IMG/VR virus record: IMGVR_UViG_3300025263_000044
Direction: 5' to 3' (one strand)
From: a virus
DNA length: 64,000 nt
Part shown: positions 1 to 64,000 of the stretch, piece by piece
How the letters are laid out: every line of letters starts with the position of its first letter
Position numbering within the stretch: the stretch's first letter is position 1
Notes under the pieces: generated by a model
What the model was told of the DNA's origin: nothing
Database searches by the model: none
The model's input: the letters and a program-made list of their open reading frames with translations, nothing else
Made by a program: the position numbers and the translations under genes

Positions 1-11
1 ACGGTGCACCA

Positions 12-1556
12 GTGGCCCGTCCGCTGGTCGTCACTATCGAACGCAACCTCGGAAAGCGCTCCCGTCCAGGCTTTGACCTCGACTATGCGCTCGTTCGCTA
101 CAACTTCGACAAAGTGATGCCTGAGGACCTCGGTGCCCCGCCGGGACAGCCGTTGACCCAAAGCGAGTGGCAAGGTAACAATGGCGTGCCGTTCGTCACC
201 ATTGACGGCGAAAGCACTCGAGACATCGATGACGCCGTCTTCGCGCGTCCGCTGGAGGGTGGTGGCTGGGAAGTTCAAGTAGCCATTGCAGACGTCTCCT
301 GGTATGTGCACGAAGGCTCGGACATCGATGCTTGGGCCGCAGAGCGCTGCACCTCGTTGTACCTGCCTGGCCGGACATACCCGATGCTGCCTGAAAGTCT
401 GTCGGTCGACCGCTGCTCACTGGTGCCAGGGAAGGCGCGCCGCGCGGTGGTCATGGTGCTCGAACTCGACGCAGCTGGCCAAGTGCTGTCCCATAAGCTC
501 GAGCGCGCACTCATCGAATCTGCGGCACGACTTACGTACACGCAGGTGGCTGGCTTTATGGCTGGCAAACCAGACGTCCGATTTGCCATGCCGGTGGAGC
601 AAAGCCTGCAAGCGTTGATGGACGTCTACCACGTACTCGCAGAACGTCGCCTGCAGGATGGCCGGCTGGACTTTGACGAGCCTGAACCGACGATGGTGCA
701 AGGCGCCGACGGCACCTGGTCTTTGAGCTGGGAGAGCCGCAACGACGCGCATAAGCTTGTTGAGGAGCTGATGCTCCTGGCGAATCGCACCGCGGCCGCG
801 ATGCTGGTGCAGCGTTATGGCGCCGGCCTGTTCCGATTCCAACCTCCACCGGATGCACAATCGTGGGGCGAGCTGAAGTCCTGGGCGCAAACCAAATCGC
901 ATGCGTTGCCTGCTTCACCTAGCCTGCGGGCTATGGCCGACCTGGTCGCCGCGCAACCGACATCCGAGGCCCAGGCCGCCGCGGCATTGAAAATCCGTTC
1001 GACGATGCAACCGGCGCGCTACGTTGTTCAGCAGCGTCATGAGCAAGGCGGTCATTTCTCCCTGAGCGTCGAGTGGTATACGCACTTCACGAGCCCGATT
1101 CGCCGGTACGCTGACTTGTTGGTGCACCGTCTGCTGCTGGCGCCAGAAGGGCATCAGCTCGCTGCGAAGGACTGGGATGTCCTGACCAAGAAGGTGGCCC
1201 AGTGCTCGGACCGCGCACAAGCCGCGCGTATGGCGGAACGAATGGTTTGGGACCGGCTCAAGCTGCAAGGCTTCCTGGCCGCCAATTCGACCAGCGACAT
1301 CGTGCTTGCGCGTATCGTGCGGACGAACCAGCGTGGCATCCGGGTGGTGATTTCCGGATGGCAGTGCAGTGCCTGGCTACCAGGAAGTGACTTGCGTGTG
1401 AACGGATTCCAGTGGTTGGATGACGTTTGGGTTGGCGCCGGCGGGGATGCGGTGCCAGTGCTGCACGAAGGTGTCCAAGTGCCCGTGTCCTGGACTTCAC
1501 TGTCGCTCGCGCGGCCGGCGTATCCGGAACTGCAAGTACAGCTTCGTCGAGGGTGA
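12..1556 (+). CDS. RNB-domain 3'-5' exoribonuclease (RNase II/R family), probably 5'-truncated by the window edge
   Basis: TIDGESTRDIDDA catalytic Asp motif and HFTSPIRRYADLLVHRLL motif; the frame is open upstream of position 12. Confidence 0.9.
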   Translation: MARPLVVTIERNLGKRSRPGFDLDYALVRYNFDKVMPEDLGAPPGQPLTQSEWQGNNGVPFVTIDGESTRDIDDAVFARPLEGGGWEVQVAIADVSWYVHEGSDIDAWAAERCTSLYLPGRTYPMLPESLSVDRCSLVPGKARRAVVMVLELDAAGQVLSHKLERALIESAARLTYTQVAGFMAGKPDVRFAMPVEQSLQALMDVYHVLAERRLQDGRLDFDEPEPTMVQGADGTWSLSWESRNDAHKLVEELMLLANRTAAAMLVQRYGAGLFRFQPPPDAQSWGELKSWAQTKSHALPASPSLRAMADLVAAQPTSEAQAAAALKIRSTMQPARYVVQQRHEQGGHFSLSVEWYTHFTSPIRRYADLLVHRLLLAPEGHQLAAKDWDVLTKKVAQCSDRAQAARMAERMVWDRLKLQGFLAANSTSDIVLARIVRTNQRGIRVVISGWQCSAWLPGSDLRVNGFQWLDDVWVGAGGDAVPVLHEGVQVPVSWTSLSLARPAYPELQVQLRRG

Positions 1557-1559
1557 CCT

Positions 1560-2228
1560 ATGACCGCAACCCTCACTCGAACGACTCGCGCATCAATGCG
1601 CGTCACCAGTCTCTTGTCCGGGGCCGTATTGTCGGCCATCGTGATGAGCAGCATACCGACCTGGCCAACGCCAGGCGCCGTCGCCGCGTCTGCTGATTAC
1701 GCCGCACTGCAGGACTCCAAGCCTGTACCGCAGAAACGCAATCCGTTCGATGAGGACACCATTGCCGCTTATCTTGAGCGCGAATGGAACCTTGGCCAGC
1801 AGTATGCCTCACAAGTAGCGTCCGCCGTAAAGTCATCGTCGCAGCGGCACGGGCTGGACCCGCTGCTGCTGATGGCAGTGGCCGCCACTGAGTCTTCTTT
1901 CAAGCATTGGGTTGGCAATCCGGGTGGAGGCGCTGACCCAATGAAGCCTTTCGGCATCATGCAGGTAGCTGGCCGCTTCCATCCGGACAAATTCCCAGGT
2001 GGTGCGGTGAAGTCGACATCGGTCATCGAGAACGTTGACCTCGGCGCCCAGGTGTTACGGGAATACCTGAACACCGAGCGCGGTAATGAGAAGCGGGCAC
2101 TGCTGCGCTATAACGGCACGTTGCACGTCAGCGACAAATACTTCCAGAAAGTGAGCCAGTTCAAAAAGCGCCTGCTCCGTGGGCTCCTTGCTCAAAGTAC
2201 AGTCGATGCGACGGTGCAGTCCGGCTAA
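1560..2228 (+). CDS. Lytic transglycosylase (SLT domain) with N-terminal signal or anchor
   Basis: AVAATESSF catalytic Glu, GIMQV motif, ALLRYNG motif; hydrophobic N-terminus. Confidence 0.85.
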   Translation: MTATLTRTTRASMRVTSLLSGAVLSAIVMSSIPTWPTPGAVAASADYAALQDSKPVPQKRNPFDEDTIAAYLEREWNLGQQYASQVASAVKSSSQRHGLDPLLLMAVAATESSFKHWVGNPGGGADPMKPFGIMQVAGRFHPDKFPGGAVKSTSVIENVDLGAQVLREYLNTERGNEKRALLRYNGTLHVSDKYFQKVSQFKKRLLRGLLAQSTVDATVQSG

Positions 2229-2338
2229 GCATCTGACAGTAAACGGATTTTTCTGTGGCGGCTGCTCGGATAGGCGGCCGTATTCGTTTTGTGGGGGAGT
2301 TAAGTAGGGCGACCGAATAGCATTTTTCAATTGCCCAC

Positions 2339-2366
2339 TTGCAAAAGTGTCGTTCTATGGTATACT
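2339..2366 (+). promoter_or_regulatory. Sigma70-like promoter for the HU gene
   Basis: TTGCAA-16 nt-TATACT with an extended -10 TG. Confidence 0.6.
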
Positions 2367-2426
2367 AATTCACATCGCAGTTAAACAAACACTGTGAAGT
2401 GTAACCAAACCTGGAGCAATTGAGAA

Positions 2427-2729
2427 ATGTCCACCACCCAGAACACCCCGACGTTCAACCTGAAAGACTTGTCCGACAATGTCGCCGAGCAGTTCAAAAT
2501 GACCCACCAGAACGGCGCCGATATCGTCCGTTTCGTGTTCGACCGCATCAAGGATGAGCTGGCCGCCGGCAAGCAAGTTCGCCTGCACAAGTTCGGCACC
2601 CTGGAAGCGCGCCAGCGCGCAGCCGGCGTAGCTCGCAACCCGGTTACTGGCGCCCGCATCGACGTCCCAACCCGCCGTGTGGTCAAGCTGACCGTGTCCC
2701 CTGCGCTGAAAGGCCAGCTGGGTAAGTAA
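2427..2729 (+). CDS. HU/IHF-family DNA-binding protein
   Basis: VRLHKFGTLEARQRAAGVARNPVTGARIDVP matches the HU signature. Confidence 0.92.
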   Translation: MSTTQNTPTFNLKDLSDNVAEQFKMTHQNGADIVRFVFDRIKDELAAGKQVRLHKFGTLEARQRAAGVARNPVTGARIDVPTRRVVKLTVSPALKGQLGK

Positions 2730-2836
2730 TTCCGCGGCAGATGTAGGAGTCTTTGCTTCAGCATCTGCATATACAAAGCTATACGGAATCGGCGACACAA
2801 AAGAGGTCGCCGCCATTTTCAAACAGAAGGAATCTC

Positions 2837-3562
2837 ATGAAACAATTCAAGAAACTGTCGGCCGCAATGCTGCTGGCTGCCCTGGGCATGGCTGGCTCCG
2901 CTATGGCTGCCGATGACCTGTCCGTAACCGGTGGTGTGCACGGCGCGACCGGCTACCAGTACCGTGGCATCCAGTTCTCCGACGGTGAAGCGTCCATCGG
3001 CGCGCACATCACCGCTGCGCACTCCTCGGGCCTGTACGGCACCCTGAAAACCGATACCATCAAGCTGACCGAAGGCACCGGCCGCCACCAGTTCCAGAGC
3101 GCCCTGACCGTTGGCTACACCGAATCCCTGTCGTCCGGCCTGAAGGTCAACGGCGGCTTCACCCGCAACATCTTCTCCGGCAAAGACCATGCGTCCGTCC
3201 TGTCCTTCAGCGAAGCCTTCGTCGGCGCGAACTGGAACGGCGTCAGCGGCAAGATTTCGACCGTCGTGGAAGGCGCCAAGCTGCAAGTTCCGGGCTTCTC
3301 GCAAGGCGACACCTACGGTGAGCTGGGCTACACCCACACCATCGGCAAGTACTCCGTCGGCGGCGACGTAGGCTACAACTGGTACGACAGCAAGAACATC
3401 GGCACCAAGAACGGCCTGGCCCTGGCCCAAGTGCGCGCGACCTACGCCATCAACAAGCAAACCCACGTGATGGTGGCTCACCAGTTTGCCGGCGACGACG
3501 CCTACGGCGACACCAACACCGGTGCCCACAAGACCGTGCTGAAGTTCTGCTACATGTTCTAA
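2837..3562 (+). CDS. TorF-like (TIGR02001-type) outer-membrane beta-barrel protein
   Basis: Signal peptide MKQFKKLSAAMLLAALGMAGSAMA, YQYRGIQFSD motif, C-terminal aromatic YMF; start moved to ATG 2837 behind the AGAAGGA RBS. Confidence 0.7.
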   Translation: MKQFKKLSAAMLLAALGMAGSAMAADDLSVTGGVHGATGYQYRGIQFSDGEASIGAHITAAHSSGLYGTLKTDTIKLTEGTGRHQFQSALTVGYTESLSSGLKVNGGFTRNIFSGKDHASVLSFSEAFVGANWNGVSGKISTVVEGAKLQVPGFSQGDTYGELGYTHTIGKYSVGGDVGYNWYDSKNIGTKNGLALAQVRATYAINKQTHVMVAHQFAGDDAYGDTNTGAHKTVLKFCYMF

Positions 3563-3585
3563 ACAGCCGGCCGGGTAAGACAGAG

Positions 3586-3615
3586 AAGCCCATTGCGAAA
3601 GCAGTGGGCTTTTTT
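3586..3615 (+). terminator. Rho-independent terminator
   Basis: AAGCCCATTGC-GAAA-GCAGTGGGCTT followed by a T tract. Confidence 0.85.
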
Positions 3616-3714
3616 GCTTTCACTTACGCGTTTTGCGGATGCCGGCGGCGAGCCGCGCAAAGCTATACCGAGAAGGATTGGGTATTCCGCCCATACTTTT
3701 AAGAGGACACAATC

Positions 3715-4296
3715 ATGCAATACATTCACGGCGACTGGTCGCACATCTTCCATCAAAACGGCCCGGACGTTTCGGTACGCATCTGCTTTGATACGCAGCG
3801 CAACGCCTTGACCCACATGAAAGTAAAGACGGCTAAAGGCTGGGCAAAACCGTCGCAAGAAGAACTGGCCGACGTTGAAGACAGTCTCAAAACCGCCAAC
3901 AGCGAGGCCCTGGAGAATCCGGACCATTGGGGCCTGGAAGCATCGGACACGCCGCCTGCCTGGGTGCCGACAACCATCCGCCTCGTGCTGGACGTCGATT
4001 TCATCCTCAACGGTGTTTCGAAAGAGACGCTGGCCGACAACTTGCGTAACCTGGTCACGCAAGGTTATTACAATGGCTTGATGTCCGGCGACACGGCGGC
4101 AGAGATTAGCGACTATGGCGTAAAGACCATCGTGCTGTCCCAGCCGCTGCCTGAAGCTGAACTCGTTGAGCACTTCGCACAGCGCATCAATGACGGGCAG
4201 CTTTCGGCGGAGGATATCCCAGTTCGCCTGGCGCGCTACGGCCAGATGGATGCTACGGACTTCGATGACGAAATGCGCGAACGCATGGGCAAATAA
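3715..4296 (+). CDS. Hypothetical protein
   Basis: 193-aa ORF, AGAGGA RBS, GCTATAC motif at 3662. Confidence 0.8.
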   Translation: MQYIHGDWSHIFHQNGPDVSVRICFDTQRNALTHMKVKTAKGWAKPSQEELADVEDSLKTANSEALENPDHWGLEASDTPPAWVPTTIRLVLDVDFILNGVSKETLADNLRNLVTQGYYNGLMSGDTAAEISDYGVKTIVLSQPLPEAELVEHFAQRINDGQLSAEDIPVRLARYGQMDATDFDDEMRERMGK

Positions 4297-4314
4297 CAAG
4301 CTTGCCCTCACCTC

Positions 4315-4345
4315 AAGCACCTCCTTCGGGAGGTGTTTTCTTTTC
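4315..4345 (+). terminator. Rho-independent terminator
   Basis: AAGCACCTCC-TTCG-GGAGGTGTTT followed by a T tract. Confidence 0.85.
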
Positions 4346-4699
4346 TGCGAACGAAGCGAGTGTTGGTTTGTCCAAGACAAAGCAGGTAGTATCACGGCAC
4401 AGCTAATTGTGCCATTTTGTAAGATTTTGTGAATGTCAATCAAATTCAAATATTTTAGAGGAGACACTAAAGTTTTCTTCAGGCATGCCGATAATCCTTG
4501 ATAGCTGTTATTCCGCCCCTATTGCTGTGGTATCCGCCTCGAAAATGCGGGAACGTGCGGAAGCAGTGTTTGCGAACTTGCCATTTTGCGCTATGGGCGC
4601 TACGTGATAACACGTAGTGCTCTTCTTGTCGTATTATGGGAAAGGCGCTAATCTTTGATTTTAGTCATAGGAGGCTCGCCCCTCCGGAAGGTAATATTT

Positions 4700-6199
4700 A
4701 TGGGATTGAGAGCGCTCTTCGCAAGGCTCTATTTCCGAAATCGACGTACTTCAGCGAATGTGGCCACGTTCCCGTCTGAAGTGTTTTGGCGCTCAGTTTG
4801 CAGCCTCAAGCAGCCGGTGCTGCTGGTGGTCGGGGACGGGCTGGAAGTGGTTGCCGCAACCGAAGAAGCTCACGAGCTCTTTGGTAGCAATAAGGCAATT
4901 GAAATTTGCAACTTGCTGAAGAGCGGCTTGGACCCGCACATTTTGGAACGCATCCAGTTGGCAACGAAGTATCCAGCATCGCTGGTCACCGACCTGCCAA
5001 TTCGCATGCAGAGCCAGACCGCTTATTTGAACGTGAGCGTAACGGTATCTATGGTGCCGGAGTACCCTGCTCAAAACGCGGCGCTGCTGTTTTTGAAAGA
5101 CCTGTCCGGTCAATCCTTCCCGGCGTGGGCACTCATCACGCGGGAGGTGCTGTCGCGGGTGCCGCTACCAGCTTGGGTGGTGGATTCTGCAGGTGGCATT
5201 GTGTTTTCGAATGCGTCCTACCGGCAGTTTCCGTTGGAGCGTGTGCGTACGGAGTTGTCGGCCACCAGCACCAACCAGGAGGTGCTCGAGCGGATGTCGC
5301 GGATTCAGTCTGAGTTGAGCCGGCTCCAGGCTAAATCACGCGTAAGCGGTGCGGTGATGGATAGCACCTACGATATGGGGGAGTATGGGCACTGGCGAGT
5401 GGTGCATTTCCCGTTAAAGAGCGCAGACACTGAACGTGTGGTGGCCGTGCTCGCTATGCCTATCGACGCTGTGCGGGTACGCGGCGCCGGCGGAGATGAC
5501 GAAATTATCTCGGCGGAGACGAGCCAAGCAACATTGGCTCACGTGCTTCAAGTGCGAGAGGCGGAGCGAACGGCGCTGGCTCGCGAGCTTCACGACTCGG
5601 TCGGACAGGAGCTCCACGTTTTAAAGCTTGAACTGCGCCAGCTGAATAATTTAGTGGTCACCACAGCTGGTAGCACTCCAACGGTGGTGACCCAGTTTGA
5701 ATCGGTGCGGGAGCTGGTCGACCGTATCGCAAAGACCGCTCGGCGCATTGCGTACCAGATGCGGCAGGACCTGGCCAACGTCAAAGGCCTGGCGCACTCG
5801 GTGCAGGAGCTGGTGCTGGACCTACGCAACAGGCTCGGCGTGCAGATTCAGCTCGAGATTGACCAGGGCTGGGTGGAGCCAGAACCAGGTATGGCGCACA
5901 ACATGTACCGCAGCGTGCAGGAAATGCTCAACAATGTGAGCAAGCATTCCATGGCAAAGCGTTGCCTGGTGCGGATGGGCTTGAACGATAGTATGTACTG
6001 GCTTGATGTCAGTGATGATGGGGTGGGAATGCCGGCGGTCCGTAAGACGCGGTCGATTGGGTTGAGCAGTCTCACGGAGAGGGCCGAAATCTACGGCGGG
6101 CGGGTTATCATTACTAGCCGACCGGAAGTAGAGGGAACACTGGTCCGAATAGAGCTTCCAGAACGCCGAATTCAGCCGGCGGGAAAGGGCTCTGGTTAG
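4700..6199 (+). CDS. Sensor histidine kinase, HisKA_3 (NarX/UhpB-like), with PAS-like N-terminal domains
   Basis: H box ARELHDSVGQEL, N box QEMLNNVSKHS, G1 VSDDGVG, G2 SIGLSSL; start uncertain (4655 or 4700). Confidence 0.88.
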   Translation: MGLRALFARLYFRNRRTSANVATFPSEVFWRSVCSLKQPVLLVVGDGLEVVAATEEAHELFGSNKAIEICNLLKSGLDPHILERIQLATKYPASLVTDLPIRMQSQTAYLNVSVTVSMVPEYPAQNAALLFLKDLSGQSFPAWALITREVLSRVPLPAWVVDSAGGIVFSNASYRQFPLERVRTELSATSTNQEVLERMSRIQSELSRLQAKSRVSGAVMDSTYDMGEYGHWRVVHFPLKSADTERVVAVLAMPIDAVRVRGAGGDDEIISAETSQATLAHVLQVREAERTALARELHDSVGQELHVLKLELRQLNNLVVTTAGSTPTVVTQFESVRELVDRIAKTARRIAYQMRQDLANVKGLAHSVQELVLDLRNRLGVQIQLEIDQGWVEPEPGMAHNMYRSVQEMLNNVSKHSMAKRCLVRMGLNDSMYWLDVSDDGVGMPAVRKTRSIGLSSLTERAEIYGGRVIITSRPEVEGTLVRIELPERRIQPAGKGSG

Positions 6200-6233
6200 G
6201 TAGTCCAGGCAATAATAAAAAAGGGGTGTTGAG

Positions 6234-6869
6234 GTGGATGTTACAGAAGTGATTGTCGTTGATGACCACGCCATGGTGCGGAAGGGGGTTACGCTCCTTC
6301 TGCAGGAGCTCGGCTGGTCTATTGCTGCGGAAGCTGGTTCTATTCAGCAGGCCAACTTAGCTGTGCGGACCACCAGCTGGTCCATGATGGTGCTGGACCT
6401 GACCCTGCCCGACGGTGACGGGTTATCCTTCCTGCAAGAACTGCGTTCGGAAGGCTACAAGCAGCCTATCCTGGTGCATAGCCTGATGCCCGACAGCGCG
6501 GTTGCCGGCCGCGTGTTCAAGATGGGTGGCAGTGGCTTTATCAGCAAGACCTGCGAGCCAGACGATTTCCTTGCTGCCTGCCGAAAGGTTATTGCCGGCG
6601 GCCGTTACGTCAGTCCCGAGTATGCGGAGGAACTGGCCATGTCGCTCGCCGGCGGTACTCCGGCCAACCTGCATGAAAAGCTGTCAGAACGCGAATACCA
6701 GGTCATGTGCCATATCGCGTCCGGCAAGACCCCGTCCCAGGTCGCAGCGTCGATTGGATGCAGCGTGAACACGATAAGTACGTTCCGCTCCCGCATCCTG
6801 AAGAAGCTGGACCTTAAAACCAGCATGGACATCATGAAGTACGCCACCATGCATAAGCTGGTGGCCTGA
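6234..6869 (+). CDS. NarL/LuxR-family response regulator
   Basis: VVDDH acidic pocket, VLDLTLPD phosphoacceptor, conserved Lys in GFISK, LSEREYQV LuxR HTH. Confidence 0.92.
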   Translation: MDVTEVIVVDDHAMVRKGVTLLLQELGWSIAAEAGSIQQANLAVRTTSWSMMVLDLTLPDGDGLSFLQELRSEGYKQPILVHSLMPDSAVAGRVFKMGGSGFISKTCEPDDFLAACRKVIAGGRYVSPEYAEELAMSLAGGTPANLHEKLSEREYQVMCHIASGKTPSQVAASIGCSVNTISTFRSRILKKLDLKTSMDIMKYATMHKLVA

Positions 6870-6880
6870 CAACTTTGTGA

Positions 6881-7639
6881 TTATGCGGCCGGCACGGGTA
6901 TAGCCCAGATGTCGGCCAGCTCCTGGATGTGCACTTCAATGTTCTGGAGCGTGAAGCCGCCATCCTCGGCACGATACCTGTTTTCAAGTTTGACAACGCG
7001 TGCTGACGGAATGTGCTTCGTAACCAGGGCGCAAAGCGCAGCCCGGCTCGAGTCACAATCGTTGACCACCCATTCCCCCTCGCTGTCGGCCGCGAAAGCA
7101 AAGCCGCGCGCCAGCATGTCGGCCTGCCACTTGAGATTGTCCGTTCCCGCGGCCGCAGCAGGCGATTCTTCGGCTTGGCGGAAAACACCGTACAGCATGC
7201 AGCTGAGCGACACGAAGCAGCCGCCCTTGCCAAAACGGATGTCGCCGATGTAACCAAAGCCTTCCTGGTCCCACCACTTTTCCAGGTGGGAAGTCAGCTG
7301 GCCGAGGCTTCCTTGCAGCATATCTGGGGCGTGTGCGCGACCCAGCTGCGCTTCTAGCTCCTTGACTCGAGCGCGCATGCGCTTCATTTCTTCGTTGCGG
7401 CGCAGGACCTCATCGGCGCCGTCAATAACCACGCCCAGGGTTTTGCCGAGGCCGGCCAAGTTGTATTCAACAGCCTTCAGGCACCCGACTGCTTGCTGCT
7501 CGGTCAAGGCAACCTGGCTAATGTCTGCGTTGGGCTTGAGGTAGCTGTGCAGTAAGGCACCAGCTTGCTGCAGTTTGACCAGAGCGCTGCAAGCTACTGC
7601 ACGCGTGTCAGCGGTCAAGTTAACAATGGGTCCGGACAT
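6881..7639 (-). CDS. Hypothetical protein (coiled-coil N-terminus)
   Basis: 252-aa ORF with a GGAGA RBS. Confidence 0.75.
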   Translation of the reverse strand: MSGPIVNLTADTRAVACSALVKLQQAGALLHSYLKPNADISQVALTEQQAVGCLKAVEYNLAGLGKTLGVVIDGADEVLRRNEEMKRMRARVKELEAQLGRAHAPDMLQGSLGQLTSHLEKWWDQEGFGYIGDIRFGKGGCFVSLSCMLYGVFRQAEESPAAAAGTDNLKWQADMLARGFAFAADSEGEWVVNDCDSSRAALCALVTKHIPSARVVKLENRYRAEDGGFTLQNIEVHIQELADIWAIPVPAA

Positions 7640-7663
7640 ACTTTCTCCTAAGTTGATTGCTCA

Positions 7664-7678
7664 TTATATGGTATACTG
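7664..7678 (+). promoter_or_regulatory. Extended -10 sigma70 promoter for ruvB
   Basis: TTATATGGTATACTG; the identical 15-mer occurs at 55161-55175. Confidence 0.55.
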
Positions 7679-7704
7679 TGATGATACTCAATAAGAGGTG
7701 AGCA

Positions 7705-8760
7705 ATGAATACCACCGCGCGCCCGCGCAAATCTCGCGCTGCCGACACTGCTGCGGCGCCGGCCGAGCAAGCTCCGATTAAATCCCCGCAGGCCCAGGCT
7801 GGCGAACCAGGTGAGGACCGTGCACTGCGCCCCAAGAGCCTGGCTGATTATGTTGGCCAGCAAGCGCTGCGCGACCAGCTCGCAATCTTCCTTGCCGCGG
7901 CCAAGCACCGGTCGGAGGCTCTCGACCATGTGCTGCTGTTCGGGCCGCCGGGCTTGGGGAAAACGACGTTGGCGCAAATCATCGCTTACGAACTGGGGGC
8001 CGGGCTCAAGGTGACATCCGGGCCGGTGCTCGAGAAACCCGGCGACCTGGCTGCGCTGCTCACGCAGCTCTCCCCCAATGACGTGCTGTTCATCGACGAG
8101 ATTCATCGCCTGCCACCGGTGGTGGAGGAAGTCTTGTACCCGGCCATGGAGGATTACAAGCTCGATATCATGGTCGGCGAGGGTAAGGAAGCGCGCACCG
8201 TAACTGTTCCGTTGTCGCCCTTCACCTTGGTCGGCGCAACCACGCGCGCCGGCAGCTTGTCAGCGCCACTGCGTGACCGCTTCGGCATTACCGGCCGGAT
8301 GGAGTATTACACCGCGGAGGAACTGGAAGCCATCGTCAGCCGCTCGGCGGGCTTGCTCAGTGTTGACATGGCGCCGGGCGCCGCGCTGGAGGTGGCCAAG
8401 CGAGCGCGCGGTACCCCCCGAATTGCCAACCGGCTGCTGCGGCGCGTGCGTGACTATGCGACGGTTAACGGCGAAACCGAAGGGCAGGTCGACCTGGTCG
8501 ATGCAAAGGCTGCGCTGGGAATGCTCGGTATCGACGTCGCAGGCCTCGATACCTTGGACCGGCGCCTGATGCAAACCATGCTGGATTTCTACTCCGGCGG
8601 ACCCGTTGGCATCGAAACACTCGCGGCCGCGCTGGGAGAGGCACGCGATACGCTGGAAGATGCGGTTGAGCCTTATCTGATTCAACAGGGCCTGCTCCAG
8701 CGTACGCCTCGCGGCCGGCAGGTCACCGACATTGCGCGCAAGCACCTGGCCGGCGCATGA
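7705..8760 (+). CDS. ruvB: Holliday junction branch-migration helicase RuvB
   Basis: [70 protein letters not shown]. Confidence 0.96.
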
Positions 8761-9011
8761 TACCGACCTACCACGCCAAGGAGCGTTGGGCTGAACGCTT
8801 CCCTGGTTTGGATATGGCAACCACCTATCTCCGAGCGCGCGCCCGGGTTGGTAGGAAAACCCGCAAGGCAATCCGCGAGGCCTGCCCGGTGCATTCTGGA
8901 CTGCTGACGGGAACCTTTCAGGGCATTTATTACTTGATAACGACTGACGATATTGTGTTCGTGATGACGCAGCCTGAAAAGGTAATCACGGTATTCCAGT
9001 TGGCACGGTGA
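8757..9011 (+). CDS. Hypothetical protein (possible small RNase-like fold, HAKERWAER)
   Basis: ATGA overlap with the ruvB stop. Confidence 0.7.
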
Positions 9012-9065
9012 GGATTCCTATACTTCTTCGTAGGACACTATTTAGCTAACCACACGAGGAAAGAA

Positions 9066-9401
9066 ATGAAACCAATTGTTGAACGAATCGTCATCACCCG
9101 CCTGCGCGACGTACATGGCTGGACCACGGACCCAGTATGGGACAATCGTGTATCCAAGTCGTTTAATACGACCCAAGGTCTGATGACCGCGGCGGCACGT
9201 GTCGTCACATCGTCGATGGTCGAACACTACCCGCTGATGGCGAGCTGCCTGGCGGACGGTGACAACGTTCTGACGGGTTGCATCGCCTACATCCCGGACG
9301 GTGCCAAGGAAGAAACGATTCACGCGCTCACCGATGCATTTGCTGAGCAGGTTGACCTGCAAATGGCAAACTCATTCGAGTATCAGCTGCTTGCTGCATA
9401 A
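9066..9401 (+). CDS. Hypothetical protein
   Basis: GAGGA RBS, CCTATAC at 9017, terminator downstream. Confidence 0.75.
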   Translation: MKPIVERIVITRLRDVHGWTTDPVWDNRVSKSFNTTQGLMTAAARVVTSSMVEHYPLMASCLADGDNVLTGCIAYIPDGAKEETIHALTDAFAEQVDLQMANSFEYQLLAA

Positions 9402-9412
9402 AGCAATACTCC

Positions 9413-9445
9413 TAAGCCCGGCTACTGCTGGGCTTATTCTTTTTT
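9413..9445. terminator. Rho-independent terminator between convergent genes
   Basis: TAAGCCCGGC-TACT-GCTGGGCTTA followed by a T tract. Confidence 0.75.
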
Positions 9446-9494
9446 ACCTGCTGCACGCAAAAGAAAATCGCTCCACAAAGGGAGCGATTGAGGC

Positions 9495-9878
9495 TTACTT
9501 GTCGAACTTGCGCGGGCGCTTAATCAGGTCGTAATGCATCATGGTTTCGCGCAGGTTGTCGCCCAGGCGCTTATCCAAGTCAGTATCCAGCACACCGATT
9601 TGACGGCAGTTCTTCACGAAATGGGAATCGATGGAATACAGGGCCGTATCGCGTACGCGAATGGTGACCTGGTCCGCCTTGAAGCTCGTACCTGGGTAGG
9701 CAGGGCTTTTCTTCGTGATGAGTACCGACCCTGGCTTGATTACGCCAGAGCGCTCATAGTTGGTCGAGCAAGGTGCTACAGCTACACGACCATCAACCAT
9801 CCCCAGTACAACTGCAGGGCGGCTTTTACGCGAAGGGTCATTCGGGAAGACCATACCGGTCACAACTACAAATTTCAT
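9495..9878 (-). CDS. PemK/MazF-like protein
   Basis: RKSRPAVVLG...VAVAPCST resembles the PemK/MazF K-x-R-P-x-V-V ... V-x-P-x-S/T pattern; 127 aa. Confidence 0.55.
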   Translation of the reverse strand: MKFVVVTGMVFPNDPSRKSRPAVVLGMVDGRVAVAPCSTNYERSGVIKPGSVLITKKSPAYPGTSFKADQVTIRVRDTALYSIDSHFVKNCRQIGVLDTDLDKRLGDNLRETMMHYDLIKRPRKFDK

Positions 9879-9992
9879 TTATGCCTCCAAAAAGGGCTAT
9901 GTCCACGTTTCTGTATAGCTCTGCGGAGGCTGTGTGAAGGCGGAAAAAGAAAACCCGCACGAATGCGGGTTGGAGTGGTGCCAGCGGGTCAG

Positions 9993-10214
9993 TTATTCCC
10001 AGCAAGCCATCTCGATGAACTTACCGTTGGCGTCAAACTTGAACTCTGTGTAGAAGCCGCCATAACCTGCCACTTTCTCTTGTCCTTTGTGGCATTCGAC
10101 GCTCGAGCCACTGTCTTGCGAGGGCTGGTCCGAAAAACCTACACCAAATTCTGACAGCAGTGCTACCAGTTTTTGTTTGTCGGTTGGAACGGTTGGGGTG
10201 GTTTGAGTCGACAT
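9993..10214 (-). CDS. Hypothetical protein
   Basis: Start MSTQTTPT behind AAGGAGGA; GCTATAC 35 nt upstream. Confidence 0.7.
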   Translation of the reverse strand: MSTQTTPTVPTDKQKLVALLSEFGVGFSDQPSQDSGSSVECHKGQEKVAGYGGFYTEFKFDANGKFIEMACWE

Positions 10215-10322
10215 GATGTCCTCCTTAAATAATGGTTGTCCTATGCCGGTATAGCGCGAGGCACCGCCCAATAAAAACCTCCACGGCATCGCTGCGCGTG
10301 GAGGTGAGGTTGGGTGTCGGCG

Positions 10323-10514
10323 TTAGCCGCAGATGTATTCGTCGACGGCCGTAACCGTTTTTCGAGCGTCTTCGACAGCCTGGGGCATTGCGGCCCGGAT
10401 TGCTTCGTCCGTACACTCGATAGAGCCGTTGACAATCTGGCCTTCAATCAGCGCGCACGCCAGTTTCTTGATGCGGCGCTTTTCGTCGTCCGAATAGCCT
10501 TCCAGTTTCGCCAT
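10323..10514 (-). CDS. Hypothetical protein
   Basis: 63 aa, AAGGAGAG RBS. Confidence 0.65.
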   Translation of the reverse strand: MAKLEGYSDDEKRRIKKLACALIEGQIVNGSIECTDEAIRAAMPQAVEDARKTVTAVDEYICG

Positions 10515-10543
10515 ATTTCTCTCCTTGAACTGTCGATTTTAGC

Positions 10544-10942
10544 CTACGCGGGGCACGAAACTTCATTGTGCTTCGCAGGCGGCTCGGTTACCCAGGGATG
10601 TAGGCTCGGGTGCTCGCCGGCGAAGTCCGTCGTTCCAGGCATAGTGGTGGCCCAGATGGACTTGATGCCATCTTTCAGCTCACTTGCGGTCGGTTCGCGG
10701 ACGCCGTAGTTCACGTTGGCTTCGATGGGTACTTTGCAGGGGCGACCCCTCCAGTCAGTATCCATGAAGTAGCGTGGCAACAGCGTATTGAGAATCATGG
10801 CCGCAGTCTTTGCCTTGACCATGGCCAGAGCTTGTGACTGCGCGGACGCACGATACATCGTCGACCCCCGGGTGATGCTCCAGTCCAGCCAGACTTCGGC
10901 AACACAGAGTTTTGAGGCAACCAGCTTGGCGCCGGCGCTCAT
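10544..10942 (-). CDS. Hypothetical protein
   Basis: ATGA overlap with the upstream ORF. Confidence 0.65.
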   Translation of the reverse strand: MSAGAKLVASKLCVAEVWLDWSITRGSTMYRASAQSQALAMVKAKTAAMILNTLLPRYFMDTDWRGRPCKVPIEANVNYGVREPTASELKDGIKSIWATTMPGTTDFAGEHPSLHPWVTEPPAKHNEVSCPA

Positions 10943-11478
10943 CGCTCAATCTTTCCGGACTCGACCTGGTCTGCACAATTTCCGCACAGTCCATCGTAGC
11001 CTGCGTCATCCAGGCGGGCACTGCATTTTTCGCAGTGTTCCGCCTCGCCGCCATACAGCTCGATTTGGCGCACGACCCAGTTCCAATAAGCCGGGGGCTC
11101 ATAGCCTTGGTGCGTGGCGCCAGCCCACTGGTTGCGGGAGTAGGTTGGATGCTCGCCGGCGTCAGCATTACCTGGCGCGCAGCGTTCGACGATTTTCACA
11201 ACGCGGTCGGCTTCCTCAGCGCGCACACGTTTGACGATATCGAGCAGCCACTTTTCCTGGGCAGGCGACGGTGTCAGGGAGAGGTTGAGGCGGTCACGGC
11301 AACTGCGCACCAGGCTCAATTCCTTCTCGCTCACGGATTCATGAAACACCAGGCAGTCATCGACGGCCGCACGCAGCAGCTTGTCGTGAGCATCGCGTTT
11401 CGCTTCTTCCGCTTCACGCTCTTGGCGCATTTGTGCTTGATACGCAGGGTCGCGCAGTTTGTTGAAGTCGATAGGCAT
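10939..11478 (-). CDS. Hypothetical protein with a C-terminal CxxC...CxxC zinc ribbon
   Basis: CEKCSARLDDAGYDGLCGNC; start MPIDFNK behind AAGGAGGA. Confidence 0.7.
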   Translation of the reverse strand: MPIDFNKLRDPAYQAQMRQEREAEEAKRDAHDKLLRAAVDDCLVFHESVSEKELSLVRSCRDRLNLSLTPSPAQEKWLLDIVKRVRAEEADRVVKIVERCAPGNADAGEHPTYSRNQWAGATHQGYEPPAYWNWVVRQIELYGGEAEHCEKCSARLDDAGYDGLCGNCADQVESGKIER

Positions 11479-11550
11479 AGTTTTCCTCCTTTGTTGAACA
11501 TGTCCTAGAGAGGTATAGCCAGCCTGGAGCTGCACCCGGCGCCGAACTAC

Positions 11551-12057
11551 TTAGCCAGTGTAACAGTCGTAGGTCACCTTCGCGACACGGCCGCGGCGGG
11601 TCTTGAATGATACCCCGCTCAGGTCCCCATAACGGTAAGCGAGTTCCGTATCTCCGGCAGCAAGACGTCCCAGAGCGCGGCGCGCCGCAGCCGCCGGCTG
11701 CCCGACATGGAAGGGCGCCAAGTGTTGCCACTGCTTGCCCTGGATTTCAGCGTAACTGAGCATGTACTTTTTCGGGTTGTCGGAGAAGGTCCAGAAGCCC
11801 AGGGTCATCCCCTTGAAGGTCACCTCACGGTAGGTCGTGGTGGAGCGGTCGGACCAGTCCTCGGTCTGCCCATCGACGGTGCGCAACACGGCGCCGAGCT
11901 TCATCACCTGGGGCAGGGTGGCCGGCAGGCGCAGGGCATAGGCGCCACTGCCGCAATCGAAATCCATATACCGCTCGAGCGGTTCGGCGACACCAGCAGC
12001 GCCAGCACCAGAGGCGGCAACCAGGAGGAACGAGAGCAGGGCGAAGCGCGATTTCAT
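11551..12057 (-). CDS. Secreted hypothetical protein
   Basis: Signal peptide MKSRFALLSFLLVAASGAGA. Confidence 0.7.
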   Translation of the reverse strand: MKSRFALLSFLLVAASGAGAAGVAEPLERYMDFDCGSGAYALRLPATLPQVMKLGAVLRTVDGQTEDWSDRSTTTYREVTFKGMTLGFWTFSDNPKKYMLSYAEIQGKQWQHLAPFHVGQPAAAARRALGRLAAGDTELAYRYGDLSGVSFKTRRGRVAKVTYDCYTG

Positions 12058-12182
12058 ATTCAACTCCACGAATCAATAAAGAGTGGTGGTATAGCGCGGC
12101 CGGCGAGCCGTAAAACCATACCCCAAGAAACCACAGAAATTAACGAGCGATTTTCAAAAACGGACTTTCACGCCAAAACTAC

Positions 12183-12365
12183 AAAATTCAATTTACGGAC
12201 AACAGCTGCAAAAACGCGAGCCAAGGGCCGCGGCGGCCCACTTTCTGGATAACCCGATTTTTGGCTATCCCGTACTATGGCATAACCAGAACCGGAAATC
12301 CCGAAAAACCGGGCAGCCAGAAAAAAGAGGGGTTTGGTTAATCCGTTGTCCGTAAATTGAATTTT
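12183..12365. repeat. Perfect 21-bp inverted repeat enclosing 141 bp
   Basis: AAAATTCAATTTACGGACAAC (12183-12203) and GTTGTCCGTAAATTGAATTTT (12345-12365). Confidence 0.9.
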
Positions 12366-12517
12366 ATTATATGGCCGAATTTCGTTTCCGCAAGGCATTT
12401 CTGCGATATTTTCTGGCTGGCTGCAAGGGATGCTGGGGCGCTATACCGGTCAAGTGCGATGTTCGTAAAAACACACATCAAGCGCGTATCGCTCGATTTA
12501 ACGACCAAAGGAAATTC

Positions 12518-12946
12518 ATGATTTCACTACGACCTTATCGGAACCTGGCCTGGGTTGCCGGCGCCATCGGCTTCGCCGTGACCCTCGCGTACGTTCTTGC
12601 TTCCAATGGTGAGGGCCAGTTCTACCAGCGCTCGCCGTTGATGTGGGACTTGCGCCTGGAGGCGCAAAAGGACCCAGTCTCCGGCCGCGACACTTCGGCG
12701 GTCCTGCTTAAGCACTACCCGGCGGGGACGGATAAACAGGTGGTGGTCACCGGCTTGCTGAACTCTGGCTTCCAGGTGCTGTCCATGGTGCCATGCAAGG
12801 CCGGTGACTATGACGCGTGCGAGTTGGTCGTCTTAGACGCTTCGCACCAGCGGTCCTTCACGAAGACCTCGCACCGAGTCTCACTGGTGTTCGCGCATGG
12901 CAAACTGACCGCGGCCCGGGCGCACATCGGGTTGACCGGCATTTAA
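12518..12946 (+). CDS. Membrane-anchored hypothetical protein
   Basis: N-terminal TM segment LAWVAGAIGFAVTLAYVLA; AAGGA RBS. Confidence 0.7.
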   Translation: MISLRPYRNLAWVAGAIGFAVTLAYVLASNGEGQFYQRSPLMWDLRLEAQKDPVSGRDTSAVLLKHYPAGTDKQVVVTGLLNSGFQVLSMVPCKAGDYDACELVVLDASHQRSFTKTSHRVSLVFAHGKLTAARAHIGLTGI

Positions 12947-12955
12947 CGCTCAGTG

Positions 12956-14446
12956 CTATTGCTTGGTGTCGGGGAACACCAGGCGATAATTTCGCAAATC
13001 CTCCTCAAAGGCATTGCATTGTTTCAATGCGGCCTGAAGGTTCTGCCTTGGCTGGTCGTAGTTGAATGCGGCGGTCCAGGCCTGGATGCGGGTCATAGCT
13101 TTGATATATGGCTGGGCGTCCGCATGGTGAGAGAGGCTCTTGAGTGGAAGAAGGTAGTCTTCGCGGTAGACCGTTGGCACGATGATGCGACACAAGCCTG
13201 CCGCGCTTAGCACGCAGTTCATGGCCAGCCGCGCGGTGCGCCCGTTCCCGTCCTTAAACGGGTGAACTTCCGAGATGACGAACATCGTCATCAGTGCTTT
13301 GGCGAGCGGGTCCTCCAGCGCCTGTATCCGGTCGAAGCCTTCTCTTAGTGTTCCTTGCACCAATTCATGCGCGACGAAGAGCGTAGTGCCGGCCTGATTG
13401 TCGACGTCCTTCCATTCACCGGGGTTCTTATCCAGGCGGGACTGTAGAACCAGCGCATTGACACTCTTCAGCCAACGCAGGAAGGCATCGGCATCGCTCG
13501 CCGGCTGGTCACGCCACGGCGCACGCATGGCTGCCTGGAAGGTCCCAAGAATGTCGTGCGAGTCGTCAGAACGGTTCGGGATAATCTTTCCCTCGAACAC
13601 GATTTGCTCTGCCTCGCTGACCAGGAACGTGGTGCCTTCAATGTAGTTTGAAAAATACGCTTCAAAGAAGGCGAAATTCTCGCGTGCGTCACCCAGTTCT
13701 GCGGCGGATTTAAGTTCAGGTAGGGTCTCCGCCCGCAAGGCTGAAAATAGCGCGTCGAACAATGTGAGCCTGGCCGAATCGTAAGGCCGGCCGGCGGCCC
13801 GGGCGCGCGCGAGCTGGCTGCGGAGATTCTTGCTTTCATGGGTTCTTAGCAGGGCGCCCATAATCCCGTCCAGCCGCTTGAATTCCTTTTCTCGACCAAT
13901 TTGGTCGGCCAGTGTGCGGCATTCGTCTCGCAATTGGTTGAACCGATGTTCCCCGCGAATCGTGAGAATTTTGTCCAGCTCAGCCTCGAGTGCTTCCTGA
14001 GTTAACACGCGCTCCGACACCCCACGGCCCGTGGCTAGATTCTCCAGGAGCCAGCGCTGCTGACTTGCCAGGAAAAATAGTTTGAACGGCACATCACCAC
14101 CTTGGCGGCCGGCGCCAGGGATAACTTTAATGGTGAGGCCCGGCAGCTCCAAGCTACGCGCGCGGTTGCCTCGAGTGACATACAGGTGCTCGTTGACTGG
14201 CTTTGCGTCAAATCCGCTTCGATAGCTCAACACGCTGCCGGGAAGCAGGTGGCTGACGATACTAGACCAGTTTCGCGAAACGACTGACTCGGGGCTACTT
14301 GTCAGGTTGCTGGTGTAAACCCCTTGGTACAATTTCAGCAGCTGTCCTTCGCTCGCCTGTCGAAGTACCTTACGGTCTGCAGCAGGGTCACCCTCACCAG
14401 TAAAGATGAGCTCAGGCAACGTGTCCACTTTATGTTTGATTCCCAC
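12956..14446 (-). CDS. Fic-domain protein (class II) with a putative N-terminal DNA-binding region
   Basis: HPFKDGNGRTAR Fic motif; SNYIEG fits the inhibitory (S/T)xxxE(G/N) helix. Confidence 0.9.
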   Translation of the reverse strand: MGIKHKVDTLPELIFTGEGDPAADRKVLRQASEGQLLKLYQGVYTSNLTSSPESVVSRNWSSIVSHLLPGSVLSYRSGFDAKPVNEHLYVTRGNRARSLELPGLTIKVIPGAGRQGGDVPFKLFFLASQQRWLLENLATGRGVSERVLTQEALEAELDKILTIRGEHRFNQLRDECRTLADQIGREKEFKRLDGIMGALLRTHESKNLRSQLARARAAGRPYDSARLTLFDALFSALRAETLPELKSAAELGDARENFAFFEAYFSNYIEGTTFLVSEAEQIVFEGKIIPNRSDDSHDILGTFQAAMRAPWRDQPASDADAFLRWLKSVNALVLQSRLDKNPGEWKDVDNQAGTTLFVAHELVQGTLREGFDRIQALEDPLAKALMTMFVISEVHPFKDGNGRTARLAMNCVLSAAGLCRIIVPTVYREDYLLPLKSLSHHADAQPYIKAMTRIQAWTAAFNYDQPRQNLQAALKQCNAFEEDLRNYRLVFPDTKQ

Positions 14447-14462
14447 GCGAAAACCTCGTGAT

Positions 14463-14610
14463 TGTCTGAAAATATGCTTATTGTGACACGTTATGTCTGA
14501 AAAGTGCGCTATTTAAAAAAGATAGTGGATGTCGGTTTTTTTGTGCATTCAAGTTCCTAGGCGACCCTATTGTCTGAAAAATGGTCAATACAGGGCGCTG
14601 TTTGTCTGAA
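14463..14610. repeat. Four direct repeats TGTCTGAA(AA) upstream of the Fic gene
   Basis: Copies at 14463, 14494, 14571 and 14603. Confidence 0.75.
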
Positions 14611-14687
14611 TTATGTCGGATTGCCTGCCCGCAGGCTCAAAAAAGCCCCGGCCGAGAATGGCGCGGGGCTTGATGTGCTGCAGGTAG

Positions 14688-14936
14688 TTAGGCGTTCTCG
14701 TCGACCAGGTCGCTGATGGTGTCTTCGTGGAGTTTGGAGCTGGTGCCGATGTTGTGGTCCAGCGGTTCATCGCGGGTGACGTAGACGTCGGTAACCAGTC
14801 CTTCATGGGTTGCGTTGAAGTGCAGTTCGCCTGGTTCGTCTTCGCCAGGTACAGGCATGTTTTCGTAGATGATGCGTACGCCTTGCGGGGCTGCCACAAA
14901 AGTGACGCCGCCATCGATGCTGACCTTCATGTTCAT
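14688..14936 (-). CDS. Hypothetical protein
   Basis: GAGGAG RBS; hairpins on both sides. Confidence 0.75.
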   Translation of the reverse strand: MNMKVSIDGGVTFVAAPQGVRIIYENMPVPGEDEPGELHFNATHEGLVTDVYVTRDEPLDHNIGTSSKLHEDTISDLVDENA

Positions 14937-15048
14937 ATATTTCTCCTCAGATTTGGTTAAGGCAATGCCATGGGAAGTTCTGTCCTACAGGCGTGTATAG
15001 CCAAAAAGAAAAGCGCCAGCAGGCTGGCGCTTCGAGAGGAACTTAATC

Positions 15049-15324
15049 TTACCTGCAGGCTTCAATGCCTTTTTCGATATGGCCAGCCATTTCAGCCAAG
15101 TCCTCGGCATTTAGTTCACTGCCATTGCGCAGTACATGCACCACGGCGGCAATGCCAGCTCGGATTTCTTCCGATGCTTTTGGGTCGCTCTGTACCTCGG
15201 CTAGTGACAGATGGCAAACGTTGAACAATTCATCCTGCAAGGCGGGAGTTGGCGCCTTTACGTAGGTCAGTCCGCGTTCCAGTTGAGACTTGAGCTTGAT
15301 GGTGTTAATGGTGACGGAAGTCAT
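15049..15324 (-). CDS. Hypothetical protein
   Basis: AAGGA RBS; GCTATAC 36 nt upstream; terminator at about 15004-15031. Confidence 0.75.
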   Translation of the reverse strand: MTSVTINTIKLKSQLERGLTYVKAPTPALQDELFNVCHLSLAEVQSDPKASEEIRAGIAAVVHVLRNGSELNAEDLAEMAGHIEKGIEACR

Positions 15325-15451
15325 AGTATGTCCTTATGGGTAGTCGAAAATCACGCACCGTATAGCCAATTTTGGCAGTTCCCATGACCAATGCAAGAAA
15401 CTATAAAGAACGGCCTCTAAGTGCTAGCACTGGGGCCGTGAGAACTCACGC

Positions 15452-16144
15452 TCAGACCTCAAGCTTGTAAAGCACTTGCGTCACTGGCTCGGAAGTTTGT
15501 TCGGTCGGACGGCTGCGAATATACCTGGAATAGGGGCCGTCTAAGTCGCCAAAAACCTGCCCTTCGGTAATCGTCGACCAGGAGTAGGGGCCAATCTTTT
15601 GTAAATTGAGGGCGACCTGGCGCAACCAACTCGACAGTGCCGGGCTGCGCTCAATGCGCTCGTTGAGTACTCGAGTCGCTTCTTCGTCGCGGCGCGCGCG
15701 ACACGTTTTGGGGTCATCCACGACACGAAATGCTGCCGAACCGTAGATTCGCCGGTGATGGTCACGCTCGTTGCAAAGCTGAATATCGCAACGCTTTCCG
15801 TAATTGCTTTCAAAGAAAGCCCTCATCTCAACCAGCATCTCACGGAACTCAGCCAGTTCCGCAGCTGGAGCCTCCGCCGGTAGCAGCATGAGCTTTGCCA
15901 GGTTCAATTCGATGATGGCGCCTTTATCGCAAGCTCTCCACGAAAGGTCGATTTCCTGGATGGCCTTCTTAACCAAATCCAGGCGAAGGTTCAACAAGCG
16001 AAGTTCAAGAAAGGTGATGTCCAAGTACTGCCGGACATCGCTCAGATTTTTGATGGGGAGTACATCCTTGTAGGCCAGGATGCTGATTCGACCCGCAGAA
16101 TCTGCCGAATCGATAAGAGTGATGAAATTTGTGCTGTCTGCCAT
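15452..16144 (-). CDS. Hypothetical protein
   Basis: Start MADSTNF behind AAAGGA; GCTATAC at 16184. Confidence 0.7.
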   Translation of the reverse strand: MADSTNFITLIDSADSAGRISILAYKDVLPIKNLSDVRQYLDITFLELRLLNLRLDLVKKAIQEIDLSWRACDKGAIIELNLAKLMLLPAEAPAAELAEFREMLVEMRAFFESNYGKRCDIQLCNERDHHRRIYGSAAFRVVDDPKTCRARRDEEATRVLNERIERSPALSSWLRQVALNLQKIGPYSWSTITEGQVFGDLDGPYSRYIRSRPTEQTSEPVTQVLYKLEV

Positions 16145-16218
16145 GATGTCCTTTATTCGTTTGTCCAGGTGTTTTGCCACTCTGTATAGCGTGACGGTGT
16201 TGGACGGCAGACAGGTGC

Positions 16219-16476
16219 TCAGGCTTCGCGCGGCGCCAGCTTGTGCGTAGGATGCTGTCCAGTCAACAGCAGAAACAGCTCCCAGGTGGCCAACGGAATT
16301 TTTCGGTGATTTGTTTTACCAAACTCGACTTCATACCCCTGCCAGACACGATAAGGCTTCCCTTGCGCCGGCGAGACCAACAGCGCGGCATCCTCTTGCG
16401 ACAGCCCGGCCGCGAGCCGAGCAGCTGTTACTTCAGCAGAGGTGGGTTGGACGATACGTTCGACAATCGGCTTCAT
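16219..16476 (-). CDS. XRE-family HTH DNA-binding protein
   Basis: AARLAAGLSQEDAALLV...RVWQGYE...RKIP; ATGA coupling to the upstream ORF. Confidence 0.65.
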   Translation of the reverse strand: MKPIVERIVQPTSAEVTAARLAAGLSQEDAALLVSPAQGKPYRVWQGYEVEFGKTNHRKIPLATWELFLLLTGQHPTHKLAPREA

Positions 16477-16823
16477 GCTACTTTTCCACCGGCGGCGCGA
16501 ATGGCGGCTTTTACTGCTTCGACTTTGTCGAGCGGGCACTCAACCAGGAACGAAGCCGTGTTTTGCTTCTTCTTCCAGGACTTGAAGTACCCCTCGAACG
16601 ATGGCTCGTTGTCCTTCGTCCATTTTGGGCCGTAAACGATGCCGCCATCGACGATAATCGCATCATCGTCATTCAGCTCCATGATTTCGCAGCCGAACTC
16701 CTTCACCACGCCATTGACCGTCAGGTTCTCATCGTCGTGCCAGGTCTTGCCATCATCGGCCGGCCAGAAGGATTCGTCGGAGTAGAAGCGCTTCAGTTCG
16801 GCGCCGGTGGTCTTGGTAGCCAT
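16473..16823 (-). CDS. Hypothetical protein
   Basis: 116 aa, operon spacing. Confidence 0.75.
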   Translation of the reverse strand: MATKTTGAELKRFYSDESFWPADDGKTWHDDENLTVNGVVKEFGCEIMELNDDDAIIVDGGIVYGPKWTKDNEPSFEGYFKSWKKKQNTASFLVECPLDKVEAVKAAIRAAGGKVA

Positions 16824-16845
16824 AATGAGTCTTTCTGTATCGCTA

Positions 16846-17088
16846 TTAGTTGTCGGATTGCTTGGCAGCCAGGGTCAGGGGGCCGTAGTACGTGCCTTCA
16901 GTAGGCTCGCCGTCGGCGTGGCGCATCGAGACGGAGCGGATATACCCGGATTCAGCGATGAAAGAGCCGCTCAGCGTGCCGCGCTTGTCTGCCTTGATGA
17001 AGCCAACGTGAATTACGCCGTTTTCGTCGACCCATTCGTATGCGCCAGGGGTGGTCACTTCTCCGGCGGTCAGCGGTTTAAGTTTCAT
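16846..17088 (-). CDS. Hypothetical protein
   Basis: 80 aa, AGGA RBS. Confidence 0.7.
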   Translation of the reverse strand: MKLKPLTAGEVTTPGAYEWVDENGVIHVGFIKADKRGTLSGSFIAESGYIRSVSMRHADGEPTEGTYYGPLTLAAKQSDN

Positions 17089-17105
17089 GTTTCTTGTCCT
17101 ATAGG

Positions 17106-17885
17106 TTAAGCCGCGACTTCTGGGTCCCAGCCAATCGCTTTGTCGAAATCTTCCTGCGCCATCGGAACCCCTACACGGCAGATGCGAATAAACGCATGTC
17201 GAGCTTCGGCGGCGGTAGCGCTTTCAATGACGGTAATTGCGACGCGCGCTTCACGGAAGCGGTGGCCACAGTCATCCCAGAACTGCATGAAGTTGTCTAC
17301 CTCATCATCGCTGAAGCGACCTTCCCAGCTGTTTTTGATGCGTTCGCGGAACAGCTGCATTGCGGTTTTCTGGCTCTTGGCGCCATCCCTATCCAAGGAG
17401 GCCTGTTTCACGACCGTCCAGGCCGGCATGCGCAGGCCTACTTCCGCTTCGGCGGTCGGAACGAACTTGAGCGAGCGGCTTTCGAAATCCAGCACCAGCG
17501 TCTCGCCGGCGTACCATGTCGCCTGCTCAGCCTCCGAGGCGTCGGGCAGGTCCGGAGGTGTGTCGGTCAGCATCATCCAGGCCAGCGTAGCCAGGCGATT
17601 CTGGCCGTCCAACAGCAGACTGAAGGGGCGGTAACCCGTTTCATCCGCTGCAGCTGGAATCGGGCCAAGACGCGCTTTTGCCAGTTTGGTCAGGTCGGCC
17701 TTGGTGCCAGGTGCCCACAAGAGGAAGGCCCCGATGGGAAAGCCGCTGATGATGCTGTCGCACAGTGCTTCAACGTCTTGCTTGTGCCAGACATACGGGC
17801 GTTGCATCGCGGCCGGTACCGTGCGGCCAGCGGCCACGTCTTTGACCAGGCTGGAAAGGAAGCAGGAAGTTTGGTCGATTTTCAT
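17106..17885 (-). CDS. DUF262 (GmrS/ParB-like) domain protein, stand-alone
   Basis: MQRPYVW, LCDSIISGFPIGAFLLW, LLLDGQNRLATL, FIRI. Confidence 0.8.
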   Translation of the reverse strand: MKIDQTSCFLSSLVKDVAAGRTVPAAMQRPYVWHKQDVEALCDSIISGFPIGAFLLWAPGTKADLTKLAKARLGPIPAAADETGYRPFSLLLDGQNRLATLAWMMLTDTPPDLPDASEAEQATWYAGETLVLDFESRSLKFVPTAEAEVGLRMPAWTVVKQASLDRDGAKSQKTAMQLFRERIKNSWEGRFSDDEVDNFMQFWDDCGHRFREARVAITVIESATAAEARHAFIRICRVGVPMAQEDFDKAIGWDPEVAA

Positions 17886-17897
17886 TCTGGGCTCCGA

Positions 17898-18257
17898 TTA
17901 CGCTGGAATATCCTTCATGGTCAGGCCTTTGCTGGCGATAGCCGCCGCAGCTTGCGTAAGTGCGCGGCAAACTGCGGCCATGGGTTCTTGGCCATAGACC
18001 ACAACTTGTGGTTCGATACCCGCCCAGGGTGCTTCTACGATGACGGAATTGTTTTCGTGCTTCAGATTCAGGCACAAGTCCACATTCAACCACAACGCTT
18101 GCTCGACCTTGTGAGCTGGGTTGAATACATGCTTGGTATCGAGCACCAAGCCAGCTGCGTAGAAGTGGCTGGCGTCCACCCAGTGGAGTACTTGGTGATT
18201 ACATGCTTTGGCCGCTCCCTCGAGCAGCTCTTTGAGTGGCATATCACTGAATGGCAT
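17898..18257 (-). CDS. Hypothetical protein
   Basis: Start MPFSDM behind AAAGGG; first gene after the promoter at 18289-18317. Confidence 0.65.
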   Translation of the reverse strand: MPFSDMPLKELLEGAAKACNHQVLHWVDASHFYAAGLVLDTKHVFNPAHKVEQALWLNVDLCLNLKHENNSVIVEAPWAGIEPQVVVYGQEPMAAVCRALTQAAAAIASKGLTMKDIPA

Positions 18258-18288
18258 GACCGGAACCCTTTTATTGAAGTAGGTTCCT

Positions 18289-18317
18289 ATCATACACGCA
18301 TTGCGTGTATTGGTCAA
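18289..18317 (-). promoter_or_regulatory. Sigma70 promoter with a perfect palindromic operator in the spacer
   Basis: TTGACC-17 nt-TATGAT on the minus strand; ATACACGCA-T-TGCGTGTAT at 18292-18310. Confidence 0.75.
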
Positions 18318-18373
18318 GCAAAATTGATGGCTCGAAGATGCTACACCAAATCTTGAGCCTTCGGTTCGGCGGG

Positions 18374-18676
18374 TTATTGTGGGGGGCTGACCAGGAACAC
18401 TCCTGCAAAGCGCTGCACCCCCATCGCAGAAAAGCCATCGCCATGCTCCCATCCAGGCTCACCGTCGGCTCGATAGAAGCGTACTTTTGTTCGCTGCCAC
18501 TCTCCGAACCGGAGTTTAGAGGCGCCAACAATGTCTGCCTGAATATGTCGACCATCGAGTGCAATCGCAGTAACTCTCTCGGCCGAATGAGCCAGTTTGC
18601 CCAAAAGCCACCCACATAAAGCCAGTATGAAGAAAACTCCGTAGACGGAGAGTATTTTCAGGGTCAATTCGGTCAT
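18374..18676 (-). CDS. Small membrane protein
   Basis: N-terminal TM helix. Confidence 0.6.
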   Translation of the reverse strand: MTELTLKILSVYGVFFILALCGWLLGKLAHSAERVTAIALDGRHIQADIVGASKLRFGEWQRTKVRFYRADGEPGWEHGDGFSAMGVQRFAGVFLVSPPQ

Positions 18677-18693
18677 GGCGCAGGCATAACGGA

Positions 18694-19338
18694 TTAGAGG
18701 TACCCTGCGTGCTGCAGCGCCTGGATGAAGCGTGGCATGGCGAGTGCCGTGCCGTATATGTACACCCGCCCCTTGAATTCACGCAAGCCGTAGGAGCCAA
18801 CTTCAATGCCGCCAATCAGCAAGTCCCACTGTTGCTCACCGCTTTTTTCCCGGGTCACAGTCACGGCTGTTTGTGCGCCGGCATGCATGGCCACGGATTG
18901 GAACATCTGAGCTTGGGTCTCCGTCAACGCGGATACCAAATCCATCCAGTGCGGAGCCTGGCTCGCGGATACGGGCATGAATACTTCCACTTTCATGAAG
19001 CCGTGCTGATGCAGCTCATCGAGGTCGTCGTCGCGCAGACACGGTGTCCAGCCGACATAGCCTGGCACACCTTCAGGCAGTTGGCCAAGCTCCCATAGGT
19101 ACAAGAAGCTTTGCTCACCCGAGGCCACAAACGAGCCATGCAAAGTCGGAATGTCCCGGCAAGCCTCCGGGCGCGTGGCGTCTGAAAACTCTTTCGGAAC
19201 CATCCACGGCAAATCCACGAACTCGAAGTCTTTAGACTGCCACCAGCGCAAGGCCAGGTGCAGCAACAACAGGCCGTTAGAAGGGAATGGGCCAGTGACG
19301 GCCTGCGCGCGGCACTCAGCGCGAGGTACGTTGTCCAT
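18694..19338 (-). CDS. Minimal class II aminoacyl-tRNA-synthetase-like catalytic domain
   Basis: Motif 2-like TPCLRDD..H...FMKVE; GIEVGSYG; motif 3-like YGTALAMPRF; no anticodon-binding domain. Confidence 0.6.
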   Translation of the reverse strand: MDNVPRAECRAQAVTGPFPSNGLLLLHLALRWWQSKDFEFVDLPWMVPKEFSDATRPEACRDIPTLHGSFVASGEQSFLYLWELGQLPEGVPGYVGWTPCLRDDDLDELHQHGFMKVEVFMPVSASQAPHWMDLVSALTETQAQMFQSVAMHAGAQTAVTVTREKSGEQQWDLLIGGIEVGSYGLREFKGRVYIYGTALAMPRFIQALQHAGYL

Positions 19339-19618
19339 TGTCGAATGCTCTCTTGGTGATTGCCGAAAAGGTCAGCAGGTCCTGAATCGTAGTCCCGGGC
19401 AAGTGGCGGTCCATGAAGGCCTGCACGGCTCCCATCATGTCCGACAGCTCAACTGCGGCCATGACACGGGACCCTTGTGCCATCGCATCTTCGAGCTCGC
19501 TCAGCTCTTCGCGGATTTTCGATAGTTCCCCCAGTTCGCCTCGAGGGATAGCAACCAGGTGGTAGCCGGGCTTTTCAAGGGAAGCGCCTGCGGGCTTAGA
19601 TTCGTGTGGCTTTGTCAT
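19316..19618 (-). CDS. MazG/HisE-like NTP pyrophosphohydrolase
   Basis: SKIREELSELEDA...VELSDMMGA fits the ExxE...ExxD motif. Confidence 0.7.
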   Translation of the reverse strand: MTKPHESKPAGASLEKPGYHLVAIPRGELGELSKIREELSELEDAMAQGSRVMAAVELSDMMGAVQAFMDRHLPGTTIQDLLTFSAITKRAFDNGQRTSR

Positions 19619-19633
19619 GATGCGGTCCGGTTT

Positions 19634-20149
19634 TTAATCTTTGCGTTTGGCGACGTGCTCGGCCGAGTCACGGACCAGCCGCTCGATGTTGCGACGACGT
19701 GCGAGGTCAAGGCGGGCTTCTTCGTCTCGGCGACGCTCGCGAAGAACATATCCGGCGATGGCCGCAGCTTCTGCGCGGGTCAGGTAGCGACGCTGTGCGC
19801 GTACTTCAGCGACGTACAAGGCGACTACCGGGTATCCCAGGGCAGCGTCAACCAGGTCGTTTTGGCTTTCCGTGGCCGGCTCCAGAGCGTCCAGCTCAAT
19901 GGAGCACAGCTGCAAGACGTTGAGCACGCCTACCAGCGCCAGCGCCATCGCGATTTCAAAGCCCACAACTGGCCAAGCTGCATGGGTCGACATGGGCACA
20001 TCCTTGAAAAACCAGGTGCCCGCGGCTAACACCAGCAGTAGGGTGAATGTCGTCATCAGACACTGACGTCGGCGCCCGTCAAGCCACTGGCGTTCATCCA
20101 CCACCTGGTGTGCGGTAGGCGGCGCTGCGTTCAGGTCAAAATTCATCAT
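19634..20149 (-). CDS. Two-TM membrane protein
   Basis: Two hydrophobic helices; GCTATAC at 20193. Confidence 0.7.
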   Translation of the reverse strand: MMNFDLNAAPPTAHQVVDERQWLDGRRRQCLMTTFTLLLVLAAGTWFFKDVPMSTHAAWPVVGFEIAMALALVGVLNVLQLCSIELDALEPATESQNDLVDAALGYPVVALYVAEVRAQRRYLTRAEAAAIAGYVLRERRRDEEARLDLARRRNIERLVRDSAEHVAKRKD

Positions 20150-20226
20150 TGGAGTGTTCTCGTGTTTTTAAGGGTGCGGCCGGTCGAACTGGGTATAGCC
20201 AAAATATGCTGTCGTATGCCCAGCTC

Positions 20227-20778
20227 TTAGGCGTCTATGTGCTTGGGTGGTGCGGGTTCTTTGAATATTTTCTCAAAGAGCTCTGGGGTGAATATCTCGC
20301 GCTGGAACAGCCATTCTTTGGCTTGCTGCCGCGAGAGCGCATAGCCCTCGTGGAACCCGCGACACTTTGCAGCCAGGCATGGCGAATCGAAAAAGTGCAG
20401 TTCGTTATCGACTGAAGCATCAAGCTTCAAGGCGGAGAAGTAAGTGAAACTGAAATATCGCCCATTTTTTGTCAGGGCCAACCCTTCTACGTAGACTGTG
20501 GACGACCAAAAGATGCCACCAGTAAGCTGTGGTTTGGAAGTCGCCAGGATGTTCGAGGTCTTACCCTGGTAAATCAAAGTTGGAGTCAGTCCGTCATTCC
20601 ATTGAGATGCTTTTTCAAACTGGAAGGATTGAAACTCCTTCTCGATATTCGCGGTCATCGCCGCAGCTACTTCTCCTTTCAGCTCAGCTTGGGATTTGCC
20701 GCAGCCAGTGAGAAGCACGGCCAAGGCGCCACCCAAGGACAGCAGCCGCATAAAGCTCATGAAACGATTCATCATCAT
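20227..20778 (-). CDS. Putative lipoprotein
   Basis: Lipobox LLTGC. Confidence 0.7.
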   Translation of the reverse strand: MMMNRFMSFMRLLSLGGALAVLLTGCGKSQAELKGEVAAAMTANIEKEFQSFQFEKASQWNDGLTPTLIYQGKTSNILATSKPQLTGGIFWSSTVYVEGLALTKNGRYFSFTYFSALKLDASVDNELHFFDSPCLAAKCRGFHEGYALSRQQAKEWLFQREIFTPELFEKIFKEPAPPKHIDA

Positions 20779-21284
20779 TATTCCTCGGTAAGCTGGCTCT
20801 CCGCATACGGCTGCGGGGTCAGTGTTTTTGGTAAATACAGTGGGTGGCCCGGGTGCTTCAGTTTGGTCAGGCGCAGATAGTGCAACCTCGGTAGCATCGC
20901 TTTAACCACTTCATCTCGGCCCAGGTGTGTGCCATGCACGCCCCACGCCGCCACTACCACCGCGGCGCCATCGGCTAACTGGCGCAGCTTGCTGTCGTTT
21001 TCAGGTCCAACCGGGTCCTCGGCTGAGAGCATGTCTGCTGGCTGAGTCGCCCGGAATGCAAACAGGTTGACCATGCACAGTCCGCTGTAGCCCCAATCCT
21101 TGGCGTATGCGATGCAACGGCGGATAGTCGGGTCATCGTTGGATTCATCTGCGGTGCTTGGATTGAGACCGACAAACATCACGTAGCCCTTGTCCTGGCT
21201 GCCGGGCGCCACAGTCCAGTGGCGCCACAGTGCGTAGCGGTATTGTCGGCAGGGCGAGAATTCAGCTGAACTTTTCATCGTCAT
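20778..21284 (-). CDS. DUF1643 family protein
   Basis: FSPCRQYRYALWR, FVGLNPSTAD, DDPTIRRC, NLFAFRATQP, VAAWG, HPGHPLY. Confidence 0.85.
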   Translation of the reverse strand: MTMKSSAEFSPCRQYRYALWRHWTVAPGSQDKGYVMFVGLNPSTADESNDDPTIRRCIAYAKDWGYSGLCMVNLFAFRATQPADMLSAEDPVGPENDSKLRQLADGAAVVVAAWGVHGTHLGRDEVVKAMLPRLHYLRLTKLKHPGHPLYLPKTLTPQPYAESQLTEE

Positions 21285-22381
21285 GCGGCAGCGAGTGCCC
21301 CGTAGTTCAGCACGTCATCGGAGTACCGACGGCGTACGAAGTGCACGGTAACTTCCGGCTCGTGCGTCCGGAAAACGAAAGTACCATGGTCGATGTTTAC
21401 GGCCTGCAGGTTATTCGCATCCAGGAGATAAGTCTTGCATTCGGTCAGACCGCCTTCTGGTTCTTCGCCGGTGCTGAACGAGTAGAACGACAGTTCTTCA
21501 CCCACCATCCCAAGCGGACTGCCGTCGACCGTGTCATGGCTCTGGCCGGAACACAGCAGTGGCTTGCCAGCGCGGTAGGCCTTTACTTCATATACGCCGC
21601 TATGCTCATGGTGCGGCCGCATATTGAGCATCTTCATGGCATCCTGGGCGGATTCCTTGTAGCGATTCATCTCTTCGACCAAGGCTTGAAGCATGTCGAA
21701 CGAGAAATCGTGGAAGAATGCGGAGACGGCGACCACGCCCGCCGAATCAGTTTTGTGTTCCAGCTTGTCTTCGCAGTACTCTTTGATGAACTCCTGCGAC
21801 AGGCCCGTGAAGTCCAGCGAGTAGTACAGACGGCCCGGGCGGTTAACCAGGTTGGTGTCGATGAGGTTGCGATTATTGCAAGTGAGCAGGAACAGCTTGT
21901 GCGAGCTGAATACGCCATCAAACAGCGTCAGCAGTTGGGCCTGCTCGTTGCGGTCGTAGACTTTCTCGAATTCGTCAAACAGAACAACTACAGCCTGGTC
22001 GATGCCGCCAATGAATGCGTTGAACTCATCACCGCGGAAATTTTCATTGACCACCAGGGTAGGGACTTGGTGCCGCTGCAGCGCCAACTGCGAGATGCGC
22101 TTTGTCAGCATGGTCTTGCCGGACCCCTTTTGTCCAGAAAGCAATACTCCGGTGCTGCCGGCGCGCGACCGGGCGGTATTCAGGATACGGTCCGCCTGGC
22201 GATTCACCTCTCCATACAATTTTGGCGGCAATTCGAAGTCCGCGATGAGGTCCACGTAATAGCCATGCACTTCGTTATGGCGAACCAGGTAAGTACCTGG
22301 CGGCAGGCTCTTTTCGATGGTCAGTTCGGCACTCGATGTAGGCCAGAAAGACTTACCCTCGCGGCGGTAGATACGCTTCAT
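21281..22381 (-). CDS. AAA+ ATPase (phage/plasmid type)
   Basis: Walker A GQKGSGKT, Walker B VVLFDEFEK, NRPGR. Confidence 0.85.
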   Translation of the reverse strand: MKRIYRREGKSFWPTSSAELTIEKSLPPGTYLVRHNEVHGYYVDLIADFELPPKLYGEVNRQADRILNTARSRAGSTGVLLSGQKGSGKTMLTKRISQLALQRHQVPTLVVNENFRGDEFNAFIGGIDQAVVVLFDEFEKVYDRNEQAQLLTLFDGVFSSHKLFLLTCNNRNLIDTNLVNRPGRLYYSLDFTGLSQEFIKEYCEDKLEHKTDSAGVVAVSAFFHDFSFDMLQALVEEMNRYKESAQDAMKMLNMRPHHEHSGVYEVKAYRAGKPLLCSGQSHDTVDGSPLGMVGEELSFYSFSTGEEPEGGLTECKTYLLDANNLQAVNIDHGTFVFRTHEPEVTVHFVRRRYSDDVLNYGALAAA

Positions 22382-22581
22382 CGCGTCCTCATTGTTGGTT
22401 CATGGAATAGATGGTACTATACTGTATAAACGCACTTCTGACAAGTCTTGCTTGTAAAAATTGACAAACTTTAGTTGTCATTTTCTGCATTTGCAGGTAT
22501 TTGTCAGTCTTCCATCAACCTCCTCGCCTCTATACTGATATGCAGCGAAATTGCTGTTTTCACTTAGAGGACATACTTAAC

Positions 22582-24927
22582 ATGATTACCAATATCCAAA
22601 ATCCATCGCTGGGCAAGCAAATGCTTTCCCAATCCAAGTTCTTCATGGGCTATTCCCGCTGGGTCGAAGGCGTTCAAGCCTACGAAACCTGGGCAGAATC
22701 CGTGTCGCGTGTGATGACCATGCACCGCAAGAAGTACACCGCCAAGATGTCGGCGAAGCTGGAAGCCTACATTGCAAAGGCACAAAAAGCGTACGAGGCC
22801 CAAAAGGTCCTGGGCGCCCAACGTGCACTGCAATTCGGCGGTGAGCAGCTCCTGAAACATGAAGCGAAGATGTACAACTGCTCCGTGTCGCATGCAGACC
22901 GTCCGGCCTTCTTCCAGGAGACCGAATACCTGCTGCTGTGCGGCTGCGGCGTGGGCTTCTCGGTTCAGTGGCGTCACGTGAAGAAGCTGCCACGCATCAT
23001 GGCGCGTTCGTCGGCTGACGTGAAGGTTTTCCAGATTCCCGATAGCATCGAGGGTTGGGCACAAGCGTTCGGCGTTCTGCTGTCGTCCTATTTCGAGGAT
23101 GGCGGCACGTTCCCTGAATACAAAGGCTACCGCGTGCTGTTCGACTATTCGCTGATTCGCGAAAAGGGCGCTCCGATTTCGGGTGGCTTCAAAGCCCCTG
23201 GTCCGGACGGCCTGCGTGCGGCGTTGGTGAAGTGCGAAGCTCTGCTGGAGCGTGCACTGCAGAATGCGGCTTACGCGCGAGCGGGCGAAATCGCGGTTGC
23301 GAACATCGCTGGCCTGCCAGAGCTGAAAATCGACCTGCCGAAGTTCGCCTCGGGTGAGACTCACTCGTACGACGATGCTGTTGGTGCGAAGCTGAAGCCT
23401 ATCGAAGTCTACGACTTCGTGATGCACATGTCCGATGCCGTTCTGTCGGGTGGTGTCCGTCGTTCCGCGACCATCTGCCTGTTCGACAAGTTCGACCTGG
23501 AAATGATGAAAGCCAAGACCGGTAACTGGCAGGTTGAAAACCCACAACGCGGCCGCAGCAACAACTCTGTTGTGCTGAAGAAGGATGAAATCAGCCGTGA
23601 AGAATGGGCTGAAATCATGCGCTCGGTTAAGGAGTTCGGTGAGCCTGGCTTCATCTTCGTCGACGACTTCGACTTTGCGTACAACCCGTGCGTTGAAATC
23701 GGCATGTTGCCAAAGTGCTTTGATACCGGCGAGTCTGGTTTCCAGTTCTGCAACCTGACCGAAATTAACGGCGGCCTGTGCGTGGATGAAGAAAGCTTCT
23801 ACGAAGCGTGCGAAGCCGGCGCCATCCTGGGCACCTTGCAAGCTGGTTACACCAACTTCAAGTTCCTGGGCGATGCGACCCGTCGCATTACCGAGCGTGA
23901 AGCGCTGATTGGCGTATCGATTACGGGCTGGATGAACAATCCGGACATCCTGTTCGACGAACGTATCCTCAAAAAGGGTGCCGAAATCGTCAAGGAGACC
24001 AACCGTATCATCGCTAAGCTGATTGGCATCCGTCCTGCGGCTCGTACCACCTGCGCCAAACCTTCGGGCAACGCGTCGGTGCTGCTGGGCACTGCATCTG
24101 GTATCCACGGCGAGCACTCCGAGATGTACTTCCGCAATGTGCAGATGAACATCGACGATGCGGTTGCGCAGCTGATTCAGAAAATCAACCCGAAAATGGT
24201 TGAGAAGAGCGTCTGGAGCAGCAACGGTACCGACATCGTGGTCAGCTTCCCGGTTATCTCGAAAGAGACTTCCGTGTACAAGGCCGACCTGATGGGCGTC
24301 AAGCAGCTGGAGTTCGTTAAGAAGGCTCAGCAACACTGGGTCGAGAACGGCACCAACGTTGACCTGTGCGTGCACCCGGCCCTGCGTCACAACATCTCGA
24401 ACACCATTTCGGTGGACGACTGGGATGCGGTGGAAGAGTACATCTTCAACAACCGTCAGCACTTCGCGGGCATCTCTCTGATGGCTGCGGCCGGTGACAA
24501 GGCTTACGCCCAGGCACCGTTCACTGAAGTCAATACGGCAGAAGAGATTCTGAAGAAGTACGGCGAGGCCAGCATGTTCGCTTCCGGTCTGATTGTTGAC
24601 GGCTTGCACGCCTTCAATGACAACCTGTGGCTGGCATGTGACACCTCGATGGGCAACGGCGAAACGCTGACCGATGACTCGCGTGATGTTCTCAAGCGTG
24701 ACTGGGTCCGTCGTTTCGGCAAGTTCTCCGACAACTTCTTCGGTGGCGACGAGCTGAAGGCTTCCTTCTGCCTGAAGGACTGCTACAACCTGCACAAGTG
24801 GGTCAGCATCCAACAGACGATGAAAGCCATCGATTTTGCTGAGGCACTGGCAAAACGTGCTGATGTGGACGCCGATACGCTGGGTTCCCAGGGCTGCTCT
24901 GGTAACGCATGTGAAATCGTCTTCTAA
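22582..24927 (+). CDS. nrdJ: Ribonucleotide reductase large subunit, class II (NrdJ/RTPR-like)
   Basis: GGVRRSATI, NPCVEI active site, FCNLTEIN, TTCAKPSGNAS, C-terminal GCSGNAC; no nrdB adjacent. Confidence 0.85.
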   Translation: MITNIQNPSLGKQMLSQSKFFMGYSRWVEGVQAYETWAESVSRVMTMHRKKYTAKMSAKLEAYIAKAQKAYEAQKVLGAQRALQFGGEQLLKHEAKMYNCSVSHADRPAFFQETEYLLLCGCGVGFSVQWRHVKKLPRIMARSSADVKVFQIPDSIEGWAQAFGVLLSSYFEDGGTFPEYKGYRVLFDYSLIREKGAPISGGFKAPGPDGLRAALVKCEALLERALQNAAYARAGEIAVANIAGLPELKIDLPKFASGETHSYDDAVGAKLKPIEVYDFVMHMSDAVLSGGVRRSATICLFDKFDLEMMKAKTGNWQVENPQRGRSNNSVVLKKDEISREEWAEIMRSVKEFGEPGFIFVDDFDFAYNPCVEIGMLPKCFDTGESGFQFCNLTEINGGLCVDEESFYEACEAGAILGTLQAGYTNFKFLGDATRRITEREALIGVSITGWMNNPDILFDERILKKGAEIVKETNRIIAKLIGIRPAARTTCAKPSGNASVLLGTASGIHGEHSEMYFRNVQMNIDDAVAQLIQKINPKMVEKSVWSSNGTDIVVSFPVISKETSVYKADLMGVKQLEFVKKAQQHWVENGTNVDLCVHPALRHNISNTISVDDWDAVEEYIFNNRQHFAGISLMAAAGDKAYAQAPFTEVNTAEEILKKYGEASMFASGLIVDGLHAFNDNLWLACDTSMGNGETLTDDSRDVLKRDWVRRFGKFSDNFFGGDELKASFCLKDCYNLHKWVSIQQTMKAIDFAEALAKRADVDADTLGSQGCSGNACEIVF

Positions 24928-24977
24928 ATCGCGCTAGGCCGGCGTAAGTTGGCCTAACCTAACCGCAACATCTCCCT

Positions 24978-25010
24978 AACCCTCCTTGCTTCGGCTTGGA
25001 GGGTTTCTTT
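24978..25010. terminator. Rho-independent terminator
   Basis: AACCCTCC...TTCG...GGAGGGTT followed by Ts. Confidence 0.75.
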
Positions 25011-25078
25011 ATAGCTGCTGCAGATTGAAAAATCCCCGGAGACGTGACGGTCGACCGGGGGAGGAAGTTGGAGAAGAT

Positions 25079-25417
25079 TTACTGCCGCTCACGAGCAGCA
25101 CGCCGCTCGGCTCGATGCACAACCAGCCATTCAATCGAGGTGTCGGGATGCCCGAGCCGTCCAAGCACGCGTCGGTGAGCATTCATCGCACCGGCCTGGC
25201 GGTAGGTGATAGCGATTGCGCCGGCGGCCAGCGCCAGCGCTTTTTTGGACAGGCAAATGTCATAGTGGCTATCGTGCCGCGGCGGCGCCTGGTGCCATTT
25301 GCGCTGCACCCCAATCTTTGCCGCCATCGCATGCAGCTCTTCGTCCGAATCGGCAAGCATGTGGCACATCCTCATATTGCGAAACGGAGCTTCCATGTCG
25401 TCAACGTAGACCGCCAT
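25079..25417 (-). CDS. DUF4031 family protein
   Basis: MAVYVDDM...MCHMLADSDEELHAMAAKIG...HYDI. Confidence 0.8.
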   Translation of the reverse strand: MAVYVDDMEAPFRNMRMCHMLADSDEELHAMAAKIGVQRKWHQAPPRHDSHYDICLSKKALALAAGAIAITYRQAGAMNAHRRVLGRLGHPDTSIEWLVVHRAERRAARERQ

Positions 25418-25419
25418 AC

Positions 25420-26232
25420 TTAGCCCCTTGCGTAGTGTCCGAACGGACCAGAACCTTCGGCCAGGAACAGGTCTACCATCGGCAAGACCACTGGCTTGGA
25501 AGCCGCAATGAGGCCCGTTTGGCATGCCATATTAGCCATCGTCAGCCGGCCGCGCTTTTCCTGACCCAGCACACCAAACACGGCGCCGGTATCGACGAAG
25601 TAGCAGTTGCCTAATTGGCGTGCACCGTCAAACTGGGGAGTGTGGCCGCAGAAAATGCGCCCGACACCTGGTACGCCTGAGCGGTCACCCTTGGTAGCCC
25701 GTACGCGGCCCCAGAGCGCGCTTTGAATTGTATGCTGGTGACCTGATTCAACCTTTGCAGTGAACGTCGGCCAGTCCATACCCTGCGGGACTTCTGCATG
25801 GATAATCCCGACTGTGCCGCGGGCGGTTTCAACTTCCATGGCGATGGGGAGTCGCGCGAAGGCCTGCAACAAGGCGCGCCGGCGCTCCTCTGGGGTTTCG
25901 AGCCACCAGCTCATGCCATTGCGTTCAGCGTGCCAGAGCAGTGCCGCTTCATCGAGCGTGCCGGAGGCATACAAGTCCAGCACCATCTGTTCGTGGTTGC
26001 CGCGAACGCAGTAGACCCAAGGCTCGTTCAGAAGCTCCAGCGCCAGCTGCGAATAAGGGCCACGGTCAACCAGGTCACCCACGAGGAAAAGACGGTCGAC
26101 CGTCGGGTCGAAGTTCACCGCGTCCAGCGCCGCCTTCAGCAGGTGGAAAGTTGCATGCGGGTCGCCTACGACAAAGTCGCGGCCGCGCCCACGGCCAACA
26201 CGCCGGAATAGCGGGATAAGCATAACGGTCAT
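25420..26232 (-). CDS. Metallophosphoesterase, PPP Ser/Thr phosphatase (lambda NinI/PphA-like)
   Basis: GDPH, GDLVDRGP, RGNHE, CGHT, DTG motifs. Confidence 0.9.
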   Translation of the reverse strand: MTVMLIPLFRRVGRGRGRDFVVGDPHATFHLLKAALDAVNFDPTVDRLFLVGDLVDRGPYSQLALELLNEPWVYCVRGNHEQMVLDLYASGTLDEAALLWHAERNGMSWWLETPEERRRALLQAFARLPIAMEVETARGTVGIIHAEVPQGMDWPTFTAKVESGHQHTIQSALWGRVRATKGDRSGVPGVGRIFCGHTPQFDGARQLGNCYFVDTGAVFGVLGQEKRGRLTMANMACQTGLIAASKPVVLPMVDLFLAEGSGPFGHYARG

Positions 26233-26239
26233 AGCTGAT

Positions 26240-26458
26240 TTACTTCAGTGGGTGAGAAAAAGGTGCAGCTTTTACAACCAAATACCACCAGCAAATGCAA
26301 AGAATGACACCGATGGCCACCATGAATGCCTTGCTACCCCAGCTGTTGGGGATGCCGCCGAAGGTGTACCTGCGCATAGTGTTGAGCATGTTCAGGCCCC
26401 AGATAGCCGTCACGAACGTGAAGAAGATGGCTACGACGAGCCAACCGATAATCGCCAT
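26240..26458 (-). CDS. Small two-TM membrane protein
   Basis: Two hydrophobic helices. Confidence 0.65.
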   Translation of the reverse strand: MAIIGWLVVAIFFTFVTAIWGLNMLNTMRRYTFGGIPNSWGSKAFMVAIGVILCICWWYLVVKAAPFSHPLK

Positions 26459-26820
26459 CAGTTTGCTCCGGCCAGGTCGACGAGCATGTTGTTTGCGTCC
26501 TCAAGCTTTGCCCAGAAGCGTACCTGGCGCTTGACGGGGGTCTTGCGCCAGGTAGTAGCTTTGGCGCTCGCGCCGACGATACGAAAACTGATGCTATCGA
26601 AGCTTCCTTGTCCTTGCCGGATGTAATAGCGGTCAATAATGAGCTCGGTCCCCGCCGGCAGCTCGGCCGGAATCGCCTCGGGTTGGTACGCTACTTTGCG
26701 GCTATCGCCCAGCATGGCCATGAGCGATTCGTTTCGACGCTCGTTATAAAGACTAAACTGCCATGGACGAGCAAGCACCAGGTGTGTGCCCAGTGGGGGC
26801 ACGAAAAGTGTGAAGGGCAT
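26458..26820 (-). CDS. Hypothetical protein
   Basis: Start MPFTLF behind AGGAG. Confidence 0.7.
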   Translation of the reverse strand: MPFTLFVPPLGTHLVLARPWQFSLYNERRNESLMAMLGDSRKVAYQPEAIPAELPAGTELIIDRYYIRQGQGSFDSISFRIVGASAKATTWRKTPVKRQVRFWAKLEDANNMLVDLAGAN

Positions 26821-26906
26821 GATAACTCCTAGAATACCTAGTAGTATATCATAAAACGTCAATTAACCCAAGGCATAACTGGAATACTAGCCACCAGGTA
26901 CGGGAC

Positions 26907-27170
26907 TTACGCGCGCGAACTAACTTGGGCGGAGGCCGGGTCAACTGGCTCAACCGAAACCAGTGTTTCGACTGCAATGAGATGCCGCTTGCCGTTGTCT
27001 TTTTCGACCTTAAGGAAGGGAATCTTTGGCAAGCCGACCGGGCCGATGCGCTTATGCCCTACAAACTTGCGAACCTTGCGCTCACCTGCGATAACCACGC
27101 CGTCATCAGGTTCGAAGCCTTTGGTAGTGAAGGCGTAGGCGACGCCAGGGGTCAAAGTGGACAGGTCCAT
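26907..27170 (-). CDS. Hypothetical protein
   Basis: 87-aa ORF. Confidence 0.65.
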   Translation of the reverse strand: MDLSTLTPGVAYAFTTKGFEPDDGVVIAGERKVRKFVGHKRIGPVGLPKIPFLKVEKDNGKRHLIAVETLVSVEPVDPASAQVSSRA

Positions 27171-27218
27171 GGGTTTGCTTTCAGTGAAGGAAAGCCCGGA
27201 CAGTGCCCGGGCTTGAGG

Positions 27219-27584
27219 TTAGTCGCCTAACCAGACGGCCGCTTCATCGGCCCATTCGGTCAGGTAGTTCAGCACCCAGTCGGCAAATGCTCCAGCCGGG
27301 GTTGCTTTGGTGGTCAGGTCTGTGACGGTCAGGTTCTCCAGGCGATGGACGATTTCTTCCAGGTCCTGGTCATGGTTGTCCTGCTGGTAGTCCAGCCAGT
27401 TCTTTGGCACGCCGCGGCGCAGTACTTCCGCGATTTCCTTGCTGGCGGCCAGCACCTGGTGTACATCTGGGGATTCGCCCAGTGCACGCAGGATAGGCTG
27501 GATATTTGCCTTAAACGGCCATGTCGATTTGTCGCCAACCGTTTCTGGATGGCAGGTGCATTCCGGGGTGATAGAGCATTGCAT
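27219..27584 (-). CDS. Hypothetical protein
   Basis: AAAGGA RBS; CCTATAC 36 nt upstream. Confidence 0.7.
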   Translation of the reverse strand: MQCSITPECTCHPETVGDKSTWPFKANIQPILRALGESPDVHQVLAASKEIAEVLRRGVPKNWLDYQQDNHDQDLEEIVHRLENLTVTDLTTKATPAGAFADWVLNYLTEWADEAAVWLGD

Positions 27585-27641
27585 GATATTTCCTTTACAA
27601 GAGTGGATAGCCTACTGTTGTATAGGAAAGGGGCGCTTCGG

Positions 27642-27998
27642 TTATCCCACCGTGCCAGGCGGGCCGTTATGTACGGCGATATTTGCCGCGCGCAGCTCGG
27701 CCATAGCTTCGTCAAAATCTGCGGTGCTGGCAATGATGCAGGACGCGTTGTCGGCCGGGGAATAAGCATAAAGCAGTGCATACCAGATGCCTCGGTCAAG
27801 CCCGGAAACCTGCCAGACATGTGGGAAGGTCTGAGCTGCTGCGATGACGGCTGCGCGGCGACCGCGACGAGCTTCGAACTCAATGACAGCCGGTGTCGGC
27901 TTCTTCTTCCCCTCGGTGTGCTTGGCCCACATGGCCCACAGCAGGCACCCTGCCAAGCCAATGAGGCCCACCAAAACCACTTTGTCTGCAAAGCTCAT
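27642..27998 (-). CDS. Membrane-anchored hypothetical protein
   Basis: N-terminal TM; GGAG RBS. Confidence 0.65.
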   Translation of the reverse strand: MSFADKVVLVGLIGLAGCLLWAMWAKHTEGKKKPTPAVIEFEARRGRRAAVIAAAQTFPHVWQVSGLDRGIWYALLYAYSPADNASCIIASTADFDEAMAELRAANIAVHNGPPGTVG

Positions 27999-28079
27999 GA
28001 TTGCTCCAATTTGTGCTGGTTCTTCGGTCAAGCCAAAGGCCGCGCGATGGCGGCCTTCGACCTTCACGAGATGCCCGGA

Positions 28080-28832
28080 TTATTTACCGGTCAGTCGACG
28101 CAGACGGTCTGCGGCCGACTCGGCTGCAGGGGCGGCGCCGCCGGCAGCGATGCGGCGAGCTTCTTCGACAGCGTTCGCACGGTCGATTGGCTTCTGACCG
28201 ATGTCGGCCACGATGGCGGCGGAATCGGCTTGCACGCGCAGCTGCTCGGCTTTCTTGTTCAGGGCGCCCAGTGCAGTGGAGGACGAGCCCAGGCCGGCTT
28301 TCAGTGAGCGCATTTCTTCCTGGCCCTGCAGGCGCAGCTGTTCGCGTTCGTGGTCGGCTTTAGCTTGCTCGATGGCGCGCAGCGCTTTCTTGGCGTTGGC
28401 GTCGAAGTCGGCCAGCTTCTTGTCGATGGTGTCCAGGATGCCTTGCAGCGTGTCGACCAGCTCCTTGGCGTCGGTCGCGTCCTGCAGTTCACCAGGCAGG
28501 CGGCCCTTCATGTCTTCCAGGTTGTTGGCGAATTCGGTCAGGGTCGCTTCGTCGATGGAGCCGGCTTCGAACTTCTGCAGCAGCACGGCAGCGGCTTTTT
28601 CGTCCTGGGCGATTTGTGCGGCCAGGTCCTCGGCTTCGCGTTTTTCGGCATCGTACTTACGGCGGGCCTCGGCCAGCTTAGTTGCGACTTCACGCAGCTT
28701 GGCAACCAGGTTGTCGCGGTCGACTTGGGTTGCGGTTTCTGGGTCGAAGGCGGCCAGCGACTGAGCGACGCTATCGCCCAGGGCGCCGATTTGGTTCAGA
28801 AACAGTTTGGCGGCAAGCTTCCATCCGGACAT
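28080..28832 (-). CDS. PspA/IM30-like coiled-coil protein
   Basis: About 250 aa, amphipathic N-terminus, long Ala/Glu/Lys coiled coils, C-terminal AADRLRRL. Confidence 0.55.
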   Translation of the reverse strand: MSGWKLAAKLFLNQIGALGDSVAQSLAAFDPETATQVDRDNLVAKLREVATKLAEARRKYDAEKREAEDLAAQIAQDEKAAAVLLQKFEAGSIDEATLTEFANNLEDMKGRLPGELQDATDAKELVDTLQGILDTIDKKLADFDANAKKALRAIEQAKADHEREQLRLQGQEEMRSLKAGLGSSSTALGALNKKAEQLRVQADSAAIVADIGQKPIDRANAVEEARRIAAGGAAPAAESAADRLRRLTGK

Positions 28833-28991
28833 GTGCATTCCTTTTTGTAGGGTTGATACAGAGGGTACAGCGCAGACTTTGCGATGTATTGAGTGACAGT
28901 ATATCACGGAATGCGCAAATATGAAAACTAATTCATGGTATAATTGGTCAAGCTCGGAAGTGGTCCGCAGCGCCAGGCCTTGGAGTTTTTC

Positions 28992-29810
28992 ATGTTTCAG
29001 TCCATCTCGTTTGCCGGTTTGAAGAATTCCGTCCGATTTGGCTACGCGGCGGAGCTGTCCTTCTTCAAAGAGCGCAAGAATCTCGAATTCAAGCCAGGCC
29101 TGAACATCCTTTTTGGTCCCAACGGATGCGGCAAAAGCACTGTCTTGCGCATGCTCGCCGGCAACATGTGTGCGGAGCAGGGCGGGGTGTCCACCGTGAC
29201 CGAGGCGTCCATCCGCAATGCGGTGGACATGATGGCCAATATCTCAAACCCGCGTAGCAAGCTTAAGCACTCCATTGGCCTCAAAATCGCTCACGACGCG
29301 CAGCCCATCGTATTTTGCGACCCGCGCGACCGCGTTGGCCTGGCCGGCGGGCACTTCGACAACGACTTCATTCAGCAGGGTTTGGTCGAAAAGCTCACGA
29401 ACAGCCGTAGTAGCCACGGCGAGGCGGTGCTTACGCGCGCCAGCACGGCTTTGGCGGTCTTAGGCGGCCGCGCGCAGTTTCCTGCGGTGGTTGACTACCG
29501 CGTGAATCGCAAAGCCATGAACAGCACCTGGACGTCCGCACTGGACCTGGTTGAGGCCGCAATGAGGGCCTCCATTGCGCGCGGTCAGCCGAGTGTGTTG
29601 CTCGATGAACCTGAGGCCAACTGCTCCCTGGTTTGGCAGAGCCGAATGTGGCAGATGCTGGCGGATGAAGCTGTTGCTGCCAATTTCCAGATTCTTGTGG
29701 CCACGCATAGCCCATACGCCTTGGGCATCAAGCACGCGAACTACATCGAATTCGAGCCAGGCTACCGTGAGGAGGCGGAAGCAGGCCTTCGGGCACGATT
29801 CGTAGGCTAA
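28992..29810 (+). CDS. Stand-alone ABC-type ATPase (AAA_21-like)
   Basis: GPNGCGKST, SHGE signature, LLDEPE, VATHSP. Confidence 0.8.
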   Translation: MFQSISFAGLKNSVRFGYAAELSFFKERKNLEFKPGLNILFGPNGCGKSTVLRMLAGNMCAEQGGVSTVTEASIRNAVDMMANISNPRSKLKHSIGLKIAHDAQPIVFCDPRDRVGLAGGHFDNDFIQQGLVEKLTNSRSSHGEAVLTRASTALAVLGGRAQFPAVVDYRVNRKAMNSTWTSALDLVEAAMRASIARGQPSVLLDEPEANCSLVWQSRMWQMLADEAVAANFQILVATHSPYALGIKHANYIEFEPGYREEAEAGLRARFVG

Positions 29811-29819
29811 TCCTATTGC

Positions 29820-30155
29820 TTGCCAGTGTGGCAGCCCGCCGGAATTCGTCGTACACTTTCCTCACCCATCGTCTTTGGAGGAGAAGTCTTGCCTACGTCG
29901 AACTTACTCGAGTCGTCCGGACCGAAGGAACAGGTTCTCCGCGCGCTAGCTGCATCTCCAGACCCCTTAGATGCCTACCAGGTGGCCAAGATTGCCGGTG
30001 TTACACCGATACAGGCCGGGCGCACCCTGGCCAAGCTTGCCTTGAAGGGGATTGTTCGAACGCAGGACCCACTTGGTACGGTCGATGACCTTGCCGCGCG
30101 CTACACCTTGGTAAGCGACGTCGCAGATACATCCGAGCCAGGTTCGACCGGTTGA
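29820..30155 (+). CDS. Small winged-HTH protein (start uncertain)
   Basis: DAYQVAKIAGVTPIQAGRTLAKLALKGIV. Confidence 0.5.
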   Translation: MPVWQPAGIRRTLSSPIVFGGEVLPTSNLLESSGPKEQVLRALAASPDPLDAYQVAKIAGVTPIQAGRTLAKLALKGIVRTQDPLGTVDDLAARYTLVSDVADTSEPGSTG

Positions 30156-30325
30156 TGAAAGACGTTGCAGCATCCGCAGAATCGATGCCTCACGTCCTCA
30201 GGGTGGAAAGATTCTCTACCGCACTTCAGGCACGTGATGGACTTGCGTCCAGCGCTGATTCGATAAGTGGCCTCCTGAGTAACAGGCGAGCTGGCGGACG
30301 GCTGAGAGTCGGTACTGCGGGTCAT
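30101..30325 (-). CDS. Small Cys-rich zinc-ribbon protein
   Basis: CLKCG...FCGCCNVFH; AGGAGG RBS. Confidence 0.6.
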   Translation of the reverse strand: MTRSTDSQPSASSPVTQEATYRISAGRKSITCLKCGRESFHPEDVRHRFCGCCNVFHQPVEPGSDVSATSLTKV

Positions 30326-30389
30326 GTGCGCCTCCTGGTCAAGGCATGAGCGTACCACAGGGCCTCTCGGCCCTGCTAGGTTGTCTCGG

Positions 30390-31178
30390 TCAGATGACCT
30401 TGAGCTTCAGTGGTTCCAGGGTCAAGCCGACCAGAAAATCGACGTGCACGGCCGGAGCACGCTGTCCGTCGACGGAATCCACAACTTCGAACGAGATAAG
30501 CAGGTTCTCGCGATTGCCGTCAGGCAGCTGGCGGACGTAAGGCATGAAGTGCATTTTCTGACGCATGCCCTTCATGCCCGACTGGTCATCCAGCCTGTTT
30601 TCGACAGCGGTGTACGGGCGAACGTAATCTTCTTGACCCGGCGTGTCGCGCTGGTAGTCCAGCGTTTCGGCGCCGGCCAGGAGTGCTGAAATCTGTTCTG
30701 GGGTCAGGTCGCCCAGTGTGAGCTGGTCCTCACCCAGGTTGTACCAGAGCTGGCCCAGTCCATAACCTTTGCCCTGGTACGGTTCCTGGTCCTCAGCCGT
30801 GGCTGGAGTCAGGCGGAACAGCTGCTGGTAGTAGGTGGCTTCCACCGGCTGGCCATTTTTCGCTAACACCTGCAGGAAGGTTTGTCCCGCATCGGTGCGG
30901 CGGTCGCCGGCGTTCGTGTAGAAGCGGAAGATTTCCAGCGAGGGGTCGGCATCCAGGCGAACACGGCCAATCGACTGGATTTGCATTTGACTGGAACTAG
31001 GCACCTTCAGCAAGGTGCCGTCCAAAATGGCGAAGGAGGCGCGTGGCACTTCCATCAAACTGCCAATCTGGGCGCCGTATGGCAGGCCAGTATCCTGGCG
31101 CGGCAGCGTGTTGGCAGCAGCTTTGGCATGGTCTACGCGCTTTTCGAGGATACGCTTACCGAGTTGGAACAGAGACAT
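30390..31178 (-). CDS. DUF2491 (YjfK-like) family protein
   Basis: GLPYGAQIGS N-terminus; Y-x-R-D...; C-terminal acidic and hydrophobic beta pattern. Confidence 0.5.
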   Translation of the reverse strand: MSLFQLGKRILEKRVDHAKAAANTLPRQDTGLPYGAQIGSLMEVPRASFAILDGTLLKVPSSSQMQIQSIGRVRLDADPSLEIFRFYTNAGDRRTDAGQTFLQVLAKNGQPVEATYYQQLFRLTPATAEDQEPYQGKGYGLGQLWYNLGEDQLTLGDLTPEQISALLAGAETLDYQRDTPGQEDYVRPYTAVENRLDDQSGMKGMRQKMHFMPYVRQLPDGNRENLLISFEVVDSVDGQRAPAVHVDFLVGLTLEPLKLKVI

Positions 31179-31187
31179 CGCGGGTCC

Positions 31188-32237
<1,050 letters not shown>

Positions 32238-32335
32238 AATCCACACCTTTGTGATTGATGTCTTGCAGTATATCACAAAATGCGACTAAGTGCGAACTTT
32301 ACTTGTATCGTAGCGTTTATTCGCCTTTCAGCAAG

Positions 32336-32830
32336 TTAAGCAGGATGCGATTCCATCACTTCCTTGATGCGGTCGGCTTCGCATTCCGCCGATTCCACCA
32401 TGTCGGAAATCAAATTCATGGGGTGGCCGCGCAGCCACAGCTTGATGGCTTCATGGTCATCATCGGTCTGTGCGCTAACGTGCAGCTGAACCAGGCGATT
32501 GTATTCTTGCTGGAGCCAAAGCGGCTGCTCTTCCAGCTTAAATCGACGTCCTTCGAACAAAGGCAACTCGCCAACCTTGCGCTCGGTGCCGCGCAGTGCG
32601 GCCGCCAGGCGCTCGCACCACACTGCCATTTTCAGCCGGGCGTCGTCCACATTGTCACCGGACAGGTCCATGATGTGCATTGCGCCGGCGATGACTTTGC
32701 CGGTTCGCGGGTCTACCTGGAGCTGCATGACCTGCTCCAATGTGGTGCGCAGTCGGCCCACATTGTGGCGAACGTTGTAGCTCAGGGAAACCAGGCCTGC
32801 ATCCATGCGCATATCAGTAAGTTCAAGCAT
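32336..32830 (-). CDS. Hypothetical protein
   Basis: 164 aa, GAAGGA RBS. Confidence 0.7.
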   Translation of the reverse strand: MLELTDMRMDAGLVSLSYNVRHNVGRLRTTLEQVMQLQVDPRTGKVIAGAMHIMDLSGDNVDDARLKMAVWCERLAAALRGTERKVGELPLFEGRRFKLEEQPLWLQQEYNRLVQLHVSAQTDDDHEAIKLWLRGHPMNLISDMVESAECEADRIKEVMESHPA

Positions 32831-32947
32831 GGCAGCTATCCTTCATCAGTTGTTCAACCATGTGCTCGAAACGGCGCGCGGCGAATTTGTCGACCAAGTC
32901 GAAATTGAGGTTCATGATTGGTTCCATATTCATCATCAATAATAGTG

Positions 32948-33646
32948 TCAGGCTGGGTCCACGAGTGGCATCAGAAGCTTGGTCCACTCTTCTTCGGTCA
33001 TATACCCCAACGCCAACCGGGCAAAAAACGCTTTCTCTTTGAGACGCTCGAATTCCAGTGGCGACAACTCGGCCAGGTGTTCAGGCCAGCCGGAAGCGGT
33101 CAGCGCCTGGTGCTGGGAGGCCGGCATCGGAATAGTCATTGGCTCCACGTCCTTGAACGCGGACAGCCAGCCATCGTGCACAGCCCGGATGATGTCTCGC
33201 AGCTGAGCTGACGCTGGTAAGCGACGCAGCTTCCGGACAGCCCGGGCGTTCATCGCCGCATACAACACAGGAGGCAGGTTTGGTACCAGCGCAACCCAGA
33301 AGCACGCACCTTTGGTGTCGCTGTGCTTCTTGAGGCTCGCGTAGATACGGTCGCCAAAAGCATGGTCCCAGCCATTCTTGAGCGTATGCCGGGTGTATCC
33401 GTAAAGGGCGCGCAGTTCGGCAGCCGCGGCCGAGTAAGGGAACCGCTGCATAATCTGCTCTTCGATGTTGCCCTCCGGATTGCCTTTGTCCCCGAGCAGC
33501 TGGAACGGAAACTCCTGGCCAGTAGGCACATGGCGCAGCAACACATACGTCTTTGGTTCTTGTCCGCTGACATGCTCAGCATGCCGCGTTCCCTTGAGGG
33601 TAGGCGCCACGGAGATGTGAAATTCGCGATAAATACTAGGGTGCAT
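32948..33646 (-). CDS. Hypothetical protein
   Basis: Start MHPSIY; extended -10 TGTGGTATACT upstream. Confidence 0.7.
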   Translation of the reverse strand: MHPSIYREFHISVAPTLKGTRHAEHVSGQEPKTYVLLRHVPTGQEFPFQLLGDKGNPEGNIEEQIMQRFPYSAAAAELRALYGYTRHTLKNGWDHAFGDRIYASLKKHSDTKGACFWVALVPNLPPVLYAAMNARAVRKLRRLPASAQLRDIIRAVHDGWLSAFKDVEPMTIPMPASQHQALTASGWPEHLAELSPLEFERLKEKAFFARLALGYMTEEEWTKLLMPLVDPA

Positions 33647-33768
33647 ACAAAAATTATACAGGATTTTTGCGGAAGTATACCACAAAATAGTCACTATCGT
33701 AAACTAACCATACTTGACCAATTACTTTACTTGTGGAAAATATACGCATTTGTTAAGGGAGATTTCCA

Positions 33769-34731
33769 ATGTCTCGGGCAGAAATCGCACGGCCAGCGGC
33801 AAACGGTGATTTTTGGCCGGCACAGAACTTGGATGCGTGGCGCAGTGAACCGAGAAATTGCTTTTTGTCATGGTTGGCAGAGCAACGGGTTCTGGGTGTA
33901 CGGCAGCTGCGGGAATCGTCGTGTGAGACATACACCGCGATGTTTTCGGCATGGCTGACAGTTCTGGAAAAGGAACGCGGTGTGAGCTTGCTTGAAGCGG
34001 CACCCAAGGACGCTGCATACTTCTTTGAAACGCACAAAATTGACCGGGTCTCCAGGCGGCGATACCTCCACTTGCTGAACAAGGTATACCGATACCTGCG
34101 TGGCATAGGCTGGAGCGGAGAGAATCCTTTGTTGGCAGAGTTGAGAAATGATGCCGGCACGATTGATATCGCACTGCCGCCTGGCCTCGATGAAGCCTCT
34201 TTAGAAAAGGTCATCACGGTGTTGACCGCGCTACCAGGGTGGAAGGGTGCTCGCGACCGGTGTGCCGCGGCACTTCTCATAGGCGCCGGCCTGCGCGCGA
34301 ATGAGTTTATTGACCTACAGCAAGGCGATGTGTCGCCACATTATGAAATTCTCGTTAAACCACATACTGTCCATAAGGAACATTCCACCCTTATTTTGCC
34401 GGAGGGGCCGTGGCGCAGTTGGTATAAAGCCTGGGAGCATGAGCGTGCCGAGTTGAAATTTAAGAAGGAGGCTGGCTCGGTGCTTTGCCCAGGAACCTTA
34501 TCTGGGAGACCATACACGCCATCTGGATTGTTTCGGCGCGTGAACGAGTGGCTACAACCAATTGCAAGCGAACTGCCTCAGGCCGGGCCAAATATTCTGA
34601 GAAATACTTTCGCGCGGCTTGCCTTGACTTGCGACCGATACACACCTGAACAAGTGCAAGAATTTCTTGGCCACGTAGAATTTCGGACAACCTTTCGCCA
34701 CCTATCAGCTATTAATACTTCGGCTCCTTGA
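33769..34731 (+). CDS. XerC/D-like tyrosine recombinase with a degenerate active site
   Basis: GLRANE, PNILRNTFA, FLGHVEFRTTFRH; the expected Tyr position holds His. Confidence 0.8.
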   Translation: MSRAEIARPAANGDFWPAQNLDAWRSEPRNCFLSWLAEQRVLGVRQLRESSCETYTAMFSAWLTVLEKERGVSLLEAAPKDAAYFFETHKIDRVSRRRYLHLLNKVYRYLRGIGWSGENPLLAELRNDAGTIDIALPPGLDEASLEKVITVLTALPGWKGARDRCAAALLIGAGLRANEFIDLQQGDVSPHYEILVKPHTVHKEHSTLILPEGPWRSWYKAWEHERAELKFKKEAGSVLCPGTLSGRPYTPSGLFRRVNEWLQPIASELPQAGPNILRNTFARLALTCDRYTPEQVQEFLGHVEFRTTFRHLSAINTSAP

Positions 34732-34796
34732 GTGGATGACTGAGGTCAAAATCTATGATAGTTTCCAATCTCATTAGTGATTTGTAGTTTCACGGC

Positions 34797-36506
34797 ATGT
34801 TTAAACATTCAGTATTCATGCAGTTGACCCTCTTTATGGCGGTCGCCGCGGCAATAACAGGTTGCTTGTCCTTTCTTTACCTGGAATCGACCCCTTTTCT
34901 ACTTAGAGAGTTTCCTCAGTGGCGCTTTATCCATGAGGAGCTGCCGTTTGTAGTCGATGGTCTTTTTAGTCTTGTCTCTCTGATATTTTCTACGGCAGCT
35001 TTCGCAGAGTTCACTGTGTTAAGACGAGCACTCAAGCACGGCTTCAGTGAATTTGAGGTCCTGAATAATGTCTTGTATTCAGCTGATTTCGGTGAAGATG
35101 GCGGCGTATTTTATATGGATGAAACAAGGAAAATTCTGACAGCCAGTCAGCTTACATGGCGTGCCGCTTTAAAGTCCACACATAAAGACCTCGTAGGCAA
35201 GCGCTGTGATGAAGTTTTCCCTGATAAATTCAACCGCTTGCTCGACGAGCTTATCGAGCGAGCCATTGTGACACGCAGTCCGGCCGCAGTTGATATCTCA
35301 GACTGGGGACCTTATGGCCTAGCCTCAATGGGGCCAACGATGGTAATCGTGAATCCTGCACTGAAATTGAAGCGCCCCGTGGGCTTTGCTGTAGTGTTCC
35401 GAAGTCTGCGCGAGTTCAAGCTGGCGGAGGATTCCGCTATCATGCATCAGAAAAAATACCAGTCGCTATTCGACAATCTGGAAGTTGGGGTTGCAATCTT
35501 TCGGCCGGCGGTCAGTGACGACGGGGGGCCGGATGGCTATGTGACAGAAGCAAATTCAGCATTCAAACGCATTTTGGAAGGCATTCCGCTGCCGTATACG
35601 CAGCCCGCGTCTGTAGTTTGGCCAGGCATTATGAACGAAGGTCCGCTTCGGGACGGTATCACCCAGGTCATGGGAGGCGCACCCTCGGCAAAGTGTGAGA
35701 TTTTCTCTCCGTTGCTTGGCAAACACATTGCTATTTCACTGTCCGTACTGCCCGGCGGTCGTGTGCTAGTTGTCGTAGCCGACCAAACTGAAGCGAGGAT
35801 GCACGAGGCGCAGTTGCTTGCGTTCCATGAAAGGCTGCAGCGTTCGTTAACCGTCCAAAGCGAATATCTTTCACGCGTCGTGGAGGATATGACGAATTTC
35901 AATCAAGCCTCCATCGACGTAGCTGAAGCACATTTGGAGGCTATGACCGAACTGATTCCAAGCATTCCAGAGCCGCTCGCGTCGAAGATGGCGGACGCCT
36001 GCACATCCCTGCATAAAGTGCAATCGCAGTTTATTCGGTACTATGCCGCAAGCGGTTTGCCCTATAAAGAACATACTTTGGTTTCTCTAGGAGAAGTTGT
36101 TTCTCGGCTTACCGAAACTTTTAATTGCCGCCACCGCAACATTTCTTTTACTGTTGAATCGTTGCCGACGGTGGTTGGCAGCCAAGAAGTGCTGGCCAGC
36201 ATTCTTGAGCAGCTTCTGACAAGCCTTGCTAATCTACCAAATGCCGAACGCGCCAAAATTGAAATTGGCGGTAAACGAGATTTTCTCAGTACCGGACTTT
36301 ATGTGGCAGCCTGGGGATTTGATTATTCACAACTGTTTGTAGAGATTCCGCCAAATGAGCAAGTTCTTGATTGGACGCTTACCAGTGACCTCGACCTGGC
36401 TTTGGTACGCGCGATGGTCTTTGAGCACGGAGGCCAGCTCTCACTCGGGCCAACCAAAGACGGTGATGGGGTACGAGTAGCATTTACAATCGGCACGCCC
36501 CTCTAA
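34797..36506 (+). CDS. Membrane PAS-domain histidine-kinase-like protein (predicted pseudokinase)
   Basis: Two N-terminal TMs, two PAS-like domains (YQSLFDNLEVGVAIF), HisKA/HATPase-like C-terminus lacking H, N and G box residues. Confidence 0.7.
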   Translation: MFKHSVFMQLTLFMAVAAAITGCLSFLYLESTPFLLREFPQWRFIHEELPFVVDGLFSLVSLIFSTAAFAEFTVLRRALKHGFSEFEVLNNVLYSADFGEDGGVFYMDETRKILTASQLTWRAALKSTHKDLVGKRCDEVFPDKFNRLLDELIERAIVTRSPAAVDISDWGPYGLASMGPTMVIVNPALKLKRPVGFAVVFRSLREFKLAEDSAIMHQKKYQSLFDNLEVGVAIFRPAVSDDGGPDGYVTEANSAFKRILEGIPLPYTQPASVVWPGIMNEGPLRDGITQVMGGAPSAKCEIFSPLLGKHIAISLSVLPGGRVLVVVADQTEARMHEAQLLAFHERLQRSLTVQSEYLSRVVEDMTNFNQASIDVAEAHLEAMTELIPSIPEPLASKMADACTSLHKVQSQFIRYYAASGLPYKEHTLVSLGEVVSRLTETFNCRHRNISFTVESLPTVVGSQEVLASILEQLLTSLANLPNAERAKIEIGGKRDFLSTGLYVAAWGFDYSQLFVEIPPNEQVLDWTLTSDLDLALVRAMVFEHGGQLSLGPTKDGDGVRVAFTIGTPL

Positions 36507-36516
36507 CGTAGCCTAA

Positions 36517-38685
<2,169 letters not shown>

Positions 38686-38729
38686 CGCGAGCCAGCTGCA
38701 CGTCGAGCGAAACATAAACGAAGGGGTAC

Positions 38730-39476
38730 ATGATGAAAAAGGTGGGTCCTTGGGTTGATGTGGCTGGTGGCGCCTACCGCGCGCTGGCAGGTACAGACGG
38801 CAAGAAGGTTGAGAATCGAGTCGCCTTCATTGAGAAAACCCCTCGTATCCGTATCCGCCGCGGCAGCTCCTTTCCGCATGAGGATTACATGAACTGGGCC
38901 GAACGCCCGTTCAAAGGGGAGGGGCCTCAAGATGCCAAGAGCCGGCAATGGTGTGATGAGGCGTTGCGCCACTTCGGCTATGAGCTCGAAGAGGACGCGC
39001 GCGACGATGCCGAAGCCCTGGCTGCCAAAAACGACGAGCCGTCGGTTACGCTCAAGTTGTACACGCACGAGCAGGCGTATGCGGTGCGCGATGCTTTGGA
39101 CCTCTATAGCCGCGTTTGCATGGGGCAGCTCGATGTCCTGGCCGACCTGGTAAAGTACGAGCAAATCCCCCTTGGGCCTCAGCGCAAATACCTCGAAAGC
39201 AACGAGGTGGCCGACACGGTACGACCGTCACTAGCGGGCGTGAAATCCAGCCTTGGCTATCCATCGACATCCTTCCATTGGGGTATCAGCCATGATGCGG
39301 TGCCCATCGCGGCGAAGCGCGCCTACGAAGTCGAGCGCGTCTTGACAAAAGCCCTGGCGAACGCTCGGAATCCGTCTCCGGTATTCCGTGGGACAGACTA
39401 CGATGGCCTGGTCGTGCGCTACACCAGCGACCCAGTGCCAGCAGTTCGTGCACCGCGCCGGCGCTTCAGCGAGTAA
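38730..39476 (+). CDS. Hypothetical protein (possibly a two-domain fusion)
   Basis: 248 aa, GAAGGGG RBS. Confidence 0.7.
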   Translation: MMKKVGPWVDVAGGAYRALAGTDGKKVENRVAFIEKTPRIRIRRGSSFPHEDYMNWAERPFKGEGPQDAKSRQWCDEALRHFGYELEEDARDDAEALAAKNDEPSVTLKLYTHEQAYAVRDALDLYSRVCMGQLDVLADLVKYEQIPLGPQRKYLESNEVADTVRPSLAGVKSSLGYPSTSFHWGISHDAVPIAAKRAYEVERVLTKALANARNPSPVFRGTDYDGLVVRYTSDPVPAVRAPRRRFSE

Positions 39477-39526
39477 GGCGGCCATAACGTTGCACGGATA
39501 AAATTGTGAAGAGCATTGAGGACTGT

Positions 39527-40867
39527 ATGAGCCAAGACGAAATTTCAGAAGCAGAGAAGGCGGAGGAAGCTGAACTTCAGGCGTGGTTCGAGAAGGCGGT
39601 CAAGTCGCCTTCGTTTGGCGGGAGCATTGGTAATCGTGATGAGCTAGCGGCCGATTATGCGCAGTTGTGCACTAATAACCTCAGCACTCTCGCGTTGGCA
39701 CGTGAAAGCGTTCACCGGGCTCTTCAGGTTTGTGAAATGTTCGACCAAGAGCCGGCATTACTTGCTGCCAACCAAAGCATTGCGCCTAAGTCGGCTACTC
39801 AAATGCGGCCGGACCTAATTCTCTGTACCGAGGCCGCGAATTACATTCTCGTTGAGCTTAAAGTGAGTGTTAATACTGAACGGCAGTGTGTTCAAGAGCT
39901 GCTTGCTTATAGTGCGGCGGCGAAACTGCAGGCTCCATTCGTTAACGAGTTCGTGTATGTCGCTGTAGCGAAAAACTGGAACACGTTGTTGCGCTCATCG
40001 GTGCAAGCGCTCATGTTAGATGGCAAATACGTTCTTCCGCTTCAATGGCAAAGGGATGAAGTTTCGGGGTTCCGCTTGAGCATTGTGCTGAACTTGTTCA
40101 AGTTTGACTTCTTTCAAGACTACCCTCCTCTTTATGCATTGGTGCCCCAAACTATTGGCATATCGATGCCATCAGATGACCTGGGCTTAAAGATTGACCG
40201 CTACTTCACTGAACTCGCGCATTCGCTTGGCTGGAAGTGCGCGCGCATGCAGCAGACTGGCTTTGCGGTCGTCTGGAAAAAGGAATCCCCACACTATTCG
40301 GATTCGATTTGGTGTTTGACCATGGCGACTGTTAACCAGCACTGGGAAAACAGTTACTACGGTCCCGAGGTTCTGTCTGCCGCCCAGGCCATTCCGGATG
40401 GACGTTTTCATAAAGTCCATAATGAGCGGTACAACGAGACCTATGACGCGACGCTTGCTCGATTCACCGATTTACCAGAAGACGAGCTGTTTTGGGGACA
40501 GACGGCCGCGCATGAAAGCGCCTCGAAATTCTTCCCACAAAGCTCCCTTTCCGCAGACTTGCTCGATAAAGCACACAAGAAGGGCAAGGAGTGGTCCGAG
40601 TACGCGAGCAAACGGGCCGGGGACTTTGAATTTGGCGGATTCACCGACTTGGCCCAGTTCTTGTTATATCTCGAACGCAGTTTCCATCCGAATAACGTAA
40701 GCATTAAGCATGTCGTTGTATTTGGCGAGTTGCGCGATTATCTTCGACAACGTCAAAATCCACCCCTGGCACCGCTCAGTAGTTTCATTGAGTTCATGCG
40801 GGACTTTCACGCGCATAAGGTACGGCAAGCGACTGAAAGGAAAAGAGCCCCTCACGAGGGGCTCTGA
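39527..40867 (+). CDS. PD-(D/E)xK nuclease-domain protein
   Basis: RPDLIL...ILVELKV...QELLAY; more AT-rich than its neighbours. Confidence 0.55.
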   Translation: MSQDEISEAEKAEEAELQAWFEKAVKSPSFGGSIGNRDELAADYAQLCTNNLSTLALARESVHRALQVCEMFDQEPALLAANQSIAPKSATQMRPDLILCTEAANYILVELKVSVNTERQCVQELLAYSAAAKLQAPFVNEFVYVAVAKNWNTLLRSSVQALMLDGKYVLPLQWQRDEVSGFRLSIVLNLFKFDFFQDYPPLYALVPQTIGISMPSDDLGLKIDRYFTELAHSLGWKCARMQQTGFAVVWKKESPHYSDSIWCLTMATVNQHWENSYYGPEVLSAAQAIPDGRFHKVHNERYNETYDATLARFTDLPEDELFWGQTAAHESASKFFPQSSLSADLLDKAHKKGKEWSEYASKRAGDFEFGGFTDLAQFLLYLERSFHPNNVSIKHVVVFGELRDYLRQRQNPPLAPLSSFIEFMRDFHAHKVRQATERKRAPHEGL

Positions 40868-40875
40868 GAATCTGC

Positions 40876-41367
40876 TTAGGCAGGTTGAGTTGCGTCGTCT
40901 TTCTTGCGCTGCACGCGTTTTGCCCAGTCCATGAAGTCGGCCACGGACATAGTGGCCAACTCGACATACGCCGCCGGCGGATTCTTGCCGACTTCGTTGC
41001 GAATGGAAACGAGGCCATCGGCCTTATCGTAGGCGAACACGGTGCGATGCGAGCCCAAACCACGCTTGTGGTCGACATCGCCGATGTAGGTCGTGCCGAC
41101 CTTGATTTCGATGCTCTCGTACGCTGCACGGAAGCGAATGCCGTCTGCAGTCGAGTGTTCGGTTTCGACAACGATTTGCGTTGCGTCGAACACTTCTTCC
41201 AGCACGTCATTCAGGTAGGTGGCAGGGGTAATCGCCTTCCACATGCCGATGCTTTCTACCAAGGCGGTTTTTGCCTTGTCGAAGTCACCAGGCGTTCCGT
41301 TCGCTTCTGCGCATTCCTTGATTGCGTGGAATGGGTTGGTATGCCAGTTGCTCCAGGTTTGCGTCAT
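40876..41367 (-). CDS. Hypothetical protein
   Basis: GAGGA RBS; GCTATAC at 41423. Confidence 0.75.
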   Translation of the reverse strand: MTQTWSNWHTNPFHAIKECAEANGTPGDFDKAKTALVESIGMWKAITPATYLNDVLEEVFDATQIVVETEHSTADGIRFRAAYESIEIKVGTTYIGDVDHKRGLGSHRTVFAYDKADGLVSIRNEVGKNPPAAYVELATMSVADFMDWAKRVQRKKDDATQPA

Positions 41368-41497
41368 TATGTCCTCTCAGTAGTTATATTGAACAATGCA
41401 TAACATAGTCGTCGTGCAATCAGTATAGCTGCTGGCGGTCGGCCGACCCCATATGAAAAAACCCCGCTATGCGGCGGGGCACTTTCAACGGGGATAT

Positions 41498-42055
41498 TTA
41501 GCTTTCTTGCCCTAAGGTCGGGTATTTGCCGAGCTCAGGTCCTCGCATACGCTCAAGCCACGTCAAAGCATCGAGCTCCGTAGTGGTCCTGGACTTGAAG
41601 TAGCTGGGGGACAACGCGACCATGGCTTTCCGGTCGCCAGAACGCTCCGCCCAGCGAGCCAGTAATTTAGCCCGGCGCAGTACCACCTGAACCAGGTACA
41701 GCGCGCGCCGCCTGGTGTCTTCGTCAGGCGCACCGCCAACCTTGATTAGCTCCAGCTTCCGGCCCGGTAGCATTTTAAACTCGACCCATGACCAAAGATG
41801 CCCGCGGCGCATGGAATTCTTACCCAGATTGAGCAGCCAGCCAGACTCTAGTCGGAAATAACCATATTCCCTGAAGAGGGACACGCCTGCAGTGCTCGGC
41901 GTCGAGCCCACGCCAGGGCCGACAAAATCCACCAGCTGATAGCTATCGCCTACCCGCATTTCGCGGAAGACCGCCCAGGCCCAGTAGGGAAGGCCGCACC
42001 GACGCAGGATTGGGTCAGCATCCAGGATGATTTTAGGCAAGGCATCAGGTTTCAT
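41498..42055 (-). CDS. Hypothetical protein
   Basis: 185 aa between two terminators. Confidence 0.65.
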   Translation of the reverse strand: MKPDALPKIILDADPILRRCGLPYWAWAVFREMRVGDSYQLVDFVGPGVGSTPSTAGVSLFREYGYFRLESGWLLNLGKNSMRRGHLWSWVEFKMLPGRKLELIKVGGAPDEDTRRRALYLVQVVLRRAKLLARWAERSGDRKAMVALSPSYFKSRTTTELDALTWLERMRGPELGKYPTLGQES

Positions 42056-42114
42056 GAGCCAGTATAGGCGCAGTCATAAGAAAACCCCGACATCAAAGAT
42101 GCGGGGTTGGAGGG

Positions 42115-42555
42115 TCAGTCGGCAGCAGCCGGCATAGTAACGAACTGTGCGTTGATACCTTCAAGGCCCGAGTTCTTAACGGCCTCTTCGCAGCGAATCG
42201 CCAGGTCTTTCAGGTCCATCAGGACGCTGCGGAGATGGCTATGCTGTGCGTTTTCATCAAACGCAGCCTTCAGCACATAGGTGACGGTACCGTTTTTCGG
42301 ACTGCGCTTCTTCTCGAGCACAGAAAAATGCTCCGAGTCTTCCATCGCGCGGGCAATCTTCAGGTCCGCAGGCTTTGCCATGTGTTCGAAGACCGACTTT
42401 TTATGGTCACCGGCAGGCAGGCTAAAAACGACCTGCAGTTCACGTGCTTCGCCAAACAGGCGGCTAATGAAGCGTTTGAAGCCGCGCTGGGTGAGGTTGA
42501 ACTTCAGGCGGTCGCATTCTACCGAAACTTCGTTGCAAGGGGTTTGATTCGACAT
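42115..42555 (-). CDS. Hypothetical protein
   Basis: AAAGGA RBS; GCTATAC at 42611. Confidence 0.75.
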   Translation of the reverse strand: MSNQTPCNEVSVECDRLKFNLTQRGFKRFISRLFGEARELQVVFSLPAGDHKKSVFEHMAKPADLKIARAMEDSEHFSVLEKKRSPKNGTVTYVLKAAFDENAQHSHLRSVLMDLKDLAIRCEEAVKNSGLEGINAQFVTMPAAAD

Positions 42556-42727
42556 GGTGTTTTCCTTTATCTGATGCCGACTTGAATGTCTGGCGGGTTG
42601 TCCTGCCTCCGTATAGCCAAAGTTGACTCAATGGTATTTACAGCCTGGCGACGCCCGGGTTACCACCCGGGCTGCACACCAACTTCTCGCTATACCTACT
42701 GAGTTCTTAACTATCGCGAGGAAAACT

Positions 42728-44929
42728 ATGGAAACGAAATTTGACCTATTGGCCGAACAGACGACAGCGAAAGCAGTTCCCATCATGTTCATGCCAAAAC
42801 CGAAGGAAGACTTTCAACCGGTTGTCCTGAATAGGGCGCCCGATGAAATCCTGGACATGCCGGAAAACACCCTGCAGGAGAAAACCCTGAAGGTTGTCGC
42901 CGTCTTGAAATGGACCATGGAGCGCTACGAAGTTTGCTTCAGCTACTCCGGCGGCAAGGACAGCAGTACCGTCCTGTCTATGGGACTGGCGGCAGCGGCG
43001 CAGCTGGCGGCCGAAGGTAAGACTGTAAAGCGCTTCCTGGTGCTGAACAGCGATACCCAGGTCGAAAACCCTGAAGTCGTGGGTGTGGTGCGTGCCGAGT
43101 TGGGCCGCATTCGCGCGTGGATTGATGCGCATGGCCTGCCAGGTCACGTATCGGTCACCGAGCCTTACATCCTGGCCCAGTGGGCGGTCGGCATCATCGG
43201 GGGTAAATCCCTTATTAGCACGCCACTCACCAACCGGAACTGTACTACCGACCTGAAGTCCACGCCATTGACCCGTGTTCGCACGCAGTTCTTCGGCCAC
43301 AACAAGGTCGCGCAAGGGAAGTTCACCGTGGGGGTTACCGGCGTTCGTTTCGACGAAAGTGCCGAACGTGCGGGCAACATGATGAAGCGCGCTGAATCAC
43401 CGATTCAGATTGTCCAAACCAATGCGGACCAGGATGTGTTTCTGGCACCGATTGCTAATTGGACAACTGATGACGTGATGGAGTACATCGGTCTGGCTGT
43501 CAATCGGGATGTTCTTCCGGAAGACGAGCGCCTGCCGGTTGACATCTACAGCGACTTCGTGGACGTTTGGCGCATCTACAAGGACGCAGAGGGCGAATGT
43601 ACGGTGGGGAAGGGCGACCAACCCTCAAAGGGTTGCGGCGCGCGTCACGGCTGCTATGTGTGCTCGATGGTCAGCAAGGATTCGTCCATGGACGCCTTCT
43701 TGATGCAAGACCAGTACAGCTACATGCAACCGCTCTCGCGCTTCCGTGAATACCTCAACGACACATTGTTCGACCTCTCCAAGCGTAACTGGATTGGCCG
43801 CACCATTAAGGATGGTCACGTCGCATACGGCCCTGATGCCTACTCCCCGGAGTATGTGCAGGACCTGCTGCGATATGCCCTGACGATTGACCGTGACGAG
43901 CAGCTGGAGGCCCGTAAATTGGGTATCAAGCCACGCTTCCAAATCGTGAGCCTGCGTGCCCTGGTTGCCATCGATGCGCTATGGTCGCTCAATGCCTTTA
44001 CGCTGCCATACGCGGCGCTGGCCATCTTCCACGATGTCTACGTTAAGCGCATGCGGTTTGATGTGCCGACGGTGGCTCGCGCTGAGAAGGTGGCAATGCC
44101 TGCAACCCGCTACATTCCGGTCGAAGACTGGGATGAGGGCGCTCGAGATGCCTACACGGGTCTCCGAGATGCTCTGCTGGAAGCGGCTGAAGGCCCCTGT
44201 GCTTCGGTGCGGGATGTCAAGGTGAAGGAGTCGCAACGGTTGGTCATGGTGACCTCGACGGACCAGATGTTTGAGGTTCACGAGGAGTCTGTGTCCTTGC
44301 TGATGTCGTATGAGCTGGAACGCCTGGTGGCTCGCTACCAGGAGCTGGCAAGTAATCGCTCGAGCGCGTTTAGTCTCGTGGGTGAAGCCTACAAGTACTA
44401 TGCCCAGCTCGGCGCCATTAGCCTGGCCAAGTCCAAAGTGGGTGAAGTCGACTCAACCTTGCGACGCTCGCGCTGGCGCGAACGAAACAAGCTGGCCGGC
44501 TACAACTACGATGGAGCAAATGCGTATGCGATGTCTTTGGCAAAGCCGCTGCCGGTCGAGGAACGGAAACGTCCCTACGAACCGACTGCAGCCGAAATCA
44601 AGGCAGAAGAGCGCAGTATGCTTCGTGAGAAGGTGCACGGCCGCCGAATCACCCTGGACCAGCTGTATCGGGACTGGGCGCCGGACGTAGCCTGGCATCG
44701 CCTGGGAAAGCAAGGCCTGAGCTTGCACAAGCTCTTGGCTCACTGTCTTCAAAAGGACAAGCGCCAGTACAACGCCGGCCGGCGCAAAGGATGGGCAATC
44801 CATCACTTTGTAAGGCAGGGCGAGCTGGTGCAGTTCATCAAGGGAAACCCGGAAGTCGCGCGCGCCGTGCAAGCACATCGCTCACTGGCCAACCGCCCGG
44901 GAAAGCAGATGGACTTGTTTGCGGCATAA
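42728..44929 (+). CDS. PAPS-reductase-family protein, DndC-like, with a long C-terminal extension
   Basis: PP-loop SYSGGKDSS, RNCTTDLK, GVRFDESAER, RHGCYVCSMV. Confidence 0.8.
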   Translation: METKFDLLAEQTTAKAVPIMFMPKPKEDFQPVVLNRAPDEILDMPENTLQEKTLKVVAVLKWTMERYEVCFSYSGGKDSSTVLSMGLAAAAQLAAEGKTVKRFLVLNSDTQVENPEVVGVVRAELGRIRAWIDAHGLPGHVSVTEPYILAQWAVGIIGGKSLISTPLTNRNCTTDLKSTPLTRVRTQFFGHNKVAQGKFTVGVTGVRFDESAERAGNMMKRAESPIQIVQTNADQDVFLAPIANWTTDDVMEYIGLAVNRDVLPEDERLPVDIYSDFVDVWRIYKDAEGECTVGKGDQPSKGCGARHGCYVCSMVSKDSSMDAFLMQDQYSYMQPLSRFREYLNDTLFDLSKRNWIGRTIKDGHVAYGPDAYSPEYVQDLLRYALTIDRDEQLEARKLGIKPRFQIVSLRALVAIDALWSLNAFTLPYAALAIFHDVYVKRMRFDVPTVARAEKVAMPATRYIPVEDWDEGARDAYTGLRDALLEAAEGPCASVRDVKVKESQRLVMVTSTDQMFEVHEESVSLLMSYELERLVARYQELASNRSSAFSLVGEAYKYYAQLGAISLAKSKVGEVDSTLRRSRWRERNKLAGYNYDGANAYAMSLAKPLPVEERKRPYEPTAAEIKAEERSMLREKVHGRRITLDQLYRDWAPDVAWHRLGKQGLSLHKLLAHCLQKDKRQYNAGRRKGWAIHHFVRQGELVQFIKGNPEVARAVQAHRSLANRPGKQMDLFAA

Positions 44930-44954
44930 TTTAGGCATTATTGAAAGGAATAGT

Positions 44955-45143
44955 ATGGCCGAACCAAAGCAATCGCTGGATTCCTTCGTCGCAGAAATCG
45001 ACGAAGACATCAAGAAATTCAAAGTAGCCTACCTGGAAAAACATCGTCAAAATCCGGAGCAGTATCCGCTGGAAATTGTCGAGAGCAACGCCGGGGTCTG
45101 GTTTGAGTTTTTCATTGACTTCTGCCAAACCGGTAACGTGTAA
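44955..45143 (+). CDS. Small hypothetical protein
   Basis: AAAGGA RBS. Confidence 0.65.
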   Translation: MAEPKQSLDSFVAEIDEDIKKFKVAYLEKHRQNPEQYPLEIVESNAGVWFEFFIDFCQTGNV

Positions 45144-45154
45144 AGGACCGAGTC

Positions 45155-45328
45155 ATGAAAATCATTCGAGTTCGCAGCCGTAAGGAAGGGCGGTATTTCG
45201 TCTTGCCAAGTGGCTTGCGCGAGAAAGTCGCCCTCTACATGCGAGGCTGGCGCCCAGCTGACCTCACCCATGTGCCTGTCGACTGGTGGGTCAACCCTAA
45301 GTTGCCTAAGACCTGGGGCCGCGCTTAA
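45155..45328 (+). CDS. Small basic hypothetical protein (57 aa, not in the ORF track)
   Basis: MKIIRVRSRKEG...WGRA; AAAGGA RBS; terminator follows. Confidence 0.55.
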   Translation: MKIIRVRSRKEGRYFVLPSGLREKVALYMRGWRPADLTHVPVDWWVNPKLPKTWGRA

Positions 45329-45342
45329 CTAGTTTTACCCTC

Positions 45343-45368
45343 AAACGCCATGCATGCATGGCGTTTTT
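45343..45368. terminator. Perfect 24-bp palindrome, probable terminator
   Basis: AAACGCCATGCATGCATGGCGTTT. Confidence 0.7.
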
Positions 45369-45479
45369 CATTGTGACCCCGGTGGCATGTCTATCGAGAT
45401 TCTGCCAGGCTCCTGGCGCATTTTTCAGCTTGTCCTCGTTCCTATACTCATTCAGGTAAACCACTTAGAGGACATCAAA

Positions 45480-45854
45480 ATGCATACTACCATCACCTAT
45501 TCGTACCGTGACGAATCAGGCTTTGCCGAGTACGAGACCATTGTTCTGGTCGGCCAACTCAGTGAAAGCGACAAAAGCCTCATTCAATCGAAGTTGAACG
45601 AAGAGGAGAAGTTCATTCCTGGGAACCTTTCTAAGGTTCGCATCCCTGAACTGCAGCGCCGCATGGAGAGCTTTCCCTCGGACGCTGACCATGTCTGGCA
45701 CAAGCTCCATATGGACGAAATCGCCGAGGTATCCGTAGCTCCGGAAGGCCAACCGGCTTTCCCAGTGAAAGATTTCGTGGACAGTTTTGCAGCAGTGCCA
45801 GGTCCTGAAGACTGGGACATCGTTGCGGCAGCACGCCGCCTTGGTCTGTACTAA
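45480..45854 (+). CDS. Hypothetical protein
   Basis: GAGGA RBS; CCTATAC 33 nt upstream. Confidence 0.75.
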   Translation: MHTTITYSYRDESGFAEYETIVLVGQLSESDKSLIQSKLNEEEKFIPGNLSKVRIPELQRRMESFPSDADHVWHKLHMDEIAEVSVAPEGQPAFPVKDFVDSFAAVPGPEDWDIVAAARRLGLY

Positions 45855-46056
45855 CCTCTCAAGCCCCTTTACTGGGGCTTTTTCATTCCCAATTCGCCTC
45901 CGGCGGCCGCTACCAGGTGGAATGCAAGTCAGCAGGTGTCTGAGAGCGTGGCATTTCAGCCTGCGCGAGCCAAAAGCGATATTTTTCGCTACATGCGCTT
46001 GACACATCACTATACTTAATCGTAAAATGCGATAAACAACTTAACGAAAGAACCTC

Positions 46057-46917
46057 ATGTCCCACATCTCGCTGTCTTCCTTCTCCATCGCGGGCGCTGC
46101 CGGTGCACAGAAACTGGCACATTACACGAGCATCGAATTCTTCGGATTCCCTGGTGGTGAGCGTCACGTTCGCCTCTCCGAGGAGCTTATTCACGCACTG
46201 AAGCAGCATGGCCGAGACTGGGCCATCAATGCCAACGTGTACACCCCATATGAAATCATGGACCTGCTGCTGGTGACCGACGCCGTTCGCCGTCTTCTGC
46301 CGGCCGGCAACCTGCTGCGCCTGGTGCTGCCATACGTCCCGTACGCGCGCCAAGACCGCGTCGCGCTGGAAGGCGAGCCTCTTTCCATTAAAGTTTTCGC
46401 CAACCTGGTCAACTCCCTGGCGTTCGATGAAGTGGAAATCTGGGACCCGCACAGCGATGTGACCCCGGCTTTGCTCAATAATGTCCGTGTTCGTCCTACA
46501 GAAGAGCTGATGCGCGCGACCTTCGACAAGGCTGGTGCAACCTCGCTGCTGCGCGAATGCGCGTTCGTTGCTCCCGATGCCGGCGCTCGCAAGCGCGTAG
46601 GCAACTTGGCCAAGGTGTTCAATACCGAACCGGTTTTCGCTGACAAGGCTCGCGACCCGGTGACCGGCAAGCTGTCCGGCGCCAAGGTGCCAGATGACCT
46701 GCCTGCACGCCCAATGCTTGTCGTCGACGATATCTGCGACGGCGGCGGCACCTTTATCGAGCTGGCCCGTGTCTTGCGTGAAAAGACCGACCAGCCGCTG
46801 TACCTGTACGTAACCCACGGCCTGTTCACCAAAGGCCTGGAGCCGCTGCGGGCTTGCTACGACCGCGTGTTCACGGCCAACTGCCGCGACCTCGACCTGG
46901 CGGAGCGACTGGCGTAA
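46057..46917 (+). CDS. Ribose-phosphate pyrophosphokinase-like protein (candidate NARP1 Adps)
   Basis: FPGGERHV, PYVPYARQDR, DPHS, APDAGA, VVDDICDGGGTF, VTHGLF. Confidence 0.9.
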   Translation: MSHISLSSFSIAGAAGAQKLAHYTSIEFFGFPGGERHVRLSEELIHALKQHGRDWAINANVYTPYEIMDLLLVTDAVRRLLPAGNLLRLVLPYVPYARQDRVALEGEPLSIKVFANLVNSLAFDEVEIWDPHSDVTPALLNNVRVRPTEELMRATFDKAGATSLLRECAFVAPDAGARKRVGNLAKVFNTEPVFADKARDPVTGKLSGAKVPDDLPARPMLVVDDICDGGGTFIELARVLREKTDQPLYLYVTHGLFTKGLEPLRACYDRVFTANCRDLDLAERLA

Positions 46918-46934
46918 CCGTCCCACAAAAATAT

Positions 46935-46962
46935 TTGCCACAAACATTATTTGTGGTATACT
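46935..46962 (+). promoter_or_regulatory. Sigma70 promoter overlapped by an inverted repeat
   Basis: TTGCCA-16 nt-TATACT; CCACAAA-N5-TTTGTGG at 46938-46956. Confidence 0.6.
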
Positions 46963-47005
46963 TATGCGTAAATCGCAACTAACATCCTAACTGAAGGAAT
47001 TTACC

Positions 47006-48772
47006 ATGAATGCTCCAGTCGTCCGCGCCCCACTGAATGGCACCATCCCAATGAACCTGGCTGACTTCTACAAGACCGGCCACCCGGGCATGTACCCAAG
47101 CGAGACCACTTCGCTGGTCGCTAACTTCACTCCACGTTCGGACAAGTATTCTCCAGTGCGGGATTCGGCGCTGAATGACCACAAGGTAGTGTGGTTCGGC
47201 ATTACCGGCTTCATCAAGGAATTCCTCATCAACACCTTCAACGCCGAGTTCTTCAAGGCGCCGAAAGCGCAAGCGGTGCGCAAGTACAAGCGCCGCGTCG
47301 ATACCGCGCTGGGCTACAACAAGGTATCGATGAGCCAGCTGGAACGCTTGCACGACCTGGGCTACCTGCCGCTGGAAATTCGCTCGCTGCCGGAAGGCTC
47401 CCGTGTGAACATCAAAGTTCCGCCGGTCGTGTTCATCAGCACCGACGACGCCTTCCCATGGGTTTCCACCTACTTCGAAACCCTGTTCAGCTGCGAAAAC
47501 TGGAAGCCATCGACCGTGGCAACCATCGCCTTCGAATTCCGTAAAGTGCTGACCTACTTCGCTAAGATGACCGGTTCGCCGCTGGACTTCGTGGGCTGGC
47601 AGGGCCATGACTTCTCGATGCGCGGCATGAGCGGCGTGCACGACGCTGCCCGCTGCGGCGCCGGCCACCAACTGAGCTTCTTCGGCACCGATACCATCCC
47701 GGCCATCGACTACCTGGAAGACTACTACAACGCCAACAGCGAAACTGAACTGGTCGGCGGCTCCGTGCCGGCAACCGAGCACAGTGTGATGACCCTGCGC
47801 ATCCTGCTGGTGGTGAAGCGCCTGGAAAAGAAACTGAAGGACGCAGCAAAAGACACCAAGGCCCTGCGCAAGCAAGCTGAAGAAGAAGTCATCCGCGAAC
47901 TGATTACCGAGCTGTTCCCATCGGGCATCATCTCCATCGTGGCCGACTCGTTCGACTTCTGGAACGTCATCACCGTTATCGCTCCGGCCCTGAAGAAGCT
48001 CATCCTGGCCCGCACCCCGGACGAGCTGGGCAACGCCAAGGTGGTCTTCCGTCCGGACAGCGGCGACCCAGTCAAGATTCTGACCGGCTACATCGTCAAG
48101 GACGTGCCTTCCCTGTCGTCTGGCGCCCTGTTCGAAGCCTCGCTGAATGGCGCCGAAGCGGTTCGCTTCGAAGGCCGCTACTACGAAATCGTAGCCGAAG
48201 CAGGCAACGTTTTCTCGGCCAAAGAAATCGCCGAGCACGAAGCAAAAGGCGCTGTCGAATGCCTGTACGACACCTTCGGCGGCACCATTACCGACAAGGG
48301 CTACAAACTGCTGGATTCGCACGTCGGCCTCATCTACGGCGACTCCATCACCCTGAAGCGCGCCATCGAAATCATGTCCCGCCTGGCTGCCAAGAAGTTT
48401 GCGTCTGGTAACGTGGTATTGGGCATCGGTAGCTACACCTACCAGTACCTGACCCGCGACGCGTTCGGCTGGGCGATGAAAGCCATCTACGCAGAAGTCG
48501 GCGAAGACACCGTCGAAATCTACAAAGACCCGGCGACTGACGACGGCACCAAGAAGTCGGCTAAAGGCCTGCTGCGCGTCGAGAAGGAAGGCAACGACTT
48601 CGTGCTGTACGAGCAACAGACCCGCGAAGAGTTCGACCGCGGCGCCCTGGTGCCAATCTACCGCAACAGCGTGCTGCTGGTAGACCCTGCACTGGCTGAA
48701 ATCCGCGAACGCCTGTGGTCGTCGTGGGAATGCCCGGAACCTGGCACTGTCGACTTCGGCATTGCTGCCTAA
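47006..48772 (+). CDS. Nicotinamide phosphoribosyltransferase-like protein (candidate NARP1 Namat)
   Basis: ADFYKTGH, HDFSMRG, GTDTIPA, VPATEHSVM, SIVADSFD, RPDSGDP, IYGDSIT, KKSAKG. Confidence 0.92.
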   Translation: MNAPVVRAPLNGTIPMNLADFYKTGHPGMYPSETTSLVANFTPRSDKYSPVRDSALNDHKVVWFGITGFIKEFLINTFNAEFFKAPKAQAVRKYKRRVDTALGYNKVSMSQLERLHDLGYLPLEIRSLPEGSRVNIKVPPVVFISTDDAFPWVSTYFETLFSCENWKPSTVATIAFEFRKVLTYFAKMTGSPLDFVGWQGHDFSMRGMSGVHDAARCGAGHQLSFFGTDTIPAIDYLEDYYNANSETELVGGSVPATEHSVMTLRILLVVKRLEKKLKDAAKDTKALRKQAEEEVIRELITELFPSGIISIVADSFDFWNVITVIAPALKKLILARTPDELGNAKVVFRPDSGDPVKILTGYIVKDVPSLSSGALFEASLNGAEAVRFEGRYYEIVAEAGNVFSAKEIAEHEAKGAVECLYDTFGGTITDKGYKLLDSHVGLIYGDSITLKRAIEIMSRLAAKKFASGNVVLGIGSYTYQYLTRDAFGWAMKAIYAEVGEDTVEIYKDPATDDGTKKSAKGLLRVEKEGNDFVLYEQQTREEFDRGALVPIYRNSVLLVDPALAEIRERLWSSWECPEPGTVDFGIAA

Positions 48773-48789
48773 CCAGCGCCAGCAAGGAG

Positions 48790-48815
48790 AAGCCCCGCCT
48801 AGTGCGGGGCTTTTT
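48790..48815 (+). terminator. Rho-independent terminator
   Basis: AAGCCCCGC-CTAGT-GCGGGGCTT followed by TTT. Confidence 0.85.
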
Positions 48816-48904
48816 ATATGGGTCGCTGCCGGGAACGCACACTGAGCTATACCTTTTCGTGACTAACTATGCGCGAGCAATGCCCGTGCGACCGAAAAGG
48901 AAAT

Positions 48905-49879
48905 ATGATGAAGAAGAATGCAACCCCGACCGTCCAGTGCTTCGATTTCGAACAGGCGAAGGCAGAGTTTTTGAAACAGGTGAAAGCCAACCCTTGCCCT
49001 GGCCAACGCAATCACGAAGAGCAAAACGCTGCCGGCCGGACCCACATTCAAAGCTGGGAAGTTCCGTCCACTCAGGCGATAATTCATGCCGTGAAGGTTC
49101 TGGGCACAATGGGGCGCGGCAAGCGTAAGCTTATCCTCATCGACGGCTACCATCGCCTTGCGCATTGGTTTGGTCTGAATGAGTGCCCCTTCGACAAGTT
49201 GGTGATTGTCATTCACCCAATCGAAGCTAACAGCCCTGACGAGTTGACAGAACGCCTGGATGCTCTGGCGCGCACTATCGATAGCAAGAGCGCAGTTAAG
49301 GCAAACAAAGACCGGTGGTGTGCAGCTGTGCGCGACGCAGGTTTTGAAGATGCCAAGTCTCAAGCCTACAAGCTGGGATTCCGTGCAAACAGCTACTTTA
49401 AGCGTGTCTTGAAGTCTCCAGCAGATTCGATGCTGAAGCTGACGGCTCGTGCGAAAGAAGATTTGCCAGTGCACGTTCGGATGGACCGGCTGTTTGCGGT
49501 CAGCGAGACGCAAATGAGCCGTTCGGATGCAACTGAATTCTTCCATGCCGGCGTACAGACTGCGATGTTTGCAGGGTTCCGTATGCTGCCAGAAGAGAAG
49601 CATGAGGCCGCAGCGACCCAGCTGGAGCTGATGTTGGTGAAACTGGGCCAACCAAGCACTAGTGCAATCTACCGCATGACGAAGTTGACGCCTGAAGTTG
49701 AGGCAATCTTCAATAGGTTGTCCGACCTGGCCACCCAGAAGGAGAAGACCGCTCTGCGTGCCATCGGTAATCGCGAAGACTACTACAATGCAGTCATCGA
49801 GGAGCTGAAGCCGTTGGTTGAGGCTTTCTGCGCCAGCCTGGCTCAAGTAGGAAAGAAACGTAGCCGCAAAGCTGCATAA
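48905..49879 (+). CDS. Hypothetical protein with a possible ParB/Srx-like N-terminal domain
   Basis: LILIDGYHRL. Confidence 0.5.
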   Translation: MMKKNATPTVQCFDFEQAKAEFLKQVKANPCPGQRNHEEQNAAGRTHIQSWEVPSTQAIIHAVKVLGTMGRGKRKLILIDGYHRLAHWFGLNECPFDKLVIVIHPIEANSPDELTERLDALARTIDSKSAVKANKDRWCAAVRDAGFEDAKSQAYKLGFRANSYFKRVLKSPADSMLKLTARAKEDLPVHVRMDRLFAVSETQMSRSDATEFFHAGVQTAMFAGFRMLPEEKHEAAATQLELMLVKLGQPSTSAIYRMTKLTPEVEAIFNRLSDLATQKEKTALRAIGNREDYYNAVIEELKPLVEAFCASLAQVGKKRSRKAA

Positions 49880-49915
49880 TGCATCACTCAAACGGGACCG
49901 CTTGGTCCCGTTTTT

Positions 49916-50506
49916 CTATAGCGTAAGGCCTTCCAGTACTGTAGTGCAGGGCTTCAGTGCGGGACAGGCGCGCAAGAGTTTGGCCGGTTCAATAACCATA
50001 CCGTAAAGATGAACATCCAGGTTATCCTCAGGCAGGGCAGGGTAGGCCAATATACCGATGCCTCGCAAAGCGTCTCGGATGTCCCCGTTGCGTTGAACTT
50101 CCTTGCAGTCCAGTTTCAGGTTGAAACTGTTATTCAGGTACGCGAGCAGTTCAGCAACATTGAACTTTTCAGCGCCAGGTTTTAACTTTGAGACGACGTC
50201 CCGCGCTTGTCGCGCTAGCTCTTCGGGACTGGTGCCGGCCGCGCGAATCGCCTCACGGAGGGGAAGCGTGAAATTTTCTCGACCAGCACCAGTAACTGCG
50301 GTGCCGCCGACAAGCCTTAAATGCGCCAAAACTCTCTTCTCCTCTGCCCTTGCATCCGCTGCCCAGTAAGCGTGCTGAACTTTAAATTGCGGCACCAAGG
50401 TGCGATATTGCCGTTCCTTGCGAGGTACAGTCAAGTCCTCCTTAAAGCGCCCCGCCTTGATAAGGCCGGGAAAAGTTGTGGCAAAATAGACGAATCCTGG
50501 TTTCAT
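49916..50506 (-). CDS. GIY-YIG/T5orf172-like domain protein
   Basis: GFVYF...GLIKAGR...AEEKRVLAHL...RENF. Confidence 0.55.
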   Translation of the reverse strand: MKPGFVYFATTFPGLIKAGRFKEDLTVPRKERQYRTLVPQFKVQHAYWAADARAEEKRVLAHLRLVGGTAVTGAGRENFTLPLREAIRAAGTSPEELARQARDVVSKLKPGAEKFNVAELLAYLNNSFNLKLDCKEVQRNGDIRDALRGIGILAYPALPEDNLDVHLYGMVIEPAKLLRACPALKPCTTVLEGLTL

Positions 50507-50701
50507 GGAGTTTGTTTGGTTGGCATATTGCGCTTTACATAGTATACCAAATTTCCAATTGAGGCAACTTGGCTCAATGCCATCCTGGCTCAGTAGACCT
50601 TTTACCCAAATTAACCAGGCGTCTATCAGAAAGAAAAATCTTATTTGCATTTTGCGAGTATTTTTGTTATACTGTGAACCATCTAAGCAAAAGAGGTTCC
50701 C

Positions 50702-51379
50702 ATGGAATTTGAAAAACCAATCCTGACCGTCGACATCGTCGTGCTGACGATGATTGCTGGTCGCATCCACGTCGCGCTTGCGCCTCGTGATAAAGAACCT
50801 GAGAAAGATAAGCCGGCGCTGTTCGGTTCGTATGTGCACACGAATGAAGATAACGACGGCCTGGCCGCCGCATTCCGCACGCTGCGCACCAAACTGGATT
50901 TCACGCCACGTTACATCGAGCAAGTCTTTACTGCGGCCAGCGCAAAACGCGACCCGCGCGGCTGGTCGGCTAGTATCGTGTACATGGCGGTACATGACCA
51001 TGATTCGCTGGGCCCATTGATGGAAGAGCGTGGCCTGACGCTTTACGATGCTGAAGATGGCGGCGTGCATCTGCCTGAAAACATTGCCTTCGACCATCGT
51101 GAACTGGTCATCAAAGCAGTCGAGCGCCTGCGCTCCAAGGCTGGCTACTCGACCATCGTTGGCTACTTTTTGCCAGAAGCCTTCACCCTGGCGACGTTGC
51201 AAAGTATTTACGAAGTCGTCCTGGGCCGCGACTTGAATGCGCCGAACTTCCGCCGCAAGATTCTGGATACCCGGGATGTGCTGACCCCGACTGGTGAAAT
51301 GCTGCATGGCAGGGGCCGACCATCTCAAGGTTACCGCCTGACCCGCTATATCGACTACTTCGACCGCGAGCTCACCTAA
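50702..51379 (+). CDS. NrtR-like protein (Nudix domain plus C-terminal winged helix)
   Basis: LTVDIVVL, RDPRGWSASIVY, AFDHRELV, FTLATLQSIYEVVLG, NFRRKI, GRGRPS; Nudix box degenerate; promoter TTGCAT-17 nt-TATACT at 50645-50673. Confidence 0.85.
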   Translation: MEFEKPILTVDIVVLTMIAGRIHVALAPRDKEPEKDKPALFGSYVHTNEDNDGLAAAFRTLRTKLDFTPRYIEQVFTAASAKRDPRGWSASIVYMAVHDHDSLGPLMEERGLTLYDAEDGGVHLPENIAFDHRELVIKAVERLRSKAGYSTIVGYFLPEAFTLATLQSIYEVVLGRDLNAPNFRRKILDTRDVLTPTGEMLHGRGRPSQGYRLTRYIDYFDRELT

Positions 51380-51381
51380 TC

Positions 51382-51627
51382 ATGCTCAAAACCGCAAAAG
51401 TTGCAGTTCCCGCGTCCGTGGACCAGCCGTTGTCCAACGACTTTGCTGCAGTACTCATCACCATCCACCAGGAGCCCAAATACCGGTTCCTTCAAAACGA
51501 ATATCGCCTGGCCGAACGCATGGTCGTGGCGGGGCTGCTTAAGCCACTGGAAAACCGGCAGTACGCAATCACGCCGTATGGCGAGGAGTGCTACAAGAAG
51601 GACAAGCTGTTGGCCAAGGCCGAATAA
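51382..51627 (+). CDS. Hypothetical protein
   Basis: Operon spacing. Confidence 0.65.
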   Translation: MLKTAKVAVPASVDQPLSNDFAAVLITIHQEPKYRFLQNEYRLAERMVVAGLLKPLENRQYAITPYGEECYKKDKLLAKAE

Positions 51628-51648
51628 CGAATCGCTGGAGATTGAAGA

Positions 51649-52656
51649 ATGAACAAGGACACACTGCACGCGGTAATCCACCTCGGCCAGCTTATGAGGC
51701 TGCTGACGCCTATCGCCAACTTCGACAAGCCTTTCGAAAAACGACTGGCACGCCTGCGCGGCTGGCTGGATGAACAAGTCGTCTTGCTCGCGCTGGATAG
51801 TAAGAGCCCCGCCGGCCGCGCAGCCGCTGCACGTGTCGCGGAGATGACTACTGTGCTTACCGCCGACCTTATCAAGTCGGTGGACATTCCAGAACTGTTC
51901 AAACGTGCGAAAGATAGTCGCGAAGTGGCAACCCGTCACGTGTCTAAATGCTCGGCCCTGCGCGTATTCAGCGATTGGGTGCTGGACCGGGCTGAAAAGA
52001 TTCTGGCGCCGAAGCTGAATCTCTCGACTGAAGACTTCCCAGAGGCTGAGCGTGCTCGCGTTCTGCGAGCGTTCAACAGCGCAGTGAAAAACTCTTCGTG
52101 GCTTGCGACGGTCCTTAAGCTGGAAGTTGGCATGACCGTAGCCACAGAGGCGAGCGCCTACCTGGTTGCCCAGTACAGCAGCGGGCAGGGCCGTGCTGCA
52201 CTCGATGCGACACTGGCACACCTGTGCTCGCCGAAAACTACGGCAGCACGTAAGCGTAGCCGGCAATCGGCCGTCAAAGCAGAAGAGCTCTTCGTCACGC
52301 AAGTATCGCTGGATACGCAGCGGCTGCTCGCTCAGCCAGATATTGCGGCGCTGGTCGATGTACATCATGGAGCAGCAACCGAGCCTACTCCAAGCCTGTC
52401 GCAGCTTCTGGAAGTTGCGTCGAAACCAGTGGCCATAGGTCCAGACGAAGAACCTGTCGAAGTGGCACAGCGCCTGGTTGACGAGTTGGTCGCAGGCCTG
52501 GTTGCTCGACGTACGGCCATTGAAGCTGAAAAGGCTAAAATTCGTGCGAAGGCCGATGAAGTTGCCAAAGGGTCGGCCGTCGATGCCCTGAAGAAGCTTG
52601 ACCCGAAACTGCTGAAAGTGCTGAAGAATAACCCTGGACTTCTGCAGTCGGCATAA
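51649..52656 (+). CDS. Hypothetical helical protein
   Basis: 335 aa. Confidence 0.75.
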   Translation: MNKDTLHAVIHLGQLMRLLTPIANFDKPFEKRLARLRGWLDEQVVLLALDSKSPAGRAAAARVAEMTTVLTADLIKSVDIPELFKRAKDSREVATRHVSKCSALRVFSDWVLDRAEKILAPKLNLSTEDFPEAERARVLRAFNSAVKNSSWLATVLKLEVGMTVATEASAYLVAQYSSGQGRAALDATLAHLCSPKTTAARKRSRQSAVKAEELFVTQVSLDTQRLLAQPDIAALVDVHHGAATEPTPSLSQLLEVASKPVAIGPDEEPVEVAQRLVDELVAGLVARRTAIEAEKAKIRAKADEVAKGSAVDALKKLDPKLLKVLKNNPGLLQSA

Positions 52657-52666
52657 AAGGAACCAC

Positions 52667-52858
52667 ATGTCGACCGAATTCAAGCCACAGTATCACTTCA
52701 AAAACGCTCAAGGCCACTGGCAGATGCGCCCATTCGACCCGCGGCTTGCTACTTTGGCCGCAGCCGAAGCCAAGCAACTCACCGAGGCCGGTGAAGTCGT
52801 CTGCCCGCTCGTTGATGAGGGCGCCGGCTTCCAATCTCCGCTCTTTAAGCGCGATTAA
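52667..52858 (+). CDS. Hypothetical protein
   Basis: AAGGA RBS. Confidence 0.65.
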   Translation: MSTEFKPQYHFKNAQGHWQMRPFDPRLATLAAAEAKQLTEAGEVVCPLVDEGAGFQSPLFKRD

Positions 52859-52882
52859 TTCATTTCGAAACGGATAGTACTC

Positions 52883-53338
52883 ATGGCAACCACCAAGAAA
52901 ATCACACCCGCGCTGGAGCGCAAGTTCCAATCCTTCATGGACGAACGCGGGGCTCAACCCTTTCGCCGCCAGGACCTGGCTAGCTATCTGTACCCACATA
53001 TCCAGCCGCGTCGCATGGAAGCCGCCTCTGGTCTGGCCGACGCGTTCATGAACCGCCTGCACGCTGCCGGCCAACTCAAGAAGGCAGGGCATGTGCACTG
53101 GCAGCTGGTAATATCCGAAGAGCGCACGCTCTTGAGCGGCCGCAAGGTTCGTGAAAATGCGGACGTTCGCGACTTGACCCTGAAAACCCGCTGTCCAGAG
53201 AAGTACGTAACCATTGACCTGGAAACTGGCGACGTGTGGGTGGGCAGCTCCGACGGGTTCAAACGGGCCGCCGGCGAGGTCCTCACTGAGGCCTTGTCCA
53301 TTCTGACTAAATCAGCCAGTGTGAAGAAGGTCGCATAA
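52883..53338 (+). CDS. Hypothetical protein (possible wHTH)
   Basis: 151 aa. Confidence 0.7.
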   Translation: MATTKKITPALERKFQSFMDERGAQPFRRQDLASYLYPHIQPRRMEAASGLADAFMNRLHAAGQLKKAGHVHWQLVISEERTLLSGRKVRENADVRDLTLKTRCPEKYVTIDLETGDVWVGSSDGFKRAAGEVLTEALSILTKSASVKKVA

Positions 53339-53568
53339 TGTCGGCCGGCGCGCAAATTCTGCAACGAGGTGATTTCGTGTGTGTTAAACCAGACAGCGAC
53401 TTCCGTCCGGGACAGGACGGTATGGTCGTTGCCCGTGATGATGGGGAGGCGGTTGGCCTGTTGTTTGGCTTCAACCGATACGGCAAGCTCCCCCACGAAG
53501 TATTCACTACCGGCCTGACCGAGGAATGGCTGCTGAGCGAGCTGGACCTGACGACCATTAGCCACTGA
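53338..53568 (+). CDS. Hypothetical protein
   Basis: TAATG overlap. Confidence 0.65.
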   Translation: MSAGAQILQRGDFVCVKPDSDFRPGQDGMVVARDDGEAVGLLFGFNRYGKLPHEVFTTGLTEEWLLSELDLTTISH

Positions 53569-53574
53569 GGCGCT

Positions 53575-54018
53575 ATGCATCAAATTCGCTTTGTGTCCCG
53601 AAAAGTGGTTGCGGCCCATATTCCGGTGCCTGGCGCCATCCTGATTTCAATCCATGACCGCAGCGAGCCGCCCATTACGCCGCTTGATGGCTGGGCGGAG
53701 GTTCTCACCTTGCGCTTCCATGACACGGATGGCAGTCAAATGGGCCTGGAGGTGTTCAGCGATGACCAGGCGCGCGAGGTGCTGCAATTCGTGGACGCCC
53801 ACCGTGAGTGCCCAGAGGTCGTGGTGCACTGTCAGCAGGGCCATAGCCGCTCGGCTGCGATTGCCCTCTATTTGGCTGAAAAATACCGAAGCCCATGCTT
53901 CCAGGACCAAATTCTGGCCACGAAAACGACTTGGCTTTTCTATAATCGTTTGGTCTACTTCCGCATGCTCGACGTCGACCGCAGGTTCTTCTCTTTTCCT
54001 CGACAAGTATCGCGTTGA
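53575..54018 (+). CDS. Dual-specificity/tyrosine phosphatase-like protein
   Basis: VVHCQQGHSRSAA fits HCxxGxSRS; ISI...F-H-D general-acid loop. Confidence 0.8.
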   Translation: MHQIRFVSRKVVAAHIPVPGAILISIHDRSEPPITPLDGWAEVLTLRFHDTDGSQMGLEVFSDDQAREVLQFVDAHRECPEVVVHCQQGHSRSAAIALYLAEKYRSPCFQDQILATKTTWLFYNRLVYFRMLDVDRRFFSFPRQVSR

Positions 54019-54067
54019 CTATACCTTAGGTAGGAAAAATCAAACTTTGACAACTTAAGGAGGAAAT

Positions 54068-54442
54068 ATGAAGCAATTTATCGTTCCGGCATTCATGGTC
54101 GTGTCGGCTGACAGTGTGCAAGTCGCGGACCAGATGGCTGCGCAGCTGCAAGCAATGCCTGGCTTCCGTAATGGCGTGGCACTGCTCCTGGACGAGCAGC
54201 TGGATACTCGCGAGATTCAGCAAGCGGATTTGTCCGAAATCCATTCAATTCGTGACGTCTACGATATTCCAGCGGAAAGCGTCGAAGTTGCGCCCCACGC
54301 AAACACCGGTTCAGACCTCGATAGCTTGCGTGCGCTGTGCGCGCAGCTGCTGGGCGACCTGAAACTTCGTGTTGTGGACCGCGCTGACTCCAACCTGCCG
54401 GAATGGGAACGCATGGCCGACAAGCTCGGTGTGGCTCTTTAA
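54068..54442 (+). CDS. Hypothetical protein
   Basis: GGAGGA RBS; terminator at about 54465-54490. Confidence 0.75.
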   Translation: MKQFIVPAFMVVSADSVQVADQMAAQLQAMPGFRNGVALLLDEQLDTREIQQADLSEIHSIRDVYDIPAESVEVAPHANTGSDLDSLRALCAQLLGDLKLRVVDRADSNLPEWERMADKLGVAL

Positions 54443-54493
54443 TCTGCACTTTCTCAAATGAACTCAAAGCCCCGAAATTCGGGGCTTTTGTCA

Positions 54494-54521
54494 TTGACAA
54501 ATGTGCGAATTAAGCTATACT
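54494..54521 (+). promoter_or_regulatory. Sigma70 promoter with a palindrome over -35
   Basis: TTGACA-16 nt-TATACT; TTTGTCA-T-TGACAAA at 54487-54501. Confidence 0.65.
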
Positions 54522-54592
54522 GTATTGCTATGAATCCACAATTCTTCGTCGCGCTGGAGTTCTTCTAGGTTCCCATAACCTAGGAGAATTCC

Positions 54593-55159
54593 ATGCATCA
54601 AATCCCAGCTTACGAAACAGCTGTCACTCTCTTTTCGCGTGGCGGCGACGTCTGGGTCTACCCAACGCTGAACGCCGCGTTCAAAGCGCTTGGCTATCGC
54701 TGGATTGCGGCCCATGTCGGCCCGCACTTCCGTGCCTTTAGCCACAACCATCGTTGCTTCGACAGCGTGCGCGAGGTCTGGTACAGCGAACCGGTCTACA
54801 CCGAGCACGACTTCGTCATGCGCGACGACTTCGGCACGCCCATTACCCAGGACGTGTTCTGGCCTTATCAAGAGCGCAGCCGCCGTTGGTATCGTTGGCG
54901 TTCCGAATGGGATACCTGGAACGGTGAAGGCCCTGTGCCCGGCATCAGCTGCCATCGCGGTAGCTGGCGCTGCTGGCGCCGGCCAAAAGCTCAATCTGAG
55001 CGCCGCGCGGCCGCCTGCGTGCTGGTAGAAGAAGGCGAAGTCGCACCTCGCCCAAGCCGCCGGCAGAACAATCTTCCCGATAGCTGGGACGATTACAACG
55101 TCGCCGCCAGGGAAGACCGGTCCTGGAAGCGCTACCGTAAAACTCGCTGGAAACAGTGA
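54593..55159 (+). CDS. Hypothetical Arg/Trp-rich protein
   Basis: AGGAGA RBS. Confidence 0.75.
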   Translation: MHQIPAYETAVTLFSRGGDVWVYPTLNAAFKALGYRWIAAHVGPHFRAFSHNHRCFDSVREVWYSEPVYTEHDFVMRDDFGTPITQDVFWPYQERSRRWYRWRSEWDTWNGEGPVPGISCHRGSWRCWRRPKAQSERRAAACVLVEEGEVAPRPSRRQNNLPDSWDDYNVAAREDRSWKRYRKTRWKQ

Positions 55160-55205
55160 TTTATATGGTATACTGAAGCTGTTGAACCAACTCAGGAAAC
55201 TCGCG

Positions 55206-55394
55206 ATGAGCGACAGCTTTTTTGAGGCCAGCCGGGCGGCCGGCGAGTATCCCCGCAAAGACTACAACCGCCAAACTGAAGCTGAAAAGCGTGTTGAAAT
55301 TACGCGCAAAGTAGGCTCCGGGTGGCGGTTGCCTTGGGTTCTCAAGGAAGCGGAACGCCTGGGCATCGAGGTGCCCGCGGAGCAGTCCACCTGA
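55206..55394 (+). CDS. Hypothetical protein
   Basis: Follows the promoter TTATATGGTATACTG at 55161. Confidence 0.6.
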   Translation: MSDSFFEASRAAGEYPRKDYNRQTEAEKRVEITRKVGSGWRLPWVLKEAERLGIEVPAEQST

Positions 55395-55440
55395 TGGTTG
55401 TCCTATACCCGAATAGGACAACCATCACAAAGGACAATCT

Positions 55441-56022
55441 ATGGCTTGGCGTTCACCTGTACCATTCAAATTAATCCCTACATCCGACTCGGAATCGTTT
55501 ACTACGATGCCTAAGTGGACCACCGGGCTTCCCTTGGCGCCCCATCCTGGCGCCTTCGCAGTTCAACGAAAGATGCACATCCATGAGGGTGTCGACATCT
55601 ACATGCCGCAGGGCGCCCCGGTCTTTGCAGTTGAAGACGGCGAGGTGCTGGCGGTAAAGCCGTTCACCGGCCCGCACGCGGGCCACGGTGATTGGTGGCT
55701 CAATACTTTTGCTGTTTGGGTCCAAGGCGCCTCGGGTGTCGTGGTCTACGGCGAAATCGGTGCTCACGTCAAAAAAGGGCAGAAGGTCGTAGCTGGCCAG
55801 GTTGTAGGTGTCGTCGTTCGCGTACTTGCGAAGGATAAAGGCCGGCCAACCAGCATGCTCCACCTGGAGCTGCGCGAGCCCGGTAATACCGCGGACATCG
55901 ACTGGCAGAACGGTACCGCGCGCCCACAAGGCTTGCTGGACCCGACGCCCTATTTGCTCGAATGCATCGCAGCTGACATTCCTGCAGGTGAAACTTCAAC
56001 CAAGCCGAAGGAGAATCAGTAA
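55441..56022 (+). CDS. M23-family peptidase-like protein
   Basis: HEGVDIY, GAPVFAVEDGEV, VKKGQKVVAGQVVG, LHLE, DPTPYL. Confidence 0.75.
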   Translation: MAWRSPVPFKLIPTSDSESFTTMPKWTTGLPLAPHPGAFAVQRKMHIHEGVDIYMPQGAPVFAVEDGEVLAVKPFTGPHAGHGDWWLNTFAVWVQGASGVVVYGEIGAHVKKGQKVVAGQVVGVVVRVLAKDKGRPTSMLHLELREPGNTADIDWQNGTARPQGLLDPTPYLLECIAADIPAGETSTKPKENQ

Positions 56023-56375
56023 TGGCCGCACGTCGACATACCCCGGGCACCTGGTCCGTTTTCCGAGATGATTCAGGCGGCCAATGGACTGGCTGGCCCC
56101 TCAGTATCACCTCGGACGAAGATGAGGATAAGTCGGTAGTTCGCCCAGGCGGTTTCTATCCATACAAGTGGGATTCTTCCATGAGCCAGGATGAAGCTGT
56201 TGCGAATGCAGTTTTGATGGCGGCCTCGCCAGAAATGCTGAAGGCACTTGATGCTGTTCTGCCACTTCTCGAAGCAGCCGCAGCTGGCGGTGACCAGCGC
56301 GCAAAGGCGGCAGTTGAGCTGGCGCGTTCGACCATCACGAAAGCAACTCAGGTCCCTCCTTTGATTTCGCGGTAA
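56022..56375 (+). CDS. Hypothetical phage-like protein
   Basis: HTPGTW...ANAVLMAASPEML. Confidence 0.75.
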   Translation: MAARRHTPGTWSVFRDDSGGQWTGWPLSITSDEDEDKSVVRPGGFYPYKWDSSMSQDEAVANAVLMAASPEMLKALDAVLPLLEAAAAGGDQRAKAAVELARSTITKATQVPPLISR

Positions 56376-56481
56376 TCCAACTCCCAAACCCCGGTCCTTC
56401 CGGGGTTTCTTTTCAAGTTGGTCGCCCTCCAGCTGCGGGCGGGCTATACCTTGCTAGGCCATACTTTTTTAGGAGAACACC

Positions 56482-57642
56482 ATGCCTGATTTGACCAAAT
56501 ATCTGCCCCTTTCCGCCATGCAGCCATTTTTTGACAACGTCTCCATTGGCAGCAACCCTACCGATGCCTGGCGTACCAAATACTTCGCGCAACTGGAGGA
56601 AATCATTCGCCCGGCCCTCGTTGAGTTCTTCCTTGAGCTCAAAAAAGAAGGCCGCCTGCAGCCGATTCCGAACAGCGAAGGGTACTCCACACGCCTGTGG
56701 GATGCCTGGAACGCCGCAGCGAATCTGTCCGTGGACGCCCCAGCAGCTGACTTACAGGGTGCCATGGAAGCCATGCTGTTCAAGTTTGAGCATCACCTGG
56801 CCTTCGACACTACCTACGAATACAGCAAGCACCTGGAAAAACTCGGGTTGACCTCTGACGATTCGTTCGATAAAGGCGCAGCTTACGCAAAGGTCTTTGG
56901 AGAGTTCAATGGGGGCACCGTTCCGTTCCTCTTTAACCATGAGACCTGCCAAAACACCGGCCTGCCGCTCACCTTGCGTCTCAAAAATTGGGCCATTTCG
57001 GGTTTATATATCTCCCAAAATGGAATTCACCCTATTGAACCAGCAGCGCCAGCAAAACTGCAGGAAACGGTAGTGGAGTTCAAGACAGGTAACCTGTTGA
57101 TTGCGGACTGGTTCCGTATCGAAGCATTTACGAAACATGTTGATGCTCACTCGGACTCCCTGGAATCGCGCAATGGTCGGGAAGAAATTGTGCGCCGACT
57201 GGCTGAAGACTTTGGGGTCATCAGTGTCAGCGTGCTGAACACCTGCCCTGGTGTATTCAAGGACGGAAACCATCTGACTGTAGGCTACTTCGATGACGAA
57301 GAAGGTTCCCTTCCTTCACGATTCACTCATGTCGGCAATGTCATCACAGACCTGTGGGCAGTGACTATCGTCGAATATGAAAACCTCGTCAACCTGGTAG
57401 CCCATACTCACCCTGAAAATGCAAAGGAAACCGTTGACGATTACCTGAGCAAGCAAGGTAAAGGGCTGTATGGCATGCATAGTATGAAGGTAGAACCAGG
57501 CACCTACTACCTGTACCACTCCGGCGAGCATGAACAATTCGCTGAGCTGGCTACTGCTGCTGGCATCAAACTGGATACGGGCGATATCGAGCCCTTCTTC
57601 ATGTTATCGCCATCTCGATTGCTGCCGGTCAGCGCCGCATAA
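56482..57642 (+). CDS. Hypothetical protein
   Basis: AGGAG RBS; GCTATAC 33 nt upstream. Confidence 0.8.
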   Translation: MPDLTKYLPLSAMQPFFDNVSIGSNPTDAWRTKYFAQLEEIIRPALVEFFLELKKEGRLQPIPNSEGYSTRLWDAWNAAANLSVDAPAADLQGAMEAMLFKFEHHLAFDTTYEYSKHLEKLGLTSDDSFDKGAAYAKVFGEFNGGTVPFLFNHETCQNTGLPLTLRLKNWAISGLYISQNGIHPIEPAAPAKLQETVVEFKTGNLLIADWFRIEAFTKHVDAHSDSLESRNGREEIVRRLAEDFGVISVSVLNTCPGVFKDGNHLTVGYFDDEEGSLPSRFTHVGNVITDLWAVTIVEYENLVNLVAHTHPENAKETVDDYLSKQGKGLYGMHSMKVEPGTYYLYHSGEHEQFAELATAAGIKLDTGDIEPFFMLSPSRLLPVSAA

Positions 57643-57739
57643 ACACTGACCGCATCGACACTCCTCGCCCAGGTTCTCCTGGGCGATTTTTTGCGGCCAG
57701 AACTATACAACAGCAGGAAACAGCAAAAAAGGAGCACCC

Positions 57740-57802
57740 ATGTGCGTCAAATTTAATCCGGCCGGCCGCGCGCCGAGCGTGAAAATCAAGGAGTTTGTAT
57801 GA
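57740..57802 (+). CDS. Candidate 20-aa leader ORF (MCVKFNPAGRAPSVKIKEFV)
   Basis: AAGGAG RBS; its stop overlaps the ATG at 57799. Confidence 0.4.
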   Translation: MCVKFNPAGRAPSVKIKEFV

Positions 57803-58704
57803 GTGGATTTAAGAGCAACTGCGAGCGTTACCGCGTGTCGCTGAACTGCGAGCACGCTACCATCTGCCTGGATACCTGGTCACGGGCCAACGCCGGCAGC
57901 GAGCGCCCTACCTACGGTGGTGAAATCATGATTCACTCCAGTTTTGGCTCCTACGGCCACACCTGGTCGAATTGCGGCGTTCCCTTCAAAGAGTTCCTCC
58001 TGGATATCTCGAGGGATTCTTTCATGACCAAATGCTTGGGCCGCAGCTACATGGAGTTCGATGGAGAGGCTTCCGTTGCTAGCATCAGGAAGGCAATTCT
58101 GACGCACCGGCGCGCGGGCGAGTTCGACACCGCCGAAGAGGCACGGGAGGCTTGGAATGACCTGGAAAGCTTCCGTGATGCAGCGGAATCCAGTGAAGAC
58201 CTATTCTTCCATCTCGTAGGCGAGTCACTCTGCACCGAAGAGTCGGTTCTGGGTGAGGCCCGAGCTTACCGCGTTGACCGCCCTTGCACGCAAGCAGTGG
58301 GCTTCTGGCGCGAACTTTGGCCAGAGTTTAAGGCTATGTTGGCCGAGGAAGTGCGCCAGGATGTCGTACTCAAGGAGGAGTTTCCGAAGATGAAGCTCGA
58401 GGGTTGGCCGGAGGCCTTGTTTATCGCGGTGACGTCACTGTACTTCGACGAAAACTACGATTACAAGTTCGCCGTGCTGGGCGTGGTCAAAGCTATGGCG
58501 CCGCACTGGCTGGCCGAAATGGACGACAACCCGAAGGAGCTTTTCGCGAAAAGCCGCATGCTATTGGCAGCGTCTAAGCGGAATCCCGAGCTGGCCAAGC
58601 AGATTCCTGGACGCCCTGATGCAGCGAAAGACACAGAAATCGACATCCTAAAAGATGCGGCCGCGGCGCTGGGCTACACCTTGCAGCCGGCAACGCCTGT
58701 CTAA
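57799..58704 (+). CDS. Hypothetical protein
   Basis: 301 aa, AAGGAG RBS, terminator at about 58710-58735. Confidence 0.8.
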   Translation: MSGFKSNCERYRVSLNCEHATICLDTWSRANAGSERPTYGGEIMIHSSFGSYGHTWSNCGVPFKEFLLDISRDSFMTKCLGRSYMEFDGEASVASIRKAILTHRRAGEFDTAEEAREAWNDLESFRDAAESSEDLFFHLVGESLCTEESVLGEARAYRVDRPCTQAVGFWRELWPEFKAMLAEEVRQDVVLKEEFPKMKLEGWPEALFIAVTSLYFDENYDYKFAVLGVVKAMAPHWLAEMDDNPKELFAKSRMLLAASKRNPELAKQIPGRPDAAKDTEIDILKDAAAALGYTLQPATPV

Positions 58705-58785
58705 ACCTCAACCCCGACTTGCTCGGGGTTTTTCTTGTCACAAAAGAAAAAGCCTCTCAACGAGAGGCTTTGGAGCGGGGCAATA

Positions 58786-59040
58786 TCAAGCTGCGATTTT
58801 TTGCGGCTCGAAGCGATGAGCGATTTCCTCGAGCCATTCGTTTTGTTCGTCGGTCATCGGGGTTTCCGACTTCAACGACCATTGGCAAAGGCGTACGAGT
58901 CGCTGCTCGCTTGGGCGCAGTTTGGCCAGGTTCGGCCAGCACGAATTGAAAGTGTTGCGAGTCTTGGACAGCAACGCAATGCGATTCGCGGCATCAGCTG
59001 CTTGGGTATTGCTCTGTGCACGGTGAATGGAGTTGGTCAT
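58786..59040 (-). CDS. Hypothetical protein
   Basis: GAGGA RBS; TCTATAC 33 nt upstream. Confidence 0.65.
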   Translation of the reverse strand: MTNSIHRAQSNTQAADAANRIALLSKTRNTFNSCWPNLAKLRPSEQRLVRLCQWSLKSETPMTDEQNEWLEEIAHRFEPQKIAA

Positions 59041-59117
59041 GGCAGTCCTCTGTAAGTGGTTTTCCTTTAACCGTATAGACGAGGACTACTACCATCAAAT
59101 TCACCCTTCAATCACTG

Positions 59118-60329
59118 CTACTTCCCCCAGGTGCTGACATTTTCCCGGGTAGGGCCATAGGAGCAGAACGCTACTGGCAGAATGCGAGCGTTGAGCGCCT
59201 GGACTTGGTCCGCCGGCGAAGCCGTATGAAGGATACCCGCTTCCCAGTAGTGTCCCTGCGCGCCCACCTGGTCCAGGCAGGTCACGGCCAGCATCGAGTC
59301 GATAGTCATAGCAGAGCCAGCTGCATCCGACATGTCATTCCGGATAGTCCTGGCCAGCAAATCATGGTCCAGGTACGCGAAGCGCAAGGTGCCCTGATAC
59401 TCGTTTGGCTGGTTGGTCAGGTCAACCACACCATCATACGGCCGGGTGTCCAGTTCTGCCGCGAGCGGGCCGGCACCATGGCGCGTCAGGTAGGCGCGAG
59501 TCACATAGACGACCTCCAACCTTTCAAAGCCCGCTTCGAGTGCCACATCAAGAGCATTCCGGATGCCAGTGTTTGAGCGAGTGACGAAGGGGAAGGCGCC
59601 GCGGGCCTGGTCCAAGAGCAGACCTTGGGCGCCTTCAAACACCACATTGCGGTGCCCAGCAAGCAGCTCAGATGCGGAGGATGCCAATTTGACGTCGGTG
59701 AAGAACTCTTGCGATGCCTTGATGAAGGCATCCACCAGAACATCCGACGTGCACAGTTCATGGTGAGGCCCAAAATCAGGTAAGCCCAGTTCCTTGCAGC
59801 GCGCCGGCAGGTGTTTATCTCGAATTTCTACCAGCTTCTCACGCAGAATGGTCACGTCGAGCAGGTCTTTGACTACCAGGTCGAATGCTTTGCCTTCGTG
59901 ACGACCAATCGTTTCACCGAAGCCCATGCCGCAGCTGCCGTGCCGGTTGTTGCCGCGGAAGTCTTCCACCAGCTGGTTGACCAGCATGTCAAAGAACGTG
60001 GTCACCGGCGCGCGCTCGTCCACATGGACGTATGGGATAAGCTGGCCGGGCAGCAGTTGCTGCAATTTCGCCCGCTCTTTCAAGAACAGGACTGGATTGA
60101 CGGCATAGTGCCGGGAAAGGTAGGTTTCGGCGCCGGCGAACGTGCCGCTACCGTAGTGGCTAAAGGCATGCCGCTTGCCATTAGCCGTGGTGACCGTGTG
60201 GCTAGCCTGGCATCCGCCATTGAAGCGTACAACAATGCTGTCTTCGCTCTTGGAGGCGAAATAGTCGGTCATGAGACCTTTGCCTTCATCGCCATAGTTG
60301 GCGCCGATGACCACGGTTGCAGTGCGCAT
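59118..60329 (-). CDS. purA: Adenylosuccinate synthetase-like protein (divergent, phage/mobile type)
   Basis: GANYGDEGKG, RFNGGCQASHTV, HGSCGMG, VFEGAQGLLLD, VTRSNTG, YLTRHGAGP. Confidence 0.85.
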   Translation of the reverse strand: MRTATVVIGANYGDEGKGLMTDYFASKSEDSIVVRFNGGCQASHTVTTANGKRHAFSHYGSGTFAGAETYLSRHYAVNPVLFLKERAKLQQLLPGQLIPYVHVDERAPVTTFFDMLVNQLVEDFRGNNRHGSCGMGFGETIGRHEGKAFDLVVKDLLDVTILREKLVEIRDKHLPARCKELGLPDFGPHHELCTSDVLVDAFIKASQEFFTDVKLASSASELLAGHRNVVFEGAQGLLLDQARGAFPFVTRSNTGIRNALDVALEAGFERLEVVYVTRAYLTRHGAGPLAAELDTRPYDGVVDLTNQPNEYQGTLRFAYLDHDLLARTIRNDMSDAAGSAMTIDSMLAVTCLDQVGAQGHYWEAGILHTASPADQVQALNARILPVAFCSYGPTRENVSTWGK

Positions 60330-60357
60330 GAACGTCCTTTGAAGACTGGTTGAGAAC

Positions 60358-60834
60358 TTATTGCTGATGCAGGGCAGGGCGGCCGTACTTTTGGCGGAAT
60401 TGCGCATCGACGTCCTGATACGCCGGCAGCGTTTTCATCTGCTCCAGCACATGGTCACGCAGCACCGGGCGACCATTGGGCAGGTCGGCAAACAGCTCGA
60501 AGCAAAAACCTTCCACTGGGCTCGGGTAGTCCGTGTATCGCTCAACGTAAATGCCGTTCGCTACTGCAGCGCGCACTGCGGCGGTGAGCTTGGTCGCCCA
60601 GGCCTTCCATTCGTCCGCCAGGGTGGTGCCAGCGGGGAGTAGTTTGGCTGCAGCATCCTGCCAAGCGTGCTCCACAGCCCACTCACCAGCGCTGGCTTTA
60701 CCCAACTCGGTATCGTCGGTGTCATAGATGATGGCACCATCGGCGGTGTATGCCGAGGTGGCCTTTGGGAAGCGCACGTGCACAAGCTCGCGCGCCAGTT
60801 CTTCCAGTTTCACACCTGGGCGATATCGTTCCAT
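60358..60834 (-). CDS. Hypothetical protein
   Basis: GAAGGAG RBS. Confidence 0.7.
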   Translation of the reverse strand: MERYRPGVKLEELARELVHVRFPKATSAYTADGAIIYDTDDTELGKASAGEWAVEHAWQDAAAKLLPAGTTLADEWKAWATKLTAAVRAAVANGIYVERYTDYPSPVEGFCFELFADLPNGRPVLRDHVLEQMKTLPAYQDVDAQFRQKYGRPALHQQ

Positions 60835-60846
60835 TGCTGTACTCCT

Positions 60847-61320
60847 TCAGTTCGTGTAAGCAACGATACCGACTTCCCAGAAGGGCTCGATACCGAAGTC
60901 TGCTTTAAGGGCGGCAACAAAGTCGCCGTACTGCTTTTCCGCTTCTGCCTGCAGGATGGCCGGATGCATGGAAGCGAGCTCCACGGGCGTGAACACATCC
61001 TCACAGCCGCGGGAGAGAGTCAGGCCAGGACTACCCCTTCTGTTCGGAAGCCAGATATCACCTTTTCGGTGATTTTGCCCGTACTCGGGGCAGTGCATGA
61101 AGTCCGTCCACTTATCCGCTAACGACCGGATATTGAGGGGCTCGGTAACCTTGACCGGGACCGCTGTTTCGACAACCTTGCCGCCGCAATTTGCGCAGAA
61201 CTTTGCGGAGTGGCCAACGTTTGGAGCTGCGCACTTGCTCTCACAAGAGCGCTGACGTTGCTGCTTCTCCTGTGGGCTGGGCGGGATGACCAGGTAGGGG
61301 CCGATATAGATTGTTGTCAT
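60847..61320 (-). CDS. Zinc-ribbon hypothetical protein
   Basis: CESKC...FCANCG. Confidence 0.7.
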   Translation of the reverse strand: MTTIYIGPYLVIPPSPQEKQQRQRSCESKCAAPNVGHSAKFCANCGGKVVETAVPVKVTEPLNIRSLADKWTDFMHCPEYGQNHRKGDIWLPNRRGSPGLTLSRGCEDVFTPVELASMHPAILQAEAEKQYGDFVAALKADFGIEPFWEVGIVAYTN

Positions 61321-61347
61321 GCTACTAATTCAGGTCAAGTGTTAGCT

Positions 61348-63627
61348 TTATTGCAGGTAGTCCGCAACGATAACGTCGGCATCATAGGCGGTAACCACCT
61401 TCTGGCCAGCCTTCGCCGGCGTGACGGCGCTTGGTAGTTGGCTGGAGAAGACGATATCCGCTTCATCCGGAGTCGCAACCAGTTCACCACGGGACTGGGC
61501 GTGGTCGGTCACCAGCGCTCCAATGGTCGGACGCAGTGGTGCCACAATGCCGCGCGCCAGCATGCTGGTCATGATGGTCGAAGTTTCGATTGCGTTAAAG
61601 CCGCTGCAGCGTGCTGGCAGGACCAGGTCGGCCCAAACGAACTGGCGGCGCGCCACATCAACATAACCCACCAGAACACGCTGGCCAGAGGCAGTCAGGT
61701 CGACCTTCTGGCGTACGGTGCGTGCGTCGTAGATGTCGCCGCTATCGCCATCGGCGCGGACTTGCCAGCCCAAATAGGCTTCAGGCATATCCGCGAAATT
61801 CTGCTGGGTGTACGCATACGCCAGGAGCGCCACGTATGCAGCACCTGGATACAGCTTTTCGAAATCGATGTCGATAAACTCGCAGGCGCCATTCGGTGCG
61901 GAAGTGATATCGCCGCTATGGGTCAAGCCGTCCACACGCAATTGGGTGAAGCTGCAGTGAGTCAGGTAGTTGAAGCTCTGGTCCAGAACCGCGCAGGACA
62001 GGTCCAGGTCGGTACGGCCGATGTTGTAGCGGTTGCCTTCGGTATCCAGGCCCGACTCGTTCCACCACAGGAACGCACGCATGATTGCTTCGTCGCCGAG
62101 GTCAATCCGCGAGCCGCGACCAACAGTGCGCAGCGCCTTTTGAGCCGTGCGCTGAGCGAATGGGACACTGAATCCGTGCAAGGCAGGGTCCACATAGACT
62201 TTGCCCAGGGCAGGGAGCTTCGCAAATCGTACGGCCAGTACCTCAGTTACCACATTGACGATTGTGTCCGCGTGGTCGTTGGATACGCGCTGCGCTTCTT
62301 CATTTGCTACCCACATGCGGCCGGCACCGGCTTTTGGCGCAAAGGCGCGAACGGTCACGGCGCCCAGCTCAGCTTGCATGCGCTGGCGCAGTTGGAGCAG
62401 AACCGGGGTCGATACTCGGTCGGCCACCATCGCGAATGCTTCCACAACGACGATTTTGTTCATGCCAGTAGCCTTGCGCACTACTTCATGCAGCTTGCGG
62501 GCGAACACGCCAGGGCGCTGTACCAGCAAAGCAATGGCATCCAGGGTCTGGCGGGACGCCAGACGTTTCTCCACCTTGCCAGCCCAGCTTACCGGCGCTT
62601 CTTTCTTGCGCAGTGCTGTGAAGCGTTCGAACGTGCGAGCGTAGCGGGTTTGATACTCCCCAGGGTGCAGGGCTTCGCCCAGGCGCAGCCATTGTTCACG
62701 GCGCTGGAACATTTCGGCCAGCACCGAGTCCGAAGGCTGTGCATCCAGCAGGCCGAGCAGCTGACGGCGCATGCCGCGCGACACCTTGGCGAAGCGCGGA
62801 GGTTTGGTCAGGGTCAGGTCGGCCGTCAGCAAATCAGGAGCGCAGACCGCTGCTGCCAGGCGGAGGACGTCGGTAGGAGTCTCGAACATGCGCGCGAAAT
62901 TGCCTGCACCGAAGGCCGATGGCGATACCTTAGCCAGCCATGCGCCGGCCAGTGCGCGGATTTCTTTCTGTGGAACAGTGCCGTCTTGCAGTGCCATCAG
63001 CAGGTGGCCAGGGAAGTGCCGGTCGAAATAGGCGAGCAGGTCCAGCAGGACGCTCTTATTTGCGGCCGACAGCGATGCGTTGCTGTTAAGCAGACGCTTC
63101 AACTGCACGAATACAGCTTTGTCTTCAGCCGCGGCCAGCACGGTTGGCTTCACTTTTTCCAGCTTTTTCAGCGGCGGGCGCTTTACTTCGGCGTACACCG
63201 GCAGGATGCGGATACCGAGCCAGTCACCAGCGTAATGCAGCCAGGCATTAACCAGTAGCTCCATGTCGGACGCGGCCAACACTTGAGCAGGGAAGTTCGG
63301 GTACATCGGCTGGAATACTTGATGGGCGCCCAATGCGCGCGTCAGCATGGTCACCAGGTTGGTGTGAATGCAGATGAGTTCTTCATCCGTCAGCCAGGCC
63401 ATACGCTGGATGACGTCGGTGCTGTAGACAAAGCCCAGCGACTCGAGCGTGAGCTGGCTATGCAGCACTTTGCCCAGATTTGGGCCAGGCGCGCGGCCGG
63501 CGCGGATTTCGCGCTCGACGACACGTTCCGGAGTAGGGAGGTTCAGTTTACCTTGGCGGAGCAGTGCCGCCAGGATGTTGTATTCAGGGGAGTTAACTGC
63601 GAATACTGCGGTAGCTAAGTTCAGCAT
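61348..63627 (-). CDS. TerD-domain fusion protein with a large N-terminal helical region
   Basis: C-terminal FLWW...DLDLSC...HSGDITSAP..ACEFIDID TerD motifs. Confidence 0.75.
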   Translation of the reverse strand: MLNLATAVFAVNSPEYNILAALLRQGKLNLPTPERVVEREIRAGRAPGPNLGKVLHSQLTLESLGFVYSTDVIQRMAWLTDEELICIHTNLVTMLTRALGAHQVFQPMYPNFPAQVLAASDMELLVNAWLHYAGDWLGIRILPVYAEVKRPPLKKLEKVKPTVLAAAEDKAVFVQLKRLLNSNASLSAANKSVLLDLLAYFDRHFPGHLLMALQDGTVPQKEIRALAGAWLAKVSPSAFGAGNFARMFETPTDVLRLAAAVCAPDLLTADLTLTKPPRFAKVSRGMRRQLLGLLDAQPSDSVLAEMFQRREQWLRLGEALHPGEYQTRYARTFERFTALRKKEAPVSWAGKVEKRLASRQTLDAIALLVQRPGVFARKLHEVVRKATGMNKIVVVEAFAMVADRVSTPVLLQLRQRMQAELGAVTVRAFAPKAGAGRMWVANEEAQRVSNDHADTIVNVVTEVLAVRFAKLPALGKVYVDPALHGFSVPFAQRTAQKALRTVGRGSRIDLGDEAIMRAFLWWNESGLDTEGNRYNIGRTDLDLSCAVLDQSFNYLTHCSFTQLRVDGLTHSGDITSAPNGACEFIDIDFEKLYPGAAYVALLAYAYTQQNFADMPEAYLGWQVRADGDSGDIYDARTVRQKVDLTASGQRVLVGYVDVARRQFVWADLVLPARCSGFNAIETSTIMTSMLARGIVAPLRPTIGALVTDHAQSRGELVATPDEADIVFSSQLPSAVTPAKAGQKVVTAYDADVIVADYLQ

Positions 63628-63639
63628 ATTTTCTCGCAA

Positions 63640-63830
63640 AACGGTCGTATATCGTAGAAACAGGCCGCTCGCAGGAAGTAATACGGGACGCCACCTTGGA
63701 CATCCCGGACCACCACAGCTAAGAGCAGGAGAGCGGGTTCACTAGTTCATCCAATTGAGTGTAGAAGGAAGCGAAACCCATAGCCTGCGTAACCCTCAGT
63801 GATTAAGCACTGCCTAAACGCTGATTCGAG
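63640..63830 (-). ncRNA. Candidate structured 5' leader RNA of the TerD operon
   Basis: About 200 nt between the promoter and ATG; 9-bp hairpin at 63684-63707; CCGCTC/GAGCGG enclosing stem. Confidence 0.35.
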
Positions 63831-63835
63831 ATTGA

Positions 63836-63864
63836 AGTATAGCTTCATAATCCAATCTCGTCAA
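63836..63864 (-). promoter_or_regulatory. Sigma70 promoter
   Basis: TTGACG-17 nt-TATACT on the minus strand. Confidence 0.75.
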
Positions 63865-63880
63865 GCTTTTTGTTAACTGC

Positions 63881-64000
63881 TTAGAAGCGCACCACCCCGG
63901 TAGTTTTCGCGCCGGTGCGGGTCATGGCGCCCAGGCCGCGCGCGACGACAAGCGACGTGTCACCTGACCAGGATTTCACGGCATCGTCGACGCTCCAACC
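63881..64000 (-). CDS. C-terminal fragment of a gene that extends beyond the window
   Basis: GWSVDDAVKSWSGDTSLVVARGLGAMTRTGAKTTGVVRF followed by a stop. Confidence 0.6.
   Translation of the reverse strand, partial: GWSVDDAVKSWSGDTSLVVARGLGAMTRTGAKTTGVVRF

Follow-up and report, generated by a model that had tools for sequence, protein, structure and literature searches.

An oriented CTATAC element with a conserved start box precedes some two dozen genes in part of a ~0.57-Mb soil element

The window, by which we mean the whole 64,000-nt stretch of DNA analyzed here, is a piece of a ~0.57-Mb soil element whose relatives are contigs of 440-640 kb, some of them named Burkholderia ubonensis. Gene calling gave 79 genes (86% coding). 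The gene repertoire is phage-like, with RNR, NAD ligase, Nampt, RNA ligase, dNMP kinase, a GP38-like adhesin domain and SmpB. About two dozen genes are marked by an upstream architecture built on the hexamer CTATAC. Its sites, referred to as class B, are listed with the second box and intervening gap (in nt) where present.

2779..2784 (+): CTATAC, next base G; 52 nt to the ATG of Gcw_chp-like gene 2837-3562
3663..3668 (+): CTATAC, next base C; 46 nt to the ATG of gene 3715-4296
9018..9037 (+): CTATAC and AGGACA, gap 8; before gene 9066-9401
9900..9918 (-): CTATAC and TGGACA, gap 7; before gene 9495-9878, terminator hairpin upstream
10237..10254 (-): CTATAC and AGGACA, gap 6; before gene 9993-10214, terminator upstream
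11501..11518 (-): CTATAC and AGGACA, gap 6; before gene 10939-11478
12089..12094 (-): CTATAC; 31 nt to the ATG of gene 11551-12057
12441..12446 (+): CTATAC; 71 nt to the ATG of gene 12518-12946
14981..15000 (-): CTATAC and AGGACA, gap 8; before gene 14688-14936, terminator 6 nt upstream
15360..15365 (-): CTATAC; 35 nt to the ATG of gene 15049-15324
16184..16189 (-): CTATAC; 39 nt to the ATG of gene 15452-16144
20193..20198 (-): CTATAC; before gene 19634-20149
27608..27625 (-): CTATAC and AGGCTA, gap 6; before gene 27219-27584
41423..41428 (-): CTATAC followed by T, without a -35; before gene 40876-41367, terminator upstream
42599..42616 (-): CTATAC and AGGACA, gap 6; before gene 42115-42555, back to back with the 42690 site
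42690..42695 (+): CTATAC; before DndC-like gene 42728-44929; the orthologous site in relative L090 keeps CTATACC..TGAGTTC
45442..45459 (+): CTATAC and AGGTAA, gap 6; before gene 45480-45854
48847..48852 (+): CTATAC; before gene 48908-49879, terminator upstream
54019..54037 (+): CTATAC and AGGAAA, gap 7; before gene 54068-54442
55403..55420 (+): CTATAC and AGGACA, gap 6; before M23 peptidase gene 55441-56022, within an 11-bp inverted repeat
56444..56461 (+): CTATAC and AGGCCA, gap 6; before conserved 386-aa gene 56482-57642, footprint kept in 6 relatives
57703..57720 (+): CTATAC and AGGAAA, gap 6; before a 20-codon leader ORF and gene 57799-58704
59061..59078 (-): CTATAC and AGGAAA, gap 6; before gene 58786-59040; orthologous L090 site at 12278

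CTATAC occurs 30 times in the window (7.49 +/- 2.82 expected), and GCTATAC 19 times (2.52 +/- 1.64 expected), a count that none of 100 shuffles reached. Twenty-seven of the 30 CTATAC copies lie in non-coding DNA at most 100 nt upstream of a co-oriented start codon, two in other non-coding DNA and one in coding DNA. When hexamers were ranked within this upstream zone (co-oriented non-coding DNA within 100 nt of a start codon, 4.8 kb in total), CTATAC came first of 4096, and its one-base variants showed no enrichment there. Gene-internal copies are depleted relative to synonymous-codon shuffles, with 3 in sense (9.2 expected) and 0 in antisense orientation (3.9 expected). An earlier sequence-only reading had placed the motif in intergenic DNA on the coding strand of the next gene, which these counts bear out; all 16 of its GCTATAC positions proved exact in our motif search, and its seven variant copies were all recovered. 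Three GCTATAC copies were missing from its list: one at 6898(-), inside a gene, and two at 54514(+) and 63837(-), each followed by T and preceded by TTGACA or TTGACG 16-17 nt upstream. The distance from the end of CTATAC to the start codon is 31-35 nt in 11 of the 23 sites and 39-90 nt in the others, in agreement with the tight cluster reported earlier, given a one-base difference in counting. At 8 of the 23 sites a strong terminator hairpin lies directly upstream, so that the promoter of the next gene must sit in the short remaining gap; no other promoter-like sequence was found in these terminator-to-start-codon gaps.

The TATAC core is shared by two promoter classes. Class A consists of TGN-TATAC-T with AT-rich upstream DNA or a TTGACA -35, whereas class B consists of (G)C-TATAC-N, with neither a -35 nor a TG and with an unconstrained base at -7. 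The window holds 10 TGN-TATACT sites, including those before the HU, ruvB, Nampt and NrtR genes. These promoters, together with those of ligA (TGGTATAAT) and the TerD-like gene (TTGACG-17-TATACT), had been named as a contrasting set, and all were found. The element itself uses the extended -10 type for HU, ruvB, ligA, Nampt and NrtR. The class A and sigma-70-type comparators are as follows.

2358..2366 (+): class A TGGTATACT, before HU gene 2427-2729
7669..7677 (+): class A TGGTATACT, before ruvB 7705-8760
36565..36573 (+): class A TGGTATAAT, before ligA 36604-38685
46954..46962 (+): class A TGGTATACT with a TTGCCA -35, before Nampt gene 47006-48772
50665..50673 (+): class A TGTTATACT, before NrtR-like gene 50702-51379
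54494..54521 (+): sigma-70-type TTGACA-16-(GC)TATACT, containing a GCTATAC missing from the earlier list
63836..63864 (-): sigma-70-type TTGACG-17-(GC)TATACT, ~200 nt before TerD-like gene 61348-63627

The two classes differ at -7. In a pooled comparison of 54 C-13 (class B) and 20 TG-class (class A) sites, T occupies this position in 17/20 sites with TG at -15/-14 but in only 12/54 C-13 sites (Fisher p = 1.3e-6), several of which carry a -35. In the window, the base following TATAC is C in 11, A in 5, G in 4 and T in 3 of the 23 sites, and the earlier remark that most copies lack the near-invariant last T of sigma70 thus holds. Extended -10 (TGnTATAAT) sigma-70 promoters resemble class B in working without a good -35, but class B has neither their TG at -15/-14 nor their T at -7; it carries G or C at -14 and shows no preference for T at -15. 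The leading G of the motif is typical of the window element (G at -14 in 16/23 sites) but not of the relatives, which mostly have C there. Class B also lacks a TTGACA-like hexamer 16-18 nt upstream: columns upstream of -14 hold no information and a sigma-70 consensus scan matches none of the sites, as the sequence-only reading had noticed for the copies that it checked. A -35 is present in only a few CTATACT copies (54494-54521, 63836-63864 and 45999-46028).

A conserved start box, A-G-Y-A-G-G-M-M-A, characterizes class B alone, with a modal gap of 6 nt after CTATAC. Its AGG is found at 29/54 class B and 1/20 class A sites, which, together with the difference at -7, upholds the proposed division into two promoter classes, and TATAC-N4-9-AGGMMA occurs 10 times (0.28 expected). 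The logo, again with a modal gap of 6, has Y at -1 in 26 of 30 and A at +1 in 27 of 30. In a subset of sites the predicted initial transcribed sequence is conserved to about +10 (AGGACAACCA). The start box had not been part of the earlier description of the motif.

The architecture is kept across the family. It precedes orthologous genes in five relatives (L087, L090, L172, L173 and L174) with 48-55% protein identity and a GC content of 60-63%. In an upstream alignment across relatives only CTATAC, GGCCA, the ribosome-binding site and the ATG are invariant, and the DNA flanking class B sites is unalignable. As an unbiased replicate, 49 kb of a 578,827-bp relative again gave CTATAC as top upstream hexamer, with 17 copies upstream of genes, 4 in other non-coding DNA and 0 in coding DNA.

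These features suggest how class B may work. CTATAC would act as a -10-like hexamer at -13 to -8 without a -35, and transcription would most likely start 6-7 nt after it, at the A (or first G) of the AGG in the start box; a start there would give 5' leaders of ~25 nt. Such a geometry (a -10 element, then a discriminator of 5-6 nt, with a pyrimidine at -1 and a purine at +1) matches promoters of bacterial multisubunit RNA polymerases that work with a sigma-family factor. The information profile, invariant at -13, -10, -9 and -8 and free at -7, differs from that of sigma-70, and the core polymerase would probably carry a specificity factor other than the one reading TGN-TATACT and TTGACA promoters. 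We give a probability of about 0.5 to the reading that class B is a lineage-specific promoter recognized by core polymerase with such a distinct factor, most likely an element-encoded sigma-like protein. By analogy with T4 gp55, it may be encoded elsewhere on the ~0.57-Mb replicon. The earlier proposal of a private class with an element-encoded reader thus stands in its first part, the separate class. As to the second part, annotation of ~170 kb of family DNA (the window, its flanks and relatives, which covers part of a ~570-kb replicon) turned up no gene for a sigma factor, a gp55-like protein or an RNA polymerase, so that an element-encoded reader is something we infer. A tblastn search with T4 gp55 against ~300 kb (the window with close and distant relatives), covering a minor part of the ~570-kb replicon, gave nothing below E = 0.7.

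Other readings bear on whether class B is a promoter and on what recognizes it. It is very improbable that a dimeric repressor or activator uses CTATAC...TAGG as its operator over an unrecognized weak promoter, so that the motif would mark a regulon rather than a promoter. CTA and TAG are complementary and long perfect inverted repeats enclose two sites (L090 8532, and 55392-55430 in the window, where the arms measure 11 bp), but the sites are strictly oriented with the downstream gene and the terminator-to-start-codon gaps offer no alternative promoter. The dyad symmetry expected of a palindromic operator is not a general feature: arms of at least 5 bp occur at 5/54 sites against 8.5% in shuffled controls. 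Gene-internal depletion and this lack of general symmetry make it very probable that class B is a genuine class of promoters whose reading specificity is distinct from that of class A. Recognition by a non-canonical element-encoded RNA polymerase, either a single-subunit enzyme or a split multisubunit one like those of phiKZ/AR9-type giant phages, is improbable. These enzymes recognize a short upstream box plus the start site, and the bipartite layout of class B (short box, 6-nt gap, conserved start) resembles the AACA-N6-TW promoter of the AR9 non-virion polymerase; the conserved initial transcribed sequence at some sites and the phage-like gene repertoire would fit as well. However, the ~170 kb annotated yielded no polymerase gene, and class B, with 6 + ~6 conserved positions around a variable gap, lacks the contiguous block of ~17-23 bp ending at +1 of T7-type promoters. 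The TATAC core, common to the sigma-70-type promoters of the element, also points to sigma-family recognition.

The main rival to an element-encoded reader is a host RpoS-type sigma, or sigma-70 with a stabilizing cofactor, which would use -35-less C-13 stationary-phase or stress promoters to express the cargo of a stably carried giant replicon; we consider this possible but rather unlikely. In E. coli and Pseudomonas, RpoS promoters have CTATACT / KCTAYRCTTAA as their -10 consensus and a -35 that is degenerate or missing (PMC5650638); since CTATAC forms the first six letters of CTATACT, a host sigma could be the reader. Like RpoS promoters, class B has C at -13 beside a TATACT-like -10 (CTATAC is fixed by the way the class is defined) and can do without a -35; the frequent G at -14 in the window fits the K of the consensus, and the sigma-70-type promoters of the element have the same TATAC core. 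Relatives occur in cultured Burkholderia ubonensis assemblies, which suggests that they are stably carried, a situation in which replicons commonly rely on sigma factors of the host, and the annotated ~170 kb revealed no element-encoded sigma. The host core polymerase, moreover, prefers T at -1, A at +1 and G at +2 (start-site and core-recognition-element preferences), so that the start box, which matches at these positions, could merely compensate for a weak host promoter. Against this reading, sigma-70 and sigma-S both read T at -7 via a dedicated pocket, and this base is unconstrained in class B (3/23 window sites, 12/54 pooled) but kept in the TG-class promoters of the same DNA. Unlike RpoS promoters, class B lacks the downstream TTAA and has the conserved Y-AGG-MMA start box and a strict invariance at -10, -9 and -8 that is unusual among sigma-70-family -10 elements; unlike an RpoS stress regulon, it dominates a mobile replicon. 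The -10 consensus from TSS mapping in Burkholderia, TAnAAT (PMC4603805), also speaks against host recognition.

The proposed element-encoded sigma-like reader has parallels in phages. T4 late promoters consist of TATAAATA at -10 without a -35 and are recognized by gp55 together with gp33 and the gp45 clamp. Class B likewise relies on one short element in the -10 region, occurs alongside host-type promoters in one genome amid phage-like genes, and its layout fits a T4-late-type start 6-7 nt downstream, as predicted from sequence. It differs from T4 late promoters in its sequence and in its conserved start box, it drives mostly small unknown and metabolic genes rather than virion genes, and the family DNA searched gave no gp55 homologue. 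Phage-encoded sigma factors such as phiEco32 gp36 use single-element promoters, with one conserved box near -10 and no -35. Class B resembles these in its box and in its phage- or plasmid-private regulon, but its sequence bears no relation to theirs, and the DNA examined revealed no sigma of this kind.

More broadly, there is a tentative case that giant (0.44-0.64 Mb) rhizosphere Burkholderiales elements run a large share of their genes from a private CTATAC + Y-AGG-MMA promoter, with an element-encoded sigma-like or polymerase reader that ignores the T-at-minus-7 rule, universal in -10 recognition by the sigma-70 family. An element-encoded reader would mean that a very large, undescribed family of replicons with links to Burkholderia has its own self-contained transcription program, and a mode of -10 recognition that ignores the base sigma-70-family proteins normally read most strictly. 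With host RpoS as reader the picture would be more ordinary, a giant replicon placing the bulk of its cargo under a single stress sigma of the host. The 6 + 6 nt signature can be used to annotate transcription units in these elements, to recognize family members in metagenomes and to seek the reader protein by co-occurrence, and class B offers a compact, possibly orthogonal, promoter for Burkholderiales. It is not confined to accessory genes, as had been supposed: the genes for the conserved 386-aa protein, the DndC-like enzyme and the M23 peptidase use it too.

The CTATAC motif is real and very probably a promoter (probability about 0.9). A pattern recount on the window returned exactly the coordinates at which the sequence-only reading had placed its GCTATAC and CTATAC copies, and gave totals of 19 for GCTATAC (2.5 expected) and 30 for CTATAC (7.5 expected) in 64 kb. 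Genes were mapped with a codon-usage model and gaps were filled by hand, which yielded 79 genes and a coding fraction of 86%. On this map, 27 of the 30 CTATAC copies fall in the non-coding upstream zone, defined as the 100 nt before a same-strand start codon and amounting to 4.8 kb; two more are in other non-coding DNA and one is inside a gene. CTATAC is the commonest of the 4096 hexamers in the upstream zone, where its single-base variants show no enrichment, and the predicted intergenic and strand bias is thus borne out in the window. Orientation relative to the gene is strict, including the back-to-back pair at 42611 (-) and 42690 (+). The distance from hexamer to start codon is 31–35 nt in 11 of the 23 listed copies and 39–90 nt in the others, in keeping with the tight cluster described earlier. 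Eight of the 23 sit within a few tens of bases after a strong terminator hairpin and T tract, so that the promoter of the next gene must lie in the short gap left over. Inside genes, CTATAC is rarer than in shuffles constrained to the same protein sequence and codon usage, both in sense (3 versus 9.2 expected, P ~0.02) and in antisense (0 versus 3.9 expected, P ~0.01), as expected if the hexamer alone is active.

All TATAC sequences of the window were listed and then pooled with those of its flanks and of four relatives. In the numbering used here, CTATAC occupies -13 to -8, followed by -7 and preceded by -14.

Promoter classes distinguished by the TATAC listing
Class A: TGN-TATAC-T, mostly preceded by AT-rich DNA; the window has ten of them, upstream of HU, ruvB, Nampt, NrtR and other genes
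Class A, ligA promoter: TGGTATAAT
Class B: (G)C-TATAC-N; the 23 copies of the sequence-only reading

The two classes differ in the base at -7, which is T in 17/20 class A but only 12/54 class B sites in the pooled set (Fisher p = 1.3e-6). Among the 23 listed copies, the base after the hexamer is C in 11, A in 5, G in 4 and T in 3, which agrees with the earlier statement that most lack this T. A few CTATACT copies carry TTGACA, TTGACG or TTGCGN 16–18 nt upstream; such -35-bearing copies account for several of the class B sites with T at -7. The site alignment of class B contains no information upstream of -14, and a scan with the sigma-70 consensus matched class A and the -35-bearing sites but no class B site, so the reported absence of a -35 element holds. 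The contrasting promoters noted before HU, ruvB, ligA, Nampt and NrtR are likewise confirmed as the TGN-TATACT type. This contrast is an internal control: host-like promoters of the same DNA obey the T-at-minus-7 rule, and class B ignores it. The leading G at -14 is typical of the window's element only, and the relatives mostly have C there; the (G)CTATAC form proposed for the class therefore applies to this element and not to its family.

Class B has a second conserved feature, absent from the sequence-only reading: a start box, (T/C)AGG(A/C)(A/C)A, 5–8 bases after the hexamer. The combination TATAC-N4-9-AGGMMA occurs 10 times (0.28 expected), and [A/T]GG is present at the box position in 29/54 class B but 1/20 class A sites of the pooled set (p = 1e-4). 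A logo anchored on AGG reads A-G-Y-A-G-G-M-M-A, with a pyrimidine before the A in 26/30 and a modal gap of 6 nt; in a subset, the box is extended to AGGACAACCA. Bacterial polymerases start about 6–7 bases after the -10 hexamer, usually with a pyrimidine at -1 and a purine at +1. If TATACN is taken as the -10 hexamer, the A of the box comes six bases and the first G seven bases downstream of it. Since both this position and the pyrimidine–purine step match the usual bacterial start, we read the box as the putative start site, with transcription probably beginning at the A or the first G of AGG. This predicts 5′ leaders of ~25 nt, each with a normal ribosome-binding site at its end.

A family of giant elements has conserved the same arrangement. 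The window DNA comes from rhizosphere metagenomes, and the longest contig bearing the gene for a 386-aa protein (56482-57642, +) measures 572,366 bp. Proteins homologous to it (44–56% identity) are encoded on contigs of 578,827 (JGI Ga0495672_0000007), 592,846, 630,577 and 640,310 bp, three of which are named Burkholderia ubonensis at NCBI. B. ubonensis contigs among the relatives carry WL29_23085 and WJ96_06050. CTATAC and the start box precede orthologous genes in syntenic pieces of five relatives (L087, L090, L172, L173 and L174; GC 60–63%). In the footprint of seven aligned regions upstream of the 386-aa gene, CTATAC and GGCCA are invariant, as are the ribosome-binding site and the start codon, and all else is unalignable. 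A 49-kb stretch of the 578,827-bp relative gave the same ranking, CTATAC being first among the upstream hexamers (17 copies upstream of genes, 4 in other non-coding DNA and none in coding DNA). Distant relatives (at most 34% identity) show no CTATAC enrichment, and the signal thus belongs to one clade. One further homologue of the 386-aa gene (L175, position 9964) is in a non-syntenic 74-kb contig without any CTATAC and was excluded from the family statistics; its upstream region keeps GGTAACAGGCCAT but has CGATAC in place of the hexamer, as if the gene had moved with its promoter, which then decayed.

As to what reads class B, its geometry suggests a sigma-family factor acting with a multisubunit polymerase. 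The pattern of conservation, with -13, -10, -9 and -8 invariant and -7 free, is unlike that of sigma-70, and it also differs from TAnAAT, the Burkholderia -10 consensus obtained by TSS mapping (PMC4603805). A specificity distinct from that of the element's host-type promoters is likely. The main rival is reading by a host RpoS-type sigma factor, because CTATAC forms the first six letters of the RpoS -10 consensus CTATACT (also given as KCTAYRCTTAA) and RpoS promoters tolerate a weak or absent -35 (PMC5650638); class B, however, lacks both the T at -7 and the TTAA of that consensus.

An element-encoded reader is a tentative proposal, to which we give slightly less than even odds. Pfam and PHROGs searches found no sigma factor among about 60 window proteins, and Pfam detected no sigma or polymerase family in about 18 kb of the same element upstream of the window or in the 49-kb stretch of the 578,827-bp relative (about 28 kb beyond L087). 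A tblastn search of the family DNA examined found no homologue of T4 gp55, and ESM Atlas look-alikes were uninformative for two uncharacterized proteins, one encoded at 6881-7639 and the other, downstream of a class A promoter, at 32948-33646. These searches covered well under half of the ~570-kb replicon and hence do not decide between an element-encoded and a host reader. Of the two transcription programmes postulated earlier, the two promoter classes stand, while no sigma factor or polymerase gene was found in the DNA searched.

Class B sites were also considered as palindromic operators, a reading we rejected: general dyad symmetry was not found, with arms of at least 5 bp in 5/54 sites versus 8.5% in shuffles. 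The class B promoter of an M23 peptidase gene lies within a perfect inverted repeat with 11-bp arms (GGTTGTCCTAT / ATAGGACAACC; 55392-55430, +), which immediately follows the stop codon of an ORF of 62 codons; L090 has a similar 14-bp palindrome at the orthologous position (8532). At this one promoter the repeat may serve as an additional operator or form an RNA hairpin.

Literature on the motif, giant Burkholderia elements and jumbo-phage promoters yielded no published description. The start box, the TG / T-at-minus-7 internal control, the coding depletion, the lack of dyad symmetry and the footprint across relatives are new in the present analysis.

Database searches gave no near match to the window in plasmids or phages, no relatives of the 759-aa TerD-like and 386-aa proteins in IMG/VR, and no member of the 386-aa family in PLSDB or GTDB species genomes. 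The element is absent from IMG/VR and PLSDB, and some assemblies of cultured isolates contain relatives. The class II ribonucleotide reductase (RNR) was rejected as a lineage marker because its IMG/VR relatives (80 loci, 56–71% identity) lack the motif and have unrelated GC, and ruvB was rejected as a host clue, as it matches only at ~60%, to Legionella and others. The window contains no tRNA genes and no Rfam matches. Genes of the element include class II RNR, NAD ligase, Nampt/Prs, RNA ligase, a dNMP-kinase-like protein and a GP38-like adhesin domain, as well as SmpB, a DnaE2/ImuB-like pair, two-component regulators and HipA. Judged by gene content, this mixed repertoire would fit a giant phage or a giant plasmid alike. 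L198 (578,827-bp relative, record 302040-323815) and L191, both family DNA from outside the window, encode SmpB, a DnaE2/ImuB-like pair, RNase H, RNA ligases, a He_PIG and GP38 adhesin-like protein, an ADP-ribosylglycohydrolase, a second HU and a HipA/HTH pair.

An adenylosuccinate-synthetase-like gene (59118-60329, -), conserved in the family and present in L087 and L090, carries the PHROGs family label PurZ-like (phrog_1211). Among solved structures, its product best matches bacterial PurA of the ordinary kind, and no PurZ entry scored below E = 1e-10; a 2-aminoadenine pathway is therefore unsupported by this gene alone. Upstream of the class II RNR, 22382-22581 contains two CTATACT and several TGACAA/TTGTCA inverted repeats, which give it the appearance of a regulated promoter with dedicated operators. 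A conserved TATACT-TAATCGTAAA(T)GCGA-like box is found immediately after the -10 of the promoters of Prs and Nampt (46011-46035 and 46957-46985, +) and after that of a 356-aa gene in three relatives (L087 19752, L090 20446, L174 19786); the box could be an operator, perhaps one bound by the NrtR-like regulator encoded nearby. Between a consensus TTGACG-17-TATACT promoter and the 759-aa TerD/RING-like gene there is a ~200-nt leader (63628-63836, -) without an Rfam match. Finally, the class B promoter at 57703 is followed by a 20-codon ORF with a good ribosome-binding site (57740-57802, +) before the gene at 57799-58704; the stop of the ORF overlaps the start of that gene (ATGA), which suggests a possible coupled leader peptide.

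Follow-up and report, generated by a model that had tools for sequence, protein, structure and literature searches.

A minimal class II aminoacyl-tRNA synthetase (aaRS) core and a small MazG-like protein are encoded side by side in a near-obligate linkage that has been repeatedly re-invented across viruses, bacteria and archaea. Judged from profiles and a predicted structure, the core derives from SerRS, with the ATP and amino-acid columns kept and the tRNA-recognition elements lost. The reading we favour, to which we give about even chances, is that the two proteins make up one two-part enzyme, which would couple amino-acid adenylation to NTP-type cleavage and serve some acceptor that is not canonical tRNA-Ser. 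Both enzyme folds are known, and the pair is an uncharacterised variant of them.

The two genes lie in a 64-kb stretch of DNA from the virus record IMGVR_UViG_3300025263_000044, analysed as a whole and called the window below. The features of the locus are as follows.

19316..19618, minus strand: HisE/MazG-type all-alpha NTP pyrophosphatase-like protein, 100 aa (ORF, phrog_6408)
18694..19338, minus strand: minimal class II aaRS catalytic core, SerRS type, 214 aa (ORF, phrog_4806)
19316..19338, minus strand: 23-nt overlap, in both reading frames; likely translational coupling
18637..18650, minus strand: terminator-like hairpin, 44 nt past the aaRS-like stop codon (consensus match only)
22416..22444, minus strand: promoter-like site ahead of the AAA-ATPase gene, which is at 22381 (consensus match only)
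18317-18289: promoter-like site for the next gene set (consensus match only)

The original prediction described a 23-nt overlap between the two genes, and the two minus-strand ORFs do have positions 19316-19338 in common. Their junction reads gacaATGgacaacgtacctcgcgcTGA, where the ATG of the aaRS-like gene sits within the final codons of the MazG-like gene and a purine-rich AAGAGAG is found 9-15 nt upstream of it. The same overlap is kept in an identical metagenomic contig and in three relatives with 50-60% identity (L005, L201, L202 and L203). The pair belongs to a co-directional run of six genes, in the order AAA, DUF1643, two small membrane/lipoprotein-like genes, MazG-like and aaRS-like, which is syntenic in L005, L201 and L202 and divergent from a class II ribonucleotide reductase gene. 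With a promoter-like site ahead of the AAA-ATPase gene and a terminator-like hairpin past the aaRS-like stop codon, the pair seems to close this run. Hairpin and promoter-like site of the next gene set together suggest that the pair forms the end of its operon. The window also carries ribonucleotide reductase (RNR), NAD-dependent ligase, Nampt-like, nuclease and PurA/PurZ-like genes, a phage-type nucleotide and NAD set. DNA-level searches of the window found no close phage record, the only plasmid matches to its DNA were Variovorax megaplasmids at the RNR-like gene, and tblastn with the 214-aa core gave no match in plasmids.

The linkage of the two genes, which had been proposed from this single locus, was checked in other genomes and is far above chance. 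All 80 IMG/VR loci fetched through the core have the small-protein gene no more than 2 kb away, and of the 80 loci fetched through the small protein, 78 have the core. Both genes are thus present in 158 of 160 phage loci, a co-occurrence of 98-100% in both directions, as well as in 27 of 30 cellular MAG loci. Relatives were also found in GenBank phage records (106 for the core and 270 for the small protein), and the genes adjoin wherever this was checked. Both gene orders were found, and in the phage loci the genes most often overlap, by 1-29 nt. In 13 natural fusions, from 4 phage contigs and 9 CPR/DPANN genomes, the two are joined in a single polypeptide with the core first. A quick tree of 143 cores implies at least 11 changes of arrangement, compared with about 40 when the labels were shuffled; these changes include at least four fusion or fission events and at least five order flips, and the linkage was never lost. 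A conserved third subunit was considered and rejected, as no further gene cluster is common to more than 14 of 116 non-redundant loci.

An exhaustive profile search returned 1,622 core clusters (50% identity), and E was <=1e-30 for 1,122 of these. The core is a discrete family, which canonical SerRS did not join at the search threshold. The phages that carry it include Vequintavirinae-type coliphages (rV5-like), phiCbK-like Caulobacter/Brevundimonas phages, Acinetobacter T4-like phages and jumbo phages. Cellular loci are few, only 30 among 185,579 species-representative genomes, and nearly all come from MAGs, of Saccharibacteria, other CPR bacteria or DPANN archaea. Within the rpoC-rpsL-rpsG-fusA region of at least five Saccharibacteria, the pair is flanked by rpsG and fusA, a ribosomal-gene setting from which it follows that the pair is a resident chromosomal gene there. 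Ten Saccharibacteria-type loci have a wHTH-Nudix gene that runs divergently from the pair. The original prediction listed conflict with host immunity among the possible roles; such a conflict is just one option among others, given that Saccharibacteria keep the pair as a stable chromosomal gene next to ribosomal protein genes. Replacement of SerRS by the core in tiny genomes was likewise considered and rejected, since full-length canonical SerRS was found in all five module-bearing CPR/DPANN genomes tested.

The other neighbours vary with lineage, and each recurs in a minority of the loci. Raw counts over 116 non-redundant phage loci gave dNMP kinase in 11-14, ribonucleotide reductase subunits in 9-11, NADAR in 10-11, NMNAT-like genes in 8, RNA ligase in 6-8, RlaP in 6 and AAA_28 in 3. 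The closest relatives of the window pair are on Burkholderia-associated contigs of 130-700 kb, where a NadM-type NMNAT without the Nudix half (E 1e-40) follows the core after a gap of 1-2 nt. These lineage-variable neighbours hint at links to NAD, nucleotide metabolism or RNA repair.

The 214-aa protein belongs to phrog_4806 (E 3e-31), which is labelled 'histidyl tRNA synthetase' in PHROGs. In Pfam it has a sub-threshold match to tRNA-synt_2 only, and no NCBIfam family was found at E<=0.01, the curated serS models included; the canonical SerRS proteins of the same kinds of genome score 370-441 bits. An AlphaFold2 model built from an alignment of 68 sequences reached pLDDT 94 and pTM 0.89, and its predicted fold is an antiparallel beta-sheet with flanking helices, of class II type. 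A class II aaRS fold had been predicted, with Foldseek as the check. Once run, Foldseek placed SerRS and PylRS catalytic domains at the top, both with a probability of 1.0. In an exhaustive structural comparison, SerRS of the bacterial/mitochondrial type ranked first, with Z 17.3-18.9 and an rmsd of 2.6-2.9 A over about 195 of the 214 residues. It was followed by HisRS/HisZ at about 17 (HisZ 16.6-17.0), PylRS at 16.5, ProRS at 16.4 and Bll0957 at 16.1, with AsnA (14.4 for the bacterial and 13.7 for the archaeal enzyme) and GenX (13.5) lower still. Z was 8 or more for 69 PDB representatives, and all those listed are class II-type cores.

The kinship with SerRS is also detected at the profile level. 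The core family profile reached SerRS chains in the PDB at E 2e-5, single-sequence PDB searches returned nothing or noise, and no match to AsnA was found at the sequence level. When the core profile was aligned by hhalign to a canonical SerRS profile, built from the SerRS genes of five module-bearing genomes, the whole core was aligned with a probability of 96.6% and E 7e-10. The claim that motif 2 and motif 3 residues of class II enzymes are kept was borne out, and motif 1 can be added to them. Across the 68 aligned sequences R102, F114, K116, E118, T197 and R203 are invariant, and P44 and G196 nearly so. Motif 1 has the proline P44; motif 2 reads TPCxRxE with R102, followed by F114-x-K116-x-E118; a conserved block reads E179-x-G-S182-Y-G-x-R186; and motif 3 reads Y-G-T197-A-L-A-x-P-R203. 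The core shares with SerRS a TxE-type loop, fRxE, HxxxFxKxE, ExxS and the Thr and Arg of motif 3. The hhalign alignment gives counterparts for motif 2, the H-x-x-x-F-x-K-x-E strand, the E-x-x-S block and the motif-3 Arg; it pairs the SerRS TxE loop with S73-G-E75, and E118, E179/S182 and T197 with invariant SerRS columns. By these correspondences the core retains the ATP-binding arginines of motifs 2 and 3 and the acidic/Ser Mg-ATP columns. In Thermus thermophilus SerRS structures, the Glu of the motif-2 strand and the Thr before motif 3 touch the seryl side chain. Both are kept in the core, and therefore serine, or a similar small polar amino acid, would be the likeliest substrate.

The core differs from SerRS in what surrounds this pocket. 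It is half the size and is paired obligately with a MazG/HisE-like protein while coexisting with canonical SerRS, and no extra domain is found in its 214 aa. The N-terminal coiled-coil tRNA-binding arm is missing: the alignment begins at SerRS column ~167-173, and the structural matches cover only the catalytic part of the SerRS chains (ranges ~150-480). The motif-2 loop, which in SerRS contacts the acceptor end of the tRNA, carries an eight-column deletion; the SerRS-invariant G272 and G277 are absent, and R280, the second Arg, falls on a variable column. Canonical tRNA-Ser recognition is unlikely because the arm is absent and the acceptor-end-contacting loop is cut. The view that the core is unlikely to charge tRNA in the canonical way thus gains from the comparison, along with the canonical SerRS kept by module-bearing genomes, the same reason for which the core is not considered a SerRS substitute.

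The 100-aa protein belongs to phrog_6408 (E 2.5e-33), which has no function label. Its only recurrent Pfam match is PRA-PH, which scores 18.5 bits, under the cut-off of 21.3, and is seen in 43 of 52 relatives at E 5e-4 or weaker. The family, with a mean column identity of 51% over 52 sequences, has an invariant metal signature, E37-E38-x-x-E41-x-x-D44 ... E57-x-x-D60, with a spacing of 16, inside the 12-28 of the superfamily signature. An invariant G-Y-H near the N-terminus and an invariant C-terminal motif, T-x-R-A-F-x-N-G-R-R, are also present. In the AF2 model (pLDDT 87), an extended N-terminal stretch is followed by three helices. Foldseek matched it best to HisE/HISN2, with a probability of at most 0.96 and TM 0.47-0.55 over 55-59 residues at weak E values of about 0.4-3, and MazG proteins including iMazG were the further best-ranked weak folds; the family profile found no PDB relative by sequence. 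The earlier MazG-like call is supported by the invariant EExxExxD...ExxD, the sub-threshold PRA-PH matches and the HisE/MazG structural ranking. The metal-binding motif of this HisE/MazG-type partner is intact, and the protein is probably a divergent, active member of the all-alpha NTP pyrophosphohydrolase superfamily. Compared with HisE/MazG, with which it shares the EExxE...ExxD metal motif and the 16-residue spacing, it falls below the Pfam gathering score, an N-terminal PGYH strand segment replaces the first helix, the C-terminal motif is its own, and there is no histidine-pathway context.

As a side observation, the MazG-like domain was also found in other fusions. Among 120 longer proteins with this domain, only 10 are fusions to the core, and 81 have an N-terminal His-rich domain of about 180 aa (WFGLGFIQLK ... 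HDHRY ... FHR). The His-rich domain gave nothing significant in Pfam, in a PDB profile search or in the Atlas; Cupin_2 at E 0.1 and an oxygenase at E 0.36 are no more than hints. AAA_28 and radical SAM are other fusion partners of the domain, and in the loci examined the core gene still adjoins the His-rich-domain fusions. The MazG-like domain may be a general-purpose module.

Several known systems provide precedents for a class II core with a different task. The amino acid:[carrier protein] ligases (Bll0957/Atu2573) are arm-less, stand-alone SerRS-like cores, truncated SerRS homologues that activate small amino acids and transfer them to a non-tRNA acceptor; they match the core in fold with Z 16.1 (PDB 3mey). 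These ligases are of about 300 aa, have a methanogen-type SerRS origin and are adjacent to a carrier protein, whereas the nearest kin of the core is the bacterial-type SerRS and its constant partner is a pyrophosphatase. No carrier-protein gene was found near the pair among the neighbour clusters scanned in the 116 non-redundant loci. AsnA, EpmA/PoxA (GenX) and HisZ are precedents for class II cores in amidation, protein modification and regulation, respectively; they match the fold less well than SerRS and come from other synthetase lineages (Asp/Lys/His). To our knowledge, none of them is paired with a MazG/HisE-like protein.

In the two-part enzyme that we favour, the core would use ATP to turn serine, or another amino acid that is similarly small and polar, into an aminoacyl-adenylate. 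The aminoacyl group would then go to an acceptor that is not a canonically recognised tRNA-Ser. The partner would cut the alpha-beta bond of a nucleoside-triphosphate-type molecule, either as the precursor of the acceptor or as the product for processing, and the two proteins may act as a complex. Of the original prediction, the fold and the linkage hold, while the products it named, an aminoacylated or modified nucleotide, a modified protein or DNA, or an ApnN or (p)ppGpp signal, are candidates. Several observations weigh against a single enzyme. A SerRS-type pocket fits a tRNA or RNA-end acceptor equally well, some lineages have tRNA-repair neighbours (RlaP, RNA ligase), and the Saccharibacteria pair lies among rpoC, rpsL, rpsG and fusA. 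The HisE/MazG match of the partner is sub-threshold in Pfam and has a Foldseek E of only about 0.4. The MazG-like domain is also fused to His-rich, AAA_28 and radical SAM domains, and since it combines with more than one enzyme, the one-enzyme reading is tempered slightly.

The first alternative is a split enzyme directed at tRNA or RNA ends, which we consider unlikely. The core would aminoacylate a tRNA (of the phage, or damaged or repaired) or a tRNA-like end, and the small partner would replace an RNA-binding domain or process the RNA end, by analogy with GlyRS alpha/beta and PylSn/PylSc. The SerRS pocket columns that are kept, the PylRS catalytic domains among the best fold matches, the position between rpsG and fusA in Saccharibacteria and the fact that the carriers are mostly large phages are consistent with such an enzyme. 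RlaP and RNA-ligase genes are indeed nearby in Vequintavirinae-type and other loci, but they are found in only 6-8 of 116 loci, and there are no tRNA genes in the 64-kb window. The coiled-coil arm is missing, the acceptor-end motif-2 loop is without eight residues and the second Arg, and the six invariant acidic metal ligands of the partner are those of a hydrolase-like protein rather than of an RNA-binding module. Isoelectric points are uninformative on RNA binding, because canonical SerRS is equally acidic.

A second alternative, decidedly unlikely in our judgement, places the pair in NAD/ADP-ribose metabolism. An ATP-dependent ligation or amidation, together with a pyrophosphate-releasing step, would feed NMN adenylyltransferase; phages would rebuild NAD after its depletion by host defence, and cells with tiny genomes would salvage it. 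The NadM-type NMNAT that follows the core in the closest relatives with a 1-2 nt gap points in this direction. So do the phage loci with NMNAT-like (8/116), NADAR (11/116) and AAA_28 (3/116) genes, the fusion of the MazG-like domain to AAA_28, which is the Pfam family of the NadR kinase domain, the divergent wHTH-Nudix gene in 10 Saccharibacteria loci, and the Nampt-like and NAD-dependent ligase genes in the window. However, no NAD-linked partner is universal, the NMNAT gene of the close relatives is absent from the 64-kb window, and the neighbour counts are raw numbers, which show presence and not enrichment. The SerRS-type alpha-amino-acid pocket columns favour an amino acid over a pyridine carboxylate, and AsnA, the class II-like enzyme that does amidate, fits the fold less well (Z 14.4) than SerRS.

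Joining amino-acid activation to the same metabolites, the core and partner could form a new synthetase that places an activated small amino acid, probably serine, on a free nucleotide or on an NAD/ADP-ribose-derived metabolite instead of a tRNA. This is a long shot. If true, the aminoacyl-nucleotide-type product would serve large phages during infection and the reduced metabolism of CPR/DPANN cells.

It is very unlikely that the two proteins have separate jobs and are merely co-regulated, the MazG-like protein cleaning or skewing the dNTP pool and the core acting, for example, as a HisZ-like ligand-binding regulator. Phage nucleotide-metabolism clusters commonly include MazG-like genes (PMC7824862). 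RNR and dNMP kinase genes are frequent neighbours of the pair, HisZ is a good fold match (Z 16.6-17.0), and the MazG-like domain fuses to other domains too. Recurrent independent fusions and a two-way co-occurrence of 98-100% are unexpected for mere co-regulation, and the core keeps the catalytic arginines and metal ligands that regulatory paralogues such as HisZ have generally lost. Least probable of all is a dinucleoside polyphosphate or alarmone system, in which the core would make Ap4N by NTP attack on the aminoacyl-adenylate and the partner would hydrolyse Ap4N or (p)ppGpp: the ATP-binding and amino-acid columns and the NTP-pyrophosphatase motif are intact, Ap4N formation is a known side reaction of class II synthetases (LysRS, SerRS and others make Ap4A) and a lowering of (p)ppGpp has been reported for E. 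coli MazG, but no tool result is specific to ApnN or (p)ppGpp, and it would be futile to tie a synthase one-to-one to an enzyme that hydrolyses what it makes.

A published characterisation of the pair was not found in the literature, where there are only routine annotations such as 'seryl-tRNA synthetase' beside 'MazG'. The pair is not discussed in a jumbo-phage survey (PMC7824862), the RlaP preprint or the HIDEN-SEQ paper (PMC13716836). Neither protein is covered by a model in NCBIfam or PADLOC, or by one above threshold in Pfam. Database labels are inconsistent, either histidyl- or seryl-tRNA synthetase, and imply a tRNA-charging role that the core probably does not have. Identification of the product would correct hundreds of annotations, and the question is directly testable, as both proteins are small, soluble-looking and found in cultivable model phages. 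That the core is so strictly paired with a pyrophosphatase, and has fused with it repeatedly, points to one unexplored activity on a very old enzyme fold, and its product could reveal new nucleotide, NAD or RNA-end chemistry in phage-host conflict and in the metabolism of ultra-small cells.

Directly after the aaRS-like gene in the closest relatives of the window's pair, the Burkholderia-associated contigs L201 and L202, lies a gene for a NadM-type NMN adenylyltransferase, separated from it by a gap of 1-2 nt.

L201:7662-8270 and L202:7660-8259, NadM-type gene (NCBIfam E 1e-40)

In both contigs the NCBIfam match spans the adenylyltransferase half only, the Nudix half being missing, and the gene is followed downstream by an ORF of 40-44 aa. 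The whole 64-kb window contains no homologue of the NadM-type NMN adenylyltransferase.

Among the 120 longer proteins containing the MazG-like domain, 81 carry a His-rich domain of ~180 aa N-terminal to the MazG-like module (alignment A4), with the landmarks WFGLGFIQLK...HDHRY...FHR.

P0243, P0256, P0267 and 78 others, fusions of the His-rich domain and the MazG-like module (alignment A4)
L008, L012, L052, L061, L090, L116, L170, loci with the His-rich domain fusion

The aaRS-like gene remains adjacent to these fusions in the loci examined. The His-rich domain gave no significant match in Pfam, a PDB profile search or the Atlas, the Cupin_2 match (E 0.1) being a hint only. The module is also fused with an AAA_28 domain, the Pfam family to which the NadR kinase domain belongs, and with a small radical-SAM/4Fe-4S domain, and one more protein with the module has a weak LSM-like N-terminus (P0253, P0272, P0309).

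The window also carries the following genes.

17106-17885, minus strand, stand-alone DUF262/GmrSD_N protein lacking a nuclease domain
22501-24927, plus strand, RNR-like gene (ribonucleotide reductase phrog_367, E 1.5e-89)
59118-60407, minus strand, adenylosuccinate-synthetase-like gene, divergent in sequence (phrog_1211 match)

The DUF262/GmrSD_N gene belongs to the operon that follows the pair downstream, and its product matches two candidate-defence models of PADLOC, PDC-M55C (E 1e-18) and HEC-05. At the DNA level, the region matched nothing but four Variovorax megaplasmids (~800 kb), with 78% identity over 23411-24813, within the RNR-like gene; the matching megaplasmid gene is annotated as a 'recombinase', in contrast to the ribonucleotide reductase match in the window. 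The family phrog_1211, matched by the adenylosuccinate-synthetase-like gene, is the PurZ-type one. The gene falls far under the NCBIfam cut-offs of both PurA (131 versus 402 bits) and PurZ (48 versus 300 bits).

In Vequintavirinae-type phages, a gene for an RlaP-family RNA-repair nucleotidyltransferase is located two genes upstream of the pair, and of 116 phage loci from metagenomes, 6-8 have RNA ligase genes close to the pair.

L002:571-1695, RlaP-family gene of Cronobacter phage CR9

In at least five Saccharibacteria MAGs, the pair is inserted into the rpoC-rpsL-rpsG-fusA core region. Ten loci carry a wHTH(DUF7347)-Nudix gene of 230 aa, divergently transcribed relative to the pair.

L168, L171, L178, L185, L186, Saccharibacteria loci with the pair in the rpoC-rpsL-rpsG-fusA region
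L184:4927-5616, minus strand, example of the wHTH(DUF7347)-Nudix gene

The wHTH(DUF7347)-Nudix protein may be a regulator.

Follow-up and report, generated by a model that had tools for sequence, protein, structure and literature searches.

Xer-type recombinases such as XerA, XerH and the XerC/XerD pair share a two-domain clamp fold, and canonical enzymes of the wider superfamily donate a C-terminal helix or element to the neighbouring subunit in the synapse. Seven residues are catalytic (Arg-I, a Glu, the hairpin Lys, His-I, Arg-II, His-II and the nucleophilic Tyr), and the second histidine of the HxxRH motif is not among them. To our knowledge, recombinase-fold proteins that only bind DNA amount to very few cases, namely MrpR and SroF of Bacillus prophages. 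MrpR (also YopR) of SPbeta and SroF of phi3T are the master repressors of their prophages (PMC10516654; PDB 9rd5, 8a0a). In MrpR, His-I is an asparagine, the Tyr and the Lys are kept, and both arginines and His-II are lost (PMC10516654). The cost of individual changes is known from Cre, in which the His-I to Asn mutant H289N is active and all 19 substitutions of the Tyr (Y324), His included, are without detectable activity (PMC2943603).

The DNA analysed here (the window) is a stretch of 64,000 nucleotides from a virus. It encodes a protein, P0001, that has the clamp of the Xer-type enzymes and a histidine at the position of the nucleophilic tyrosine. We favour, with modest confidence, the reading that P0001 descends from a recombinase and binds or bridges DNA at specific sites without cleaving it. 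The family to which it belongs is conserved and is accompanied by a 13-base site of its own, and for this reason P0001 most likely binds rather than cuts DNA. The features on which the argument draws are collected in the table.

Table. Features of the window around the recombinase-fold gene and at the distant pair of inverted sites.
Feature	Coordinates	Strand	Remark
Left arm of a perfect 21-nt inverted repeat, contains TCAATTTACGGAC	12183..12203		Candidate cognate site
Right arm of the same 21-nt inverted repeat, contains GTCCGTAAATTGA	12345..12365		141 nt between arms
Divergent 248-aa gene, no family match	32948..33694	-	Next to the recombinase-fold gene also in L011 and L130-L135
Sigma70-like promoter match, TTGACC-16-GAAAAT	33714..33741	+	Upstream of the recombinase-fold gene; consensus match only
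Recombinase-fold gene, P0001, 320 aa	33769..34731	+	N-terminal core-binding helices, then catalytic-type domain
N275-I-L-R278-N279 replacing H-x-x-R-H	34591..34605	+	Aligns with HVLRH
Codon CAC, His311, nucleophile position	34699..34701	+	Codon read directly
569-aa membrane protein, weak PAS matches	34797..36506	+	Directly 3' of the recombinase-fold gene in nine of nine large-element loci
NAD-dependent DNA ligase LigA	36541..38685	+	Last gene of the conserved block

The open reading frame has a Shine-Dalgarno sequence (AAGGGAG) 6-7 nt upstream and, as an earlier note on this DNA had stated, is full length; so are those of its homologues. Residues 146-308 match the Phage_integrase family (PF00589; Pfam E 2.4e-9). 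An AlphaFold2 model with the family alignment as input has a mean pLDDT of 91.5, and both Foldseek (E 5e-9) and VIA-align group it with XerA, XerH, the Tn1549 Int, IntI, Cre and lambda Int. The VIA Z scores are 20.6 for XerA, 19.1 for XerH and 13.5 for XerC/XerD. Judged by Pfam, the predicted structure and the two structure comparisons, P0001 has the core-binding and catalytic domains of the tyrosine recombinase superfamily and is an Xer-like member of it by its modelled fold. It differs from the Xer recombinases proper in its equivalog scores, which at 49 and 44 bits lie below the XerC/XerD cut-offs of 335 and 330 (NCBIfam TIGR02224/TIGR02225).

The register of the catalytic positions was set by aligning P0001 pairwise in HMMER with XerD (1a0p) and a second Xer-like chain, and its codons were read directly. 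The box I GLR arginine is R176 (CGC) and the LGH histidine is H302 (CAC); these two, the Glu and Arg-II are in register with the Xer-type enzymes. The H-x-x-R-H motif reads N-I-L-R-N (N275 AAT, R278 AGA, N279 AAT). TTFRH (residues 307-311) aligns with TTQIY or TTVQY, which places H311 on Y279 of XerD, and its codon differs from TAC by one base. H311 lies within the last helix of the model (305-318), the helix M location of the canonical tyrosine, and the last tyrosine of the protein is Y291. All of these motif readings agree with those of the earlier note. Its statement that several catalytic residues are changed is right in that two of the seven are altered, His-I to N275 and Tyr to H311. It is overstated because five are kept (R176 as Arg-I, E179 as Glu, K203 as the hairpin Lys, R278 as Arg-II and H302 as His-II), three of them invariant across the family. 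N279 does not add to the count, since the second histidine of the motif is non-catalytic and only two of the seven catalytic residues therefore differ. K203 aligns with the hairpin Lys of XerD in a hairpin whose alignment is uncertain, and the family has Arg there in 61 of 77 clusters and Ala or Ser in a Tyr-bearing plasmid subgroup. Since Asn at His-I is tolerated in Cre, the change of the tyrosine is the only clearly disabling one in P0001.

The homologues were collected by a search of 5.8 billion proteins, which gave 77 clusters of 41-65% identity, nearly all 300-340 aa long. Named members come from Burkholderia, Paraburkholderia, Aromatoleum and Novimethylophilus, and for the cluster of P0001 itself a 572-kb contig is on record. 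Matches in the ESM Atlas were generic integrase clusters. When 1.84 billion representatives were searched with a profile, there was a sharp score break around the family, which forms one clade (support 99) in a maximum-likelihood tree with poorly resolved deep branches. Arg-I (176), Arg-II (278) and His-II (302) are each identical in 77 of 77 clusters, and the Glu at 179 in 76. Position 275 (His-I) is N in 59 clusters, G in 11 and H in 5, and position 279 is N in 71 and S in 5. At position 311 there are 65 clusters with H, 6 with Y, 3 with L and one each with R, T and S. Tyr is also kept in four of the five members that have His-I, which are of the Azoarcus/Aromatoleum plasmid type. The dN/dS ratio (Nei-Gojobori) is 0.097 for the His-type pair L001/L002, 0.117 for the Tyr-type pair L007/L010 and 0.20-0.31 for deeper pairs. 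These sequence comparisons give good support to a conserved gene family and not to decay. The suggestion that the fold has been reused thus holds up. An alignment of homologues had been proposed as the check on whether the Tyr-to-His and His-to-Asn changes are kept under purifying selection, and it agrees with that expectation: the 30 closest clusters (P0001-P0030) all have His.

Position 311 ranks 112th of 320 columns in conservation. It has changed at least 15 times on the maximum-likelihood tree, on which members with Tyr are dispersed, and it switches between His and Leu within a single shallow clade (P0057, P0067, P0060, P0069). Where 311 is Leu, Arg, Thr, Ser or Ile, R176, R278, H302 and the full length of the protein are retained. 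In the sequence record, then, position 311 is unlike a nucleophile in its behaviour. The tail after 311 has a median of 9 aa and a minimum of 2 across the family, which is so short that there is no room for the C-terminal element exchanged by canonical enzymes. Y291 was considered as a relocated nucleophile and ruled out. It belongs to an Arg-Tyr insertion that is peculiar to the family and nearly invariant; some His-type members have Phe, His, Met or Trp in its place. Because it is otherwise present whatever residue stands at 311, Y291 is structural and not a moved nucleophile.

An active enzyme of this superfamily can be recognised by a small set of features. Arg-I, Arg-II and His-II/Trp are in place as R176, R278 and H302. 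The His-I of HxxR is N275, a change that is not disabling on its own. The nucleophilic Tyr of helix M is absent, since H311 stands there. The C-terminal segment that would pack on a neighbouring subunit is missing as well, with 9 residues after position 311 in P0001. A core site, with two inverted arms separated by a spacer of 6-8 bp, is found neither at the gene nor at the motif linked to it, and the window has no inverted repeat within 350 bp upstream or 250 bp downstream of the gene. The behaviour of position 311, the short tail and the mutagenesis of Cre together favour a protein that holds DNA without cutting it.

Comparison of the flanks of family loci brought out a 13-mer, TCAATTTACGGAC (complement GTCCGTAAATTGA), whose inverted pair is newly recognised here. 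It occurs as an inverted pair on the replicon that carries the gene and is otherwise absent from the searched genomes. The window has two exact copies within the perfect inverted repeat of the table, about 21 kb from the gene, where the chance expectation of an exact 13-mer, estimated from the length of the window, is about 0.002. Tepidiphilus (2.4 Mb) has exactly two copies genome-wide, on either side of the gene and creA, and a Rhodocyclales MAG (2.2 Mb) has exactly two in the same layout. The two exact copies of an Aromatoleum MAG (5.3 Mb), 57 bp apart, lie directly upstream of the gene, as do the two of the Azoarcus plasmid pAZKH (737 kb), one of which has a single mismatch. Achromobacter anxifer (7.2 Mb) has three exact copies 4 kb from the gene. 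The IMG/VR record of L011 (129.6 kb) has one exact inverted pair, 136 bp apart and about 23 kb from the gene. Paraburkholderia fungorum (10.4 Mb) has three exact copies, two of them about 76-77 kb from two copies of the gene. These gene copies (G025 C2 and C4) are 98% identical and lie on different contigs, each with an exact 13-mer at that distance, which suggests that a large element has been duplicated. None of the genomes scanned for the 13-mer contained an exact match to the reversed pattern used as a control.

The same element is found at His-type and Tyr-type loci. The pair of L006 has one mismatch, and L009, the most divergent member, has a diverged form of the motif, TCAAGTAACGCAC, immediately upstream of the gene and likewise as an inverted pair. 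L001 and L002 have a third, degenerate 13-mer 63-69 nt upstream of the gene and hence a short upstream pair as well. No motif was found within 8-10 kb of the gene in L003, L008 and L130-L135. The inverted 13-mers are usually 55-185 bp apart. The centre-to-centre distances, about 68-185 bp when taken by hand from the coordinates, showed no common helical phase. Each copy stands alone: its outer flank is A-rich, a second arm at a distance of 6-8 bp is missing, and it is therefore not a classical crossover site. Upstream of outgroup genes of 25% identity, inverted repeats were found at 4 of 41 loci as against 10 of 41 shuffled controls; the lack of an excess there indicates that the site pair is specific to the family of P0001. 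Scans of viral contigs with 14- and 16-mers returned single matches and no pairs, which we attribute to chance given the size of the collection. The 141-bp segment between the arms in the window matches neither an Rfam family (E up to 1) nor the sigma70 consensus. The literature yielded no paper on the His-for-Tyr family or on the 13-mer, for which the hits were primer coincidences only. The co-occurrence of gene and motif, which in whole genomes is found only near the gene, lends indirect support to a DNA-binding role of P0001 at this candidate site. To that extent it agrees with the DNA-binding part of the earlier proposal of a DNA-binding regulator.

Five sites have an outward-reading gene whose start codon follows the outer end of a 13-mer at a distance of about 10-70 nt. 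The gene is the family gene itself in L001, L002, L007 and L010 (at 9-26 nt in the last two) and ORF 12371-12946 in the window, where the right-arm 13-mer ends 10 nt before the ATG. These positions are operator-like as far as sequence can tell. In L183, where the genes at 4468-5553(-) and 6674-7801(-) flank the site pair of the IMG/VR relative, an RNA-ligase-like gene has a 13-mer copy shortly before its predicted start. By eye, this gene seems to have an HNH-type C-terminus, and the other side holds an operon whose first gene looks actin-like (ParM-type). Neither flanking gene has a homologue at the site pair of the window.

One lineage of very large phage-like elements has the recombinase-fold gene among its core genes. 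Nine large phage-like contigs share a fixed block of the 248-aa gene, the recombinase-fold gene, the PAS-like protein and LigA. In L005, L011 and L130-L135, whose contigs span 4.5 to 508 kb, the order is an RNR-like gene, a metallophosphatase gene, a variable insert, the divergent 248-aa gene, the recombinase-fold gene, the 569-aa PAS-like gene and LigA, often followed by a PAPS-reductase-like gene. The window and its IMG/VR relative also share a wider order, in which RuvB is followed after about 3.5 kb by the site pair and, about 20 kb further on, by the RNR-like gene and the recombinase-fold gene. The variable insert of the window is about 7 kb long (26300-32900, between the metallophosphatase and 248-aa genes) and encodes an ABC-type ATPase, a wHTH protein, a DUF2491 protein and a Pro/Gln-rich membrane protein. 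It is common to the window, L130 and L135 and absent from L005, L011 and L131-L133. The RNR-like gene of the window (22501-24927) is on the same strand as the recombinase-fold gene. It is on the opposite strand in the Achromobacter, IMG/VR and two metagenome relatives, with the orientation of the metallophosphatase unchanged (L005, L011 and L131-L133 compared), which looks like a local inversion or rearrangement.

Outside this lineage the contexts vary. On an Azoarcus megaplasmid the gene lies next to parA-parB and a replication gene, and there as well as on an Aromatoleum contig the gene and the site pair are directly upstream of parA-parB. In Tepidiphilus the gene lies between lnt and creA in a core chromosomal operon. 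Its neighbourhood there and in the Rhodocyclales MAG is miaB-phoH-ybeY-corC-lnt, with no partition or transfer genes nearby. Such varied contexts indicate that the family is patchily distributed, consistent with horizontal spread. In three Tepidiphilus congeners the interval from lnt to a PLP-enzyme gene contains neither the gene nor creA nor the motif. A clean transposon-like insertion was considered and rejected: homology breaks off at points 17-210 bp outside the repeats, and both arrangements have a 32-nt stretch in common, so that a simple repeat-bounded insertion is not borne out in Tepidiphilus. This 32-nt sequence, TAAAAGCGTGATAATTTGTATTATGTAAAATA, is identical at L187 3644-3675 and L002 8985-9016. 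It occupies the gene-creA spacer in Tepidiphilus and the same intergenic hot spot in a congener without both genes, and may be a promoter or regulatory element.

If P0001 is a protein that binds without cutting, its action can be outlined from the clamp and from the residues that grip the scissile phosphate in the enzymes (R176, E179, R278 and H302), all of which it has. One P0001 would clamp each 13-mer, the invariant arginines and His-II would grip the backbone phosphate, and H311 would contact the phosphate formerly attacked by the tyrosine. Tyr and His are both hydrogen-bond donors, and either might be preferred at 311 and yet be dispensable. Two bound copies could then bridge or loop the short segment between the 13-mers. 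Since the motif ends about 10-70 nt ahead of outward genes at the five sites, repression or gating of these genes would be the most likely output. Autoregulation cannot be the general function, because the pair lies 21 kb from the gene in the window and 4 kb from it in L005. In the large phage-like elements, the complex may mark a fixed position in cis, about 21-23 kb away from the gene.

MrpR and SroF are the functional precedent for such a protein, and the family of P0001 is a separate lineage that has kept its phosphate pocket. By analogy, P0001 is a candidate for the same use of the recombinase fold, encoded by a phage-like element and serving in DNA binding without recombination. MrpR and SroF bind a repeated element of their own genome, for which the co-occurring 13-mer would be the counterpart. 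Asn at His-I is common to MrpR and P0001. In other respects the two groups differ. MrpR and SroF have no detectable sequence relationship to P0001 and are not among its PDB sequence matches at E up to 1. Their VIA Z scores against P0001 (SroF 14.2, YopR/MrpR 11.5-12.0) are below those of the Xer proteins (about 20), Cre and lambda Int. Their hosts are Bacillus, whereas those of the P0001 family are Betaproteobacteria. The losses are also opposite, the P0001 family having kept both arginines and His-II and lost the Tyr.

Several observations count against a protein that only binds DNA. The link between protein and site is one of co-occurrence. The phosphate pocket is intact, as an enzyme would keep it, whereas MrpR lost both arginines. 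His at 311 is strongly preferred over other residues that are one base change from Tyr, which hints at a specific chemical role. The inverted pair encloses a short intergenic segment or, in L001/L002, the gene itself, and an inverted pair flanking a segment is the classic layout of an invertible switch. Tyrosine invertases (FimB/FimE with fimS; invertons) resemble these loci in having inverted repeats around a short intergenic segment, outward genes and a recombinase-family gene nearby. They differ in that P0001 has no Tyr and the spacing of the 13-mers goes down to 55 bp.

It is conceivable, at a distinctly lower level of confidence, that P0001 binds a cis-acting maintenance site (centromere-, origin- or oriT-like) and serves in the partition, replication or transfer of a plasmid or giant element. 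The position upstream of parA-parB in the Azoarcus megaplasmid and the Aromatoleum contig would fit such a role, as would the replication and repair block (RNR-like gene, LigA) of the large elements with one site pair per record. The inter-repeat segments of the window, L183 and L005 also have short repeated motifs in common. The core chromosomal context in Tepidiphilus and the Rhodocyclales MAG argues against it, and the sites show neither consistent helical phasing nor an iteron array.

Less probable is a role as a non-cleaving partner or modulator of a Tyr-bearing recombinase, either host XerC/XerD or another integrase, in which P0001 would cover sites or take the place of a subunit and thereby restrict exchange to one strand pair or block recombination. 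The kept pocket and clamp would permit normal site binding, and there are Tyr-bearing members inside the same family. A partner is hard to find, however. A search with the family profile, which is only moderately sensitive to distant integrases, found no second recombinase in any frame of the 64-kb window or beside the gene in 17 of 18 loci, the sole match being a 698-aa integrase 2.5 kb away on the Azoarcus plasmid. The 13-mer, which we take to be unrelated to proteobacterial dif, is a single element in distant inverted pairs and not a two-arm core site. The low Xer equivalog scores count against this role too, and the short C-terminal tail argues against normal subunit exchange. The earlier idea of a dominant inhibitor of XerCD is thus left unsupported.

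It is equally doubtful that P0001 is still an enzyme, a histidine recombinase or site-specific nickase in which His311, or water that it activates, attacks the DNA of the 13-bp sites to form a 3'-phosphohistidine and inverts or rearranges the inter-repeat segment. Such intermediates with DNA occur in the PLD/Tdp1 family. The (nearly) invariant R176, E179, R278 and H302, and the dominance of His over Phe, Cys, Asn, Asp or Ser as the replacement at 311, speak for this possibility. So do the inverted pairs around short intergenic segments, or around the gene in L001/L002, which recall invertons and hin/hix. The internal segment of the IMG/VR relative may also be opposite to that of the window relative to RuvB and the gene. 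A comparison of the two segments scored 29 in the same orientation and 25 when flipped against a null maximum of 23; they are homologous but partly palindromic, and the immediate flanks of the two site pairs are not homologous. Within the related pairs L007/L010 and L001/L002 the orientation is identical. Leu, Arg, Thr, Ser or Ile at 311 with the rest of the protein kept indicates that the residue is dispensable. For an inversion synapse, a spacing of 55-57 bp is very short. Each site is one 13-mer and not two arms around a 6-8 bp spacer, and the C-terminal exchange segment is absent. In Cre, Y324H and all other Y324 substitutions have no detectable activity (PMC2943603). Positive support for a histidine enzyme is absent, and we give slightly less credence still to its fullest form, a working recombinase or nickase that uses a histidine nucleophile in a tyrosine-recombinase/topoisomerase-IB active site and flips or processes the segment between the inverted sites.

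A recent inactivating mutation, a sequencing error or a decaying pseudogene, suggested by the single base between CAC and TAC, is refuted almost beyond doubt by the alignment of homologues (His in 65 of 77 clusters down to 41% identity, intact ORFs, dN/dS about 0.1) and by synteny kept in nine independent contigs.

If P0001 binds DNA as proposed, its family adds an independent, well-conserved betaproteobacterial case to the recombinase-fold proteins that only bind DNA. It offers a testable candidate site and a natural series of Tyr, His, Leu and other residues at the nucleophile position. With these, it becomes possible to ask what a recombinase clamp does after the loss of cutting and whether His can replace Tyr. 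The annotation of family genes as 'site-specific integrase' gives no basis for inferring integration or mobility.

The nearest outgroup (P0093-P0224) is a large metagenomic integrase-fold clade. It has mostly Lys or Thr at Arg-I, Arg at His-I, 'RN' after Arg-II, often Leu at His-II, and mostly Tyr at 311, with Leu, Phe or Ile at the Tyr position in about a third. Judging from these residues, it may be another branch in which catalysis is often lost. The best PDB sequence match of P0001, 9i5v chain 14 (401 aa), carries the label 'ribosome-associated translation inhibitor RaiA'. This label looks odd, since over residues 74-279 the chain aligns as an Xer-like recombinase and has LGH...Y intact. 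In addition to RuvB, the RNR-like protein and LigA, the window encodes RNase II-like, Fic, Nampt-like, PurA-like and PAPS-reductase-like proteins. The adenylosuccinate-synthetase-family gene at 59118-60407(-) (Pfam E 3e-45) lies in a phage-like element and might be a candidate for a PurZ-type enzyme.
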